IMG/VR virus record: IMGVR_UViG_3300038299_000184
Location: 63,788 to 127,787 of that record
Direction: 5' to 3' (one strand)
DNA: 64,000 nucleotides
From: a virus
Shown: positions 1-64,000 of the stretch, piece after piece
How positions within the stretch are numbered: position 1 is the stretch's first letter
How the letters are laid out: every line of letters starts with the position of its first letter
Made by a program: the position numbers and the translations under genes
Notes under the pieces: model-generated
Database searches by the model: none
Told to the model about the DNA's origin: nothing
The model's input: only the letters and a program-made list of their open reading frames with translations

Positions 1-43
1 GGTTAGTGTTTGACACACCACGTTAGTCATGTTATCGTCTTGT

Positions 44-814
44 ATGAATTTATTACTAGGTGATATACATGGCAACGTCAAAGTTCTCTTGAAGTATATA
101 CACAGGGAATATGCCAAAGGCGGTACGATATACCAGATAGGGGATTTCGGTGTGTTTGATCTGGATGATCCGTATACCGAGGCAATCACTGAGGAGGATT
201 TGGATGACATCAACGACAAACTTGTTAAACATGATACACAACTTCGTGTAATCCGTGGTAATCACGATAATCCAAAATACTGGGTGAACTTAACTTGGCG
301 TAACTCCATCAATAAACGTTGGTCTAACATCGAGTTCTTACCAGACTACCACGTTGAGAAAATTGGTGATATGGTATGTATGTTTATTGGTGGTGCTGTA
401 TCAGTTGATCGTCAACGCAGAATGAAAGACCACGATTGGTGGGAAGACGAGGTTGTAACTACACCACCACTTGGGGTAGAAAGCTTACCACTGGTTGATG
501 TGGTTATTGCCCACAATTGCCCATCATTCTTCAACCTTGGCTGTGACTCCGATTCTGTGGGTCACTGGGCTGTGGGTGATGACGAGTTGGTGGCTGATCT
601 AACAACCGAACGCGAACTGATAGATGAAGTGTTCTACCAAGTCAAACCAAGTCGCTGGTTCTCGGGACACTTCCACAATCATATGGTTGGTGAGTATGGA
701 GATTGTAACTATCGATGCATCAACATCAACGAACTATATTCACTAGATGAATTAATACCCTTCAAGAATCGGTACGTTGATCTCAAAACCCCGCCACTAG
801 ATTTACTGAAATGA
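44..814 (+). CDS. Calcineurin-like metallophosphoesterase
   Basis: GDIHG, GDFG, GNHD and GHFH motifs; start moved to ATG 44, 34 nt after TTGACA at 10. Confidence 0.85.
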   Translation: MNLLLGDIHGNVKVLLKYIHREYAKGGTIYQIGDFGVFDLDDPYTEAITEEDLDDINDKLVKHDTQLRVIRGNHDNPKYWVNLTWRNSINKRWSNIEFLPDYHVEKIGDMVCMFIGGAVSVDRQRRMKDHDWWEDEVVTTPPLGVESLPLVDVVIAHNCPSFFNLGCDSDSVGHWAVGDDELVADLTTERELIDEVFYQVKPSRWFSGHFHNHMVGEYGDCNYRCININELYSLDELIPFKNRYVDLKTPPLDLLK

Positions 815-1150
815 AATCTAAAAAACTAAATAAGATGTTGAAGAGTGGTGAAATATTCGAAAAGGGTGTATTATGGGATGTACGCAAATGGAGAAAATGG
901 TTAGTTAAAAAACGCACCTGTAGATTTCAGAAACATAAAGGTAATACTGAAGAATAAATTATGGAAAAACCAACAGTAATAATGACACTCGAATCACAGT
1001 CTAATGACTGGTTTGTAGGTACTATCAAACATGAGAATGGTGATAATATAGGACAGCATACCTCCAGCTCCTTATGGTGGTTGGAAAGTGATTTGAAAAA
1101 TAAATTGGATGATGTTGATAAATATAACATCGTAAAAAACTTTTAATATT

Positions 1151-1843
1151 ATGAGTGATATAAAACCAAGAAGACGCAGCAAGCGAGCAGAATTACGAGC
1201 AGAATTAGAATATCCTCTCCTATCCGAGGAGAGTGATCGATACTTCGGTTATTTCATGAAGGAACAACTTTGGGAATACCAAAAGGATATAGCTTTAGGT
1301 TATACAGGTTATGGTGTTTCTTTTATGGCGTTTCTTGAACTCGGCTGGGGTCTCGTGGGTGCTGGTTTATCCACTTGGGAAGATACCGAGGGTCAGTTCA
1401 AACGCTGGAAGGAGCTACGGAAACAACCCTCTAACAGAATTGCTAGAACCTATGAACGTGCTATGGAAATTAAGGAGGAGAGGGATTGGGATCGTATATA
1501 TGTGCTTGTGGATCTTCACGGCACTGTACTAGAACCAAACTACGAAGGGCTGGCTACTGAGTTCTACCCGCACTCCAAGTGTGTCCTTAAACACTTCTCG
1601 GATCGTAAGGACATTATTCTTATCATGTGGACATGTAGTACCGAGGAAGACCGTACAGCATACAATGAAATGTTTGCTAAGGAAGGTATCAATTTTGATT
1701 ACATCAATGAGAACCCAGAAGTTAAGGGTAAACTCAATTGGGGTGACTTCGATAGCAAAATGTATGCGAACCTCGTGTTAGATGATAAGTGCGGCTTCAC
1801 TTGGCAAGAAGATTGGGTAGCTTTACGGGAGTATTTAATATAA
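1151..1843 (+). CDS. Protein with C-terminal HAD-superfamily phosphatase-like domain
   Basis: LVDLHGT (motif I variant), WTC (motif II), LDDK (motif IV). Confidence 0.55.
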   Translation: MSDIKPRRRSKRAELRAELEYPLLSEESDRYFGYFMKEQLWEYQKDIALGYTGYGVSFMAFLELGWGLVGAGLSTWEDTEGQFKRWKELRKQPSNRIARTYERAMEIKEERDWDRIYVLVDLHGTVLEPNYEGLATEFYPHSKCVLKHFSDRKDIILIMWTCSTEEDRTAYNEMFAKEGINFDYINENPEVKGKLNWGDFDSKMYANLVLDDKCGFTWQEDWVALREYLI

Positions 1844-1880
1844 CCAGCTTTATCGACCATCATTAAGTATAAATATAAAC

Positions 1881-2681
1881 ATGGACAACAAATTCTATGT
1901 TTATATTTATCTAGATCCTAGATATGATGGGGTATTTAAATATGGTGATTACACCTTTGATTATAGACCTTTCTATGTGGGAAAGGGGTGTGGTAGTAGG
2001 GATGTTTCTCATATATATGAAGCTGAAAATCATAAAAACATTAACCGACATAAATGTATATTGATTAGAAAAATCTTAAAAGAATCCACCCCCATAGTCT
2101 TAAGGGTGTGTGATAATATGACAGACGCTGATGCATTGGAATTAGAATCTGTCCTTATAAAACTCATAGGTAGAAAATGTGATGGGGGTATTCTGACTAA
2201 CCATGGAGAATGTGGTCGAGTAATGAGTGGTGTAGCACATCCATTATATGGTAAGAAAAGATCAGAGGAAACCAAGGAGAAGATCCGCAACACTTTGAAG
2301 GGTAGACCACTATCAGAAGAAACCAAGAAGAAATTAAGTTTAAAATCTAAAGGTGTTGGTAAGACTAAAGAACATGCTGAAAATATAAGTAAGGGTAAGA
2401 AAGGAATTGCAACCGTTAAACACACAGATGCAACTAAGGAGCTTATAGCTGCATCACAACGAGGCATATTACACCATTCATCAAAGACTTATACATTCAT
2501 AAAACCTAATGGTGTACATGTTATAATTCATAGTAATCTACATGATTACCTTAATGATAATAATTTACCATTACAGGTTGCTAGAGAGTGGATAAATAAA
2601 GGGAGGATACCACCACCTGTAAGAAACTTCAAAGGTGCTAGGGCTAATATAACAGGGTGGGAAATTATAAGACATGATTAA
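1881..2681 (+). CDS. GIY-YIG-like homing endonuclease with NUMOD3 DNA-binding repeats
   Basis: YVYIYLDPR...PFYVGKG nuclease motif; HPLYGKKRSEETKEKI and LSEETKKKLS NUMOD3-like repeats. Confidence 0.8.
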   Translation: MDNKFYVYIYLDPRYDGVFKYGDYTFDYRPFYVGKGCGSRDVSHIYEAENHKNINRHKCILIRKILKESTPIVLRVCDNMTDADALELESVLIKLIGRKCDGGILTNHGECGRVMSGVAHPLYGKKRSEETKEKIRNTLKGRPLSEETKKKLSLKSKGVGKTKEHAENISKGKKGIATVKHTDATKELIAASQRGILHHSSKTYTFIKPNGVHVIIHSNLHDYLNDNNLPLQVAREWINKGRIPPPVRNFKGARANITGWEIIRHD

Positions 2682-2953
2682 GTTTAATGTTGTAAATATG
2701 TGTAAGTTATGTATCATAATAATATGACTCACGAAGAACATAGAACACGTAAAATTTTGAGCACACCAGAACCTAGAACCTTCTTTATAGCAAACGGGAG
2801 TGTTGTTGAAGATCCATGGACTGAGTGGGAAGTTGGTGAATGTGGTAGTAGACGCAGAGTGTGTATAACTATATCTAAGGAGCTTGCACAAGAAGTTGCT
2901 GATGCACTAACAGCATTTTACACACCTAAAACTGGTACTATCTAAATTAGTAG

Positions 2954-2981
2954 TTGACCAAACCACCGTGGTGTGTATAAT
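2954..2981 (+). promoter_or_regulatory. Sigma70-like early promoter (leaderless)
   Basis: TTGACC-N16-TATAAT-N6-ATG(2988). Confidence 0.75.
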
Positions 2982-2987
2982 GATGAC

Positions 2988-3299
2988 ATGCACCTACATA
3001 AAGATCATAACGGTTGGCAATCTCCTAGAGAACTAACACAACCCGCCTACTTCACACAAGATAGTGATACAGAGGTAGAACCTAGCCCACCCTTTAAATT
3101 CAAAGTGGGTGAAACTTATGAGACACAAGGTGGTGATAAAGTACAAGTACTTAGCCGAACTCAAAATGGTGTAGGTTATGAATGTTTGGTCTGTGATGAC
3201 GGTGTTCACAGGTACGACAGGAGTACCTCTTCGACGGATGCGGGGCGAGTTACAGGAACAGCCCATGATTACTCACATCCAAATAACTTCAAGCGGTAG
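2988..3299 (+). CDS. Hypothetical phage protein
   Basis: ORF directly after early promoter. Confidence 0.6.
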   Translation: MHLHKDHNGWQSPRELTQPAYFTQDSDTEVEPSPPFKFKVGETYETQGGDKVQVLSRTQNGVGYECLVCDDGVHRYDRSTSSTDAGRVTGTAHDYSHPNNFKR

Positions 3300-3321
3300 A
3301 CTAACAAACAAAATAATACAT

Positions 3322-3831
3322 ATGGATAAAAATTATATTCCGATAGCATTCAAAGCCCAGATATCTATAAACGAGGTTTGGGTATACGACGAAGAGGCGG
3401 GAACTCGTAACACTAGACACGAAGTATTGTTAGAGCTGGGTGATCCCCACCTGTCACATACCCAGTTGTTCGAAGCACCACATAAGGGTAGGAAGGGTTT
3501 TAAAGAAATACCTTCCGACTGGAAGTATGGGGGTCTTATTGATGTACATACTTATAAATTCTATACAGAGTCCCGCCCAAGTGACATAGTGGTGGGTAAC
3601 TTCATGAAGGCAGTGAAAAAGGTTGTCAAAGGTCTGTACCTTATCGAACAACATTACCACTTCTTGAATAGGACGTTCCCAGATCGTCAATTCAATCTCA
3701 ATAGCGTCACACTGGAATGTGTGGATGAATACGTGTTCAAATCTGATAGTGGCTACCTATACCACACTCAACATATTGATGATCATATCTACTTTAAAGG
3801 TAGGGGTGTCCGAATCAGTCATGAAAATTAA
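3322..3831 (+). CDS. Hypothetical protein
   Basis: ORF in tightly packed operon; start MDKNY follows an AT-rich spacer. Confidence 0.55.
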   Translation: MDKNYIPIAFKAQISINEVWVYDEEAGTRNTRHEVLLELGDPHLSHTQLFEAPHKGRKGFKEIPSDWKYGGLIDVHTYKFYTESRPSDIVVGNFMKAVKKVVKGLYLIEQHYHFLNRTFPDRQFNLNSVTLECVDEYVFKSDSGYLYHTQHIDDHIYFKGRGVRISHEN

Positions 3832-4039
3832 AACAATAACCAGCCAGCACCGCAGAGACTTCTCCGCAATTTTAGAATGTGAGCATTGTGGACACACTCA
3901 AGAATTAAATAGTGGGTACGACGATGACAACTACCACAGGAATGTTATACCCAAATTTAAATGTGGTGAGTGTGGTAAACCAGCTCCAGAGAACTACAGA
4001 CCACTAACCACCAAATACGATGCGAATCAAATAGTTTAA
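3821..4039 (+). CDS. Small zinc-ribbon protein
   Basis: CEHC...CGEC pairs. Confidence 0.6.
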   Translation: MKIKTITSQHRRDFSAILECEHCGHTQELNSGYDDDNYHRNVIPKFKCGECGKPAPENYRPLTTKYDANQIV

Positions 4040-4093
4040 ATACCCCTACTAGAACCAAGCCTGTACAGATATGTACGGGCTTGAGGTGGTGAA

Positions 4094-4351
4094 ATGAATA
4101 AACTAATTAAACTAATCGTAGTAGCAATCGCCATCACATCAATCTCATGCACTGACGCAACTCGTGCTAAAATCGGTGGGTATGGTGGTGAACATAAAGT
4201 GGAGTTGTATAATGGTGGTAAGCTGGTGCGTGAATGGGTATCTAGTGGTAAGGTACAGTCTGAAGAAACTTCGGATGGATACTACTTTAACGACAAGGCA
4301 ACGGGCAAGTTGGTAGAGGTGTCTGGTGACGTAGTTATCACAAGAATGTAA
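4094..4351 (+). CDS. Putative lipoprotein
   Basis: Basic N-terminus, hydrophobic stretch, SISC lipobox-like Cys. Confidence 0.55.
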   Translation: MNKLIKLIVVAIAITSISCTDATRAKIGGYGGEHKVELYNGGKLVREWVSSGKVQSEETSDGYYFNDKATGKLVEVSGDVVITRM

Positions 4352-4403
4352 TAAAGTTACGTTTAGGTGTTGACACCACTGTGGTATTTTGTATTGTTCA
4401 CCC

Positions 4404-5003
4404 ATGACAGCAACCAACATCATCCAGTTCCCTACTAAGTTCACAGGTACAGAACACTCAGTAGCTACAGCAACTGTTGAACCTAAAAAGGTTTCCACAA
4501 ACCCTTACAAGGATCTTTGCACAAGGGGTAGTGCTGCACTACTTCGAAAGAAGCTCAAGGAAGCTGGTTACAATTCTCGTAAGGTGTCTGTGAAAACCGA
4601 TTTCTACTCAATGGGTAGTAGCATCAATGCTACCGTCCGTGATGCTAGTGTTGATGACAAGATCGTAGAGACGCTATGTAAAGAAGCTGAGTGTATCTCA
4701 TACTGTGATTCTTCTGGTGAGATCCTTGGTGGTGGTAACACTTTCGTCAAATTCTACGTGACTGATGAAGTTACGACTGAACGTAGTGCCAAGTATTTGG
4801 TTATCGCTGAAGAGATCGTGGTTAAGTTGAACGAACTACACACTGAAGTGGTGTACGATGATACCATGTCCTTTAGACGCACATCACCTTACGATGTGTC
4901 TATCGAATACTCAGACCTATCTGGTCGTAACCTTTACCTCCCACAATCTGAACATGCGGCAGCGACAATTGCCAACATGATCTATAAACACAATGCAAAC
5001 TAA
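4404..5003 (+). CDS. LPD29-like (polyvalent-protein-associated) domain protein
   Basis: LRKKLKEAG...KVSVKTDFYSMGSSIN resembles LPD29 pattern; early promoter at 4370. Confidence 0.45.
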   Translation: MTATNIIQFPTKFTGTEHSVATATVEPKKVSTNPYKDLCTRGSAALLRKKLKEAGYNSRKVSVKTDFYSMGSSINATVRDASVDDKIVETLCKEAECISYCDSSGEILGGGNTFVKFYVTDEVTTERSAKYLVIAEEIVVKLNELHTEVVYDDTMSFRRTSPYDVSIEYSDLSGRNLYLPQSEHAAATIANMIYKHNAN

Positions 5004-5196
5004 AAAAGATTCTTTCAAAGAAGCAAGCGTGAACACCACCATTGGGCTGGTGATATCGTTTGCTAGTACTAGCGTAATCATGCCAATGTTTGGATATGAT
5101 TACGATGCAGCCAAATTCGGGATGATGACAATATGCTTCACACTGGTATCAGTGGTTAGAACCTACATCATCAGACGCTACTTCAATAAAAAATAA
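4993..5196 (+). CDS. Small two-TM phage membrane protein
   Basis: QTKKDSFKEA...two hydrophobic helices...RTYIIRRYFN. Confidence 0.6.
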   Translation: MQTKKDSFKEASVNTTIGLVISFASTSVIMPMFGYDYDAAKFGMMTICFTLVSVVRTYIIRRYFNKK

Positions 5197-5708
5197 TGAA
5201 TAAAGAACAGATACACAAGGGTTCCACAGAACTAAATTCCGAAACACCAGATTTAAGCTATGGACAGTCTGTATGGACTTTTTGTAGGGGGTTGGACAGG
5301 GATTTGGCATACCTTTTGGATAGTGATAGCATTTTTTATATAACCGATGGTGACGTGGATCAACCAGAATTGATTGATCTATTCATAAATAAATTTCTAA
5401 AAGAATATAATTCCAAACATAAAACACTCACCAATAGAATAACCAATAGTAGTGGGGTGGTATTAATACCTATCGAGGATATGTTTGGGGGTCGCAATGG
5501 TACTACTCCTAATCTAACAAACCAGAGAGCCGCTCCTAGAAGTGATTTTGATGGGGGAAACCCACATTGGTTTAGACCAGCTTGGGATGAAGAACGCAAC
5601 ACCGCTGTGTGGTATATGATAGATGATCCAGATTTTATTTACGATTACTGCATTCCAGTATTCGATCACAACTGGGTAATTGAAAATATTGAAATAAATG
5701 TTGACTAA
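5196..5708 (+). CDS. Hypothetical protein
   Basis: TAATG coupling to upstream gene. Confidence 0.6.
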   Translation: MNKEQIHKGSTELNSETPDLSYGQSVWTFCRGLDRDLAYLLDSDSIFYITDGDVDQPELIDLFINKFLKEYNSKHKTLTNRITNSSGVVLIPIEDMFGGRNGTTPNLTNQRAAPRSDFDGGNPHWFRPAWDEERNTAVWYMIDDPDFIYDYCIPVFDHNWVIENIEINVD

Positions 5709-5734
5709 TACTCAGCGGTGTGTATGATCCCTAT

Positions 5735-6058
5735 ATGAAAACAGACGAAGCAATTGAACGCATGGAACAGTGTGGGGAAGTAATAGATCTAGTGGTTAAG
5801 TCACAGAATTATCTACAACCAAAACTTCACGGTATGCCTAGGATTCTTAGATCGCTCCTGATCACAGGTAGAGAAGTTGTAGCTTTAGAAACACCTAGCT
5901 CAACTATCTTAGATGGTGTTGCAGCGTTCATTACTTGTGTTGAGCGTGAGGTAAATGGTAATATATACATCTGGACACTAAACCCAGATTTCTTCGAATC
6001 CGATTACTACGCTGGTTACAGGAACAAGGTTACTCAACCTTTGTGTTTATCATACTAA
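5735..6058 (+). CDS. Hypothetical protein
   Basis: ATG 34 nt after TTGACT at 5701. Confidence 0.6.
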   Translation: MKTDEAIERMEQCGEVIDLVVKSQNYLQPKLHGMPRILRSLLITGREVVALETPSSTILDGVAAFITCVEREVNGNIYIWTLNPDFFESDYYAGYRNKVTQPLCLSY

Positions 6059-6129
6059 CAGGGTTTTTCATCATCGAAATTTAGAGAAATAGGTATTGAC
6101 CTAATCACAATTTAATATATAACCAAACT

Positions 6130-6666
6130 ATGCCAGCTAAAAATTTCATGGAGTCACACACATCCTTTACTAAGGAAGAGGTGTTAAAGGCACTCGACTA
6201 TATCGGTGAATCAACATGCCCATCAAAAGAGATCAATGTGTATGCTAACGGTCTTCTGAACGAACTCCTTGTATGTGGATTCATCTTTGAGGCACCTTTC
6301 GAAGGGATCACTAGGTGGTTTCTCACAGTGAGGGGTAGTAACCTCCTAAAGCATTGTACACCACCTATGACTCAATCTATGGAGGATGAAAGTTTCAAGA
6401 ATCACAAGACCGCTGAGATGACCGACTGGCTCCAGAGAACTACTGACTATAGTGAGCACAATATTAGAAATATCACATACAAGCTCGTAGAATATTCTAC
6501 GAAATTGGAGTTTGCTGACACATTCCGAGTTGCTGACGTAAGCCGACCAGAGGAGGTTGTTAAGTACATGGAGATTCGCACTGGCGGTTGTTGCGGGTTT
6601 GAAGAAAATCTTGTGAGTGGGTATGATGGCGAACTTTACCTAGTGGGGTGTAACTATGGACACTAA
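6130..6666 (+). CDS. Hypothetical protein
   Basis: ATG 34 nt after TTGACC at 6096. Confidence 0.6.
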   Translation: MPAKNFMESHTSFTKEEVLKALDYIGESTCPSKEINVYANGLLNELLVCGFIFEAPFEGITRWFLTVRGSNLLKHCTPPMTQSMEDESFKNHKTAEMTDWLQRTTDYSEHNIRNITYKLVEYSTKLEFADTFRVADVSRPEEVVKYMEIRTGGCCGFEENLVSGYDGELYLVGCNYGH

Positions 6667-7126
6667 AACCCTCCAAGTACTACAAGGGCTTAAAGGCTTA
6701 ATGGATTTAGCCAAACTACATAATTGCACCTCCAAATATAATGGAGAGATTATCCAGATCATTGCCGATGACGGATACTATTGGGATGGTGGGCAAACCC
6801 ACACCAAAACTTACCTAGTAGGTAAAGACACCAACTCTGAAGAGCTAATTGAAGTGATTCAATTTGTTATAGAAGATTTAAAAGAAGCACAACCAACAAA
6901 ACAATAATATGGATGATGTAGATTTAGGAGAAATTTTCACAGACATTGATTTCAGTGGTCTAACACCTTCGGGTGGTAGGGGTAGAAACCCTGTGTGTGT
7001 CCCAATTACATTAGTAGTGGTTACACTGCTAATAATCGGTGGTATAGTCTGGCACTTTAACTCGCAACCAGATGTTAACACCAATGAACAACTTTCAGAA
7101 CAAGCTGAAACAACAAAATAATAAAT

Positions 7127-7849
7127 ATGAACACAATTAAGTGGAATAAAAAGACGGTAGCAGTGAAAGCTGTATTTGAAGCAAATAAAGATGAACTCAG
7201 TGATCACGGTATTCCAAACCGTCCTAAGTTTGAGAAAATTTGTAAGGCACACAAGTGTCGTAATATGGCTGATATCGAACAATGGTACGAGAATCTTCTT
7301 ATCAGCCGTGGCCACGAACATGATGGTTATTACTACTACACCGCTAAGGCAATGAAGGAAGCTAAACTTGCGTCTAAAACGGTTGCTACACGAACTGTTG
7401 TTAAGCCCAACAAACCACCAGTTTTCTGGAATGGTAAGCAATACAAAAACGTCAACACATTACAAAAAAGTAAGAATGGTGTTAACCGTGATACTTATAT
7501 TAAGTATACAGCTCTTGGTATCAACACCACTAAAGGTGTGAAGGAACACCAACGTAAAGCTGCTGTCGCTCGACGCTCAAATCTCGTATGGAATGGTAAG
7601 ACATATTCTGATATTTATGTTGCCGCCAAGAAACTAGGTGTTTCACTAGCAACGGTTGAATACCGCAAGAGTAAGGGTTATACTAAAGACACTGACATGC
7701 TTCGTGCTTCGTGCTACGGTATCACTGTAGAATTTAAAGGTAAGCGTTATGGTACAATCTCTGATGCGGTTGTCCGTAATGCATCCAAGTTCTCGGCTTG
7801 TCACATTCGTAAGAACTCTAAGTTCATTAAGCACAACCGAAATGCTTAA
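7127..7849 (+). CDS. Basic DNA-binding protein with NUMOD1/HTH-like repeats
   Basis: Three (W/F)NGK-Y-type units, AAKKLGVSLATV HTH-like segment, Lys-rich. Confidence 0.5.
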   Translation: MNTIKWNKKTVAVKAVFEANKDELSDHGIPNRPKFEKICKAHKCRNMADIEQWYENLLISRGHEHDGYYYYTAKAMKEAKLASKTVATRTVVKPNKPPVFWNGKQYKNVNTLQKSKNGVNRDTYIKYTALGINTTKGVKEHQRKAAVARRSNLVWNGKTYSDIYVAAKKLGVSLATVEYRKSKGYTKDTDMLRASCYGITVEFKGKRYGTISDAVVRNASKFSACHIRKNSKFIKHNRNA

Positions 7850-7884
7850 TTTCTGGTAACGAAGATTGCTTCGCTACCAAATTC

Positions 7885-7915
7885 AAACACCACTCATTTT
7901 ATGGGTGGTGTTTTT
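7885..7915 (+). terminator. Intrinsic terminator
   Basis: AAACACCACTCA-TTTTA-TGGGTGGTGTTTTT hairpin plus U tract. Confidence 0.75.
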
Positions 7916-8190
7916 AGGTATAACTAATAATCTACTTTACATAGGGTAGAAACTATATACAATACTAACATGGCTGAGACCTTCAAAGAGCAAAAACCTA
8001 TAAGGTAGAAATGGTGTGTGACACCTGTAAAAAGGTAAAATGTTACCAACAGGTCACGTACTTCTCTCATCACCTGCCCAGTATGTCCATGAGTGTGATG
8101 AGTGTGCATACACCACACAGTATCTAGAAACATACCCATACACAAAAACTATAGACGTAGAATTGAGCAACCCACTTTCCAATAAATAAT

Positions 8191-8751
8191 ATGACAATAC
8201 CAACAGTAATCGACGCAGACGGCAGAGGCTGGGACATCTATTCCCGACTTCTCAAAGACCGAATCATTGTGATCGGCACAAACTTCAACGATGCTATGGC
8301 ATCAAGCATTATAGCACAACTGTTACTACTACAGGCAGAAGATCCCAAGAAGGATATCCACATTTATATAAACTCTGGTGGCGGCTCGGTCACTGCTGGT
8401 CTTGCAATCTTTGACACCATTAATATGATGTCCTGTGATGTTAACACGTACTGTATGGGTATGTGTGCATCTATGGCAACCGTGATTCTTAGTGCGGGTA
8501 CTAAGGGTAAGCGCAACATCCTTAAGAATGCCCATACCATGGTACACCAAGTGTCTGGTGGTGCCCAAGGTACCGCCGCAGATGTAGAACGCACTGTGGA
8601 GTTCATGTATAGCCTTAGAAAGCGTCTCAATGTAATCCTAGCCAATAGTACAGGTAATACCGTCAAGCAGATGGAGAAATATTGTGACCGTGATTACTAT
8701 ATGTCTGCTGAAGAATCCGTAGAGTTTGGTTTAGTCGATAACATCCTTTAA
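8191..8751 (+). CDS. clpP: ATP-dependent Clp protease proteolytic subunit
   Basis: DIYSRLLKDRII, YINSGGGSVTAG, catalytic Ser (CASMA), His (MVHQ), Asp (DRD). Confidence 0.95.
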   Translation: MTIPTVIDADGRGWDIYSRLLKDRIIVIGTNFNDAMASSIIAQLLLLQAEDPKKDIHIYINSGGGSVTAGLAIFDTINMMSCDVNTYCMGMCASMATVILSAGTKGKRNILKNAHTMVHQVSGGAQGTAADVERTVEFMYSLRKRLNVILANSTGNTVKQMEKYCDRDYYMSAEESVEFGLVDNIL

Positions 8752-9151
8752 TTATGCCATATAAAAAACCACTAAAATTTGTATTGGTTCGTAAGCTTGT
8801 TAGACCGAAAGGTAACTTACAACCAGCGGTGTATGAATTTGTAATGGAGGTCGAAAGCTGATCATGAAATTGGTGTTAGTCAGTTGGTTCCGATATGTAT
8901 TTTTACAGACCACTGACATAAAGATAGGTAGTGAGTATCACGAACTTGAAGCGTGGTTGAAGCGGAAGAGAAAGCTCATACCTCCATCAACATGGGTAAT
9001 AAGGGAAGTGGTTACAAACGATTGGGGAGTGACTTTTATAAAGGTCATGAGGGAAGACCGTTGTATATACACATTCAAACTAAAAACATTCAATTCAATA
9101 TTTGTAAAGAAAAGTCGTTGACACCACTGAATAAATCTGTATAGTCATCTC

Positions 9152-9652
9152 ATGCGACAAAACATTATAGACCAACTCAAACAAGGGGTGTCACCAGACC
9201 TAATTGCTGGTGATATCTTTGAGGGTATTGGATTACTAAATACTATAGGCACGACCAAAGTACCTATGCCAGAGCCTGCCCAAGATATGTTTAAGGAAAC
9301 TCAACTATACTATGGGGATGCTGGTTACACAACCTTAAGGACTCGTGTGACACCTACACAGGAATTGGTTCATACCAAATTCAGGGGTGATAAAAATAAG
9401 TCAGTTACATCCACAACTGGTCACGCAGACACCATTAGTGTCTTTATAGAATTTGACGGTGACACACCAGTATCCATTACACTCAACCCAAATGTTGGTG
9501 GTAAGGAATACAAAGTATCTAAATCTATTATGGGTCACGACACCCTACACATTGTCAGTAACAATACTGGCATTATAACCATTACCGAATGTATGGTCAA
9601 AGCCATGCACCACCAAGACTTAAGCACAACACTTATTACACTCGATGTCTAA
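9152..9652 (+). CDS. Hypothetical protein
   Basis: ATG 34 nt after TTGACA at 9118. Confidence 0.6.
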   Translation: MRQNIIDQLKQGVSPDLIAGDIFEGIGLLNTIGTTKVPMPEPAQDMFKETQLYYGDAGYTTLRTRVTPTQELVHTKFRGDKNKSVTSTTGHADTISVFIEFDGDTPVSITLNPNVGGKEYKVSKSIMGHDTLHIVSNNTGIITITECMVKAMHHQDLSTTLITLDV

Positions 9653-9710
9653 ATCACGACCAACACTATTTCTCGACTTCAACGGAGTCATCATGGATTT
9701 TAATGATTGA
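9645..9710 (+). pseudogene. Truncated HAD-hydrolase N-terminal remnant
   Basis: MSKSRPTLFLDFNGVIMDFND* resembles HAD motif I; stop lies inside the next TTGACA promoter. Confidence 0.4.
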
Positions 9711-9740
9711 CAAAATGTGTAGCACTAACAATTAAATAAT

Positions 9741-10028
9741 ATGTCAGATATAAATACAGATGGCTGGAAAGATGGTGACAAAGTTACCATCACTCGTGGC
9801 TGTTACGCTGGTCACACCGCAACCATATTGAGTAAAGGTTGGAAAGGTTGGGATCACCGTGCATGGCGACTGGACATACACTACTGGGATAATATCGATG
9901 GTGATATACCCCATTTTAACAAGTACACAAAGGTGCGTACAATTTTAGAAACTAACCACTTCACCGATGGGTGGATGGAAGAAGAACACAGATTACAACT
10001 TTATAAATTATGGAACAAACAACAATGA
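9741..10028 (+). CDS. Hypothetical protein, possible KOW/SH3-like fold
   Basis: GDKVTITRGCYAGHTATI; promoter at 9707. Confidence 0.5.
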   Translation: MSDINTDGWKDGDKVTITRGCYAGHTATILSKGWKGWDHRAWRLDIHYWDNIDGDIPHFNKYTKVRTILETNHFTDGWMEEEHRLQLYKLWNKQQ

Positions 10029-10186
10029 CATCAGTAGTATTATTCGCAGCAGCCGTATAACTAATCATGTGGTCGGTATTGTTAGAAACTCTCAACTTTA
10101 GGAGTGCCTTATTATTCAAAGTGTTCCCTATTATTACAGGCGTGTTCTGTTTGATTAGTGGACTTCATATGATAGGACAACTTTAA
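10025..10186 (+). pseudogene. Small membrane protein interrupted by in-frame TAA (10058)
   Basis: MTSVVLFAAAV*LIMWSVLL... hydrophobic frame continues across the stop. Confidence 0.35.
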
Positions 10187-10201
10187 CGAAAAACAATTAC
10201 A

Positions 10202-10615
10202 ATGGGATTAAACGAAAAACGCGAACTAAGAATGTACTCACTGGTATTATACCAATTGTCGGGTATTCAAGCAGGTATTCAATCGGGCCACTCTAACGAT
10301 GAATATGCGAACTGTTCAGAAGGTGATGAGTACGACAGATATATCGATTGGAGAGAAAATCACAAGACTGTTATGGTAATGAATGGGGGATCTAGTGATA
10401 TCCTCGCACAAACAGTTGAGGAGTTGAGAACCCTTGGTATTCAAGTGGTCGGATTTCTAGAGCCAGATCTCTATGGTCAATACACATCATTTTCTTTCCT
10501 ATTGGATGAGCGATACTTCAAAGAGTTGGACATGGAAGAGCGCGTTAAGCTGTCTGGTGAAGATCATGTTGTACGAAACATTGTGTCTAAGCTCAGATTC
10601 CATGGAGGTCGCTAA
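10202..10615 (+). CDS. Peptidyl-tRNA hydrolase type 2 (PTH2)-like protein
   Basis: QAGIQSGH, W...KTVMVMNGG, FLEPDL..T pattern. Confidence 0.55.
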   Translation: MGLNEKRELRMYSLVLYQLSGIQAGIQSGHSNDEYANCSEGDEYDRYIDWRENHKTVMVMNGGSSDILAQTVEELRTLGIQVVGFLEPDLYGQYTSFSFLLDERYFKELDMEERVKLSGEDHVVRNIVSKLRFHGGR

Positions 10616-10676
10616 TTAAAGAATATAATATAATTAACTTGACAGTTACCGCTAAAATCGTATAACCAATTTATCA

Positions 10677-11300
10677 ATGAGCCAATTCAAAACAGTAATC
10701 GAAACAATCGAAGAGATGGTACACTATCCTAGTTCGAAAATGGTATATCAGAAGGACAACAAGTTCACTGATATCAGCATCGCCAATATCGAGCGTATGA
10801 ACGTGCTCCACAAGAATGATGAATATATCTTCGTACACCGTGGTGTCTCTGGATATGTTTTCAGTCTCATGGATATCGATGAGGTGCGCGGTAACGATAA
10901 AGCGGTACAGGAAGTTAAACCAGTACTCCACGTCCACCTACGCCCATCTGTGGGCGGTTTTAAGCAAGCTCACAACCTTCGTATCCGAGAGGATCACTCT
11001 GGTAACAACCTTGCTAAGGTTTGGTACATGAATTACATCAACCAGATCGAACCAATTGTTAGCGATAAGGATCACCTCGAAGGCGGTTATCGTTTGTGGA
11101 AATCTTTCATCGATACTGCAAGCCGATCAGCCGAATACGAAATCAAAATGGTTGACACCAATGATGGTTCAGTTCTTATGGACTCTGTTACTAACGAAGT
11201 ACCCGATGATCAGATCTGGTCTGAACATACTAAGGAGAACAAAGACCAAAGTAAATCTAACATCGTTCTGGTGTTCGGTAAGAAAGGTTTCTCGGTATGA
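10677..11300 (+). CDS. Tag-B protein with GNAT-like domain
   Basis: MSQFKTVIETIEE leader; IREDHSGNNLAKVWY...SD...GGYRLW resembles phage GNAT-like fold. Confidence 0.45.
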   Translation: MSQFKTVIETIEEMVHYPSSKMVYQKDNKFTDISIANIERMNVLHKNDEYIFVHRGVSGYVFSLMDIDEVRGNDKAVQEVKPVLHVHLRPSVGGFKQAHNLRIREDHSGNNLAKVWYMNYINQIEPIVSDKDHLEGGYRLWKSFIDTASRSAEYEIKMVDTNDGSVLMDSVTNEVPDDQIWSEHTKENKDQSKSNIVLVFGKKGFSV

Positions 11301-11698
11301 TTAGTAAATGGTGGATTGAGAGATGTTTTAAGAAGCGTCTGTGGAAAAAATATAAAAACGGTGAATGTACTGATGTGGCTGTGGTTGTAAGTGATACTGA
11401 AGATACCCCTACCACATTTGAAACAAACACCATTAGAATCCAATTCAATATTGGCGCGGTAGAGTATAAAGTATCGTATACAAAAATTGTGTTTATGGGC
11501 ATTATGGAAAATTATAAAGTTGTGGTGAATAAACCCGATGGGTTTCATCATAGTATGGGATGTTCGGAATCTTACTTTAGAAAATTCCAAACAAACACCC
11601 CACAAAGGATTGCTGATAGAGCTGCTGAAAAGGAGCGTAAAGATACTAGAGTTATTAAGACTAAAGAAGATCTCATAGAGTTGGGTAAATTGCCTTAA
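11297..11698 (+). CDS. Hypothetical protein
   Basis: ATGA coupling to upstream gene. Confidence 0.5.
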   Translation: MISKWWIERCFKKRLWKKYKNGECTDVAVVVSDTEDTPTTFETNTIRIQFNIGAVEYKVSYTKIVFMGIMENYKVVVNKPDGFHHSMGCSESYFRKFQTNTPQRIADRAAEKERKDTRVIKTKEDLIELGKLP

Positions 11699-11747
11699 CA
11701 ACCAAATTAGTGGTTGACATTATTAACTCAAGTGGTAGAACTACTAC

Positions 11748-12923
11748 ATGACTGACATCAAACAACAGGCAATCGATATTGCTAAAATTTTAATTGACCA
11801 CGGCTACACAGCATACCTCGCTGGTGGCTGTGTCCGTGACTCCATCCTAGGTAAGGAACCAAAAGATTATGACATCGCCACAGAAGCCACACCAGACCAA
11901 ATCCTCGAACTTTTCCCGAACGCTGACACCATTGGTGCTCACTTTGGTGTTATCATGGTCAAGGATCAAGGAGAGATGTTTGAGATTGCAACCTTTAGAA
12001 CTGACGGTTCTTATAGTGATAATCGCAGACCAGATTCGGTAGAATTTACAAATGCTGAAGAGGACTGCAAGCGCAGAGACTTTACTATCAATGGTATTTT
12101 CGAAGATCCTGTTACAGGTGAATTGATCGACTACGTTGGTGGTGTACAGGATCTGAAGGACGGTATCCTTCGGTGTATCGGCAATCCTAGTGATCGTTTC
12201 CAAGAGGACGCACTCAGAATGCTTAGGGCTGTTAGATTCGCAACTAAGTTAGATTTCCTTATCGAGTCTAGCACTATGGATGCACTGATCAAACACAAAG
12301 GACTCATCGAGAGTGTATCAGTGGAGCGCATCAATACTGAGCTGGTTAAGATTATCGATAACGATAACTGTTACAAGGGTGTGTGGCTACTTTCACACAC
12401 TGGTATTCTAGACGGGTTCTTGAAGATTGATTTACAGATTCGTAGATCCTTCATTAATATGCAAGAGCCTATCAGACTTGAAACTAAACTTGCTATCTTG
12501 TTTAATAGCCGTAAGAATGTTGATGAGGTTCTACAGTCACTAAAGTTCCCTAAGAATACAATCAACAAGGTTCTGAATATTCTTGAAGCACCAGATTTGA
12601 TTTACAAGCTCCCACATATGCCACTACACTGGAGAAAGCGTTTTTACGCATCCAAACACTCTTTAGCACAGATTGAATTTTATCAATGTGCTCATGAGAG
12701 TTTAGGTCTATCCAAAGCGGCTCTAATCTATACTGAAAGATTTCGTGAACGGCTCGACACACTCATTCTACCAAAACCTTTAGTGGATGGTAATGATCTA
12801 CTTGCAAAGGGTTATAAAGCGGGTAAGGAGTTCTCAGTAATTCTAACAAAACTTTACAACTTACAACTTGATGGTCTCCTTACAACTAAGGACGAAGCCA
12901 TTGGCTGGTTGGATGTATTATAG
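11748..12923 (+). CDS. cca: CCA-adding enzyme / tRNA nucleotidyltransferase (class II)
   Basis: GGCVRD, DYDIAT, EIATFR, RRDFTIN, EDALRMLRAVRF; promoter TTGACA 11714. Confidence 0.9.
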   Translation: MTDIKQQAIDIAKILIDHGYTAYLAGGCVRDSILGKEPKDYDIATEATPDQILELFPNADTIGAHFGVIMVKDQGEMFEIATFRTDGSYSDNRRPDSVEFTNAEEDCKRRDFTINGIFEDPVTGELIDYVGGVQDLKDGILRCIGNPSDRFQEDALRMLRAVRFATKLDFLIESSTMDALIKHKGLIESVSVERINTELVKIIDNDNCYKGVWLLSHTGILDGFLKIDLQIRRSFINMQEPIRLETKLAILFNSRKNVDEVLQSLKFPKNTINKVLNILEAPDLIYKLPHMPLHWRKRFYASKHSLAQIEFYQCAHESLGLSKAALIYTERFRERLDTLILPKPLVDGNDLLAKGYKAGKEFSVILTKLYNLQLDGLLTTKDEAIGWLDVL

Positions 12924-12956
12924 TAAACACACATTTATATGATAATTAATAATACT

Positions 12957-13478
12957 ATGGAAAAGAAGGTAGAACCTACTAAGCCGTCATTAGAAGAGAT
13001 CGAAGATTTCAAAAGGCGGTTGCTGATACCATGGGAGCATTGCATGAATGTTCGCCAGTCAGCCAAAAAACTTTGTCTCAGACTCATCGAGGAAGGTGAG
13101 TTTGAGCTATCCTTGAAACTGGCACAGAGGGCACAGAGTCACGACACCTCTAAGTTCTCTGGTATTGAATTTGAATACTTAACCAATAACGGTGCCGACA
13201 AGAATCAAATGAAGATGGCTGTACAGGAGCATCAAACCAATAATGACCACCACCCAGAGTATTTTACCGAAGGTATTAAAGCGATGAACTCCGAACAGAT
13301 CGGTGAACTTTGCTGTGACTGGGCTAGTAGATCTAGTGAACAAGGTACCGACCTAAGAAAGTGGATTAAAGAAGAGGCTACTAAGAAGTATAATTTCACG
13401 TTGCAATCTAATGTGTATAAGAAGATTAAATATTTCGTAGACCTACTTCTCGACCCACCATTTAAAAAGTTGAACTAG
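12957..13478 (+). CDS. HD-domain (DUF5662-like) protein
   Basis: H...HDTSKFS...HQTNNDHHPEY...CDW. Confidence 0.65.
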   Translation: MEKKVEPTKPSLEEIEDFKRRLLIPWEHCMNVRQSAKKLCLRLIEEGEFELSLKLAQRAQSHDTSKFSGIEFEYLTNNGADKNQMKMAVQEHQTNNDHHPEYFTEGIKAMNSEQIGELCCDWASRSSEQGTDLRKWIKEEATKKYNFTLQSNVYKKIKYFVDLLLDPPFKKLN

Positions 13479-13482
13479 GGTG

Positions 13483-13510
13483 TTGACATAAACTCTATTA
13501 TATGTATAAT
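13483..13510 (+). promoter_or_regulatory. Consensus sigma70-like early promoter (leaderless)
   Basis: TTGACA-N16-TATAAT-N6-ATG(13517). Confidence 0.8.
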
Positions 13511-13516
13511 AGCGAT

Positions 13517-14062
13517 ATGCAAACAACAAACGAAGCGACAGCTAGTGCAGCGGAAGGTATTGAGAACTCAGCAAATAGTGCAGGGGCTAAATGGGTAGCG
13601 GAAGCTAACCTATTCCTCAATGATTACCTACAGAACAACCCATCACTATTCTGTGACGATCTCTGGGTTGCGGGTCTTGAACGACCTAGTTCACCACGGG
13701 CACTTGGTCACGTTATTCGCCATGCTGCCAAACTAAATTGGATCGAGGAGATTCGCCACGATAATGGTATCGTCGCCAAGCAATCCAATTCATCTAACCG
13801 ACAGCTTAAGCGAGTGTGGAAGTCACTACTGTACACAGGTACTGAGGAAATTCCACCACTCCCAGAAGATGTACAGCCAGAGCTTGACCTCACCATCGTA
13901 CCACAAGAAACACCAGTGGTTGTAACACCACAATCAAATCAAAGCATTATTACATTGACGGTTCTCGGTATTGGTGCTACACTTTTATCACTGGTATCCC
14001 CAGTCGCTTGCATCGTTGCTACGTCAGCAATCTTTGTAGCAATTCTCACCAAACTAAAATAG
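13517..14062 (+). CDS. Hypothetical protein with C-terminal TM hairpin
   Basis: Hydrophobic C-terminus; promoter-defined start. Confidence 0.6.
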   Translation: MQTTNEATASAAEGIENSANSAGAKWVAEANLFLNDYLQNNPSLFCDDLWVAGLERPSSPRALGHVIRHAAKLNWIEEIRHDNGIVAKQSNSSNRQLKRVWKSLLYTGTEEIPPLPEDVQPELDLTIVPQETPVVVTPQSNQSIITLTVLGIGATLLSLVSPVACIVATSAIFVAILTKLK

Positions 14063-14063
14063 C

Positions 14064-14984
14064 ATGTATAAAAATATTTTTAAATCTGATAAACAACTTA
14101 CCGTGGTGTCCTATGACGCAATTTTCGGTGAGACCGTAACACCTCGTGAATTCATCCTACACCACGATGCTGATACTGATGTGTTAGCAATGGCTAAAGA
14201 ATGGTTGGCAGTGCATACTGCTCAACACAGTACCCCTCGTATCCGATACACTGTTCCTCTACAAACTCTTACCGAGTTCGAGACTAAGTACACTACTAAT
14301 AATATTCAGTTCTATAATCAACTCGATTTGGATGAACTTGTAAAGGGAATCACACCAAAGGCTAAAGATACCCTTGGCAAAGCCACGCAATCGGTTAATG
14401 GTTTGTATGACAAGTTTAAACATATTTTTGATACAGCAAGTGAAAACACCCTCGTTAAAGATTTGAAGGATGCGTTAACTAAATCCAGTTGTCCTGTAGA
14501 TGAAGATGTGCCACCAGTAGATGAAGATGTGCCAGTAATCCATACATACATTCTGACAACACCACAGGGTGATAGGGAAATTAAAGCTACTGGTGTATTC
14601 GCTGACGAATTCGCAGAACAATTCACTGTTATTATTGGTGAGTGTGGTATCTCTGCCCTTGAAAGTGTCAAGGTGGTAGTAGAAGGTGGTATTAAAATCA
14701 TTGCAACCACTGAAGAGGAATTTGCTGAACTAGCGGGTATTCACCACATCACACTAGTTGATGGTGATATTGATCATAATAATAAATACACAACCACCCT
14801 CGAAGCGCCAGAGTATTCTTATGACTTCGTTGTAGACTATACGCATGAAATGTTAGGAGATCGTAGACAACTAATTGCTACAAGTTTAGAGGTTGCTAAA
14901 CAGCATCTTTTCAAACAAATAACACTTGGTTCCGTTGAATCAGTTAAGTTGGAGGGAACCACAGACCCACGAATCAAGGGATAA
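14064..14984 (+). CDS. Hypothetical protein
   Basis: 306-aa ORF; internal PVDEDVP duplication. Confidence 0.6.
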   Translation: MYKNIFKSDKQLTVVSYDAIFGETVTPREFILHHDADTDVLAMAKEWLAVHTAQHSTPRIRYTVPLQTLTEFETKYTTNNIQFYNQLDLDELVKGITPKAKDTLGKATQSVNGLYDKFKHIFDTASENTLVKDLKDALTKSSCPVDEDVPPVDEDVPVIHTYILTTPQGDREIKATGVFADEFAEQFTVIIGECGISALESVKVVVEGGIKIIATTEEEFAELAGIHHITLVDGDIDHNNKYTTTLEAPEYSYDFVVDYTHEMLGDRRQLIATSLEVAKQHLFKQITLGSVESVKLEGTTDPRIKG

Positions 14985-14987
14985 TTT

Positions 14988-15236
14988 ATGAGCGATAAAA
15001 CACCACCAGAAGACGAACTCAATATCGTTGATCTGACATCTGAAAAGTCTGTTAGTGAAGTTAAAGTTGAGCCAATTAAAGTAGACAAAGACGTTTTGAA
15101 CTTCTTAAAGGAGTTAGATGACGCATTCCCCGACAAAAATCTATTAGATACTGTCAAGGCATACAAGATGGTTAGAGACCAAGATACTATGCAGAGCATC
15201 CTGTCACAGATTGGTATAGGCCAACCACCTATGTAA
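14988..15236 (+). CDS. Hypothetical protein
   Basis: Last gene before terminator. Confidence 0.55.
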   Translation: MSDKTPPEDELNIVDLTSEKSVSEVKVEPIKVDKDVLNFLKELDDAFPDKNLLDTVKAYKMVRDQDTMQSILSQIGIGQPPM

Positions 15237-15254
15237 CAGGGAACCACCCTACTC

Positions 15255-15287
15255 AAGCACCAGTGAATTATCACGGGTGCTTTTTTT
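15255..15287 (+). terminator. Intrinsic terminator
   Basis: AAGCACCAGTGA-ATTA-TCACGGGTGCTTTTTTT. Confidence 0.75.
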
Positions 15288-15345
15288 GTGGTTATTTTTA
15301 TAATTATGTTATTGACATTATCACCATATCATCTAAAACCACTAC

Positions 15346-16089
15346 ATGAACATCACCAAGAGAACATTATGGATCACAATCGCGCTATTATTAGTTGCTG
15401 ATGTCACATCAGTCGCATGGTTGGTAAGTCACACCCATTCTAAGGATGCTTTGATCATCGAGGCTATTCAGAGAAATAACCAAGCCATCCACGACCTTGA
15501 AACAAGGGAGTTGATTATCGATCTACCCATTCTTTATCTAGATAATGACCCAGAGACCCCTGTACTTGTCACACCACCGCCAACACCTATTGAGTTAGTA
15601 CAACCTTCTGTAGAGATTGAGGACACCACTGAGGAGGACACCACGATGTTTATCGAAGGTGTCAAACACTGGGAAGGTTTCAAATCGAAGGTATATGTTT
15701 GCTCTGGTGGTAAAACCACTATTGGTTATGGCTTCACAGGTTCAGAAGTCAAAGGGCGTATTAGTATCAGTCGTAGTGTGGCCACTAAACAATTGGTCGA
15801 TGAAGTACTACCTAAACATGCTGCAAATGTTGACGAGCTTGTTACAGTACCTCTAACATATTACCAACGACTAGCACTTATCAGCTTCAGTTATAACCTA
15901 GGTCGCCAGAATCTAATCAGATTAGTGTCTGGGGAGAATCGTTTGAACAGTGGTAATTACGACAGTGTTGTACAAATTCTACCCCAATACCGTAAAGCTG
16001 GTGGTGTGGTCAGAAATGGGTTGGTATTGCGTAGGGCTTGGGAGGTTGATGTATTCCAAGGGAACTTCCACAACCAGTACGGTAATTAA
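15346..16089 (+). CDS. GH24 (T4/P1-type) lysozyme with N-terminal membrane anchor
   Basis: EGFKSKVYVCSGGKTTIGYG (E-x8-C-x5-T), ALISFSYNLG, GLVLRRAWE; N-terminal TM plus Pro/Thr/Glu linker. Confidence 0.85.
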   Translation: MNITKRTLWITIALLLVADVTSVAWLVSHTHSKDALIIEAIQRNNQAIHDLETRELIIDLPILYLDNDPETPVLVTPPPTPIELVQPSVEIEDTTEEDTTMFIEGVKHWEGFKSKVYVCSGGKTTIGYGFTGSEVKGRISISRSVATKQLVDEVLPKHAANVDELVTVPLTYYQRLALISFSYNLGRQNLIRLVSGENRLNSGNYDSVVQILPQYRKAGGVVRNGLVLRRAWEVDVFQGNFHNQYGN

Positions 16090-16094
16090 GACAT

Positions 16095-16130
16095 AAAAAA
16101 AAACCCCTGTGAATTTAATCACAGGGGTTT
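16095..16130. terminator. Bidirectional terminator between convergent genes
   Basis: A9-CCCCTGTGA-ATTTAA-TCACAGGGG-TTT. Confidence 0.8.
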
Positions 16131-16144
16131 GTAAAATATTTAAT

Positions 16145-17173
16145 CTATCGGGAGAATACCATTCCGTATGTACCGTGCTTATCTTCGTCTAGATAGTTAC
16201 CATTCTCGTCGATACGTGATGTAACGTTAATAGCACTACCACTACCCATATCACCAGAGTATACCTCTTTAACCTCTGTGTAACCATCTTTCTGTGTAGC
16301 ATCATACTGTTCAGCAGATTTGAATGCGGTGTAACCAGCAGCACGGATAGGTTCAACAATCTGTGGGTTCTGTTTAACAAGGTAGTAACCACTTGTCAAT
16401 AGATCGGCTGTGTCGTAGATCTCAATGTTAGCACCAGTCTTGTCAGTTGCGATGGCATACTTGTCACCGTTTCTCATGATAACAAAGATGAAGTCTAGAT
16501 TGCGCTCACCAGTGTATGAGTCCCAGTATTGCTTATCCTGTTTGTATGAAATACACCACGATCCAGATTTACCAACATCATGACAAAGTCTCATTGAGTC
16601 TTCATAACTTTCGATCTTGTAAACCATTAGGGATTCGTCACTGTACAACTTCTTAGAATTACCCTCTTCTGGGTCTTCGTCGATGTTGGAAGACCCACCA
16701 GCATTACGGCTATTAGTGATCTCTTGTTTCAGTTCACTGATATTACTATATTCGAAAATGTTCTTAGTTGCTGAGTTGTCAATGATCATCTCATTAAACC
16801 CCTCAACGATGTCTACCAAATCTTCATCCAGTAATTCATAACCATAAGTGATTCTTAGTAGGTCGTATATCTTTTGAAGCTTATCAGTCCTCAACTTGAA
16901 CACACCATTGCGGTTAGCATCCCTAGAGTTGGTTATAGCCTTGATCTCTTTAGGTGTTGGTGCAAGTGCCTTGGTCAGTTCATCCAAATTACCATATGTG
17001 AATATGTCCTTATTAGTGAGTCGGTTCTTAGCAACCTCAAAACGGTTGAAGATCGGTTCGATCTCTTTATCCGTTAGGTTAGTACCAAAGGCTTTATTGA
17101 ATTTCTCAATGTTGTTCTTTGTTAGTGCCGCCTCTAGAATGAAGGTCTCGTAGAAGTTCTTAAATCGTTCCAT
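16145..17173 (-). CDS. Tag-B (MERFKNFYETFILE) putative internal virion protein
   Basis: Leader resembles capsid-targeting sequence; WCIS...YWDSY motif; TAATTA-N5-ATG. Confidence 0.55.
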   Translation of the reverse strand: MERFKNFYETFILEAALTKNNIEKFNKAFGTNLTDKEIEPIFNRFEVAKNRLTNKDIFTYGNLDELTKALAPTPKEIKAITNSRDANRNGVFKLRTDKLQKIYDLLRITYGYELLDEDLVDIVEGFNEMIIDNSATKNIFEYSNISELKQEITNSRNAGGSSNIDEDPEEGNSKKLYSDESLMVYKIESYEDSMRLCHDVGKSGSWCISYKQDKQYWDSYTGERNLDFIFVIMRNGDKYAIATDKTGANIEIYDTADLLTSGYYLVKQNPQIVEPIRAAGYTAFKSAEQYDATQKDGYTEVKEVYSGDMGSGSAINVTSRIDENGNYLDEDKHGTYGMVFSR

Positions 17174-17228
17174 ATGTTTAATTATACATTAGGTTGGTTA
17201 ATATACCAATAAAATATAATTAAACTAT

Positions 17229-18041
17229 ATGAGCACTGAGTACATCTGGTTTAAGAAGGGTAAGGAATCTAGGAGAACTGTCGATGAAGCTGGTGAGAAA
17301 CCTACCTTGGAGAAACTACCCAATGGTGTGGAGATTCATACCAGATATATGAGTCCTTCACAAGAGCTTATATCTGTTGAATATAAGAAGGATGGTAAAA
17401 GGCACCGTGATGGTGACGAACCAGCGTATGTGCAGTATACAGGTAATGTAATTGATTCAGAGTCTTATTATAAGGAGGGTGTTGAACACCGCGATGGTGA
17501 CAAGCCAGCTTATATTAAATACATGGGCGGGAAGGTAACAAGAATGACATACTACAAGAACGGTGTTAGAACTAGGGTTGGTGATAAACCATATGACACA
17601 GGGTTCTACCGTAACGGGGATAAGCGTTTCGAGAATTATGGAAGTGGTAAGGGTCGGGGTGGTAGAACCCTCCACCGAGAGGGTGACAAACCTGCCAGTA
17701 CGTACTGGAACGAAGACGGTTCCTTAAAGAGTGAAAAGTGGTACCTCAACGGGTGGACTGGGCGCGAGGGTGATAAACCCGTTTCAATCGAATACGATAG
17801 TAAAGGGAGGAAACTGGAGGTCGTATATAAGAACAAGGATGGTGAGATACACCGCGACACCGACAACCCTTCAGTAATAGATTATCGCGGTGGTGTACTA
17901 GATGCTGTTTCCTATTACAAGAATGGTGAGAGACACCGCGATGATGATAAGCCCTCTTATATAGAATACAAGTTTAATGGTATCGATGTAGAGTTTGTAG
18001 AATATTATAAAAATGGTGTTGAGTACACACCAAAAAAATAG
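17229..18041 (+). CDS. HRDGDKPA (MORN-like) repeat protein, paralogue 1
   Basis: MSTEYIWFKKGKES leader; about 7 HRxGDKP-type repeats. Confidence 0.85.
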   Translation: MSTEYIWFKKGKESRRTVDEAGEKPTLEKLPNGVEIHTRYMSPSQELISVEYKKDGKRHRDGDEPAYVQYTGNVIDSESYYKEGVEHRDGDKPAYIKYMGGKVTRMTYYKNGVRTRVGDKPYDTGFYRNGDKRFENYGSGKGRGGRTLHREGDKPASTYWNEDGSLKSEKWYLNGWTGREGDKPVSIEYDSKGRKLEVVYKNKDGEIHRDTDNPSVIDYRGGVLDAVSYYKNGERHRDDDKPSYIEYKFNGIDVEFVEYYKNGVEYTPKK

Positions 18042-18863
18042 TTATCGATTATCATCGGGGGTGTATTGATCACCTCTCCAGAAGTATAACTCTGTCTCTA
18101 TAGAACCATCTTCAGCATATCTAATCTTAGCAGGTTTGTCATCAGCTCTATGGTGCTCACCATTCTGGTAATACAACTCTGCTAATACAGAACCGTCTTT
18201 ATCATACTTAGTCCTAGCAGGTTTATCACCACCCCTATGAAATTCCATATCATCGTTGTAGTATGATTCCATATGCTTACCACCCGATTCATAATATTGT
18301 ACAGAAGTTGGTTTATCATCTTCCCTACGAAACATGCCGAACTTATAATAGAACTCGTCCTGTATGTCAGAGCCTCCATCATAATAAACCATTATTGCTG
18401 GCTTATCACCTTCGCGGTGAAATTCGCCATCGATATGGTATCTAACATCTTTAGGTATATCAGTACCGTCTTGGTAGAATATATTTGCAGGTTTATCACC
18501 ACCACGGTGTAATTTATCGTTAGAGTAATAGAATTCCTCAGACACACCACCAGTTACTTCGTTGTATATAATCTTGGACGGTTTATCACCAACCCTGTGG
18601 AACTTGCCTTGGATTTTGTAAACCTCTTCAGTTTTATTACCGTCGAAGTCCCACTCTGTCCAAGCGGGTCTATCACCGTCACGATGTATCACATCACTTT
18701 TGTAGTAATACTCGCCACTCATCCTACCAGTTCGCTCGTGGTAAGTGTATTTTATCTCACCACCGTTAGGTAGCTTTTTATTAAGGGGTACACGCCCTTC
18801 TGGGTCGGCAGTCCTTTTAGACTCTCTACCGTCATTGAACCAGATGTACTCCTTTTTCCTCAT
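18042..18863 (-). CDS. HRDGDKPA repeat protein, paralogue 2 (inverted)
   Basis: MRKKEYIWFNDGRESKRTAD leader; repeats; TAATTA-N5-ATG. Confidence 0.85.
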   Translation of the reverse strand: MRKKEYIWFNDGRESKRTADPEGRVPLNKKLPNGGEIKYTYHERTGRMSGEYYYKSDVIHRDGDRPAWTEWDFDGNKTEEVYKIQGKFHRVGDKPSKIIYNEVTGGVSEEFYYSNDKLHRGGDKPANIFYQDGTDIPKDVRYHIDGEFHREGDKPAIMVYYDGGSDIQDEFYYKFGMFRREDDKPTSVQYYESGGKHMESYYNDDMEFHRGGDKPARTKYDKDGSVLAELYYQNGEHHRADDKPAKIRYAEDGSIETELYFWRGDQYTPDDNR

Positions 18864-18942
18864 ACATATAATTACCCACTGCGCCCGTCAGAAATCGACA
18901 TAATATATTTGTTACTGACCCACACAAGATATAATTAACTAC

Positions 18943-19578
18943 ATGTCTACTGAGTACATTTGGTTCAAGGGCGGTAAAGAATCCAAGAGAACTGCCGATC
19001 CTAAAGGTGAGAAACCTACCCTTGTTAAATCTGGGAATGGTAGGGAAATCAAATACTCGTACCATTATGACATGGAGGCTGATTATGATCAACGAATTAT
19101 TGGTGCGTCATCCGAGACACATTTACTAAATGGTGAGAAGGATAGAGAAGGTGGTAAGCCAGCATTTATTGCGTATGATGTACATGGTAAGGTATTACAC
19201 AGAGCCATGTGGGAAGGTGGTGTGAAACAGTTGGTAGAGTGGTTATATGAAGATGGGGGTATATACTGGTCAAAGTATTACACTAATGGTGAATTGCACC
19301 GAGAGGGTGATAAACCCGCCCAGATTTATTATTATTTCAGTGGTGAAATTCGAAATGAAACTTGGTATGATGTTGAAGGTGCCGAACACCGCGATGATGA
19401 TAAGCCAGCATTTATATCATATTTTAAAGACGGTAGTGTTAATCAAAAAAGATGGTATAACCATGGTAATATGCACAGGGGGGATGACCAACCTGCTGTT
19501 ATAACATACGACATTGATGGTAATGTAGAAAAAGAACTATATGTCTATGATGGTGAAGTTTACACACCACAAAAATAA
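18943..19578 (+). CDS. HRDGDKPA repeat protein, paralogue 3
   Basis: Same leader and repeats. Confidence 0.85.
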   Translation: MSTEYIWFKGGKESKRTADPKGEKPTLVKSGNGREIKYSYHYDMEADYDQRIIGASSETHLLNGEKDREGGKPAFIAYDVHGKVLHRAMWEGGVKQLVEWLYEDGGIYWSKYYTNGELHREGDKPAQIYYYFSGEIRNETWYDVEGAEHRDDDKPAFISYFKDGSVNQKRWYNHGNMHRGDDQPAVITYDIDGNVEKELYVYDGEVYTPQK

Positions 19579-19621
19579 TTGTTGACGAAACTATCGTGGT
19601 GTCATTAGTATAATTACATTC

Positions 19622-20248
19622 ATGTCTACTGAGTACATTTGGTTCAAGGGTGGTAAAGAATCTAGAAGAACCGCCGACCCTGCTGGTAAGCTACCCCTAA
19701 AGGAAGAACTGTCGGGTGGTAGGGAAATCAACCACAAGTATTTCCCTAGTGGTAATATTGCAAGATCTGTGTATACAACCAAAGGTAAAAGGACAAAGTC
19801 AATTGACTATAACATGTTTGGTGGTAAGGTCGTAACAGAATATAGTGGTCGTTCCGCATTTGTTAAGGAAGTATTTAAAAGTGACGGAAGTCGTGTAAAA
19901 ACTGAGCACTATAAGAACCTAAAGGACAAGCACCGCGATGGTGATAAACCTGCATATGTTCTGTATATACGGGATAGTAAAGGCACCGATGATGATATAC
20001 AGGTTGCTGAATATTATAAGGATGGTAAGCTTCACCGTGATGGTGACAAGCCAGCGGAAATACGAAACAATGATGACGGCTCAAAGAGGTATGAGACTTA
20101 TTATCAAAATGGTAAAAAACACCGCGATGGTGACAAGCCAGCGGATTTGGTATATGAAGATGGCGTGGTCATGCTCAGTAACCAATACAAGAATGGTGTT
20201 AGAGTTGAAGGGGGTAAATATACCCATAAAAATTGGGTACCCTTCTAG
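19622..20248 (+). CDS. HRDGDKPA repeat protein, paralogue 4
   Basis: Same leader; 3 repeats. Confidence 0.85.
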   Translation: MSTEYIWFKGGKESRRTADPAGKLPLKEELSGGREINHKYFPSGNIARSVYTTKGKRTKSIDYNMFGGKVVTEYSGRSAFVKEVFKSDGSRVKTEHYKNLKDKHRDGDKPAYVLYIRDSKGTDDDIQVAEYYKDGKLHRDGDKPAEIRNNDDGSKRYETYYQNGKKHRDGDKPADLVYEDGVVMLSNQYKNGVRVEGGKYTHKNWVPF

Positions 20249-20260
20249 ATAATTACATTT

Positions 20261-21349
20261 ATGTCTACTGAGTACATATGGTTCAAGAATGGCAAGGAGT
20301 CCAAGAGATCTATCGATGAGGCAGGTAAATTGATACCTCTAGAACAACTAGGTAATAACAGAAGAGTCGAACGAACTTTCAATGTCCATAATAAAGGTGT
20401 TTTAACATCGGAGAAATATTACAAGGGTGATCTACTACACCGCGATGGTGATCTACCTGCCCACACAGAGAATGATGTAGACGGTAAAGTAGAGTTCCAG
20501 ACATTTATGAAGGACGGGGCTAACCACCGTGATGGTGATAAACCCGCACATACAGAATTTGGTGTAGACGGTGAAAAAACAGTAGATTCTTATTATAAAA
20601 AAGGCGAGAAGCACCGTGATGGTGGTAAGCCCTCATTTGTAAAATACTACAGTGGTGGTGGAACTATTTGGGTAGAGAATTATTTTGTAAATGGAGAGCA
20701 TCACCGTGATGGTGATGAACCCGCAGTGGCATATTATGATCATGCTGGAAGGCCAACAATGACCGAATATTGGAAAAATGGAAAACGACACCGTGATGGT
20801 GACAAGCCAGCACAGCTCGAACTAACCATTAATGGTGATATAAAAAAAGAGGTTTATTATAAAGACGGTAAACTACACCGCGATGGTGACAAGCCGTCTG
20901 AAACCGAATATTACTCTGGTGGTAACGGACACATGGAAATGTTCCACAAGGAAGGTAACATGGAGACCACTCGTGAGTACCGTAGTGACGGATCTATGAA
21001 ACTACTGTCCTACTACAAGGACGACGAACCCCATAGTGTTGACGACAAACCCGCTCAGATATATTACAACACCAATGGCGATAAAGACGCTGAGGTGTGG
21101 TTCAAAGACGGTTACGTACACCGCGATGGTGATAAGCCAGCAGAATTGGTCTTTGACCCAAGTGGTGAGTTGAAGTCAGAGGGTTACTACTTCGAAGACG
21201 AGCTACACCGCGAGGGTGATAAACCAGCCTCGATTGTTTACAATGTTGATGGCACTGTCGGTAAAGAAACTTATTATAAACACGGTGAGGAATATGATCC
21301 TAACGAAGAAGTGGAATATTCCGAAACCGAGTATGACGAGGTGGACTAG
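20261..21349 (+). CDS. HRDGDKPA repeat protein, paralogue 5
   Basis: Same leader; about 9 repeats; acidic tail. Confidence 0.85.
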   Translation: MSTEYIWFKNGKESKRSIDEAGKLIPLEQLGNNRRVERTFNVHNKGVLTSEKYYKGDLLHRDGDLPAHTENDVDGKVEFQTFMKDGANHRDGDKPAHTEFGVDGEKTVDSYYKKGEKHRDGGKPSFVKYYSGGGTIWVENYFVNGEHHRDGDEPAVAYYDHAGRPTMTEYWKNGKRHRDGDKPAQLELTINGDIKKEVYYKDGKLHRDGDKPSETEYYSGGNGHMEMFHKEGNMETTREYRSDGSMKLLSYYKDDEPHSVDDKPAQIYYNTNGDKDAEVWFKDGYVHRDGDKPAELVFDPSGELKSEGYYFEDELHREGDKPASIVYNVDGTVGKETYYKHGEEYDPNEEVEYSETEYDEVD

Positions 21350-21867
21350 CCGTAGCCGAGGATTCTCTTACCGTTCTCTGCCTTATGTGTGGTGTGGCTT
21401 TCATCTTTATAAATTAGATTAAAAAGATCTGCACTGAATGGTGCTGAGGCAACAGCCTTATCTAACACCTCTTGGTTTGACAAACCTTTCAAATCTTTAG
21501 ATCCTATAGTACCTTCATTAGTACCCCCAATACTACTATAGTTAACTTGGATTATAGGATTTTTAGAAGGGTTTGATTGACCATAGTTCTTATATCCGAG
21601 TTTCTCACCAGCTCTTACTTTGAAGCCGAGGTATTGTCCTGTTTTAATATACTCCATTAAGTTTCTGGAGTGTACACTGTGTTTATTACCATCCTCATCC
21701 ACGACCAAACCAAATATATCAATGTTTGGTTTGTGATCGGTGGGGGAAGTGGCATTCATAGCCACCAACTTGATAGACCCACCATCCTTGGTTTCTAGAT
21801 CTTCCTCATATCTAGGATGACCATTTGTTTTTAGAATACCTTCGATAACAGTTGAAAATTTGCTCAT
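21346..21867 (-). CDS. Tag-B protein (MSKFSTVIEGIL), unknown cargo
   Basis: Leader plus TAATTA-N5-ATG. Confidence 0.65.
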   Translation of the reverse strand: MSKFSTVIEGILKTNGHPRYEEDLETKDGGSIKLVAMNATSPTDHKPNIDIFGLVVDEDGNKHSVHSRNLMEYIKTGQYLGFKVRAGEKLGYKNYGQSNPSKNPIIQVNYSSIGGTNEGTIGSKDLKGLSNQEVLDKAVASAPFSADLFNLIYKDESHTTHKAENGKRILGYG

Positions 21868-22092
21868 AAATGTAATTAGTATAAATTGTTGAGAACACCA
21901 CTGTTACTACTTCAATAACCTACAGTGGTGTTCCATTTATAAAACGCGCAACGGTTATAGAGTATTGCACATACAGTTTATCAGAATACTCTATCTTACT
22001 AGTACCGTCAACCTGCTCTAAGCGTAGTCTCATATCCTACGAGGTGTACACAGTACCACATAATGACGTGGTGTCAACGCCTAATTACATTT

Positions 22093-22668
22093 ATGTCTGA
22101 CGAATACATTTGGTTTAAGAATGGTAAGGAATTTAGGAGAACTGCTGACGAAGAGGGTGATATCACAACACAGGAGAACCTACCCAATGGTATTGTTATG
22201 GAACATGTAACTAATGGTAATGCTAGTATAAAAACATATAAAAAGAACGGCGTGTTACATCGTGATGGTGATGAACCTGCTAGAATTGTATATCGTGATG
22301 CTTATGATGTAGACACACTAAAAAAGGTGGAATATCATAAAAGTGGGATGAGGCACCGCGATGGTGATAAACCACAATCAATAACATATGATAAATATGG
22401 TGACGTTGAGATAGAACAATACCTTGTCAATGATCAAATGCATCGTGACGGTGACAAACCTGCATACATATATTATTATGACAATGGTGATATACGCACC
22501 GAGGTTTATATCAAAAACGATGATTATCACCGTGACGGTAATAAACCCGCAATTATCAGATATGATAAAGAGGGTAATATAGAGTCAATGAGTTATTATA
22601 TACACGGTGAAGAGCAAGCCAACCAGAGTGATAAGGATTTATTAGACGAGTTGGGTGTTGAACACTAA
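22093..22668 (+). CDS. HRDGDKPA repeat protein, paralogue 6
   Basis: True start MSDEYIWFKNGKE at 22093; 4 repeats. Confidence 0.85.
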   Translation: MSDEYIWFKNGKEFRRTADEEGDITTQENLPNGIVMEHVTNGNASIKTYKKNGVLHRDGDEPARIVYRDAYDVDTLKKVEYHKSGMRHRDGDKPQSITYDKYGDVEIEQYLVNDQMHRDGDKPAYIYYYDNGDIRTEVYIKNDDYHRDGNKPAIIRYDKEGNIESMSYYIHGEEQANQSDKDLLDELGVEH

Positions 22669-22691
22669 GTACATTTACCCTAATTAAATTC

Positions 22692-23606
22692 ATGCCAAAG
22701 CGTTTCAATAGTGCAATAAATATAGTCCTACAGGAATCCAATTTCGTTTTGGATGCTGATGTTGACACCGTCATGGAATTACTACGTATCGATGACATGA
22801 TCCGTGATTACAAAAGTAATCCGACCAGCATGGAGTGGTATGAAGTTTTGAATGATCAATATAATAAAACCCCTCAGTTGTCTACCATGGATTCTGAATA
22901 TTTAGGTGGTGTTGATGCCCAACGTGCAAATCAAAAACTACCAGTGCAAATCAAATTGATGGGCGGGGGTAGGGGTCATGGTTACGTTGCTAACCAAAAA
23001 CTTATAATGTTCATATTACCTAGTGGTGTGGTTAAAGCACTGGGTGAATCTGGTCTGAATAACACAGCGGTTCTTTCCGAGAACCCTAGTTACAGAAAGT
23101 ACTTTGATCTGGGTTATTGGAGAAGTGTAATAGCACATGAACTAACTCACTGGATGGAGGATGCAATCTATGGTGGTAAAATAACCAAGGATAATGATAG
23201 GTTTAAAAATAAGCGCGGGACACTCAACTTGAAGAAAAGCCGACAAGTGGATAAAGCTGGTGAGTTTAGATCTCAAGACAAAATAGATCAACTAGAACTC
23301 GATAAAACCGTGACAGGTGGTATCGAAACCGAAGCGGTCATTGCACAGCTTAAACAACGCAAGAGGACGGTTGGTGCTGAGGAGTGGGATGCGATGTCTT
23401 TCAAGGATTTATATAAACTCGACCCTATACTCAAACACTACATCGACAAAGCCCGAAATGGAACCGAGACAGGGCGTTTTGACAGGAACAAGGCTGGTCT
23501 GTCAGACAAAGACTTTAAAGCGTATATACAGCGTTTAATCCAGAAGATGGATAGAGTTGGTATACTAGGTGCTAGTATGAGAAACCCCGTAGGCGACATT
23601 AACTAA
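22692..23606 (+). CDS. Tag-B protein with zincin-like HExxH metallopeptidase motif
   Basis: MPKRFNSAINIVLQES leader; VIAHELTHW...ETEA. Confidence 0.55.
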   Translation: MPKRFNSAINIVLQESNFVLDADVDTVMELLRIDDMIRDYKSNPTSMEWYEVLNDQYNKTPQLSTMDSEYLGGVDAQRANQKLPVQIKLMGGGRGHGYVANQKLIMFILPSGVVKALGESGLNNTAVLSENPSYRKYFDLGYWRSVIAHELTHWMEDAIYGGKITKDNDRFKNKRGTLNLKKSRQVDKAGEFRSQDKIDQLELDKTVTGGIETEAVIAQLKQRKRTVGAEEWDAMSFKDLYKLDPILKHYIDKARNGTETGRFDRNKAGLSDKDFKAYIQRLIQKMDRVGILGASMRNPVGDIN

Positions 23607-23614
23607 TTACATTT

Positions 23615-24391
23615 ATGTCTACCGAGTATATTTGGTTTAAGAAGGGTAAGGAATCCAAGAGGACTGCTGACCCAGAAGGTAAACTACCCACTGTGGAGAA
23701 CCTACCTAATGGGAGAACCGCAACATATACATACAATAATTTAATAATTGTATCCAAACACATTAAGAAGGGTGGTGAATACGATGGCGGTAATGATCCT
23801 GCTATATCTCAATATGATAGAAACGGTAACTTGTTAAAGGAGCAATATGTTAAGGATGATTACCACCACCGCGATGGTGGTAAGCCAGCAATAATAGGTT
23901 ATAATATCAGTACTGGCAAACCCTTCTTAGAGGAATATTATATAGATGGCAAACGCCATAGGGAAAATGATAAACCCGCAGTTGTAGAGGACTATGCAAG
24001 TAGTGGTAAACATGAGGTGTGGTGGTTCAAAGGTACAATGCACCGCGATGGTGATAAGCCAGCAGACATATCCACCAATAATAAAGGCGTTGTGACACAA
24101 GAGACATGGTATGTTGATAATAAACAACATAGAGAGGGGGATAAACCTTCTGAGTTGCGCTATTGGGATAACGGCAATTTGAAGGTTGAGACATACACTA
24201 TCCATGACGGTATGCTACACCGCGATGGTGATAAACCCGCACAAATTATGTACAACGAGAATGGTGATAAACAGGAATCTCGATACTACGAGGTCGGAAA
24301 TCGTATAAAGGTGGTAGAGCACACTAAGAAAGATCTCACAAAGTCCCAAAAGGATTTTAATGAAATCTCTGATCTGTTGAGAGATAATTAA
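23615..24391 (+). CDS. HRDGDKPA repeat protein, paralogue 7
   Basis: Same leader and repeats. Confidence 0.85.
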   Translation: MSTEYIWFKKGKESKRTADPEGKLPTVENLPNGRTATYTYNNLIIVSKHIKKGGEYDGGNDPAISQYDRNGNLLKEQYVKDDYHHRDGGKPAIIGYNISTGKPFLEEYYIDGKRHRENDKPAVVEDYASSGKHEVWWFKGTMHRDGDKPADISTNNKGVVTQETWYVDNKQHREGDKPSELRYWDNGNLKVETYTIHDGMLHRDGDKPAQIMYNENGDKQESRYYEVGNRIKVVEHTKKDLTKSQKDFNEISDLLRDN

Positions 24392-24761
24392 ATTTACCGA
24401 TCCCTATATATGCCCCACAGATCCCATGCCAAATACCCCACACCAGTAGCCTGTAGACAGAAACCAAACCAGTATAGGTTTGGGTGGTAGGTGGGTAGGA
24501 TGGTACACCACGTTGGGATTGCTAGTGCTAATGCTAGTATGTATAAACGTGCTCTCATTATTTAAGAATTTTCAACCCTGTTACAATCGCACCTATAAGA
24601 CCCACCATCTGCAACCCCAAACCAATGCAGCCCAGCACGTCATAAGGTTCTGGTAACCAGACTAGTTGCCCGAGGGGTGCAATGCCCATTATTAAGAACG
24701 TGTTGAATAGTTTATTTGTCATACGGGTAATCTTATATTATTAATACAGTGGTGTCAACAA

Positions 24762-25487
24762 CTAAAATTCCCCTGTGTGAATTACCTTGATGTTGGCGGG
24801 GTTGATAGACTTCTTAACATAGACAGCATCGAACGTTTTACCACCACTTGCCATAGGGTCATCAAACCTCTCAATACCTTCTGGTAGATCAACGTTCAAA
24901 ATTACAATTTGGTCTTCATCCCAGCGACCATCATCATTACCAGAATCCACAAGCTTGTTCTTCTTATCCATAAACAGGATCTCAGTAATTGATTTAACCA
25001 ATGACATGTCATCCGTGTAAAGTAGGTAGATTCTATCAGCGGGGTGGTTGAAGGTTGTGGTGGTCTCCCTTGGATTCAAACCATTCTTCTTAATCTTATT
25101 GTAGTAGGTTTTGTTGGTGATATGGTAGTACTGCCAACCGTCTTTCTTCTCGTGATTCCTGTCAGCAGTTTTAGGTTCTATTACCAAGCGGTGTTGATTA
25201 GACTTAACTACGTACCAACCGTAAACCTCCAGCTTCTTATTCACAATATCTACGTAATCCGTCAAGTCCACATTTCTTGCAACGATAGCAAAATACTGAT
25301 CATCGGGTTTCTCATCAACAAACAATTTAATGTCGTGCTCACGCTGGAAATACCCTTTCAAGAATTTGATAGTGGTTTCCTTGGGGTATGACTTAATCAA
25401 GCCCTCCTCTAGGGTGTTGACAATATTCTCGATGGCGGTTTCACCAACCACACCAAGACTCTTTATCACATCATAAAATTTACTCAT
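24762..25487 (-). CDS. Tag-B protein with C-terminal ADP-ribosyltransferase-like (Tpt1/KptA-like) domain
   Basis: True start MSKFYDVIKSL at 25487 after TAATTA; YYHIT...IKKNGLNP...RIYL motif. Confidence 0.55.
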   Translation of the reverse strand: MSKFYDVIKSLGVVGETAIENIVNTLEEGLIKSYPKETTIKFLKGYFQREHDIKLFVDEKPDDQYFAIVARNVDLTDYVDIVNKKLEVYGWYVVKSNQHRLVIEPKTADRNHEKKDGWQYYHITNKTYYNKIKKNGLNPRETTTTFNHPADRIYLLYTDDMSLVKSITEILFMDKKNKLVDSGNDDGRWDEDQIVILNVDLPEGIERFDDPMASGGKTFDAVYVKKSINPANIKVIHTGEF

Positions 25488-25586
25488 AAAGTTAATTATA
25501 CACTGTGGTAACGTCCTGTCAACACCACATGGTGTTATGAATTTAAATGTTGACACATGAGAAGATCTGTGTACTTTGAGCTGCAC

Positions 25587-26957
25587 ATGAAGAAGTTAAC
25601 ACATGAGGGTATACAAAAGTACTTGGATGACAACGACAGAAACATAACACTGTTAAAATATGGTGGTGGGTCAAAAGAAACGACATCCTTGTTTAAATGT
25701 GATGAGTGCTCTCATGAGTGGACTACTAGTGTTAGAGGTATTAAAAGGTGTAAGGGGTGTGGGCAATGTGCTAAGTTGAACAGGAAGAATGGGTTAACAC
25801 ATGAGAGCATACAGAAGTACTTGGATGACAATGGCAGAAACATAACACTGTTGAAATACGGTGGTAAGTCAAAAGAATCGACAACCGAGTTTAAATGTGG
25901 GGAATGTTCCCATGAGTGGACTACTAGTGTTGTTGGTATTAAAAGGAGTATTGAAAAGGGTTATGGCTGTCCTTCATGCTCTAACACATTACCCCTAACA
26001 CATGAGGACATACAACAGCATTTGGATGACAATGACAGAAATATAACACTGTTGAAATACGGTGGTCACAGTCTCTCACCGTCCGAGTTTAAATGTGTGG
26101 TGTGTTCCCATGAGTGGACTACTAGTACCAATAACATTAAAAAGGGTAACGGTTGTGCTTCCTGTTCTGGTAACGCACCACTAACATATGAGAGCATACA
26201 GAAGTACTTGGATGACAACGACAGAAACATAACACTGTTAAAATATGGTGGTGGGTCAAAGGAAACGACAACCGAGTTTAAATGTGGGGAATGTTCCCAT
26301 GAGTGGACTACTAGTGTTTTGTGTATGAAAGGTAGTATTGAAAAGGGTTATGGCTGTCCTTCATGCTCTAACACATTACCTCTAACACATGAGGACATAC
26401 AACAGCATTTGGATGACAATGACAGAAATATAACACTGTTGAAATACGGTGGTGGGGTGGCTTATACAGCCCTGTTTAAATGTGGTGAATGTTCCCATGA
26501 GTGGACTGCCCTTGCTGGTAGTGTTAAAAGAAGCACGGGGTGTCCAGCATGTGCCCAACACCAGACCGAGTCAAAGCAGTCTGCTAAGTTCCGTAAATAC
26601 CTAACCGATAACAACTACGAATTTAGAACGGAATACAGATTCCCCAGCATCAAACATAAAGCCCTACTACCGTTCGATTTCTGTGTACAGCTACAAGATA
26701 ACTCAATACTCGTAGTAGAAATTGATGGAATACAACACTTTCAGCCCACCTACTTCGGTTCGGTAAAGGGTAAAACCAAGGAAGAGGTACGGGTATTAAG
26801 AGAACAAAACCTAACCAACACCCAACACCGCGATGGTATCAAGACTAAAGGCATCGCTGACATGAAAGCTGAGGGTAAGCCAATCGACCTATTACGTATA
26901 CGCTACGACGAAGATGTAGAGGAGATATTCGAGGGGTATATCAGTGGTGTGGTATAA
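25587..26957 (+). CDS. Zinc-ribbon-repeat endonuclease with C-terminal Vsr/PD-(D/E)xK-like domain (putative homing endonuclease)
   Basis: Five FKCxxCSHEW...GCxxC repeats; LPFDF...EIDGIQHF...RD..K...LLRIRY. Confidence 0.75.
   Translation: MKKLTHEGIQKYLDDNDRNITLLKYGGGSKETTSLFKCDECSHEWTTSVRGIKRCKGCGQCAKLNRKNGLTHESIQKYLDDNGRNITLLKYGGKSKESTTEFKCGECSHEWTTSVVGIKRSIEKGYGCPSCSNTLPLTHEDIQQHLDDNDRNITLLKYGGHSLSPSEFKCVVCSHEWTTSTNNIKKGNGCASCSGNAPLTYESIQKYLDDNDRNITLLKYGGGSKETTTEFKCGECSHEWTTSVLCMKGSIEKGYGCPSCSNTLPLTHEDIQQHLDDNDRNITLLKYGGGVAYTALFKCGECSHEWTALAGSVKRSTGCPACAQHQTESKQSAKFRKYLTDNNYEFRTEYRFPSIKHKALLPFDFCVQLQDNSILVVEIDGIQHFQPTYFGSVKGKTKEEVRVLREQNLTNTQHRDGIKTKGIADMKAEGKPIDLLRIRYDEDVEEIFEGYISGVV
25597..26555 (+). 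repeat. Five intragenic ~186-201 bp near-identical repeats
   Basis: Recurrent TAACACATGAG...TTGGATGACAA..ACAGAAA.ATAACACTGTT.AAATA.GGTGGT. Confidence 0.85.
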
Positions 26958-26965
26958 TTACATTT

Positions 26966-27334
26966 ATGTCTACTGAGTATATTTGGTTTAAGAAGGGTAA
27001 GGAGTCTAGGAGGACTGTCGATCCAGAGGGTAAGAAGCCCACTATGGAAAAACTACCAAATGGTTTTCAGATCAAATACTCCTACGACGAACAGGATGGT
27101 AATTTAGCTTGGAGTATCTATTCCAAAGATGGTGTATACCAGAGCTATGGTGATAAACCAGCATCTACTGAGTATTATGCCGATGGCACGATTGAGGCTG
27201 AATACTGGGCTAAAAACGGTGAGCACCACCGCGATGATGACAAGCCAGCAATAATAGGATACCACGAAGATGGGACTATTGATTACGAGTACTACTATAC
27301 CGATGGTAGTGAATACAATTTCGTTAAGCACTAA
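26966..27334 (+). CDS. HRDGDKPA repeat protein, paralogue 8 (shortest, 2 repeats)
   Basis: Same leader. Confidence 0.85.
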   Translation: MSTEYIWFKKGKESRRTVDPEGKKPTMEKLPNGFQIKYSYDEQDGNLAWSIYSKDGVYQSYGDKPASTEYYADGTIEAEYWAKNGEHHRDDDKPAIIGYHEDGTIDYEYYYTDGSEYNFVKH

Positions 27335-27342
27335 TTAATACC

Positions 27343-27855
27343 ATGTCTACTGAGTACATATGGTTTAAGAATGGTAAGGAGTCTAAGAGGACTGCTGACG
27401 AACTTGGTAATAAACCTACCGTGGTGAAGTTACCCAATGGTGTGGAGGTAAGATATGAATATCATAATGATGGTATATACAAGGAGGAACATTTCCAAAA
27501 TGGTGAGAAGCACCGCGATGGTGATAAACCTGCCCACATTAGTTATAACAGGGATGGGTCTTTGAGTGTTGAGGGATATTTCCAAAATGGTAAGGAACAT
27601 CGTGATGGTGATAAACCCAGCTATATTGAATATCATATCAGCGGGTCTGTTCATATAGAGGGGTATTACCAAAACAATCTACCACACCGCGATGGTGATA
27701 AGCCAGCGGCAATAACTTACTATAAAGATGGGTCTGTCGCATCCGAAGAATATTACAAGAATGGTAGGAGACACCGCGATGGTGATAAACCATCAGAGAT
27801 AGGTTATAGTGCGGACGGGACTGTGGAATATAAGTACTACCAAAATGGTGAGTAG
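27343..27855 (+). CDS. HRDGDKPA repeat protein, paralogue 9 (premature TAG; family tail YTPKQ continues to 27873)
   Basis: Same leader; NGE*YTPKQ*. Confidence 0.85.
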   Translation: MSTEYIWFKNGKESKRTADELGNKPTVVKLPNGVEVRYEYHNDGIYKEEHFQNGEKHRDGDKPAHISYNRDGSLSVEGYFQNGKEHRDGDKPSYIEYHISGSVHIEGYYQNNLPHRDGDKPAAITYYKDGSVASEEYYKNGRRHRDGDKPSEIGYSADGTVEYKYYQNGE

Positions 27856-27881
27856 TACACGCCTAAACAATAATTACATTT

Positions 27882-28235
27882 ATGTTGATTGATCCAATAG
27901 TTGAATGGGTAAAGGATAAGATAGGTGGTGAGAATGCTCGCACCGAAATAACACTACGTGATAAAACATACGTGGTGTCCTATGCCAAACCTAGAACAGG
28001 ATACGATGCCAAATATGCAATGGCAACTGTGTATGTATCAACTGCTAATAATGAGGTATCACTAAAGCTTAACATATTCGTTAACTTGGATGACGATGTA
28101 CAACTGGCTGATTATAACAACTTGGATGATGTGGTGTCACAGGCAGCATCTAAAACTTTGGACGAGGCTCTATTTGAGATGGAGACCATCATTGCTATGG
28201 GAGACTTTAAAGTCTTCGCAGATCTATTGGTGTAA
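27882..28235 (+). CDS. Tag-C family protein 1
   Basis: C-terminus IAMGDFKVFADLLV; TAATTA-N5-ATG. Confidence 0.7.
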   Translation: MLIDPIVEWVKDKIGGENARTEITLRDKTYVVSYAKPRTGYDAKYAMATVYVSTANNEVSLKLNIFVNLDDDVQLADYNNLDDVVSQAASKTLDEALFEMETIIAMGDFKVFADLLV

Positions 28236-28254
28236 TGGGAACCTAATTAACAAC

Positions 28255-28620
28255 ATGGATATAAAATATGATGACATTGTTACATCATTCACTGCTGCTG
28301 CTGGGGGTAAGTTAAACCCACTGCATGATGCATCAAGTATTCTTGGCGAAATGGGTGATGCAGATGCAACAGCATCCGTAGAGGAAACCGAGGGAACTTT
28401 TGCCGAGGGAACTTTTGAATACTGGGCTTATATGGATTCTATTGATGCTTATATATCATTCAACAAAGTTGGGGAGATCGTGGTCAGTTATGGGGCTGAA
28501 CTACAACCTATAGATGAACACATTAGTAAAGTGTTTACCGACAATGTGGAAGCATGGAGGTTCTTCAAGGGTGTCCTCCTATTGGGTGAATTCTCAGTGT
28601 TCATGGATTTATTATACTAA
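28255..28620 (+). CDS. Tag-C family protein 2
   Basis: True start MDIKY after TAATTA; C-terminus LLLGEFSVFMDLLY. Confidence 0.7.
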   Translation: MDIKYDDIVTSFTAAAGGKLNPLHDASSILGEMGDADATASVEETEGTFAEGTFEYWAYMDSIDAYISFNKVGEIVVSYGAELQPIDEHISKVFTDNVEAWRFFKGVLLLGEFSVFMDLLY

Positions 28621-28628
28621 TTACATTT

Positions 28629-29327
28629 ATGGCTACTGAATACATTTGGTTTAAGAGGGGTAAAGAGTCCAAGAGGTCTGTTGATGAACTTGGTGAGAAA
28701 CCCCTCTCTGAGAAGTTACCCAATGGTGCGGAGGTTAAATATGAATACACCCGCCGAGGTGAGCCTCTCACCAAGGGTGTTTATGTTGATGGCGAACTCC
28801 ACAGTGTTGATGGAGAACCTGCATATATCCAGTACACACCAGAAGGTGACGTTGAAGGTATTGCATATTATAAAAACGGGAAGGGTCACCGTGCTGGGAT
28901 TAAACCCGCGAGTATATTATATTGGGCAGACGACACCAATAATGTATATATGCAGTATTGGTATACGGACGGGGTACTTACTAAAACCACCGAACATTGG
29001 CGGGATGGTAAACTCATGAAAGAGATGTACCACAACTCTTTTTCAGATTACCACAGGGATGGGGACAAACCAGCAGTCACCGTATATTCGATTGATGGTA
29101 CCACTAAGAACTATGAGGAGTATTACAAGAATGGTAGGAGACACCGCGATGGTGATAAACCTGCTGGGGTGACTTACTACAATGACGGTAAAACCATATC
29201 ACAGGAGATATGGATGCACGACGATGAATGGCACCGCGAAGGTAAACCCGCGATCATAAGCTATGACCGTGATGGTAATGTAACGGATGAATCCTATTAC
29301 GAAAACGGTATAGAGGTAGACCACTAA
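28629..29327 (+). CDS. HRDGDKPA repeat protein, paralogue 10
   Basis: MATEYIWFKRGKES leader; repeats. Confidence 0.85.
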   Translation: MATEYIWFKRGKESKRSVDELGEKPLSEKLPNGAEVKYEYTRRGEPLTKGVYVDGELHSVDGEPAYIQYTPEGDVEGIAYYKNGKGHRAGIKPASILYWADDTNNVYMQYWYTDGVLTKTTEHWRDGKLMKEMYHNSFSDYHRDGDKPAVTVYSIDGTTKNYEEYYKNGRRHRDGDKPAGVTYYNDGKTISQEIWMHDDEWHREGKPAIISYDRDGNVTDESYYENGIEVDH

Positions 29328-29685
29328 TACAACGCCCATATAACCACTACATTATAATTGTACAAACACCCCGTGGTGTGGCTGACAGGGCTTCCTAATA
29401 AGTCCGAACATATGATGTAGACGTACTGCTACACCACTGGTATTGTAGGCGTACTGCTACACGTACACTTACTAATATGCTTACCGTATAGATACGAGTA
29501 CTGTTAGATACGTGGGCGGCTGCTACGGGGTGTCGTAATAATACTCCACTAGTGGCATTACCAGTGGTGTTCATCGGAACAATCCTCTGGTGTTAAAAAA
29601 TACTGTTGAAAATTTTTACTGTAGAATTTTTTGGGTGCGGGATTTCTGTAACCCATATTTTACAGTACTGATATTTGGGATTTTA

Positions 29686-30108
29686 CTATTTGATCTTATA
29701 AAACACCACATTGGGATCGATACCCTCAGTGGTGTTGTAGTAGTAATGTTTAGTAACCCCTGCAATCTGCATTGCTAATAAACGGTGATATCCATCATCC
29801 AGATATCCATCATCCCCGTTAACTACTAATGCACCTAAATCACCACCTTCAGAAATCCTCTTTATATGGTATCCAATAGAATCACTGTCGCCCTCGTCCA
29901 AATCATCTTTGATGGAATCCCAATGATCCGCTATATCCCTCAAAGTAATACCTGCCATTTTAGAGGCAGCGTTATGATTGAAGTGTTCGTGGACATCCAT
30001 AACGTGGACATCCAAATTGACATACTGGGGTTCGCCGTAGTCATACGTGACGAGTTCGGTTTTATAGGACTCGTTAATAGTATTGATGGCACTCGTGAAC
30101 TTACTCAT
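29686..30108 (-). CDS. Tag-B protein with ParB/Srx-like domain
   Basis: MSKFTSAINTINES leader; LDDGYHRLLA motif. Confidence 0.6.
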   Translation of the reverse strand: MSKFTSAINTINESYKTELVTYDYGEPQYVNLDVHVMDVHEHFNHNAASKMAGITLRDIADHWDSIKDDLDEGDSDSIGYHIKRISEGGDLGALVVNGDDGYLDDGYHRLLAMQIAGVTKHYYYNTTEGIDPNVVFYKIK

Positions 30109-30922
30109 ACAGACTTAATTACTACATTAGAACACCACTAATATCAATACTAAATTTCTATTGTAATTTTACCAGTGGTGTGAAACTTCTGTGTAATTTT
30201 TTTATACTGTAAAATTTTTGGGTTACCATTTGTAATAACCCAAGTAGGGATACCCGTATTTTCATTTGTATTTTTACGGGGGTATTAAAAAGTGGTGTCA
30301 CCCAAAGTGCATTGACTCCGAATAAACACACCACTTATTTCCATTATATCGAAAATTCCACGACTTGTCAAATAAATAAACACTTTATTTTCGAGGACAC
30401 CTCTTTTTATTTAGTCAAGTAAAAAATACGTCATCATCAAAAATAAACATCATCGATAAAATAAGTCATCATGATAACTAAACACCACTGGTAATCAGTA
30501 CTCGATCCAGTACTCAGTGGTGTCCAGTACTATCACCGTATCAGCACACTAACAGGTACTGTATCCTTATGACCACACCACTGTAGTATTATAGGTAGCT
30601 GTTAGAGTCTGATACTCCTACTGTCATAAGTCATTGAGCCTTAACATAGACATCATTACGTATGTTGTATTAAGTTATACAGATGGTACTGATACTCAAT
30701 GAGTTACAAGTACACCACTTAGTAGCTGTATTAGTACTGATACTAAGCTGTTAGAAAGTGGTGTTCACTAACAGGTACTGATTCCTTATGAGGGTATGAT
30801 CTGTTAGCTTCGGGGTGTAAGTGGGGTGGTATGATAACTGTATAGTTATAGTATGATAACTGGGAGATATACCAAGTGGTGTAGTGGTGTCTGTTAGATA
30901 GTTGTTAGAGAGAATTTAGTGT

Positions 30923-30951
30923 TTGACATGTGAATGCCTATGTGGTATAAT
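30923..30951 (+). promoter_or_regulatory. Perfect sigma70 consensus promoter with no downstream gene
   Basis: TTGACA-N17-TATAAT with extended TG; points at hairpin GAGGGAG-AACG-CTCCCTC (30981-30998) and the tandem array. Confidence 0.7.
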
Positions 30952-31006
30952 GGAGGGGTGGAATGTGGTGTGTAATTTGTGAGGGAGAACGCTCCCTCGT
31001 AACCCA

Positions 31007-31214
31007 ACACCACTGGTGTCAATTACATTATTAGGTTATGTTTAGTATTTTGTACACCACTGGTGTCAATTACATTATTAGGTTATGTTTAGTATTTTGT
31101 ACACCACTGGTGTCAATTACATTATTAGGTTATGTTTAGTATTTTGTACACCACTGGTGTCAATTACATTATTAGGTTATGTTTAGTATTTTGTACACCA
31201 CTGGTGTCAATTAC
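31007..31214. repeat. Perfect 47-bp tandem repeat, 4.4 copies
   Basis: ACACCACTGGTGTCAATTACATTATTAGGTTATGTTTAGTATTTTGT at 31007, 31054, 31101, 31148; partial at 31195. Confidence 0.97.
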
Positions 31215-31440
31215 TGGAGGATTGTTCCTACAGAGAAAGGTGGTAATACTGTACTCTCCCTCCGCATTTACTAGGTATCCTACTGTACCACCACTGTAGT
31301 ATGCCCAGTATCTCTACAGGTATCTCTATTATCCCTCCCTCCTTAATCTCTACTGGAGTATCTGACCTTGAGTGATACTGTAATACCTCTAGTGGTGTGC
31401 ATCATACTCTTAAGTATAGGCTTGACACCACTGGAGGTTA

Positions 31441-31803
31441 CTACTGAGGATATCTAGCCATATATCCATCTTCCCACTTGAATCCATGTCTACTGTAGAA
31501 CTCTAACAGTTCTTCTATTGATCCATCTATCCCTGCATCATCACCGCCCACTTCTAACTCTATTGTTACGTTGTGTGTATCTGCTAGATTAGTGAGTAGT
31601 GTGAGTGCTGTTGATGCATGTCCTTTACCTCTATGTTCTTTGTCTACATCTATATTGGATAGTTCCACTGTGTTAGGATCTAATGTACTGAAGTCTAGAT
31701 ATGCCTTACCATTGTATTGGTCTCGGAACTGTTGTGTTACTGTCTTTGAAGGAGATAGTAATGATTCGTTTATAGTTGTGATGATATTGGTGAACCTGTT
31801 CAT
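31441..31803 (-). CDS. Tag-B GNAT acetyltransferase
   Basis: MNRFTNIITTINES; IDVDKEHRGKGHAS and FYSRHGF motifs. Confidence 0.8.
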   Translation of the reverse strand: MNRFTNIITTINESLLSPSKTVTQQFRDQYNGKAYLDFSTLDPNTVELSNIDVDKEHRGKGHASTALTLLTNLADTHNVTIELEVGGDDAGIDGSIEELLEFYSRHGFKWEDGYMARYPQ

Positions 31804-31828
31804 GATCTTAATTACCTTGACACCACTG

Positions 31829-32182
31829 TTAAAATAGGTCCTTGAATACTATGAAATCCCCAAGCTTGGTTAATAATGATACCCTTAGCCAACCCTCGTC
31901 TATATCGGTATAATGCTCGGAATCTGGAACTTCTGAGTTGTATTCATTATCCACCCCTACGAACATACCCCTACGGTCTATATCTATGGTTACCCACTCA
32001 TCATCCTTAAAGGGAATGTTTAACCTCGCTTCATCAGTATTGTCGAGTTCATCGTATATATACATTTTATGTTCCCCAACCGTACCGACCTCATCGCCAT
32101 CAATAGCAACATCCTCCCAGTTCGGTTGAAGTGTGCCAATAGAGCTGAACTTGCCTAATATATCCCTAATGTATTCGGTCAT
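31829..32182 (-). CDS. Tag-C family protein 3
   Basis: C-terminus TKLGDFIVFKDLF; TAATTA-N5-ATG. Confidence 0.7.
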   Translation of the reverse strand: MTEYIRDILGKFSSIGTLQPNWEDVAIDGDEVGTVGEHKMYIYDELDNTDEARLNIPFKDDEWVTIDIDRRGMFVGVDNEYNSEVPDSEHYTDIDEGWLRVSLLTKLGDFIVFKDLF

Positions 32183-32232
32183 GATCTTAATTAGCTTGAC
32201 ACCACGGTTATTATACTCTACTCTCTTACTCT

Positions 32233-32436
32233 ATGAGTAGAGTTGTATATGATAGAGATGGTGGTGGTTGTCCTGCTTCTAATGAGGATGGTACTGTACC
32301 CGATGTGGTTGGTGATTATATCTGGATTAGAGAGACGGTTTGTTATGGTGGTTGTGGGTGTGGTGGTTGTCACACTGTATCTAATGAATACCCCATTGAT
32401 GGTGGTAGATTCTACTGGGTTGAAGAATGCGGTTGA
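32233..32436 (+). CDS. Small Cys/Gly-rich protein
   Basis: CYGGCGCGGCH; ATG 37 nt after TTGACA at 32196. Confidence 0.5.
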   Translation: MSRVVYDRDGGGCPASNEDGTVPDVVGDYIWIRETVCYGGCGCGGCHTVSNEYPIDGGRFYWVEECG

Positions 32437-32447
32437 CACCACTGGTA

Positions 32448-32935
32448 TTATAGCTCTGGGTACTCCGATAAGTCTGGGGTGTTACTCAGTGCACTAACCA
32501 ATTGTGTTTGTATCTGTGGTAGTGTATCTGTGGTAGTTATATTCCACTTAGGTTGTTCATGACTGTTAGATGTATTATCATGGTTTGAGAATCTAACGGT
32601 AAACATAGTATCAGTGGATACATTGTAATATACCTCTGGGTAATCCTCTGATAGATCAACTGTTGGTGTTATATCAAAATAGAAACTACTCAAACTACCT
32701 GCACTTGCCACAGATACATCATACCCATAAGGTTCGAATATTCCTTTGACTACAGGTAGTGCATTTTCTTCTGCTTCCAACATAGAGTACTTAGATGTAC
32801 TATTGGCATACTCCTGTATAATATCATATAATCGTTTTGATAAATCGGGCACACCACTTATTGAATTTATGATAGGGGTGGTGTTGATGACACACTCTCT
32901 AGTATGGCTGTGATGATGTTGGTGAACTTGTTCAT
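32448..32935 (-). pseudogene. Tag-B gene split by a 1-nt frameshift
   Basis: MNKFTNIITAILESVSSTPPLS* (32935-32867); -1 frame at CCACCCC continues into ORF 32448..32852. Confidence 0.6.
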
Positions 32936-32977
32936 GATCTTAATTAGCTTGACACCACTGGGTATTATGCTAACATA
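32921..32977. repeat. Duplicated tag + bidirectional promoter module (copy of 34079-34135)
   Basis: 54/57 nt identical: GGTGAACTTGTTCATGAT.TTAATTAG.TTGACACCACTG.GTATTATGCTAACATA. Confidence 0.9.
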
Positions 32978-33090
32978 TTCATCTAAAGTCATGGTGATAC
33001 TTAATATCTGAAATTAGTGGTGTCAACACCATTGGAGTGCTACTGTAATACCTACAGTGGTGAACCTGTACCAGTTGTATTATGATTAGA

Positions 33091-33612
33091 TTAAATCCAC
33101 CGTATCTGTGATGTATTAAATACCACATGAACATCCCCTTTAATGAAACCACCCTCTTCTAGGTTTTTAGCGACGATGCCATCATATTGTGGTAGTTTGG
33201 TATGAACCCAGTTTACTAGTTCATCAATACCTACTGATTGTCTATACTCCCAGTATTCTGGAAATGAATATTCATCATCCCAAATGTTGAAATACTCTAG
33301 GAACTCTATGAACTGTTGTTCACCCTCTTTGGTGTCCATATCATAACCTAGTATATCATATAATGGTAGATCAGCCCAGTTTTCATTATGTGCATCAAAT
33401 ATGAATGGGGTTTCCATGATTAACTTCGCTGGTTTGACGGTTCCTGTGTCACCAGAGAAATGTTTGGCTATATCCTTGTTGGTTGAGAAGAATATACCTC
33501 TTTTTGTATTGTGACCCTTATCAAACTCTTTTGAAGATCCGTGGTATACCACTGGTGATCTATAACCTGTTGACTCCATGATGGTGTGGATGGTATTGGT
33601 AAACTTACTCAT
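33091..33612 (-). CDS. Tag-B ADP-ribosyltransferase-like (ART-PolyVal-type) protein
   Basis: MSKFTNTIHTIMES; VYHGS, GIFFSTNKDIA, YDGIV, VVFNTSQI. Confidence 0.7.
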   Translation of the reverse strand: MSKFTNTIHTIMESTGYRSPVVYHGSSKEFDKGHNTKRGIFFSTNKDIAKHFSGDTGTVKPAKLIMETPFIFDAHNENWADLPLYDILGYDMDTKEGEQQFIEFLEYFNIWDDEYSFPEYWEYRQSVGIDELVNWVHTKLPQYDGIVAKNLEEGGFIKGDVHVVFNTSQIRWI

Positions 33613-33616
33613 GATC

Positions 33617-34093
33617 TTATAGTGATGTGTTCACTTGGTCATCAGTAACTCCTACTGATTTTACAGGGTTCTTCATGCGCTCGGTAACTCCTACTCTAAT
33701 ATCTTGTGTGAAATCATTAATTGTCTTACCTATAGCTACAAGTATTTCATTACTGGGTTTAGTGGTACTATTACTATTCATAACGTTGTTGTATGCCTTG
33801 TTTAGATCCTCCTTGAAATTATACATCCTTCCTGTAACAGCACCAATAATCCTGTTGGTCATATGGTCGTATTGTTCTTGTGGTTCGTATAGTATCTTCC
33901 CTGTATCGTCTCTGTATGGTTGGTCTGTAAGTCCTCTCTGTAGGTGTTCCCCCCCTTTAACTAATCTGGTACTTATACCGTCATTAATATTATTGAATGT
34001 TTTAGCAGCAGCATCAACATTCTTGAATGTTTTATTAGCAGTATTGTCAATCTTTGATAGTATGCCCTCTATTATAGTGGTGAACTTGTTCAT
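33617..34093 (-). CDS. Tag-B protein (MNKFTTIIEGIL), unknown cargo
   Basis: Leader plus TAATTA-N5-ATG. Confidence 0.65.
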   Translation of the reverse strand: MNKFTTIIEGILSKIDNTANKTFKNVDAAAKTFNNINDGISTRLVKGGEHLQRGLTDQPYRDDTGKILYEPQEQYDHMTNRIIGAVTGRMYNFKEDLNKAYNNVMNSNSTTKPSNEILVAIGKTINDFTQDIRVGVTERMKNPVKSVGVTDDQVNTSL

Positions 34094-34143
34094 GATATTA
34101 ATTAGGTTGACACCACTGAGTATTATGCTAACATACTGAAACT

Positions 34144-34551
34144 ATGGCTAATAAAGATAAATTACTAAAGCTCGCAGACTTCCTAACCTCACTAAAGACC
34201 GAGGAGTTCGATTACTCTATTATTGTGGAAGAATTTGATCGTGATAAGAGGTGTGGTACCGTGTGTTGTGCTGTTGGGTGGTTACCCGCTGTATTCCCAG
34301 AAGAGGCAGTATGGGATGGTGGATACTCTATCACAACACCCACCCAAAATTTGCTTGCATTCGAGACCGCCGAGCATATTTTAGATATCACACAAACGGA
34401 GGCTGAAGGGTTATTCGAACCAAATGATCAAGAACGACTTCGAGACCAATTCAAGGTTGGGGAGGATGTGTTTCCAGATTTGGGTGATGATGCAACGCCT
34501 ATTGAGGTTGCTGATATGATTCGTAAGTTCGTCGAGCTATCTTGTAAATAA
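34144..34551 (+). CDS. Hypothetical early protein (CGTVCCAxGW family), copy 1
   Basis: Paralogue of 41768..42190. Confidence 0.7.
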   Translation: MANKDKLLKLADFLTSLKTEEFDYSIIVEEFDRDKRCGTVCCAVGWLPAVFPEEAVWDGGYSITTPTQNLLAFETAEHILDITQTEAEGLFEPNDQERLRDQFKVGEDVFPDLGDDATPIEVADMIRKFVELSCK

Positions 34552-34589
34552 CCTCTTGACACCACTGTGTAAATCTGCATACTACCCAC

Positions 34590-34841
34590 ATGAGCAACAC
34601 AGATATCAATAGAGACACAATTCCATTACACACAGGCAGGGCTATTCTTAATATTAACCAAGTGAGGAATCGCCTACTCCGACCCAATTGTCGGTCTGAC
34701 TATGACACCATTGAGGAGTATGATGAGCATATTCGTGCTTTGAATGAGTCAAACTTGGGCTATCTAGATGACAGTCTTGAGGAGCTTAATGCTCTGAGAG
34801 ATATTGCGTCACAGAACTACAGAGATACCTTTAGTGAGTAA
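34590..34841 (+). CDS. Hypothetical protein
   Basis: ATG 34 nt after TTGACA at 34556. Confidence 0.55.
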   Translation: MSNTDINRDTIPLHTGRAILNINQVRNRLLRPNCRSDYDTIEEYDEHIRALNESNLGYLDDSLEELNALRDIASQNYRDTFSE

Positions 34842-35044
34842 CACCACTGTGGCACACGACAGGTGGGTTATACGGGTTATACCCATACTGTAACCCAAAG
34901 CAATTTACAGCCATTTCTAGGTACCTCAGCGTTCCTTAAATGGCTGTTTCTATGTTGGTAGTAAAACAGGGTGGTTATAAGAGGGTTAAAATAGGTGTAA
35001 ATAATCGTTGACACCTATGTGGTTCGCATCTAGCTTATGAATAT

Positions 35045-36496
35045 ATGAAGATTATGGTGAATGGGATTAATACAAATAATGCTCGATCAATCCTTGGAGA
35101 ATTTTGGTTGGCTCATGGTGATGAATATGGCTATGACCGTATGGTTTATGTTAAAACCACACAGAAGGTTATCATCACATGCAGGATACACGGGGACTTC
35201 AAACAAACTCCCCATAAGCACAAAAACGGGCAAGGGTGTCCAAAATGTTCTAAGGCTAAGGCTTGTGTTAATATTCGTGCCAAGAAGTCACAATCAATCC
35301 TTGGGGAGTTCCATTTGGCTCATGGCTATGATAACTATGACTATAGTAAAATGATTTATGTTAAATCCACACAGAAGGTTATCATCACATGCAGGATACA
35401 CGGTGATTTCAAACAAACCCCTAGTAAGCATAAAAATGGACAAGGTTGTCCCGAATGTGCTAATGCTAAGGCTGGTGATATTCTTCGTTTGGATCATGAT
35501 ACGGTCATTAACGGTTTTAAGAGAGTTCATGGCGATGATACATATGACTATAACAGTGTTGATTATATTAATAACAATACCCATGTGTTAATCATCTGTA
35601 AAGAGCATGGTGTATTCTCACAAACCCCAGCTATGCACATTAGGGGTAGGGGGTGTAGGAAATGTGCCAATATTAGAATGCAAAGTATAATGTCACTTGA
35701 CCAAGAGACCGTACTTCAAGAATTCAGACGGGTACACGGGAATGATACCTATGACTATAGCGGGGTCGTTTATACTGGTACTAACACGTATGTGGATATC
35801 ATCTGTAAAACTCACGGTGTATTCAAACAAACACCTACAAGTCACAGATCGGGTTCTGGGTGTCCTAAATGTGGTGATGCTAAAACTGGTGATAAATTAA
35901 GGAAAACTGGTGATCAAGTGATTAAAGAGTTCAACCTCATATACGGGGAGGGCACCTATGATTATAGTAAGATGGATTATGTCAATGCCAATGATCGTGT
36001 GGATATCATATGTAAGGAACATGGTTTATTCTCACAATGTCCTACAAACCACAGGAGGGGGCACGGGTGTCCTAAATGTAGTAGAAATCATCGTACAGAG
36101 TATGGAGTACAAGAAACTTGTGCAAATCTATTCGAAATGTGTCATAACCAAGTACATGTCAAACTTGGGGGTAGTTGTGGTTACTATGATATCTTAATCA
36201 ATGACTCGCACTACATTGAGGTGCATGGCGAACAGCACTACACCGCTGATAACTATTTCCATCGTATCCACAGGAAACTAGACCAACCTCAATCATATAA
36301 CAAACTCAGAGCTACTGACCGTGCCAAGGTAGATGCCTCACTAGCTGATGGTAAACCACTACTTGAGCTGTCACTACCATTCATCAAGAACACCACTGAA
36401 GATGAACTCAAGCAATTGATCAAGGATTTCGTTGATAACAAACTACCAGCTAGGCGTAAGACTCGTGGTACTGGTTATAGTGTATATTTACCTTGA
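35045..36496 (+). CDS. DUF723-repeat (Hef-like) putative homing endonuclease
   Basis: Five YDY...IICxxHGxFxQxPxxHxxGxGCPxC repeats; C-terminal YDI..IEVHGEQHY nuclease motif. Confidence 0.75.
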   Translation: MKIMVNGINTNNARSILGEFWLAHGDEYGYDRMVYVKTTQKVIITCRIHGDFKQTPHKHKNGQGCPKCSKAKACVNIRAKKSQSILGEFHLAHGYDNYDYSKMIYVKSTQKVIITCRIHGDFKQTPSKHKNGQGCPECANAKAGDILRLDHDTVINGFKRVHGDDTYDYNSVDYINNNTHVLIICKEHGVFSQTPAMHIRGRGCRKCANIRMQSIMSLDQETVLQEFRRVHGNDTYDYSGVVYTGTNTYVDIICKTHGVFKQTPTSHRSGSGCPKCGDAKTGDKLRKTGDQVIKEFNLIYGEGTYDYSKMDYVNANDRVDIICKEHGLFSQCPTNHRRGHGCPKCSRNHRTEYGVQETCANLFEMCHNQVHVKLGGSCGYYDILINDSHYIEVHGEQHYTADNYFHRIHRKLDQPQSYNKLRATDRAKVDASLADGKPLLELSLPFIKNTTEDELKQLIKDFVDNKLPARRKTRGTGYSVYLP

Positions 36497-36528
36497 CACC
36501 ACTGTGGTGTCTTGATAACATTTAGTTT

Positions 36529-37041
36529 ATGTTAGAATTCGAAATAAGTGCAGAGCAATACAAACGTGGCAGGGAGTTGTACAACTTCTATAACATCAAA
36601 GATTCCATTACCAAAGGCGAGAGTCAGATATATGGTGCTATGGGTGAGGTGGTAGTATCGGACTACTTAGGTATACCATTGAAGAATACCAAGGATTATG
36701 ATATTGTCATTGGTAGTATGACATTTGATGTGAAGACCAAGAAGACTACCGTCAAGCCACAGCCCCACTATCTAGCATCCACAGCCGATACATCAATCCA
36801 TCAAGATTGCGGTGGTTACATATTCTGTCGGGTAAGTGCCAACTTTGATAAGTGTTGGGTGATGGGCGTGACTAGTAGTAAGACATTTTATAAAACCTCA
36901 TCATTCGACCTTAAAGGTAGTGTTGACCCATCATCAGACAGGGGTTGGACGTTTAAGGCTGATTCATACAATCTACCATATTCAGAATTAAACTGCCTAT
37001 CCACTATAAAAAAGGTACTGGGTGGTAATAAAGAGGGTTGA
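36529..37041 (+). CDS. PD-(D/E)xK nuclease-like protein
   Basis: GAMGE...YDIVI...DVKTK. Confidence 0.55.
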   Translation: MLEFEISAEQYKRGRELYNFYNIKDSITKGESQIYGAMGEVVVSDYLGIPLKNTKDYDIVIGSMTFDVKTKKTTVKPQPHYLASTADTSIHQDCGGYIFCRVSANFDKCWVMGVTSSKTFYKTSSFDLKGSVDPSSDRGWTFKADSYNLPYSELNCLSTIKKVLGGNKEG

Positions 37042-37072
37042 CACCACTGAGTATATCTGTAGGGTGTGGCTG

Positions 37073-37405
37073 ATGAAAGCAATTATCGTAAAGTTCAACA
37101 ATGAAGTAAATGGCTCACAGTATGTTATCGCACCAGTTCGACGCATTACAGAGAGCGTAGCGGCTCTCGATCTGGATGCCTTGTTTGACGCTACAGGTGT
37201 CAGCTACAAGTTTATCAGCAATGGTGACGTGAAGTCTCTGAATTATCCATCGGAAGTCCTCGAAGGTTGGGGAGTTGACAATGGGAGTGATCTGATCGAC
37301 ATCCTATTTGATTGTGGTGAGTTGTTCATTGATAGTGAGCTGTTGGAAACCACACTCCGACACCACTACGTTAACTCCTCATATAAGGAACACACCCTTG
37401 CATAA
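37073..37405 (+). CDS. Hypothetical protein
   Basis: Start after TTGACA at 37038. Confidence 0.55.
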   Translation: MKAIIVKFNNEVNGSQYVIAPVRRITESVAALDLDALFDATGVSYKFISNGDVKSLNYPSEVLEGWGVDNGSDLIDILFDCGELFIDSELLETTLRHHYVNSSYKEHTLA

Positions 37406-37420
37406 TACATAAATAAACAT

Positions 37421-37759
37421 ATGAGCAAATTTAATGAGACTATTACTGGCATTATGAATGAGACTAAAAGCAGTAGCAGACCTAAGAAGAATACTCATAA
37501 AGAGACTGAACTTGACCCTGCTGACTATAAACTAGCGGGTGGTGGTCGTATCGGTTCATTGACCAAGATTGATGGGCATGACCGAGTTCATTACATCGGA
37601 ATGATCAACTTCACTGATAAGGTACAAGCTAGATCTCGGAAAGAACGGGGTAAAATGGAGACCGTTGATCGTCATCGGACAATGCACGTATACTGGGACA
37701 AGGACATGAATTGTATCCATGACCTTAATGGATTTGATGGAACATTGGTGAAACTATGA
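37421..37759 (+). CDS. Tag-B protein (MSKFNETITGIMNE)
   Basis: Leader; TAAATA-N5-ATG variant promoter. Confidence 0.65.
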   Translation: MSKFNETITGIMNETKSSSRPKKNTHKETELDPADYKLAGGGRIGSLTKIDGHDRVHYIGMINFTDKVQARSRKERGKMETVDRHRTMHVYWDKDMNCIHDLNGFDGTLVKL

Positions 37760-38097
37760 AGACTGTAAAGAAACATGAAGCGGTAGCCTTCTATGATACT
37801 GGTGACAACCAAGCCAGTGATTACAAGCACTACTGTGAGCTGAAGGAAGGTTGGGTATTTGCCTATGGTAGAGCCGAGGGTTGTAGTTCCATGTTCTTCA
37901 ACACACTGAATGAGTTCGCCTATGCTGAACCTATGAGATTTAAGGATGGACACTACTGTGTTTAACCTGTAGTATTATACCCTTATGGAAATAACTATTG
38001 ATTTGTGGGAGATAATGGTGTGGGTGGCTAAGGTAGGTACCGTGGGTATTATAAGCATTATGTTGTTTATTTGGTTCTTTATGGGGTTTAGATAAAT

Positions 38098-38319
38098 ATG
38101 AGTGATTACGATACTGTGGAAATTAGGGGTGCTATTATAGACTGTATGTATAAGCGTGTGGGTAGTGGTAAGTATGCTTGGATTTACCTCATGGGTGATC
38201 TAGCTACCCACTACCCTCATATTGAGATATCATCTATGAGTAAACTATTAGAACCCATGACCACTCTTGAGGACAGTAAGGTGATTACCAGCTTTAGATC
38301 ATTTGGGTTTATTAGTTGA
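38098..38319 (+). CDS. Hypothetical protein; frame stays open past TGA to 38553
   Basis: See finding on in-frame TGA. Confidence 0.45.
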   Translation: MSDYDTVEIRGAIIDCMYKRVGSGKYAWIYLMGDLATHYPHIEISSMSKLLEPMTTLEDSKVITSFRSFGFIS

Positions 38320-38561
38320 CACCACGGGTTAATAGATGAGGTCATTCACTATCATGATGGTGATTTCAACACCAAGTGTGGTAAGGTATGTAGGGCTATT
38401 ACACAAGCTGAGTTATACCGACCTCGTTGTACGTGTGCTGCTTGCTTCAACTCATTTCCACTTCCAGAACCGTTTGTGCGTAAAGATGGTGATATACCAA
38501 TCCCTTTATTTCTACCACCAAAAATAACTTGTTTTACCCCAGCATATACATAATTAACCAT

Positions 38562-38870
38562 ATGAACAAATTTGATGAAATAGTAAATAGTATCCTAGGA
38601 ACCCGCCAGTTAGTTTCAGAGTCAACTGGTGAGTACACCTTTGATAAGTACAGTGAAGATCGCGGTGCTGTTATTTACAAGCTAAGGCGTGATGGTGTGT
38701 ACGTGTTGTGCGTAACTCAATATAGAGGTTCATCCGATGTAGTCACCACATACACAGACCCACTAGCTGATGGTCTGAAGGTCGATAACAACCCCGACCA
38801 ACCACTTGATGATTCATTTGATAAGAAACAATTCAGAAGTGTGGAGCAACTAAGAGCTGTACTACCGTAG
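38562..38870 (+). CDS. Tag-B protein (MNKFDEIVNSIL...ES)
   Basis: TAATTA-N5-ATG defines start. Confidence 0.65.
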   Translation: MNKFDEIVNSILGTRQLVSESTGEYTFDKYSEDRGAVIYKLRRDGVYVLCVTQYRGSSDVVTTYTDPLADGLKVDNNPDQPLDDSFDKKQFRSVEQLRAVLP

Positions 38871-38886
38871 TAACCGATCAACAAGT

Positions 38887-38917
38887 AGACACATCCATTA
38901 AGTTGGGTGGGTCTTTT
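38887..38917 (+). terminator. Intrinsic terminator (duplicate of 39321)
   Basis: AGACACATCC-ATTAAGTT-GGGTGGGTCTTTT. Confidence 0.65.
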
Positions 38918-38974
38918 ATTTGGTATTAGTGATTTAGTTGTTGACGTACTAGTGGTGTGTGCTAATTTACACCC

Positions 38975-39304
38975 ATGTCCAACACATTACTTCCTACTAC
39001 TCCACTCATCGCCCAGCAGACTCCACGTTTCATCGATGGTGAATACGGTGCAAGATTCGTCTGGACATTCCTTCTTGATGACGCACGCACAATGGAGCTT
39101 CAACTTGGTAATTGGGGTGAGATCGATGCTAAGGTTGATGGTCGTATGTTCTACGCATCAGAGGTCGAAGAGGCTGTGGGTAACTTCAGATTCTTCGTAC
39201 CATTTGCTGAAGGTTTGGTTGCATACCGTCATCTTGTAGCTGGTATGAAGGAGGGTGTTTACGCTGGTTGTTTCTCTAAGGCATATGCACAGCAGCAAGG
39301 TTAA
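38975..39304 (+). CDS. Hypothetical early protein
   Basis: ATG 34 nt after TTGACG at 38941. Confidence 0.6.
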   Translation: MSNTLLPTTPLIAQQTPRFIDGEYGARFVWTFLLDDARTMELQLGNWGEIDAKVDGRMFYASEVEEAVGNFRFFVPFAEGLVAYRHLVAGMKEGVYAGCFSKAYAQQQG

Positions 39305-39320
39305 CACCAATATTTAAACA

Positions 39321-39353
39321 AAGACCCATCCATTAAGTTGGGTGGGTCTTTTT
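39321..39353 (+). terminator. Intrinsic terminator followed directly by TTGACA
   Basis: AAGACCCATCC-ATTAAGTT-GGGTGGGTCTTTTT. Confidence 0.75.
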
Positions 39354-39431
39354 GGTTGACACCTACCACTGGTGTGTTACATATTCCCCCAGAACGACCC
39401 CACCAGTGGTGAGGTCAACAAATTATTTACT

Positions 39432-39764
39432 ATGACATATCAAGAACAATACGAGAAGGATTTTAAAGATCTTAGAATTTCCGAGGATCTACTAGATGAG
39501 TTGGTAGACAACTGTGGTAAACCCGAGGTGGTTGGTACTAAACACACTGGTGTTGCATTCAAATACGAATACAATGACAAGGTGTATCTCATTAGGAGGA
39601 CGGGTACACAGCCCCATAGCATCACAGAACACTGGATCGAAGTCACCGATGCACAGAAATCCAAAACTGTGTACAGGTTACATAGAGTAAACTGGATCGA
39701 GTTCCAGAAGTGGGTTGGTAACCAAGTCGCCTGTATCCAGTCAGTTTATAATAAAAGACCCTAG
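39432..39764 (+). CDS. Hypothetical protein
   Basis: ORF downstream of promoter. Confidence 0.5.
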   Translation: MTYQEQYEKDFKDLRISEDLLDELVDNCGKPEVVGTKHTGVAFKYEYNDKVYLIRRTGTQPHSITEHWIEVTDAQKSKTVYRLHRVNWIEFQKWVGNQVACIQSVYNKRP

Positions 39765-39948
39765 CCCCAATGTGTCTAGTGTTTCATTAGACCCTTAATA
39801 AACAGTTGCCGCTTCTGTCCACATACTGTCCGAACGTGTAGGTACAGCGTTTACAGCATGTTGAAACACTACTAAATGTGGTACTAAAGTCTTGGCCACT
39901 TAGATTTAGTGTTGACACCACTGGTATATTACTGTAATATCTATTACT

Positions 39949-40248
39949 ATGATTACCATAAAAGAACGAGTATATGGTGCCGACCCTAAAGTAGACACCG
40001 TAAAAGATATAGAAGAGCTTCTTGCCCTTGATTGGGTCAAGGTGTATGGAGAACGTTGTACGGATGAGGGTGACAAGATGTGTCATGCTCTAAATGTCAG
40101 TACCACATCAGTACTACTCATATGTATGAGCGGTTGGGATGAAGACACTGGTAAGTACGCTACGTGGAACCCTATTGGCTACGTCACCACTGATGGTGAT
40201 GAGCTTGAATCCCTTCCTAGGTTTGATGACCTCAAGTCTAACACTTAA
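39949..40248 (+). CDS. Hypothetical protein
   Basis: ATG 37 nt after TTGACA at 39912. Confidence 0.55.
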   Translation: MITIKERVYGADPKVDTVKDIEELLALDWVKVYGERCTDEGDKMCHALNVSTTSVLLICMSGWDEDTGKYATWNPIGYVTTDGDELESLPRFDDLKSNT

Positions 40249-40685
40249 AGTTGTTGGTTGATACTCAAGTCATCACTGTTGAATACTATACCTTGGTGTT
40301 CCTCTTCGACATATAGACCACCGTAGCCATCATCTATGAAATGTTGTTGGGTCAGTTGCTCTGCTTCACTCGCCATGGGTATACCACCCCACTCACCACC
40401 ATTCTCAGATTGTAGTTTGTCATAGAAGTGGCTCCTTACAGTTAGATAGTCATCCTTGTCAGTCTCCTTGAGATTGGTGTTGATGGTTACCTCGTAGACC
40501 TCACCAGTATAGTTATGCTCGTCATCTTTGGTGAAATCAACCGCCAAGTCTTTGTTCTTGGTGATGTACACACCTTTACCCAGCTCACCACCTTGTGAGG
40601 CTCTGAGTTCTGTCAATCCTTTGAGGCTGCTACCGTGATAATAAGTGTCCCTTGTATATTGCTCGTAGAATGTTTTGAAGTCCAT
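40245..40685 (-). CDS. Tag-B ADP-ribosyltransferase-like protein
   Basis: MDFKTFYEQ leader; YYHGS, GELGKGVYIT...LA, GEVYEV, GYGG, IVFN. Confidence 0.7.
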   Translation of the reverse strand: MDFKTFYEQYTRDTYYHGSSLKGLTELRASQGGELGKGVYITKNKDLAVDFTKDDEHNYTGEVYEVTINTNLKETDKDDYLTVRSHFYDKLQSENGGEWGGIPMASEAEQLTQQHFIDDGYGGLYVEEEHQGIVFNSDDLSINQQL

Positions 40686-40703
40686 GATATTAATTAGTTA
40701 ACC

Positions 40704-41717
40704 TCATCTCCTACGTCTAGCTGTACCATCTTCATTATAACTGATGAAATTGGGTTCACCGTTCTCACGTTTGTAGTTTTTACCCCTTTGTTCATAAGAT
40801 TCAATACTCTTATTACCACTAGGGTAGTACTCTATGTACGAGGGCTTGTCGCCTTCGCGGTGTGCTTGAGCATGTTCGTAGTATTGTTCCATCTTAACTA
40901 CACCACCATCGTAGTACTCTATGTGTGCGGGTTTACCTCCATCGCGATGGAGGTCATTATTGAGGTACCATGACTCTGTTTTGACCTGTCCGTTGGCGTA
41001 ATATTCAATACTTGCAGGTTTATCACCTTCGCGGAATTTAGAGCCATCCTCAAAATAATACTCCTGTTTTACTTTACCATCCTCATAGTACTGTATGCTT
41101 GCAGGTTTATCACCATCGCGGTCTAATTTACCACTATTGTCACGCCACTGTTCACGCCCTTTATTACCATTAGGGAAATATAATATGACGTGCTTACCTT
41201 GGTAATAGTTATTCTCATAGAATTTGTTTCCAGTAACTAACCCATCTATATCATATTCTATCTGTGAGGGTTTACCGCCATCGCGGTGGCGTTCGCCATT
41301 TTTATAGTATTCCTCTACTTGTTTAACACCGCCATCACTGTATGAAATCTTGGCTGGTTTATCACCACCTCGGTGGACTAAACCTTTATTAAAGTATTCC
41401 TCTACAAATAAATTACCTGTTGGGTAGTAGTTCAACTCAGCAGGTTTATCTCCATCGCGGTGCTTCTTACCACCTATATAATACAACTCAAGAGATGGTT
41501 TAAAGCCTTCTGTATGGATCTCAGCGGGTTTATCACCAGCTCGGTGCTTCTCACCATTCTTGGTATGGGTCTCGTATATATCCCCTTCACGGAAACCGTA
41601 CACGTATTTGATTTCCACACCATTGGGTAGTTTCTCCAATGTAGGTTTGTCACCTTCTGGGTCGGCTGTCCTCTTGGATTCCTTACCCTTCTTAAACCAG
41701 ATATACTCAGTAGACAT
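40704..41717 (-). CDS. HRDGDKPA repeat protein, paralogue 11
   Basis: Same leader; about 9 repeats. Confidence 0.85.
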   Translation of the reverse strand: MSTEYIWFKKGKESKRTADPEGDKPTLEKLPNGVEIKYVYGFREGDIYETHTKNGEKHRAGDKPAEIHTEGFKPSLELYYIGGKKHRDGDKPAELNYYPTGNLFVEEYFNKGLVHRGGDKPAKISYSDGGVKQVEEYYKNGERHRDGGKPSQIEYDIDGLVTGNKFYENNYYQGKHVILYFPNGNKGREQWRDNSGKLDRDGDKPASIQYYEDGKVKQEYYFEDGSKFREGDKPASIEYYANGQVKTESWYLNNDLHRDGGKPAHIEYYDGGVVKMEQYYEHAQAHREGDKPSYIEYYPSGNKSIESYEQRGKNYKRENGEPNFISYNEDGTARRRR

Positions 41718-41767
41718 GTATGTAATTAGGTTGACACCCCTAGTTATCCATGTATAGTGACAGGGCT

Positions 41768-42190
41768 ATGAACAAAGAACGTTTACTGAAACTGGCTGAA
41801 TTCCTTGATGGACTAGACGACTCCAAATTCAACTTCGCACATGTTGTTGAAACATATAACCCTTTAAACTGCTGCGGTACAGTATGCTGTGCTATGGGAT
41901 GGACACCAGTGGTGTTCCCAGATATTGTTAAGTGGTGTGGGGGTGATGACGTATATAACCATAATAACATCTGTTTAATCAAGGGGTCGGGGTCACCTTC
42001 TTATGTAGATGTGGCTACACACTTATTCGACATCCCTCGTGAAGATGCAAGTGGTTTATTCACACCAACCCTTCAATATGAAATCATCTGTAGATATGAG
42101 CGCGATCTACCTATTGTTGGTCACGATGCAACACCCGACGAGGTTGCTGACCTTATCCGTAAATACGTCGAACTAATCACAAACCTATGA
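41768..42190 (+). CDS. Hypothetical early protein (CGTVCCAxGW family), copy 2
   Basis: LLKLAEFL...CGTVCCAMGW...DATPDEVADLIRKYVEL. Confidence 0.7.
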   Translation: MNKERLLKLAEFLDGLDDSKFNFAHVVETYNPLNCCGTVCCAMGWTPVVFPDIVKWCGGDDVYNHNNICLIKGSGSPSYVDVATHLFDIPREDASGLFTPTLQYEIICRYERDLPIVGHDATPDEVADLIRKYVELITNL

Positions 42191-42229
42191 GGGCTGTGAA
42201 CAAGAGATTTACTCAAGGTTTAGCCAGTC

Positions 42230-42814
42230 CTAACGCTTCTTACCAACGTAGTCTGATTCTTCACCACTACCCTCGTCACCACCTTCCCAGAACTCTACTG
42301 CATTAATAGTGACACCATCCTTGTCATAGTGTTTTACGGCAGGTTTCTGGCCACTACGGTGCCTCAGACCGTCCTCATACCAAGCCACTCTAGAAAGCAC
42401 ATCCTTGCCCCAGTAGTCTAACATAGCGGGTTTGTCACCATCTCTGTGATGCACGTCATTGATGTACCATGCTTTTTTATAAGCAAAAGGCTCATCATCT
42501 AGGTTCTCTTTATCGTATGATAAATAGGCGGGTTTATCACCTTCGCGGTGTATCTTACCATCCTTATACCAGAACTCGTATTGTAGACCCCCACCACCGA
42601 GAGGGTTATTATATTTAACGGATGCTGGGTTATCATCAAAACTATGTAACCTACCACCCTTATAAGTTGTTATGTACTGAACCTTACCCAAGTGGTATTT
42701 GAACTTCCTCTCGCCACCATTGGGTAGTTTCTCCGAAGAGATAAGTTTACCTTCCTTGTCGGCAGTTCTCTTGGATTCCTTACCATTCTTGAACCATATA
42801 TATTCGTCAGCCAT
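42230..42814 (-). CDS. HRDGDKPA repeat protein, paralogue 12
   Basis: MADEYIWFKNGKES leader; 4 repeats. Confidence 0.85.
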   Translation of the reverse strand: MADEYIWFKNGKESKRTADKEGKLISSEKLPNGGERKFKYHLGKVQYITTYKGGRLHSFDDNPASVKYNNPLGGGGLQYEFWYKDGKIHREGDKPAYLSYDKENLDDEPFAYKKAWYINDVHHRDGDKPAMLDYWGKDVLSRVAWYEDGLRHRSGQKPAVKHYDKDGVTINAVEFWEGGDEGSGEESDYVGKKR

Positions 42815-42864
42815 GTATGTAATTAGGTTGACACCACTGGTAATCCATACTAATATTATACACT

Positions 42865-43188
42865 ATGAATACACCACATTTAAGATTCTACGTTGAAGAG
42901 ATAACCATCGAAACACCTATCTGTCCTACTATGGAAGAGTATGAGATGCACAAGGGATTGGAACCTACCAAGATTATGAGACCATACTCTGAGATTGTAG
43001 CCCAGTGGGAGAAGATGATGGAGGTACACGTCGAGGGTGCCAAGGGTCTGAGTTATGGAAAGATACCGTGTCTCAACTTTGATGACTACATGGAGAAGCG
43101 GGACGAGATCCAGAATAAGAGTAATTTTAAGTACTGGATACCATTGAAAGATGTCGAGTGGGCTGGTGATGAGACATTCGAGCAATAA
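42865..43188 (+). CDS. Hypothetical protein
   Basis: ATG 37 nt after TTGACA at 42828. Confidence 0.55.
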   Translation: MNTPHLRFYVEEITIETPICPTMEEYEMHKGLEPTKIMRPYSEIVAQWEKMMEVHVEGAKGLSYGKIPCLNFDDYMEKRDEIQNKSNFKYWIPLKDVEWAGDETFEQ

Positions 43189-43843
43189 TATTATGGATAA
43201 CAAAGAATTATTTGAATCGGTGTGGCGAGACGTGCAACGCACCGTGGGGTACAACGAGTCAGACAACAGGGCTGAACTGAAGAAAGGGGTACAGCTTGCT
43301 ATCGATAAAGCTTACCCACATTTCAAGCAGATCAAGGGTACCTGTACACACATTAAGGATCAGAACACCACTCTTAGGAAAGACCTAACCACGATCTCTG
43401 ACACTATTCTCAAATATAGTAGTTTTGATGATTGACACATTACTATAATAATGTAATAACCAATTATGACACACACCGAACAACGCCAAGCAATCCGAAA
43501 CAAATGTTTAAACTCAATCGCCAAGGTTGTCAGTGGTAGTTATAGAGGACATTTAGATATCTATGACGAACGTGGATTTGGGGAGCAGTCATATGGTTAT
43601 ATCTCTGAACTTGTGGATAGTATGAATTTTGAGCTGAAGGAACTCAAAAACAAGCTCGACACACCACCTAATAAACAGTAACGTACCGACCTATGACAAA
43701 ACTAACATTAAGCACTGTATTCATCACAGTATCAGTAGTCAATGCCCTATTCGCGGTGACTGACCTAAACGGTTCAGCGTTCTGTGGCTGGACTTCTGCT
43801 ATTATTATGGCGGTCACACAACGTAAACACCTCAAGTAAACAT

Positions 43844-44389
43844 ATGCAAACAGAACATGTAAACGATGTCTCAATAGCTGAGACCTTCGATAGACCAGTA
43901 GTGCCCGTTATGAATGAGGGTATGTTAGTGAAGGCTAAATTCAAAGAGGGTACACGTATGTGTATGACTGGCTGGATGTTACACATCTTCCTAGACTCTG
44001 AAAACCCCTACGTGGATGCCTATAAGCAATTCCGTTGTAAGATGATGGACATCATGTACTCAGAGTTTTCTGATGACCATGCCAACACACCAACACAGCG
44101 AGCCAAGTTGTGGAACATGACGGCTGAAGCTTTAGGATACCAACCCATTAGAAAACTAGTCTACGAATACACCACTGGTGGTTACTACAGGTGGTGTGGA
44201 GAGAGTCGATATGGTGGTGTCAAGCACATCACTAAAAATATTCACGATGCTGATGACCACTCGGAGTATGCAGTTCCCGAGGAACCACGGGCAGCTCATA
44301 CTTCTGGCAAATTCGTGTGGTACACTGTCAGTTACGATAAAGACAGGGACTTCGTAAAGGGTGAGAATGATGTTGACACCACTGAATAA
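43844..44389 (+). CDS. Hypothetical protein
   Basis: ORF; start MQTEH. Confidence 0.5.
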   Translation: MQTEHVNDVSIAETFDRPVVPVMNEGMLVKAKFKEGTRMCMTGWMLHIFLDSENPYVDAYKQFRCKMMDIMYSEFSDDHANTPTQRAKLWNMTAEALGYQPIRKLVYEYTTGGYYRWCGESRYGGVKHITKNIHDADDHSEYAVPEEPRAAHTSGKFVWYTVSYDKDRDFVKGENDVDTTE

Positions 44390-44406
44390 CCACACTAATT
44401 TAGTAC

Positions 44407-44697
44407 ATGGGTAAGTTTAAAGATACTATAAATGTAATCAACAACCAGCTACAGGAATCATACAACCTAGGCAATGGGCTTAATGCTAACGACTGGGTAA
44501 CCATTGCTGCTGAATATGGCACTGATGCTGATGAATCAGATTATGTTAGTGCTGAATATACTGGTGAATTTAGGACACCTAATATTGGTGAATGGTATAT
44601 GAATGGTACTGGTGACCAGAGAGTTGCTGTACGATGTGAGAATGGTGTACGTGGTAAAATGAACATTGTCAAGCTCACATACCGAACGGATACTTAA
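44407..44697 (+). CDS. Tag-B protein (MGKFKDTINVINNQLQES)
   Basis: Leader; TAATTT-N5-ATG, also 34 nt after TTGACA. Confidence 0.6.
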   Translation: MGKFKDTINVINNQLQESYNLGNGLNANDWVTIAAEYGTDADESDYVSAEYTGEFRTPNIGEWYMNGTGDQRVAVRCENGVRGKMNIVKLTYRTDT

Positions 44698-44711
44698 CCA
44701 TTTACAACTTT

Positions 44712-44745
44712 AAAGCACCACTTATTAATTTAAGTGGTGCTTTTT
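44712..44745 (+). terminator. Terminator fused to early promoter (duplicate of 50126)
   Basis: AAAGCACCACTTA-TTAATT-TAAGTGGTGCTTTTT then ATTTGACA. Confidence 0.8.
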
Positions 44746-44781
44746 ATTTGACACCACTTGGTAAATATGTATAATACGATC

Positions 44782-45075
44782 ATGTCCAATAACAATACAC
44801 ACGATACAGTTAAGCAGCTCCTCACATCATTCCCGCATCTTGCTGATGATGACAACAAATTGGTAACTGTCTTCTGGATCAAACAGTTGAAATCTAAGGG
44901 GTTTAAGGTTGACGAAAGTTCAGCTACTGAACTCTTGAGCTTGTTCTCAAGAGGTAGTCTAACCAAACCCGATCAAATCACTCGTGCTCGACGCAAGGTC
45001 GAAGAGCACAACCCAGAACTCCGTGGTAAAACATGGGATGTACGTCAAGGGCTGGGTAAAGCATTCACCGCCTAG
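44782..45075 (+). CDS. Conserved-type small phage protein
   Basis: ITRARRKVEE..PELRG pattern; promoter TTGACA(44748)-N16-TATAAT. Confidence 0.6.
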   Translation: MSNNNTHDTVKQLLTSFPHLADDDNKLVTVFWIKQLKSKGFKVDESSATELLSLFSRGSLTKPDQITRARRKVEEHNPELRGKTWDVRQGLGKAFTA

Positions 45076-46012
45076 ACATACACCGATGGAGAAATTTATA
45101 GTAGATATTCAATATTCTGATGGGTGTACGTATTGCTTCACCGAGTCACTACCTCTTAGGGCTACCAACCTTGATGAAGCTGAGTCCATTGTACTCAGCG
45201 AGGTTACCAAGGGGGTTGATGACGAAAATCTATACCCAAGCATCCATGATGTCCGTGGTGTAGACATCGATGACATCACCGTCACACCTATTGAGAAATG
45301 GTTTGAGGGTTCATGAGTATCACTAGTATATTAATTCTACTATTCTTACCCAACATCATTGTATCACTAGTACTAATAATATTAGCGATTATGTGGTGTG
45401 TGGGTATCATTTAACAAACTATGGAAACATTTTACACAACAACAGGCTACGATTTCTCAGCAGGTCACTACCTCTGGGATCGAGTACCTCATGGCAAGGT
45501 TGAAAAATTCGTCAGAAAAGACGGGTTGGTTCTCTCATAAGATTATCCCTGCACAATATTTCACAGAAACCGAACAACTATAATGACAAAAATTGAAGAA
45601 GTAAAGAATGCGGTTAACCGCACATTGGACACATGGAGTGGTGGTACAGGTACAGTAGGTACCTTGGACAATGGAAGAAATCATGTGTACTATAACGCAT
45701 GGGTCGGCAAAATGGGTACTGGTACGTTAGACCTAACCACTAACAAAGAGTGTATCCTAGAGCATGGATGACCTGCGTTTGTAATCCCAACAGTTGTTGG
45801 GGGATTTGACACCACTAAAAATGTAATATACCTTATACAATCTCGCATCCAAAAGCTTTGGGCGAATACGGAGTATTGTGAAGCCAATAGTCGCTATTCT
45901 AACAACTATTTCAATAGACTTATGGATCATAAAGGTCGCGAACAATTGAAAGCGTTTTTCAATTCACTAGTTGACGAACAGTGGGAATGGATTGTGAGAG
46001 AGACAGATTAGC

Positions 46013-47839
46013 ATGGCAAACACAATACAATATGATATAAATGCCTCTACCGCTAGTGGGTATTACCTTAAAGGTCACTCTACAGCTAGTGGTGAATACT
46101 CTACAGCTAGTGGTATGTATTCTGCCCACAATTATAATGGTGGTGTAAGCGGGTTGTCACCAGACTCAGCACCACCCGTAAGTGGGTTTGGTGTGTTACC
46201 AACAGACTCGGGACTCCTAATGGATGTCGAGGAGGATCTCAAGGTTCTGGTACGAGTTGCCGATAGAATGAACCTAACCCAAATCCAATTTGCTGCTGTG
46301 GATATAGAGGTTACTAGTATGAAAGCCGAGATAGATGCTATTCGACTTATCAGTGATCGTGACACCCGTACAAATCTATGTGAAGGAGTGTATGAGCGAC
46401 TACGTCGAGCAGAGGAATCTATTGGTCGTCTAAAGGTGTCTGAACACCACGGTATGAATTCAACCTATCAAGATATCGATAAGGAGAATGATATTTTGAT
46501 CAGTACTATTGGTGATATCAGTAGTGATAAGGATATCACAATTCCCAACCTTGCACTTGATATGGATTTCAAAGACGAGGTACTGAACATACGATTTTCT
46601 AATAATGCAGGTTTGCAGTACATGAACATGGTTAAGGATCTTGAGTCTGTACCAGAGCCTGTACCAGAGCCTGTAATCGAATCAAACGTAGGGTATGACC
46701 ATCTTAGACCTAGTACGGTGGATGAACTACTCGAAGGTGACATTTTAGCAGGGGATTCATCGGTACCCTCTTCCAACCTAGATTTCGACGGCATCGATGA
46801 TGACGTTAAAGATCTAAACGAAACCCCTCCTATAACCACTGAGGTTGTAGAAGAGGAACCACCTGTTACAGAGCATACAGAATATAAATCAGTTGGGGAT
46901 ATCATTGAAGCTTTCGAGGCACAGGATGACGAAGATGTTGTTTGTATCGGTGTAGGGGGTGATGGTAAAGTATACAGATTTGAGGGATTCGCCATAAAGG
47001 TGTACAACGAAGTCAACGTCCACGGGTTAGAGGTTTATGAACTTCTCGGATCTGCCACCAATACTAACGTAATCGAATCTAAGCACCACACCAAGAATGA
47101 TGTAACTTATGAGGTTATGGATTTCTACCCACTTGGTAGCCTTGGCGATAACGTAGATTTCTTCAAGGGTAAATTTGACCTACAGAAGGAACTATTCGAC
47201 CAACTACTTGATGGTATCGAATTCCTACACGGTAAGAACATTCAACACCGCGACCTCAAGACTGGTAACGTATTAGTGGAGTCACTAGAACCCCTACAAA
47301 TCAAGGTGTGTGACTTCGGGCGTTCTCGTGCCAATGCTAACAGCATGTCCATCACACAGTCCGTTGGTACATTTAAGTTCATGGCACCAGAAGCTCTTGC
47401 TGGAATGCCGACATCTAGTTCAGATCTATTCTCTCTTGGTATGATCATGGCAGTTATAGGTTCTGGGGGTGACCCGTTCACTAACAGTGGGCACCTCATC
47501 GATAACGAACTTGACTGGTCTAAAATCAACGTGGATGTACCTATGAAGAGCCTTATCAAAGGACTAACCATCAAAGATCAATACAAACGTGGTGTGTCAG
47601 CTTTCAAAGAAGGTTGGGTCACTAGACTTAATGCTTGGATTGAGAGCTGGTTTGAGGATACTAGAAGGACTAAGCCAACATTCACTGATAGGGTGTTGGT
47701 AAGTGGCTCCAAACTAATACCCCCACATGGTGCGCCGCCTAGACAACAAACTATATCAGATGTTATGGATTTCAGTTCGATTACTGGCAGGCATAATAGA
47801 GCGGAAGCACCACATAAACCAACCTTCTTTGAGTATTGA
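46013..47839 (+). CDS. Hanks-type Ser/Thr protein kinase with long N-terminal extension
   Basis: GVGGDGKVY, AIK, HRDLKTGN, DFG, GTFKFMAPE, SDLFSLG. Confidence 0.92.
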   Translation: MANTIQYDINASTASGYYLKGHSTASGEYSTASGMYSAHNYNGGVSGLSPDSAPPVSGFGVLPTDSGLLMDVEEDLKVLVRVADRMNLTQIQFAAVDIEVTSMKAEIDAIRLISDRDTRTNLCEGVYERLRRAEESIGRLKVSEHHGMNSTYQDIDKENDILISTIGDISSDKDITIPNLALDMDFKDEVLNIRFSNNAGLQYMNMVKDLESVPEPVPEPVIESNVGYDHLRPSTVDELLEGDILAGDSSVPSSNLDFDGIDDDVKDLNETPPITTEVVEEEPPVTEHTEYKSVGDIIEAFEAQDDEDVVCIGVGGDGKVYRFEGFAIKVYNEVNVHGLEVYELLGSATNTNVIESKHHTKNDVTYEVMDFYPLGSLGDNVDFFKGKFDLQKELFDQLLDGIEFLHGKNIQHRDLKTGNVLVESLEPLQIKVCDFGRSRANANSMSITQSVGTFKFMAPEALAGMPTSSSDLFSLGMIMAVIGSGGDPFTNSGHLIDNELDWSKINVDVPMKSLIKGLTIKDQYKRGVSAFKEGWVTRLNAWIESWFEDTRRTKPTFTDRVLVSGSKLIPPHGAPPRQQTISDVMDFSSITGRHNRAEAPHKPTFFEY

Positions 47840-47888
47840 CAATTTATGTAGAAGCGGTATAATATAATCCCATATAATATAAACAGTA

Positions 47889-49148
47889 ATGCCTAAATCT
47901 AAAACAGCTCGACTAATATACGTTGACCCAATCAATAACAACAACAAGTTCTACAACCTCGATCTCTTTGATGATGGTCGCCTTGAAATCAACTGGGGGC
48001 GTGTAGGTGCCAATGGTCAGTTCCAGACCACTCATGGTGGTGAACGAACATTCAACTCCAAGATTAAATCGAAGGAGAAGAAGGGTTACGTGGTACAGAA
48101 AACTGTACAGACTGACACCATTGTTGATGTACCTACAGGTGATCTAACAAACCTAGCCAAGAACCAGATCAAGACAGACTCCACACTAGCGGAGACTCTT
48201 ATCGAACGTCTTGTCAAGGCTAACATCCACCAGATCACATCCAACACCCAGATCAAGTATGATTCTAAAAGTGGTGTATTCCAAACACCACTTGGTGTTG
48301 TCACTCTGGAAGGTATCGGAGAAGCTAAGGAGCTTCTTGAGAAGATGTCTAACCTCAAGGATAAAACTTGTGATACGTTCTACAAACATGCTGGTAACTA
48401 CCTTAAGATCATCCCCCAGAAGGTCGGTAGTAAGGTCAAGACATTCATCGATAACAACTTCGCTGAGGCTGATAAGATGACTTCACAGTTTGACCTACTC
48501 GAATCTCTTGAGGTTAGTTTCAATACTATCACCAATCTCACTGCTGAACCTACTGACACCACTGAAGATGTGGTTGAAGAGCAGGTATTTGACTTGAGTA
48601 TTGAGATTCTAGAAGATAAGGTTGAGCACAAGCGACTCTCTGACAACTTCTACAATTCTAAGAAGGGTATGCACAACTACGGTAACGTGAAGATCAAGAA
48701 CATCTATAAGGTGAAGCTCGGTGACATGGATCGTGATTTTGATAACAAGAATTGGGGTAATATCCAAGAGTTCTATCACGGAACTGGTATCGCTAACTGT
48801 CTAAGTATCATGAAGGCAGGGCTTAAGGTGGCACCACCATCCACGGCTGCTATTGCGGGGAAATTATTTTCAAACGGGGTCTACGGAGCCACCAGTTCAT
48901 CCAAGAGTCTCGGGTACTCACTAGGGCGTTGGGGTCAAGGACGATCCAATGATGGAGCTTGGTTATTCGTATGTGACTTCGCTATGGGTAATACAGAGAT
49001 GGTTACATCATGCTGGGGTACTTACCCTAATAAGGGATATGACAGTGTTACTGCACTTGCAAAGAATACAAGTCTTTACAACGATGAATTCATCGTGTAT
49101 ACTAATCAACAGGTGAACATCAAGTATCTAATTGAGTGTTCTACTTAA
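47889..49148 (+). CDS. WGR-domain poly(ADP-ribose) polymerase-like protein
   Basis: NNNKFY...WGRVG (WGR); YLKIIP regulatory-like segment; FYHGT, GKLFSNGVY, SSKSLGY, NDEFIVY (H-Y-E triad). Confidence 0.9.
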   Translation: MPKSKTARLIYVDPINNNNKFYNLDLFDDGRLEINWGRVGANGQFQTTHGGERTFNSKIKSKEKKGYVVQKTVQTDTIVDVPTGDLTNLAKNQIKTDSTLAETLIERLVKANIHQITSNTQIKYDSKSGVFQTPLGVVTLEGIGEAKELLEKMSNLKDKTCDTFYKHAGNYLKIIPQKVGSKVKTFIDNNFAEADKMTSQFDLLESLEVSFNTITNLTAEPTDTTEDVVEEQVFDLSIEILEDKVEHKRLSDNFYNSKKGMHNYGNVKIKNIYKVKLGDMDRDFDNKNWGNIQEFYHGTGIANCLSIMKAGLKVAPPSTAAIAGKLFSNGVYGATSSSKSLGYSLGRWGQGRSNDGAWLFVCDFAMGNTEMVTSCWGTYPNKGYDSVTALAKNTSLYNDEFIVYTNQQVNIKYLIECST

Positions 49149-49198
49149 ACAATTTATCCCGCTAACAGGGATCAAAACAAAACAAAACAATAAATATA

Positions 49199-49699
49199 AT
49201 GAAAGTAATTGAATTAACACTGCGTGAAGCAGTAGAAGGTGTGGTAGGTTTTTTCGCAACCAATGAAGGGGAGTTCAGTATCTGGACGGTTATCAACTGT
49301 ATCCGTAAGGATGTAGCGGCTGGTAAGTACACTCTGGTGGTTAAGCCAGAAGTTGACTTCAACGGTATCATCACTAGTGCTAAAGGTCTTAATGTTGAAG
49401 CTCTTCTTGAGTCTCTTGAGTCTGGTCGATACGACACAGTTGAAGTCGAGTCCTATGACTTGGATGCTCTGAGTGCTGATGTTCGGGCTACACTCCCATC
49501 AGTCCTTGAGGGTGGTTCGGTTTGGGATGTTGAATTCGTTAGCCGCTTCGAGACACTAGGTAATGACACATTCCGAGTGTACTTCGGTAAAGTTGTCGAA
49601 CCTGTTGTGACTGAAGCGTGTTGTGAGGATTTAACAGAGTGTTGTGAAGGTGTCGATGACCGCTGTGAGCGCGGTTGTTGCCTTGAAGATAGTCTTTAA
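49199..49699 (+). CDS. Acidic hypothetical protein with Cys-Cys-rich tail
   Basis: ACCEDLTECCEG...GCCL. Confidence 0.55.
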   Translation: MKVIELTLREAVEGVVGFFATNEGEFSIWTVINCIRKDVAAGKYTLVVKPEVDFNGIITSAKGLNVEALLESLESGRYDTVEVESYDLDALSADVRATLPSVLEGGSVWDVEFVSRFETLGNDTFRVYFGKVVEPVVTEACCEDLTECCEGVDDRCERGCCLEDSL

Positions 49700-49709
49700 T
49701 CCTACCACT

Positions 49710-50114
49710 ATGTCTAATTTAGCAAAACTAAATGATATAATCCTTGACGGGTTCGGACAAACTGCTGGTGAGGGGTTTGACTTCTGTGACTTGTTAGGTG
49801 AACCTATTCAGACTCGTTGGGGTCTGTGGTCTGCCACTATGATTAACCAATCTACTGTATGTATCCGAATTGTGTTGACATGTGGTATAGTTGTTGAATT
49901 ACTATTCAAAGGTTGGGGGGACCACTACGATGTGTGTGCCACAGTTAATGATCACCCCCTTAAACTTGAGGGTGGTGTTGAACAAGGTATTATGGATACA
50001 TTCCTAGAGTTCACTAACACCTCTAATGAAACAATGGCTAATAGTAAACCACAATTGTCGGAAGGTTTGGCATCGTTCATGGTTATAAATCACTATCAAG
50101 TAGTAATAGACTAA
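49710..50114 (+). CDS. Hypothetical protein
   Basis: ORF before terminator. Confidence 0.5.
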   Translation: MSNLAKLNDIILDGFGQTAGEGFDFCDLLGEPIQTRWGLWSATMINQSTVCIRIVLTCGIVVELLFKGWGDHYDVCATVNDHPLKLEGGVEQGIMDTFLEFTNTSNETMANSKPQLSEGLASFMVINHYQVVID

Positions 50115-50125
50115 TAAACCTACTC

Positions 50126-50158
50126 AAAACACCACTTATTAATTTAAGTGGTGTTTTT
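50126..50158 (+). terminator. Terminator fused to early promoter
   Basis: AAAACACCACTTA-TTAATT-TAAGTGGTGTTTTT then ATTTGACA. Confidence 0.8.
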
Positions 50159-50423
50159 ATTTGACACTTGCCGAGTGTTAGGTATAACCAGTGCATGGAT
50201 AACCCATTCGATTACACGCACAACCTCATTACATATTGTAATAGTGAACACCAATACTATAAAGATTGGCATGAGCCACAGTTCGCTGACGGGTACGGAC
50301 AATTCGGTAGATATTCCCTTTGGAATGCTGGTTTGAACCAATCATTCAAGAATCAATCCCCTAACCGTGTTGCGAAGCGCAGAGCTAAGAAGAAACTCGG
50401 TAACCAATCAAGAAAGAAAAACT

Positions 50424-50801
50424 ATGGACATTAAAGAAGTAAGTCAAGATGATGCACTAACAGTAATTGAACAGATCAATCTGGTTCAAACTGCTGAGAG
50501 TGGTAGTACCTCGCTACATTTTAGTCGATGTGGTGTGGATATTGTAAATGCTCTTGTAGCTACTGTTGATGGTATCACTGTCGGGTGGTGTGTAGAGTGG
50601 TCGAATGCTGAGTGTCACGCCATGGTGGTGCCCTCACATCGTCGTAGGGGTATCGGTAATGCTCTCATCGTTGGGATGATTAAACTGAAGTCGGAAGGCT
50701 CTGGGTTTTGCCCTTGGGATAATAGATCTATTAAATTCTATGAAACATTTAAAAATGTTGACATCCACAAGAATTACAAGTACTACATGAAGTCAGCATA
50801 A
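50424..50801 (+). CDS. GNAT acetyltransferase
   Basis: VVPSHRRRGIGNAL, SIKFYE. Confidence 0.75.
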   Translation: MDIKEVSQDDALTVIEQINLVQTAESGSTSLHFSRCGVDIVNALVATVDGITVGWCVEWSNAECHAMVVPSHRRRGIGNALIVGMIKLKSEGSGFCPWDNRSIKFYETFKNVDIHKNYKYYMKSA

Positions 50802-50842
50802 ACAGTTATTGACTTTAACCACCACTAGTATACATTACACCT

Positions 50843-51151
50843 ATGGACTACACGACCACACCCGTAGCAGATACCATCTGTTCAGCCGACAAGATCAATA
50901 AGGGGGATACCCTCATTTGTATGATTGACGAATGGAATGAAGGCGATAAAGAAAGCTTTGATTGTCACATCACCTCTTTTGAAGAAACTGGTGTGAATGT
51001 TATATATCTAAGTGGTTTCAGATCCCGCAACGACTTTGTCCCATGGGAGGATGTGGTTGCTAAGGTTGATCTTGGGAAGCCATGGATTGATCTAGAGGGA
51101 ACTGTATACAAAGGCAACTTCGAAGTTTTTAACACACCAACCACCAAATAA
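50843..51151 (+). CDS. Hypothetical protein
   Basis: ATG 34 nt after TTGACT at 50809. Confidence 0.55.
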   Translation: MDYTTTPVADTICSADKINKGDTLICMIDEWNEGDKESFDCHITSFEETGVNVIYLSGFRSRNDFVPWEDVVAKVDLGKPWIDLEGTVYKGNFEVFNTPTTK

Positions 51152-51451
51152 TATGTCCGAAGAAACGCAAACTAAACGACTAATAACCATTACCCATGTA
51201 CCCACCAATAAACAATGGGTATCCCACATGACCGACGAAGAACTTGGTAACGTTCTTGATCAAGTCGATGTAGTGAACATCGATCAACCTAGTCAAAATG
51301 GTGTACGGTGTACTAATACACGGACTTCACTGATTATAAATAATGGTCCGAACGATATTGATGGTATACGCAAGGTGTACCTACCTCATAAAATTATAAC
51401 TGAATGTAGTGTTGAATTCACCCCAGACCCATCCTAAATACATTTAACAAC

Positions 51452-51539
51452 GCGCCTATAGCGAAGCTGCCTTCTAAGCAGTGCCATATAACATCGTAAT
51501 TGGACTGGCATCTAGGTTCGAATCCTAGTGGGCGTACCA
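51452..51539 (+). tRNA. Atypical tRNA-Arg(UCU): no D arm, enlarged variable arm, encoded CCA
   Basis: Acceptor GCGCCTA/TGGGCGT-A-CCA; anticodon arm GCTGC-CTTCTAA-GCAGT; T arm CTAGG-TTCGAAT-CCTAG. Confidence 0.8.
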
Positions 51540-51752
51540 TCATAACACCACATGAATATAATACCCAAACTACTAGTGCTGGCTATTATAGCACTCATTG
51601 TACTAGCTTTCGCAATACCATCATTGATCAATTTATTTTACTCAATAGTATTGGTGGTTGTGTTCATTCTTTTATTGTTGAGTGTTGAAGGCGAGGAAGA
51701 ATAATTGTAAATAAAGTTTGACACTACACCACAATGGTGTAGGGTTCTACAC

Positions 51753-52076
51753 ATGTCCAAGCAACAACTTCCCTCAGCCATCACAGGTAAAGAATTCTTC
51801 AGCCTCATCACTCGTGGTGAGGTAGGTCTATTCCATCACTACGACCAGACCATCCCGACACTTGAGGTTGTGGAAAGCCTTACCAAATTCACGGATCGTG
51901 CTATTGAACCAGTTCGTAATTATTCTGAACGTGTTGAGGTCATCGAAGATCTCGACAAGGAGGTAATCTCTATCGGTTCAGTGATCGTACCCATCTCAGA
52001 GGACTCCGTTTACTTTGAACACCTTGGCTGCTACATCCACTCCACACCAAGTAACACTTACATTTTCACACTCTAA
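51753..52076 (+). CDS. Hypothetical protein
   Basis: After TTGACA at 51718. Confidence 0.55.
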   Translation: MSKQQLPSAITGKEFFSLITRGEVGLFHHYDQTIPTLEVVESLTKFTDRAIEPVRNYSERVEVIEDLDKEVISIGSVIVPISEDSVYFEHLGCYIHSTPSNTYIFTL

Positions 52077-52603
52077 TGACCTACCGAGAACTACCACACT
52101 TCGAGAAGCACAGCACATATTCTGTGGATATTGGATGGGACTACCTCATTCGGTGGATGACCAACGATAAAAGCGGTCTTAACGAATTCGACCTAGACCC
52201 AGACTTCCAGCGAGGTTTGGTATGGTCTGAAGATAAGAAGCGCAGCTATGTTGAATACATCCTAATGGGGGGTGTTGGCTCTCGTGACATCTACTTCAAC
52301 TGTACCACATGGAACGACTCTTTCGATACCCCCGTAGAACTTGTCGATGGCAAGCAACGTGTCCATGCGGTATTGGACTACCTCAACGGGAAACTATCAA
52401 TTTTCGACGGGCTTTACTTTAAAGACATCGAAGGTCGTATGCCCTTACAGGCTCGATTCAGTGTCCATGTCAACATCCTTAGAGATAAGAAACAAATCCT
52501 TCAGTGGTACCTTGACCTTAACTCTGGTGGTGTGGCTCACACTGATTCCGAACTCACAAGGGTTCGAGCACTGATGGACGATTTACCTCGACACCACCGT
52601 TAA
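52076..52603 (+). CDS. DUF262 (ParB-like, GmrS-type) domain protein
   Basis: PDFQRGLVW, VDGKQR, LNSGG. Confidence 0.8.
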   Translation: MTYRELPHFEKHSTYSVDIGWDYLIRWMTNDKSGLNEFDLDPDFQRGLVWSEDKKRSYVEYILMGGVGSRDIYFNCTTWNDSFDTPVELVDGKQRVHAVLDYLNGKLSIFDGLYFKDIEGRMPLQARFSVHVNILRDKKQILQWYLDLNSGGVAHTDSELTRVRALMDDLPRHHR

Positions 52604-52677
52604 AACATGTAAACTGATTGAGTGTTAATAATATATCAACACTTGAGTAAACTAATAAACTAATAAACTAATATAAT

Positions 52678-53640
52678 ATGCAAATTCAGCCCATATGTGA
52701 AATAATTAAATTCGAGGGTGATAAATTCACAGGAATCATCGTAGCTCAAATACAGAGTGTAACACGAAATCAGAAGGGTGGCTGTACCGTATGTGGTGTA
52801 GAACACTCCAATGAGAAGGCATTCAAGTTCAGCCTATTCAATGACAGTAACCTTGTTAAGGAGTTCCAAACTCTTTATGCTGGTCAGTTCATCCAACTCA
52901 AGGCAGACTTCAAACAGAGTGGTCAGTGGCTTAACGTGTACCCTATGGAGCTGGAGGTCATCGATACACCAGCACCACGGGCTGTAAAACCAGAGAAGCA
53001 AGCCGAGATTGACGAAAACTGGTCATTGATTGTGAAGACTATCAATGGTGGTACTAATAAAACCCTTAAAACCATCTGTGGTATGTTCCTTCGGGAGTAC
53101 GGTACCGAATTTAAAATGGCTGCGGCTGCTAGGGGTTACCACCATGCTGAGAAGCACGGTCTACTTCGCCACACCGCTGAGATGATGGATATTGCCATCA
53201 ACCTTAGCAATGTGGGTAGGTATAAGGATCTCAACTGGGATCTAGTGTTTGCAGGTATCCTAATGCACGACTCTGCTAAAGTGTTTGAGAACAACTATGA
53301 CGGTGACGTACAAATCGCGTCCAAGGGTGGTATCCTAGGTGGTCACATCATCAATGGTGTAACTCTAGTCGGTAACTACTTCAAAGAGCTTGAGGGCGGT
53401 TGTAAGGACTCTCTACAACATCTACGCCACATGATCATCAGCCACCACGGTCAACCCGACTGGGGTTCCCCTGTAACACCTTTGACATCCGAAGCAGTCA
53501 TGCTACACCACATTGATAACCTCAATGCTAAGGTAGAGCCAACTCTAGGTATTGAGGACAATGAAGAATACACTGATGAAGGTGATGGTGTGTTCCGCAA
53601 GTACAAGACTGTCGTGGTAACTTCACTCCCTAAAGTATAA
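52678..53640 (+). CDS. YhaM/Cbf1-like OB-fold + HD-domain 3'-5' exonuclease
   Basis: AAA..YHHA..GLLRHT, LMHDSAK, GHI, ISHHG..WGSPV.P, HHIDNL. Confidence 0.85.
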   Translation: MQIQPICEIIKFEGDKFTGIIVAQIQSVTRNQKGGCTVCGVEHSNEKAFKFSLFNDSNLVKEFQTLYAGQFIQLKADFKQSGQWLNVYPMELEVIDTPAPRAVKPEKQAEIDENWSLIVKTINGGTNKTLKTICGMFLREYGTEFKMAAAARGYHHAEKHGLLRHTAEMMDIAINLSNVGRYKDLNWDLVFAGILMHDSAKVFENNYDGDVQIASKGGILGGHIINGVTLVGNYFKELEGGCKDSLQHLRHMIISHHGQPDWGSPVTPLTSEAVMLHHIDNLNAKVEPTLGIEDNEEYTDEGDGVFRKYKTVVVTSLPKV

Positions 53641-54979
53641 ATTATGGAAACTATTGGGGAATACAATCTAGCCATTCTTGATCTGGAAGCACTTATCAAG
53701 AAATCAAGAGAGGATCTCATAGCCATTAGGATGGAGAGGGATCAATGCATCTTTGATGGTGATGTATTCCCCAATACTAACATTAAGCGGTGTACCGACC
53801 ACCCTATGGACTTGGGCGGTAGGGATAGAGACGAGGTAACTAATATGCTCAAGGATCACATTGACATATTCTGGGTACGGTGGGCAAACGAGACTCACTA
53901 CACTGATCTGGATCTATTGAGATTCCCTCAGCCCCCTAAGTGGGCTACACATGCATTTTTAACACACCACGAGGTAGAATAATGAAAGAAGTTTATGTAG
54001 TAACGGCATACCGCTTTGGCTCTATGAAGAGTCACAGCTACACTGTAGGGGTTTACCTATCTGAAAAGGCTGCTAGGGACTCTACCGAGGAAGAGGAATC
54101 TAGTCGTGATCGTAAGTACCTTTGCGCCATTGAGTTGTTCGATATCGATACTACAGTGCGCTCAATTATTATGACCACTGAAGACGTTAGAAACTACGAT
54201 TGGTAAACTATTTTCACATTCATACCCTTTTTATCTTTACAAAACTACAGAAATAACTACAGTACTGACATGGCAACACCAAATACGCCCGATGAGGCAC
54301 AAATTAACAAATTCGCAGACGAACTAATCAACGAAGTAGGCGGCGACAAAGCCGAAGCTGGCTTTGGTCATCTAGACATCTCGCAAGATGAACTAGATGA
54401 ATGTATCGAACACAACTTCGGTAGTCAGTCGAACTCACAGTCTGATGATTTCGGTTTCGACGAAGAAAACTACCACTATTAATATCATGAACCCAACTTA
54501 TATTACATTCCTTGCATCCAACCTAGTTTACGTTGTGATTGTGTTACTAGCAATCATCAACTTATCAAGTAACTGGGGTTCTCTATCGAAAGGTGGTGGG
54601 GTAAAAGGATACGATAAAGTGGTCGCCAGACATCTAATCTATGTTGGTATCGGTGTTGTGAACTCACTAGTGTGGTCAATCAGTGGTATCATGTCACTAA
54701 TCATCTTTCTAAAATAATGGAACTTATTAAAATCAACATCTTCGAATTTAGGGATGACCCTACTAAGAAAATCTGGGTGTGTGATCACTACCTAATGACC
54801 GACAAGCGTCAAAGTATGGACAGGTTAGAATGTATCGCAAAGCTGGTTAATAAGATCGTAGCCGAACAGAACCCGTTGGGGTTGGATAGCGGTAACCAAA
54901 TCTCGTATGAGACTTCGGTGGTCTGTACAGACGGAAGCATTTTACTTGATTAGACTGCCCGTAAGGTGTAATTACTTTC

Positions 54980-55225
54980 ATGGAAAATGAGATGGTTACA
55001 AACCTACAAAGATATAGATGTTTGCATCTAGCACTTATCAATATAAAGTTGGTTAACGCGAACTACTTTGAGATGGTGGATGCACTAGGTTTCGAAGTAG
55101 TTGATAACCTTAAAAGTGTGTTGTGTGATGTCATAGAAGATTCTATAATAGACCCCTCTATGTATCTAGAAGATTGGATTGAGAGATTTGATGATCTGAT
55201 GAGATTAAACGACGAATTTGTATAA
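54980..55225 (+). CDS. Hypothetical protein
   Basis: TAATTA-N5-ATG. Confidence 0.5.
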   Translation: MENEMVTNLQRYRCLHLALINIKLVNANYFEMVDALGFEVVDNLKSVLCDVIEDSIIDPSMYLEDWIERFDDLMRLNDEFV

Positions 55226-55679
55226 TGGCAACCGTAACTATCAAGGGGTTCTTAGAAGCCAAACCCGAAAAAAGTGTTCTACAGTATAGCAGTGAGTTTG
55301 TACCACGCATTGGTGAAAGCCTAAAGCATGGTAATAAGGAACTGTTCATACTTAAAGTGACATACATCATTGATAAAGAGTTGGAGGTTCATATCGTGAT
55401 TTCTAAACAAAAATCAACCACCACCGAAACACCACTCAGTGAAATTGGGCATATTGAGGTCAATAACGACTCGATTTTCAATGACGAGGAGTGGGATAAT
55501 CAATAACAATATCATGCAAGATAATCAATATTCGATTCACCGTAGCGGTGAAGTATCCAAGGTTGGGTGTAGGGAAAAGGTGGTGTAGGTACTAAAATTC
55601 GACGACATTCGCGCCAAAATACAAACTAGAATTGCACCACCACGGGTTGATGGGAGACCTAGAAGGTCTAGTTAGCTTC

Positions 55680-55713
55680 AAAAGGAGAGTGATATAATTC
55701 ACTCTCCTTTTTT
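55680..55713 (+). terminator. Intrinsic (bidirectional) terminator
   Basis: AAAAGGAGAGTGA-TATAAT-TCACTCTCCTTTTTT. Confidence 0.8.
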
Positions 55714-55819
55714 TATTTCACATATTTAACAGTTTCTACTTGACGCAAAACCATATTTAAGTAGTATGGCGACAGCAAAGCAAATACTGCCTAGCACAAC
55801 CTTAATACACTACACCACT

Positions 55820-56026
55820 ATGAGCGATCTTACTAAATTCCAAGTCCACCCTAACTGCATCTCTTGCGGCAGATGTTTCGAACACGCACCAAACAACTTT
55901 GATGCAGATATTGACAGAGGTGCTGGGCGCTCCTTCGTATGTAAACAACCCGAGACAGAAGATGAAGTCGAAGCCTGTCTTGAAGCAATCGACCTCTGCC
56001 CAGTTGAAGCAATCGAAGAACTCTAA
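55820..56026 (+). CDS. Single-cluster ferredoxin
   Basis: CISCGRC...CPVEAI. Confidence 0.85.
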   Translation: MSDLTKFQVHPNCISCGRCFEHAPNNFDADIDRGAGRSFVCKQPETEDEVEACLEAIDLCPVEAIEEL

Positions 56027-56197
56027 ACACTATGAACACATATAAGGTAACGTACTACGACAACGGTAAGGTGGTGTTTGATTACACTGGTAAAGGCCAG
56101 TCACCCATCGTGGTGATGTGTAAGGCTGAGGATGTACTCAAGCTTTATGACTTCCTAGACACCGCAACAGGTCGTGAAATCAAAGTAGTGAAAGTCG

Positions 56198-56653
56198 ATG
56201 AGTGATATACAAATTGACTATTACGAGCTGATCGGTTTGTACCGCACACAGGATGGTCAGGATTACTACGAAAGATACCCTCTGGTGCCTTTCGGGTGTC
56301 TAGCACCAGACACTGAGGAGTGGTACACACAAGGTGTTAACCGTCTTAACAAGGATAAAACCGTCAACGAAACTCTGGAGGGTCTTAGGAGTATAGGGAC
56401 CTTCCTTCACACCCGTTTCTACGATACGGCACAACTGGGATCATACAAGACACTGTACGATGGTAAGTTGGCTATCCATAAGATCAACCATGATTTAGTG
56501 GAGGGTCGATACACTAGACTCATACTTGCACCTAGAGCATTTGGGTGGCACGGTAGAGGTTCCCGCAAACATTATAGATACTTCATCTATGATGAGGAGA
56601 ACGGATTTGAGGAATGTGATACCTTTAAACACCATGAAAACATCATCTACTAG
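56198..56653 (+). CDS. Hypothetical protein
   Basis: 151-aa ORF in operon. Confidence 0.5.
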   Translation: MSDIQIDYYELIGLYRTQDGQDYYERYPLVPFGCLAPDTEEWYTQGVNRLNKDKTVNETLEGLRSIGTFLHTRFYDTAQLGSYKTLYDGKLAIHKINHDLVEGRYTRLILAPRAFGWHGRGSRKHYRYFIYDEENGFEECDTFKHHENIIY

Positions 56654-57309
56654 TATAAATCGATTTAGGGATTGTATAATTAATACTATGCAATTCTCAT
56701 TCGAGTGGCAAGGGGTTGATATACTACGAATTAAGGATGGGACAAGAGATTGTTACATGTTCATTGATAAGAATGGTAATGAAATTGTCGAGTACTGTAA
56801 CCATTACGGGTTCAACAGACTGGCACTTCGAGAACTTAAACTTAAAATAGTTCTCTACTTAAAAAACCAGTGGGTGTTGCCTCAGTCATAACGACTGGGG
56901 TTTTTTTGTGTTGACATTTGTGGGGCAGCGTGTATAGTGCGGGTACTAATCGACCAAACATCGATAACTTAATATAAATATGAGCGAACTACAACATGTG
57001 GAATTTATGAAATTCCCACCATTGGTTGACCCTTTACAGGTCATGATATTTGACGATGCATCCATTGTGATGCTACATTTTAACACGTCTAGGAAGGCCG
57101 AATCCTTATTTGATGCCGAACACTGGCGTTACGATGATGTAGATATGGACTTCTATGTCGAAGGCAGACTTGGTATTACCGAGAATATGAGACACAGTGA
57201 AATTAGACATCTGACGACACTGGTAACCGAACTAGTTGATAAACACAATGCGTTCCGTTAGACTTATTTAATTTGACACAAACCAATATACATTATACAA
57301 TAAACGTCT

Positions 57310-58422
57310 ATGAATAAACTAATGATTATACCCAAACAGATTCATGTTGGGTACGTTAATAGAAATGATACATATACAGGGAAACTTGCTTATGTCATCT
57401 ACACAGATGCTAAGGGCGTCAAACGCAAACAGGTATCTTGGGACGGTTGGCGCGATGATAAACTGACACCACTTGATACTGATAATGTACCCACTTCTGG
57501 GTTTGTATTGAATAAGAACGGTGGCGGTGGTCGAGGCGGGTGGAATTCTCGTAATGAGTTCATCCGAGTGTATGACCCTCGTGGTTTCGAATTTGAGATT
57601 TCACTGGCTAACCTCTTGTACATCCTACAGGAAACTACTAGTACTAAAGGTAAGGGTCTTGAAGGCGAGTTCGTCTATGCTTGGGATGGTACTAGTTTGG
57701 TTCTCCTACCCGTAGGAACACCAGAGTATGTCAAATCTACTGAACACTCCCAACTCCAGTCTAAGAAACTCACAGCTAAAGACATGGAAGTTGGTCATGA
57801 GTACACCACCAAAAATGGGAATAAGCTTGTGTACATGGGTCGTGGTAACTTCGTTGATGGTGGTGGTTATTATTTCTCTGTGGATAAGGTCGTTAAAGAC
57901 CATATCTATGCATTGGTCACAAATGGTACTTATAGATTCATCCGTAAGGGCGGTTTCACACACCTCGGAGCTAAGGTATCTGATAGTGAATATGGTGATT
58001 GGGTTAATGTATTGAAAGAATTCAACAAAACTCGACACCACCTAGATGTTAAAGGGCTGAGTTTTAAACCAAACCAAGTAATTGATGGAAACCATCTCGC
58101 ATACCGACCACTTGGTGATGGTAAATATGGTATCTATGATATATCCCAAAAAAGTAATGGTAGATGGGGTGAATCCCATAAGGAAACCGATTACATTTAT
58201 AAGTATGGAGAGGCTACATTTGTGGATAATAAACTTATCATCGACAGGCTTGGTAACAGCAACTGGTGGAGTGGTAGAGATGTACACCCATTAATGGTGG
58301 AGGATATCACACCTACAAGTGTTACAGGTGAAAAATGGAGTAAGGTAAAACATTTTACATACCCCGAAGGCTATGGTGCCCTATACCTTGAATTCTCTGA
58401 TGGGAAAACACTAAAAATTTGA
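57310..58422 (+). CDS. Conserved-type large-phage hypothetical protein
   Basis: 370 aa; KLAYVIY...SWDGWRD...RVYDPRGFEFEIS..NL; ATG 37 nt after TTGACA. Confidence 0.65.
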   Translation: MNKLMIIPKQIHVGYVNRNDTYTGKLAYVIYTDAKGVKRKQVSWDGWRDDKLTPLDTDNVPTSGFVLNKNGGGGRGGWNSRNEFIRVYDPRGFEFEISLANLLYILQETTSTKGKGLEGEFVYAWDGTSLVLLPVGTPEYVKSTEHSQLQSKKLTAKDMEVGHEYTTKNGNKLVYMGRGNFVDGGGYYFSVDKVVKDHIYALVTNGTYRFIRKGGFTHLGAKVSDSEYGDWVNVLKEFNKTRHHLDVKGLSFKPNQVIDGNHLAYRPLGDGKYGIYDISQKSNGRWGESHKETDYIYKYGEATFVDNKLIIDRLGNSNWWSGRDVHPLMVEDITPTSVTGEKWSKVKHFTYPEGYGALYLEFSDGKTLKI

Positions 58423-58425
58423 TTT

Positions 58426-58854
58426 ATGAACGAAGAAGATAAAGTAATACAGAAACTGTTTGATAAGGCCAAACAGAAACGGGCGGCAATTGACAAGGTC
58501 AAACGTGCTGAGTACAAGACTAACCAGATTTTCTCTTGGGATGATACACTACGAAACACCTCTAACTTAAATATTATGAGTATTCGTGAACTTACCAACG
58601 TACTATCTAAGTTGTGTTGTGAGCGCAATAATTGGAATGAGGCCAATAAGTTATTATGTATTAACACCAAGTTTGAGTGGTGTAACCACTCTTTCGAAGA
58701 CTGGTTACATGATATCAAAAACAAGGTTGACAACTTGAACATCAGAACTAAGGTGAAAGAGCTTAATGTTCTTGAAGCTAAGTTGGATAAACTCATCAGC
58801 CCCGAAATGAAGCGCAAGCTTGAAATCGAGGCAATCTCAAAGGAACTAGAGTAA
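58426..58854 (+). CDS. Coiled-coil hypothetical protein
   Basis: Operonic; heptad-rich C-terminus. Confidence 0.55.
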   Translation: MNEEDKVIQKLFDKAKQKRAAIDKVKRAEYKTNQIFSWDDTLRNTSNLNIMSIRELTNVLSKLCCERNNWNEANKLLCINTKFEWCNHSFEDWLHDIKNKVDNLNIRTKVKELNVLEAKLDKLISPEMKRKLEIEAISKELE

Positions 58855-58875
58855 TGAATCCCACAACGAATACTC

Positions 58876-59418
58876 ATGAGTGATAAAGCAGTTTTATACG
58901 ATAGCGACCTATATGGTGGTAAGGTGGATCTAACCAACAACAGAATTTATTTCTGTGGCGGTATTTTCTCCCAGTGGGCAAAGTGTGAATTTAAATGCTT
59001 TGATCTTGACGAGACACTAAACTGTAGTGAACAAGGTATGATGCTATGGAAGGCTAGGATGTTCGAGGATCAAGAATCTTATGTTAAAATCTTGAAATCT
59101 AAAGACCCTAGAGAACAGAAGGCATTTGGTCGTAAGGTTAAGAACTTCAACCCAGACGAATGGTCTGGGGTTGCACGTAGTTTAGTTACAGAACTCAACT
59201 ACCAGAAGTTTTCTCAACACCCACAGTGGCGGGAGCTTCTGATTCTAACAGGTGATTCCGAAATTGTTGAGGCATCAGCATATGATAAGATTTGGGGTAT
59301 TGGTCTAGCACCCGACGATCCAAATGTTACGGATAAATCCAAGTGGCAAGGTGATAACCTCCTAGGTAAGGCTATCATGGATGCACGAACTCGTATTGTA
59401 GGGGGTCTCTATGAGTAA
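58876..59418 (+). CDS. NADAR (YbiA-family) hydrolase
   Basis: FSQW, SEQGMMLWKA, KFSQ, VEASAYDKIWGIG, GDNLLG. Confidence 0.9.
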   Translation: MSDKAVLYDSDLYGGKVDLTNNRIYFCGGIFSQWAKCEFKCFDLDETLNCSEQGMMLWKARMFEDQESYVKILKSKDPREQKAFGRKVKNFNPDEWSGVARSLVTELNYQKFSQHPQWRELLILTGDSEIVEASAYDKIWGIGLAPDDPNVTDKSKWQGDNLLGKAIMDARTRIVGGLYE

Positions 59419-59818
59419 ATTCGACGAGAGTATCAAAGTTATCAAGCTTAAAGGGTTCAACAACCCTTCGTATGATAACGACACCGTTCGTGAGTTGATC
59501 GATGAGATCATCGAGACAGGTAATGGGCAACTAAACCCAATGGTAAGTAACCAATATATCATGAGTGGTGTTAAGGTAGAACTCGAAGCACTCAAAGGTA
59601 AGTTGCTAGTTAAGTACATACAGGCTATCAACAAGGGTGAGGGTTCTGGTACGGAGGTGATGGAAGATATTCTTGAACTAGCAGAACACTATGTGACCGA
59701 TGTTACCGTATCACCTAAAGCAGTGGGTGACACCACTGAAGAACAACTCAGAGGGTGGTATTCCCGACTGGGTTTTGTAGAAGACGGTAACGATGGTTAC
59801 ATGACAAAATTTGCTTAA
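59411..59818 (+). CDS. Tag-B GNAT-like acetyltransferase
   Basis: MSKFDESIKVI; KGEGSGTEVM, LRGWYSRLGF. Confidence 0.7.
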   Translation: MSKFDESIKVIKLKGFNNPSYDNDTVRELIDEIIETGNGQLNPMVSNQYIMSGVKVELEALKGKLLVKYIQAINKGEGSGTEVMEDILELAEHYVTDVTVSPKAVGDTTEEQLRGWYSRLGFVEDGNDGYMTKFA

Positions 59819-59836
59819 AATACAATACATAAAATA

Positions 59837-60343
59837 ATGGATAAAGACCAAAAGAACGTAAGAGAGTTCATGCAGAAAGCTGGACAAGATACACCCGATG
59901 TACTAACAATCCCAGACGAGGCAACTCGTATTCTGCGTGTCAAGATTCTCCTTGAGGAGGTTTTTGAATATGCTGATGCTATGGGTGTTGGTATTTATAA
60001 TAAATCCACAGGTGCTGCAAAGGATAACGTTAATGATGACACTGTAGAGTTTGTCATCAAAGGTGATGTTGACCTTGTCGAAGTAGCTGATGCTATTGCT
60101 GACGTGGACTATATCAATAACGGTAACGCTATTGCTATGGGTATCGACATGGAACCTGTCAAGGTTGAGGTACAACGCTCTAACATGAGTAAGTTCATCG
60201 ACGGTCATCGCAGAGATGACGGTAAATGGGTCAAAGGGCCGAGTTATAGTCCTGCTGATGTGGCTGGTGAACTAGTCACACAGTTTGATAGTGAACAGTG
60301 TAGTGAGGCTGTAAAGGGTTCACTAAGAACACATCTGTCGTAG
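59837..60343 (+). CDS. MazG-like / PRA-PH NTP pyrophosphohydrolase
   Basis: VREFM, LEEVFE, EVADAIAD, EVQRSNMSK. Confidence 0.85.
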   Translation: MDKDQKNVREFMQKAGQDTPDVLTIPDEATRILRVKILLEEVFEYADAMGVGIYNKSTGAAKDNVNDDTVEFVIKGDVDLVEVADAIADVDYINNGNAIAMGIDMEPVKVEVQRSNMSKFIDGHRRDDGKWVKGPSYSPADVAGELVTQFDSEQCSEAVKGSLRTHLS

Positions 60344-60357
60344 ACATACAATCACAC

Positions 60358-60388
60358 AAGGGTGGTGCCGTAAGGTATCACCCTTTTT
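60358..60388 (+). terminator. Terminator followed by TTGACA
   Basis: AAGGGTGGTGCC-GTAA-GGTATCACCCTTTTT. Confidence 0.8.
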
Positions 60389-60424
60389 TATTTGACAAAC
60401 ACCACTGGTGTGTTACAACTAGTC

Positions 60425-61186
60425 ATGCAACGCAAACAAATATTTGGTTCTGGTGATTCACGAGACGTGGACATCATGGTAATCCTTAATGAAGTTCCAC
60501 CAACTAGGGATGTATGTAAAAACATGTGTCTCGAATATGATAGACTATTAAAACTGGATGGTGTTGACGCTAACCACAACCTGTGTACTGTTAAGGAAGG
60601 TATGGTTGATTGGGTGTATAAGGGCACCATCGATGAGGTGAACAACTCCATGCTTGACACTTTCGAACTCCATAACCAGTACGATTATGGTAATGCCATC
60701 ACCAAGCGAATGGATCGTGATATCCATTTGAAAGCCGTGAGGGGTCTTAGGATCATACTCAGCTTCTTTTCCCGTGGAGAATGTAGGAAAGAGGTTAAGG
60801 CTGCTCTGAAGGGTGGTATCAACGATAAGATAGAATGCCTTGAAATGCTCATTCCCCGCATCCTTACCTCGTATCACCTTAACAAAGGTGTTCTAACCGA
60901 GATCGAGGCTTATAAGACCATTGCTTTTCAGATAGGTCAAGTCTATGGTCTCTATACAGACATTGAGCTATACACCAAACAAGATATTGCTAGATGGTTC
61001 CCGTGCCTAGCACCATACCTAAAAAGGGAAGAGGTTAGTACCAGTCGATTGGTACTATGTTTAAGAGAGTTATTACACACCCTTAAAAACTGTCCAGTAC
61101 TACAAGATTTTCAAGAATGCTACCATTCCGACTCTAACGAGAATTACTACGAGGAATATAAAAGTACCCACCGACAAACTTTATGA
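60425..61186 (+). CDS. Pol-beta-superfamily nucleotidyltransferase-like protein
   Basis: FGS...DVDIMV motif. Confidence 0.55.
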   Translation: MQRKQIFGSGDSRDVDIMVILNEVPPTRDVCKNMCLEYDRLLKLDGVDANHNLCTVKEGMVDWVYKGTIDEVNNSMLDTFELHNQYDYGNAITKRMDRDIHLKAVRGLRIILSFFSRGECRKEVKAALKGGINDKIECLEMLIPRILTSYHLNKGVLTEIEAYKTIAFQIGQVYGLYTDIELYTKQDIARWFPCLAPYLKREEVSTSRLVLCLRELLHTLKNCPVLQDFQECYHSDSNENYYEEYKSTHRQTL

Positions 61187-61710
61187 TACTACACCCACCG
61201 AACATTACTGAGAACCCCGATAATAAACCTACAGTATTCCTAGCAGGACCTATTCAAGGTGCTGTTGATTGGCAAGCTGAAGCTGGTAAACAATTCGAAT
61301 ACATTGCCCAGAATGACGAACTCAGAATCGCAAACCCACGGAAGGAATACCTCGACAAAGAGTTTGACTATGCATCACAGGTAGACTGGGAAATTAACCA
61401 CCTTCGGAAAGCCTCTGTAAATGGTGTATTATTGTTCTGGCTGGCTCGTGAGGAGGAACACGACTGTCATCGATCATATGCCCAGACAACTCGGTGGGAA
61501 CTCGCTGTGTGGTTCCAGAAGATGATCATGGTTAATGACAGACATGGTGATAGATCTAAAATCCAAATGGTTGTTGGTATTGAAGAAGGATTCTCGGGGG
61601 AGCGGTATATCCGTAAACAATTTGAGGACAATACAGCATTTCATAACGTGGTCATCCAGAACACTTTAAAGGCTACTGTCTACGAGGCTGTGAAAATTCT
61701 CAGTAAATAA
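61183..61710 (+). CDS. Nucleoside 2-deoxyribosyltransferase-like protein
   Basis: VFLAGPIQGA.DWQ, ANPR, QVDWE, TRWEL. Confidence 0.8.
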   Translation: MILHPPNITENPDNKPTVFLAGPIQGAVDWQAEAGKQFEYIAQNDELRIANPRKEYLDKEFDYASQVDWEINHLRKASVNGVLLFWLAREEEHDCHRSYAQTTRWELAVWFQKMIMVNDRHGDRSKIQMVVGIEEGFSGERYIRKQFEDNTAFHNVVIQNTLKATVYEAVKILSK

Positions 61711-61759
61711 CGCAAAGAGTTATTGACAATAGTACCACAGTGATGTATGTTTTTAACAA

Positions 61760-61968
61760 CGAAAGGGGCGACTCTTACAACGACTTTATAAGGTTGGTCT
61801 CAGCCTTGCAGAATACAGAGAATATCATAGTAATGTCTATGTCATAAACCGAGAGAGTGGGGCGTGGTTATTTTTTACCCATCTAAATGATCCCAGTGCG
61901 GGACTGCCATCCTCGGAAGCACACTAAATTAATATAAACACCACGGTCTTAATTGATCGTGGTGTTTT
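61760..61968 (+). ncRNA. Candidate structured non-coding RNA
   Basis: Promoter TTGACA (61724) and terminator (61936-61968) bracket a GC-richer ORF-less segment with several hairpins. Confidence 0.4.
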
Positions 61969-62030
61969 GCGTCTATAAACAAAACACCTTTTTTACCAGT
62001 TTGTAGGTGGGCTGTCTCATAATTAAAGAT

Positions 62031-62405
62031 ATGAGTAGCAATTTTTCATCCCACGACCCTTTCTATACTGGTAAACTAAATGACCCAGATGGCACATATG
62101 TGTACACTGGTGAAATGAAGAACTGGAACGGGCGTTTTCGTAACACCAGTTTGTTAGGTTTTGAGAACCCTATCATTGTTGATGGTGATTACAAGATTGA
62201 GGTAAGTGTTGGTAAGGAATATTACATAGAGGTTTCTGGTACCATTAATGGCACTGTAACACTACAGACTGACACAGGTGGTGTGGTTAAGGAATTTACA
62301 GAGGCTTCTGCTTACGCATACACAGCAACATCAAACCCGATGACTATTAATGTTACAGGTTCAGTGGGTGCAAGTATCGTAGTGGATCACGGTCACACTT
62401 TATAA
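62031..62405 (+). CDS. Putative virion structural protein (beta-rich)
   Basis: TAATTA-N5-ATG; Thr/Gly/Val-rich. Confidence 0.55.
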   Translation: MSSNFSSHDPFYTGKLNDPDGTYVYTGEMKNWNGRFRNTSLLGFENPIIVDGDYKIEVSVGKEYYIEVSGTINGTVTLQTDTGGVVKEFTEASAYAYTATSNPMTINVTGSVGASIVVDHGHTL

Positions 62406-62412
62406 TTTAGCT

Positions 62413-64000
62413 ATGGCTATTGTTAGACAGATTTTTGGTGATATATCTCGACTTTTATGGAGAGAGATATGCAGGGGTGATGCCACTTTCGTTGATATCG
62501 TTGAACTCATCAAAGCTTGTAACCCGCTAGTCACTAGAGATAGCCGCCTAATCGACTCAGCCAATACAGGTCGCCCAATCCTGCAAGGTGCTGCACTGTC
62601 ATTTGATGGGGCGACTCAGTATGGGGTGTCCCAGCCTCTAGTAACTAGCAGTGACACATCTATAAGCATCAAGATGTGGCTCAAACCTAATGAGCCACTA
62701 AACGACAGGATGTTTATGTCTCTTATGCACAGTGGGAGCGATGATGTTCGGTTGATAACTAACGGCAGTCAGTTAATTGATTTAGTTCTGGATGATGGCT
62801 CAATCAGCACTATAACGACCGCTGAATCATCAACATCAAACACATGGCGATATGTCGAGATTTATGTTGCCGATGGTGAAAACTGGATTGAGTTCGATGG
62901 GGTTCGCTACAGCGGATCTCATCCGTTCAATTTTGCAACTATCACGGATGGAAGATTGGGCATAGGAGCTAGAGCAACAGGCGGGTTTTACGCTAATTGC
63001 TTATTCTTAGACGTCAAAATCACAGGAGACACAGTAAACCAACACTGGGATCTCCGCGACAACGGCCTATCCTCCCTCACATCTGGCACAGACCTAACGC
63101 TGGTCGGCTCACCTGTAAGCGTGACAGACAACACGATCCCAGTAGACCCAGCTAACGAGCGAGGGTTTAGTGATGACAACGGCACAATCTATCTTGCACG
63201 CTCAGACGACCCATCCACAGACGTACTAGGCAACCCCACGCAATGGCAAGGGTCAGCCTATCCAGTGCGACCAGTCGAGCGGCAGAGCAATGCTCTGAGT
63301 TTCGATGGGGCTAGTCAGTATGGATACTATGACACACTTGACACAAGTGACAACGCATTTGGAGCTGTTACAATTTCAGCTAGTGTTAACATGATTAGCG
63401 ATGCATCCCTTAGAGTGTTATGGTCTAAGGGATCTGCATCTTATCGGCTATACATTGACGCATCTGACATTATATTCATAGGCACAACGAATACTGGGGT
63501 GGCAATGCCTAACTCTCAGTGGCTCACAGTTAGCGTTGACTTTAACTCTTCCGCTGAGGCAACAGAATTGCGAATAAACGGCATTATTGAGTGGACAGGC
63601 TTGGCCGCAGCAGGAAGATCAAACTCAGTTCCAGAGTTCTACATTGGAGCGAGGAGGAGCACAACGGCGGGACTTTTTTGGCTAGGCAAAATCTCTAACG
63701 TCCAAATCACAGGAGACACAAACATCCGCTTCCCACTAGCAGAAGGCACAGGCTCCATAGCCTACAACAAAGACGGCACGAACCACGGCACGCTAGTAGG
63801 CAACCCTACATGGGTGCGAGAGGACGGCATACCAAGCAGCAATCTTGAAGACGGGTTTAGTGGTCGTATGTTGTTTGATGGGGTGGATAATGTGGGCGTT
63901 TCATTCACGCCTATAACACTAACGGGAGACTTTAGGATGTCATTTGAAGCATCTTCAAACACAATTCACCAAGGCGTGCTTATTGGCGACTCATTAAATG
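62413..64000 (+). CDS. LamG/concanavalin-like repeat virion (tail/receptor-binding) protein, runs off window
   Basis: Open frame from ATG 62413 to window end (absent from ORF track); repeated ALSFDGAxQYG, IGAR, FPLAEGTGS, HGTLVG motifs. Confidence 0.75.
   Translation, partial: MAIVRQIFGDISRLLWREICRGDATFVDIVELIKACNPLVTRDSRLIDSANTGRPILQGAALSFDGATQYGVSQPLVTSSDTSISIKMWLKPNEPLNDRMFMSLMHSGSDDVRLITNGSQLIDLVLDDGSISTITTAESSTSNTWRYVEIYVADGENWIEFDGVRYSGSHPFNFATITDGRLGIGARATGGFYANCLFLDVKITGDTVNQHWDLRDNGLSSLTSGTDLTLVGSPVSVTDNTIPVDPANERGFSDDNGTIYLARSDDPSTDVLGNPTQWQGSAYPVRPVERQSNALSFDGASQYGYYDTLDTSDNAFGAVTISASVNMISDASLRVLWSKGSASYRLYIDASDIIFIGTTNTGVAMPNSQWLTVSVDFNSSAEATELRINGIIEWTGLAAAGRSNSVPEFYIGARRSTTAGLFWLGKISNVQITGDTNIRFPLAEGTGSIAYNKDGTNHGTLVGNPTWVREDGIPSSNLEDGFSGRMLFDGVDNVGVSFTPITLTGDFRMSFEASSNTIHQGVLIGDSLN

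Follow-up and report, generated by a model that had tools for sequence, protein, structure and literature searches.

An uncultured marine phage that is a distant relative of T4 carries twelve genes whose products share an N-terminal leader followed by a body of short repeats, and which are predicted from structural modelling to form a MORN-like, flat, single-layer antiparallel beta sheet of repeated hairpins. Judged by sequence comparison, the copies are old and individually conserved in related phages, which suggests that they have distinct jobs, and the leader, among the cluster representatives searched, is confined to one marine phage clade, of which it is a signature. We see roughly an even chance that the family is a lineage-specific expansion of soluble MORN/MORN_2 (YwqK-type) binders with a specialised N-terminal cap, each paralogue binding a different protein; the binding function we infer solely from the fold class and the conservation pattern. 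The proteins probably act as binders with host factors as their targets, and they are possibly antitoxin- or anti-defence-like.

Twelve genes share an N-terminal leader

Both the ORF list and a six-frame scan confirmed a twelve-gene family with a shared leader, as first proposed from the letters of the window (the whole stretch of DNA analysed, 64,000 nucleotides). The twelve ORFs start exactly at the positions given below (the higher coordinate on the minus strand), nine on the plus strand and three on the minus strand, and all twelve frames are open. Across the whole record (127,787 bases), the EYIWF leader occurs in twelve frames only, those of the same ORFs; the record is estimated to be 44% complete, and the member count covers that record only. 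Every member begins with M(S/A)(T/D)EYIWFKxGKES(K/R)R..D..G and continues into HR(D/E)GDKPA repeats. In the 12-member alignment, leader residues M1, E4, Y5, I6, W7, F8, G11, E13, R16, D19 and G22 are invariant, and mean column identity is 71% in the leader (43 columns) versus 30% over the whole proteins. Ten of the twelve proteins are acidic to neutral (pI 4.8-6.7). "Cores" below are strict HRDGDKP-type matches unless marked otherwise.

17229 to 18041, plus strand: member 1, 270 aa; leader and 6 cores; C-terminus VEYTPKK; orthologue P0004, 83% identity
18042 to 18863, minus strand: member 2, 273 aa; leader one residue longer (MRKKEYIWF); 7 cores; C-terminus QYTPDDNR
18943 to 19578, plus strand: member 3, 211 aa; 4 cores; C-terminus VYTPQK; relative P0012, with identical ends and a divergent middle
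19622 to 20248, plus strand: member 4, 208 aa; leader followed by about 60 aa lacking any strict core and by 3 cores; orthologue P0047, 93% identity
20261 to 21349, plus strand: member 5, 362 aa; 9 cores; acidic tail
22093 to 22668, plus strand: member 6, 191 aa; 4 cores; orthologue P0028, 76% identity
23615 to 24391, plus strand: member 7, 258 aa; 5 cores; non-repeat C-terminal tail; relative P0005
26966 to 27334, plus strand: member 8, 122 aa, the shortest; one strict and one degenerate core
27343 to 27855, plus strand: member 9, 170 aa; leader and 4 clean 29-aa units; the protein modelled (pLDDT 93.6)
28629 to 29327, plus strand: member 10, 232 aa; 4 cores; orthologue P0008, 91% identity
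40704 to 41717, minus strand: member 11, 337 aa; 8 cores
42230 to 42814, minus strand: member 12, 194 aa; 4 cores; orthologue P0026, 75% identity

Both the leader and TAATTA-N5-ATG place the start of member 6 at 22093, while its open frame extends upstream to 22063. This start context is found in 11 of the 12 family genes, and the remaining one (17229) has N6. The proposal that each gene has its own TAATTA promoter therefore holds insofar as the motif is present at all twelve, but the motif is a genome-wide start context rather than a family-specific one, with 52 TAATTA-N5-ATG sites in the record (48 of them heading an ORF of at least 40 codons), and is a putative promoter only. Terminase, portal, sheath stabiliser and head protease genes are preceded by it as well. 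Shared by the family, head genes and injected-looking neighbour genes, it suggests that these may be co-expressed late.

A 29-residue repeat and a MORN-like fold

By the strict pattern, the family contains 59 cores of the HR(D/E)GDKP type, each protein having between 1 and 9, with degenerate cores extra, in agreement with the earlier count of 2 to about 9 repeats once these are added. The repeat had been put at about 25 aa, a length that the spacings contradict: 37 of the 47 core-to-core distances are 28-30 aa, 5 are 32-34 aa, and 5 are 52-59 aa (the last being double units with a decayed core), giving a period of 29 aa and the consensus ExYYKNGxxHRDGDKPAxIxYxxDGxvxx. A GxxYTP-type ending does recur, with YTP followed by 2-4 final residues in three of the twelve proteins and a looser form in another two, but "often" overstated it. 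Along the strands of 23 units, A17/I19/Y21 and V27/E1/Y3 are conserved in alternation with the variable positions 18/20/22 and 28/2, a pattern as expected were one face of the sheet a scaffold and the other variable. The scaffold would then consist of the HRDGDKPA loop together with alternate residues of the strands, and the intervening strand residues and the turns, which differ among paralogues, could give each copy its own binding specificity.

The proposed MORN-like beta-hairpin fold was upheld by an AlphaFold2 model of member 9 (29 sequences; pLDDT 93.6, pTM 0.85), which is all-beta, and by the structural matches to it. A search of BFVD returned 143 matches at E<=1e-3, of which the named ones were mostly MORN or YwqK-type proteins; the best named were giant-virus MORN repeat proteins, a "MORN variant" of uncultured Caudovirales and a YwqK-family antitoxin, with named MORN matches reaching E 1e-9. 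Neighbours in the ESM Atlas included Uroviricota MORN_2 clusters (0.92) and a YwqK antitoxin cluster (TM 0.81). In the PDB, MORN1, radial-spoke MORN proteins, SET7/9 and MORN4 matched at Z 7.5-8.8, and engineered OspA single-layer sheets at Z 10-10.8 (rmsd 3.4-3.6 over 145 residues), values in a range where, the tool warns, a match may mean no more than a common arrangement. The eukaryotic MORN proteins (MORN1, junctophilin-2, the SET7/9 N-domain, MORN4 and radial-spoke proteins) and engineered OspA are likewise elongated single-layer antiparallel sheets of repeated hairpins, but they have only 9-17% sequence identity to the phage family, and canonical MORN repeats are 23 aa long and lack the HRDGDKPA loop of the 29-aa phage unit.

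At the level of sequence profiles, MORN_2 (PF07661) was the only recurring Pfam match, found in 6 of the 12 members at E<=0.1; none of the twelve reached its gathering score of 29.6 bits (best, 22.5 bits, E 1e-4). The family is nonetheless clearly homologous to proteins that pass this score, since the relatives P0010 (34.5 bits) and P0040 (32.8 bits) lie above it and P0010 matches member 9 at E 1.7e-41. Photobacterium marinum L066, which scores 57.8 bits against MORN_2, is 51% identical to the window repeats. Among the best 120 homologues, 11 have a precomputed PF07661 match and 5 carry the JGI name "antitoxin component YwqK." The family profile had no match among PDB sequences or in NCBIfam, and PHROG structural families showed no similarity, the only weak match being to a family of unknown function, for two of the four members searched.

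The leader resembles a specialised first repeat

Aligned with hhalign, the leader matches the 29-aa units with a five-residue insertion (P 6.3e-4, though a weak match with a probability of 28%), in a register that places WFKNGK over YYKNGK and G-K-x-P over GDKPA. The model gives leader residues 5-41 as four strands that immediately precede those of the repeats. Over codons 2-17 of the leader, pS is 0.66 and pN 0.11 (66 pairs), indicating that constraint acts on the protein and not on the DNA and that the copies are old. When the leader profile was compared with 1.84 billion cluster representatives, there were 30 matches, 26 of which had the leader at the N terminus. Of these 26, 23 continue into HRDGDKPA repeats; two more are short fragments, and one has a body of a different kind. 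None of the 15 cellular loci or the 61 IMG/VR loci that we examined contained the MSTEYIWFK leader. We found no previously published description of it, which, with only 30 profile matches, supports the sequence-only reading's statement that none was known.

That reading had also cast the leader as a separate packaging "address," for which we found no support: it aligns to the repeat, is modelled as strands ahead of the repeats, is not portable in the manner of a T4-type tag (occurring essentially on one type of body), and has no conserved L/I/V-x-E processing site in the 12-member alignment. Neither did it prove to be a cap common to all cellular homologues, a finding that had been named among those that would refute the earlier reading, given its absence from the cellular loci. 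We suggest instead that the leader may be a specialised first repeat, with a five-residue insertion in its loop, rather than a detachable tag, and that it would cap the N-terminal edge of the sheet; it is kept by strong purifying selection on the protein. Why a plain cap should require 11 invariant residues is not obvious given saturated synonymous sites among the copies, so the leader may do more than cap.

The copies are old and individually conserved

Seven of the paralogues have recognisable orthologues in related marine phages, at 60-93% identity and with the same repeat layout; the seven orthologue pairs are 90% identical over the leader and 91% over the cores, against 71% in the remaining positions. 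Four other seawater runs (four studies) yielded contigs that cover 17000-29500, and these show 0 indels and 2 single-base differences, the latter at 23638 and 23644 in a contig that joins the leaders of two paralogues. The repeat bodies had been called hypervariable, a term that fits the divergence between old paralogues but not the conservation of orthologues or the near identity across the four runs. A hypervariable target of the DGR type was also considered and rejected, as RVT_1 (reverse transcriptase) had no match in the record, itself an estimated 44% complete, and the four runs differ so little.

At the family leaders, contigs of other runs stop or are cross-joined. Repeat families of this kind break assemblies, and MORN repeats are reported in PMC9238414 to be enriched 37-fold in marine long reads over assemblies, both of which would suit a neutral or selfish repeat expansion without specific function, or an assembly artefact. 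This explanation is largely refuted and keeps next to no credibility: all frames are open, leader pN lies far below pS, each copy is conserved in related phages, and the same sequence recurs in the four further runs.

Comparison with YwqK immunity proteins

In the reading that we favour, each paralogue would bind and block or re-route a different host (or phage) protein, as the YwqK immunity protein does its toxin. YwqK is described as the immunity protein that binds the deaminase toxin YwqJ (bioRxiv 10.64898/2026.09.29.755374). The likeness of the family to this Bacillus subtilis protein (YwqK/COG2849/PF07661), which binds and neutralises a protein, lies in the MORN_2 profile, recurrent in half of the members and passed by their relatives, and in the YwqK-family antitoxin names (JGI, UniProt-derived) on homologues and structural neighbours. 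The phage family differs in staying below the gathering score, in having twelve copies in a phage, and in lacking an adjacent cognate toxin. No toxin-like neighbour gene was found at 11 of the 12 members; the sole candidate and possible exception is an ART-PolyVal-like gene (40245-40685; E 2e-6, below cut-off) with a CTS-like tag, directly downstream of member 11 on the same strand. With a toxin-like neighbour at one member only, the YwqJK immunity-pair layout is not reproduced.

Virion delivery and other roles for the leader

The family lies interleaved with at least eight window genes that bear an N-terminus resembling the CTS of T4.

10677 (plus), 17173 (minus), 21867 (minus), 22692 (plus), 30108 (minus), 31803 (minus), 34093 (minus) and 40685 (minus): T4-CTS-like-tagged genes, N-terminus MxKFxxxIE...

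This setting brings to mind T4 IPI, IPII and IPIII, in which a constant N-terminus likewise stands on divergent bodies in a T4-type phage. As described for T4, the CTS is MKTYQEFIAE (PMC8442874), it is the only common part of a diverse set of internal proteins (PMC3012670), gp21 cuts after L/I-x-E (PMC9026906), and IPI is an injected anti-restriction protein (PMC3012670, PMC9026906). The leader might accordingly be imagined as a constant packaging or docking address by which the proteins would be loaded into the capsid, to be injected along with the DNA and inhibit host defence. The phage does encode a head maturation protease (phrog_207, E 1e-40), the ART-PolyVal-like tagged gene is reminiscent of T4 Alt, and the family and the tagged genes use the same TAATTA-N5-ATG context as terminase, portal, head protease and sheath stabiliser, although late co-expression is itself putative. 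Four relatives with the same 29-aa repeats (P0009, P0010, P0065 and P0068) start with a T4-CTS-like M(K/R)(T/E)FKQ...(L/I)xE, which keeps a virion-delivery role for such proteins alive. Yet the leader resembles neither the T4 CTS nor the phage's own CTS-like tag. The former is a 10-residue propeptide ending in L/I-x-E that sits on unrelated bodies and is cleaved off, whereas the leader is about 35-40 residues long, apparently repeat-derived and all-beta in the model, with no hydrophobic-x-E at a conserved place and essentially one body type; moreover, the mostly acidic to neutral family proteins contrast with T4 internal proteins, described in PMC8442874 as highly basic. We consider the address unlikely, and virion delivery of the family proteins possible but unsupported. 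A related scheme, to our minds distinctly unlikely, is that of an arsenal of immunity-protein mimics, in which the paralogues would each neutralise their own host toxin or defence effector (such as late-triggered abortive-infection or toxin-antitoxin effectors) and the cap would serve as a common dock to a single hub. That hub might be the prohead core, so that the proteins would be injected before the following infection, or else a protease or chaperone. If this scheme were true, the leader would be a second, repeat-built capsid- or hub-targeting system beside the T4-type CTS in the same phage.

A slim chance remains for the leader being a shared interaction module, acting by edge-to-edge pairing (mixed dimers) or by docking to a common hub, with the variable bodies bringing the targets. 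The aromatic edge strand EYIWF is invariant in all twelve members and more conserved than the internal repeats, and other viral expansions of the same repeats carry constant N-terminal modules of their own: a 353-kb IMG/VR contig has 13 tandem copies that start with a common module about 60 aa long, and distinct modules occur at other loci. The partner is so far hypothetical, however, and constant N-termini in some arrays may merely reflect recent duplication. (An F-box-like reading, by eye, of the N-termini in other expansions had no Pfam support, 0 of 6.) That the proteins are structural decorations of the virion, be it variable proteins on the head or tail surface or fibre-like appendages, is highly improbable. 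They are modelled as elongated beta-sheet rods, and they have their start context in common with structural genes, but they lack similarity to PHROG structural families, twelve different decorations would be unusual, and their genes lie among accessory genes and homing endonucleases, at a distance from those for the head and tail, which are found upstream of the window by more than 20 kb.

Relation to giant-virus repeat families

Repeat-protein multigene families are a giant-virus hallmark and have hardly been described in phages. The MORN multigene families of Marseilleviridae, Orpheovirus and klosneuviruses belong to the same fold class and gave the best structural matches (BFVD E 1e-10 to 1e-6, at no more than 34% identity). 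They resemble the phage family in their tandem paralogue arrays and varying repeat number, with up to 13 repeat ORFs within 21 kb in the 353-kb viral contig, and the role of giant-virus MORN proteins is assumed in PMC5753266 to be protein binding. They differ in a repeat period of mostly 23-24 aa and in their N-terminal modules, the MSTEYIWFK leader being absent from the 61 IMG/VR loci; the phage, being T4-like, presumably has a bacterium as host, unlike the giant viruses. The family is a clean bacterial-virus case, with twelve anciently diverged, individually conserved, putative binders of MORN type under a clade-specific cap, in a region with T4-like-CTS-tagged proteins. Should their targets be host defence or toxin proteins, the paralogues would provide a ready panel of natural inhibitors and a route to discovering those targets. 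The leader together with the 29-aa unit offers a sequence signature for finding this phage clade in marine data, and the contigs that break at the shared leader show why such genes are under-represented in assemblies.

The leader and its repeat family

The repeat family was found to be real as a whole, with corrections to its period, its TAATTA motif, its C-terminal ending and its variability. All twelve open reading frames are present, at exactly the starts proposed by the sequence-only reading.

Genes of the repeat family (start, strand, member)
17229, +, member 1
18863, -, member 2
18943, +, member 3
19622, +, member 4
20261, +, member 5
22093, +, member 6
23615, +, member 7
26966, +, member 8
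27343, +, member 9
28629, +, member 10
41717, -, member 11
42814, -, member 12

The EYIWF leader at the N-terminus of these proteins occurred in those 12 frames, and in no other, in a six-frame scan of the 127,787-base IMG/VR virus record, which is judged 44% complete and of which the window is the right half. Mean identity was 71% over the first 43 columns of the leader alignment, where 11 residues are invariant, compared with 30% over the full-length proteins. C-terminal to the leader, each protein carries 1 to 9 HR(D/E)GDKP-type cores (59 by the strict pattern). Core-to-core spacings (n=47) were 28-30 residues in 37 cases, 32-34 in 5 and 52-59 in 5, the longest spanning two units, one of them with a decayed core. 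Because most spacings are 28-30 residues, the unit is 29 aa, rather than the ~25 aa first estimated, with the consensus E-x-Y-Y-K-N-G-x-x-H-R-D-G-D-K-P-A-x-I-x-Y-x-x-D-G-x-v-x-x. The GxxYTP ending ascribed to the family holds in part: YTP plus a few residues closes three of the twelve proteins.

Placement in the MORN/MORN_2 fold class

Searches with individual members gave little above threshold. Pfam MORN_2 matches were below the cut-off (6 of 12 members at E<=0.1; best, 22.5 bits versus a cut-off of 29.6), NCBIfam and PDB sequence profile searches with the family returned nothing relevant, and PHROGs gave just one weak match, to a family of unknown function, in two of the four members searched. 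Among the GenBank phage records searched, which may lack near relatives, we found no match to members 1 and 5 (tblastn) or to 17000-30000 (megablast). At E<=1e-3, a large protein collection contained 904 relatives; of the best 120, 11 had a precomputed MORN_2 match and 5 bore the JGI name "antitoxin component YwqK." Two relatives, P0010 and P0040, exceed the MORN_2 cut-off.

An AlphaFold2 model of member 9, made with 29 leader-bearing sequences as input, was all-beta with a pLDDT of 93.6. Foldseek comparison of this model with BFVD yielded 143 matches at E<=1e-3, mainly giant-virus MORN repeat proteins, a "MORN variant" of uncultured Caudovirales and a YwqK-family antitoxin. In the PDB, engineered OspA single-layer sheets matched with Z scores of 10-10.8, and MORN1, radial-spoke MORN proteins, SET7/9 and MORN4 with Z scores of 7.5-8.8, values that in both ranges may mean merely a common arrangement. 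ESM Atlas neighbours were consistent with a MORN-type placement. A homodimer prediction for member 9 scored 0.00 and was weighed neither for nor against pairing. The proposed MORN-like beta-hairpin fold is supported by the all-beta model, the BFVD MORN matches and transitive MORN_2 homology. On the basis of predicted fold and transitive homology, we assign the family to the MORN/MORN_2 fold class, as a long-period (29-aa) variant that by Pfam threshold is not canonical MORN_2.

Among cellular proteins, the closest relative comes from Photobacterium marinum AK15 (L066:5746-6975); it is 409 aa long, with ~13 units of the 29-aa HRDGDKPA repeat, 51% identity to the window repeats, a MORN_2 score of 57.8 bits and no leader. 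Its gene adjoins genes for H-NS and an ATPase-like protein, possibly in a genomic island. At the Photobacterium and Isosphaeraceae loci, the 2 of 15 cellular loci inspected, we found no toxin gene beside the repeat gene (Pfam and by eye). Binding is the putative function that we infer for the family proteins; by analogy with YwqK, which binds its toxin, the paralogues would probably bind host proteins.

The leader as a specialised capping repeat

We compared the leader with the repeat unit by hhalign (38 leaders against 51 units), which aligned the two with a P value of 6.3e-4 and a probability of 28%. In this register, WFKNGK lies over YYKNGK and G-K-x-P over GDKPA, and the loop of the leader is five residues longer. 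The member 9 model places strands at leader residues 5-9, 12-17, 25-29 and 34-41, immediately before the repeat strands. Over leader codons 2-17 (66 paralogue pairs), pN was 0.11, and leader pS was 0.64-0.66, near saturation; the repeat units gave a pS of 0.74 and a pN of 0.42 in the paralogue comparison. With synonymous sites near saturation and pN low, conservation of the leader acts on the protein, which excludes gene conversion, a recombination cassette or an in-gene translation signal as a DNA-level cause.

The leader was present in 29 of the best 120 homologues, including three window proteins themselves. It was found in none of 61 IMG/VR loci examined, its patterns matched nothing in prokaryote genomes of 185,579 species, and it was absent from both loci read among the 15 cellular loci found by repeat patterns. 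Two scans of metagenome contigs for leader-bearing loci gave 199 pattern matches each, none confirmed. A leader profile run against 1.84 billion representatives returned 30 matches, 26 of them with the leader at the N-terminus: 23 with HRDGDKPA repeats, 2 fragments (46 and 63 aa) and 1 with another body (P0136, E 7e-4). The remaining four were long unrelated repeat proteins with a partial profile match. By these searches, the leader appears clade-specific and not portable, and it is not simply a structural cap found on all cellular homologues. Its alignment to the repeat, its place in the predicted sheet, its protein-level conservation, its clade-specificity and its lack of portability together argue that the leader serves as a specialised first repeat, capping the sheet, and is neither a universal cap nor a detachable tag.

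The sequence-only reading had taken the leader instead for an address, a docking or packaging module, with virion-delivered inhibitors of host defence as one example. [quoted passage not shown] A second tag class of this phage resembles the T4 CTS in being N-terminal, in having a hydrophobic-x-Glu site and in preceding unrelated bodies: judged by eye, at least eight otherwise unrelated window genes for small proteins begin with M-x-K/R-F-x-x-x-I-E/N.

Genes with a CTS-like tag (start, strand)
10677, +
17173, -
21867, -
22692, +
30108, -
31803, -
34093, -
40685, - (ART-PolyVal-like gene, 40245-40685, 146 aa; E 2e-6, 28.9 bits versus a cut-off of 31.2)

These tagged genes are interleaved with the repeat family, in a phage with a head protease, and four homologous proteins (P0009, P0010, P0065 and P0068) combine 29-aa repeats and a GxEYTP end with a CTS-like N-terminus. 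The CTS-like N-termini of these relatives, together with the interleaving, therefore make virion delivery of such proteins plausible in general, but they do not support it for the leader. Unlike the T4 CTS, the leader has no conserved hydrophobic-x-Glu site, nor do the family proteins carry the CTS-like tag; 10 of the 12 are acidic to neutral. The leader is predicted to form part of the sheet and is not portable, 23 of 26 leader-bearing representatives carrying repeats. We thus regard packaging by way of the leader as unlikely. The broader idea of a diversified binder library is reasonable apart from this address, and the family is best read as MORN-type binders that have expanded in one clade and share a specialised cap at the N-terminus.

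Member 11 is followed, 18 nt downstream and on its own strand, by the ART-PolyVal (ADP-ribosyltransferase)-like gene, whose product could be an injected enzyme of the Alt type and is possibly a partner of member 11.

Divergence among the paralogues

The repeat bodies had been described as hypervariable. We found instead that the paralogues are old and stable, with conserved orthologues: related marine contigs hold orthologues of seven of them, at 60-93% identity and with the same idiosyncratic repeat layout. Across the seven pairs, the leader was 90% identical, the cores 91% and the remaining sequence 71%. Two pairs were mosaic, member 3 (18943-19578) with P0012 and member 12 (42230-42814) with P0026. 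Between member 3 and P0012, residues 1-43 match completely (and those up to 47 nearly so), as do the last 10, and the middle is far more divergent; the other mosaic pattern in these pairs is one half ~90% identical and the other ~60%. Such mosaics could reflect recombination or fast, locally accelerated evolution of the body. Along its strands, the 29-aa unit shows conserved positions alternating with variable ones, as would be predicted for a sheet with a scaffold made up of the loops and one face, and with an opposite face open to variation. No reverse transcriptase was found in the 127,787-base, 44% complete record.

A genome-wide TAATTA start context

Each family gene had been credited with its own TAATTA promoter. 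The motif is indeed present at all twelve, as TAATTA-N5-ATG before 11 and with N6 before one, but it is not a feature of the family. The record contains 52 TAATTA-N5-ATG sites, 48 of which precede open reading frames of at least 40 codons (for example, at window positions 17173-, 21867-, 22692+, 27882+ and 40685-), and the idea of a family-specific promoter was dropped. The ATG that follows TAATTA was 5 nt away in 50 cases, and each other distance from 1 to 23 nt occurred in at most 5. Genes bearing the motif include those for the large terminase, portal, sheath stabiliser and head maturation protease, several HNH endonucleases and small accessory genes; it is absent from those for Dda helicase, NAMPT, RNA ligase, the CCA-adding enzyme, a kinase and a polymerase-like protein. 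Among the CTS-like-tagged genes, it was in the checked upstream window of seven of eight, and absent at 10677+.

A Shine-Dalgarno-like 4-mer lay within 20 nt of 3 of 38 gene starts checked, with GGAG, GAGG and AGGA in none. The late promoter box of T4 precedes the start of the transcript by a similar distance, so by analogy TAATTA-N5-ATG could be a candidate late promoter yielding leaderless mRNAs; it could also be a Shine-Dalgarno-independent start signal. None of the 19 runs listed as containing the stretch was RNA.

Five of the 12 family genes, and four others, also have a GTGGTGTCAAC-like box 1-8 nt ahead of TAATTA; the box may be an upstream promoter element. The record holds GTGGTGT 91 + 107 times and GGTGTCAA 12 + 28 times.

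Regions with the GTGGTGTCAAC-like box
19590-19621, family gene
22060-22092, family gene
26935-26965, family gene
41718-41745, family gene
42815-42845, family gene
upstream of 31803, -, other gene
upstream of 32182, -, other gene
upstream of 32935, -, other gene
upstream of 34093, -, other gene

Other viral expansions and the host phage

Tandem expansions of the family's repeat are common in large viral contigs, with a period mostly of 23-24 aa; one 353-kb IMG/VR contig has 13 repeat open reading frames in a locus of at most 21 kb. These expansions differ from the present family in their shorter period (23-24 versus 29 aa) and in each having its own N-terminal module. At four loci on 353- and 214-kb IMG/VR contigs (L016, L007, L015 and L030), tandem arrays of up to 13 HRxxDxPA repeat genes, with a ~23-aa period, share a constant module of ~60 aa (…ICxPxLRSILQSVVSRFLYREEINNMCGAN…) with no Pfam domain. 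An F-box reading of these other viral N-termini was abandoned, as Pfam placed an F-box in 0 of 6 proteins. Giant viruses are known to carry multigene families of MORN proteins (PMC5753266), and marine viral long reads are reported to be 37-fold richer in MORN repeats than assemblies (PMC9238414); save for that remark, the literature searched yielded no description of a phage MORN family of this kind.

The phage is a recurrent, uncultured, marine and distant relative of T4. Its record encodes a T4-type portal, major head protein, Dda, RNA ligase, sheath stabiliser and head protease, as well as NAMPT; the identity of its major capsid protein to the capsids of T4-like cyanophages does not exceed 33%, and that of its terminase to any GenBank phage does not exceed 31%. 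The stretch recurs in seawater metagenomes of several studies. Contigs of four further seawater runs matched 17000-29500 with zero indels and two single-base differences. These contigs end or cross-join at paralogue leaders (17292-17330 and 23603-23685), in one example from the leader of 23615 to that of 17229; because the leader is a repeated sequence, it breaks short-read assemblies. Inserted among the family genes are two large HNH/homing-endonuclease-like genes, each with about five tandem ~65-aa zinc-ribbon-like modules (LTHE.IQ.YLDDN.RNITLLKYGG...C.EC.HEW).

Large HNH-like genes
25557-26957, +
35045-36496, +
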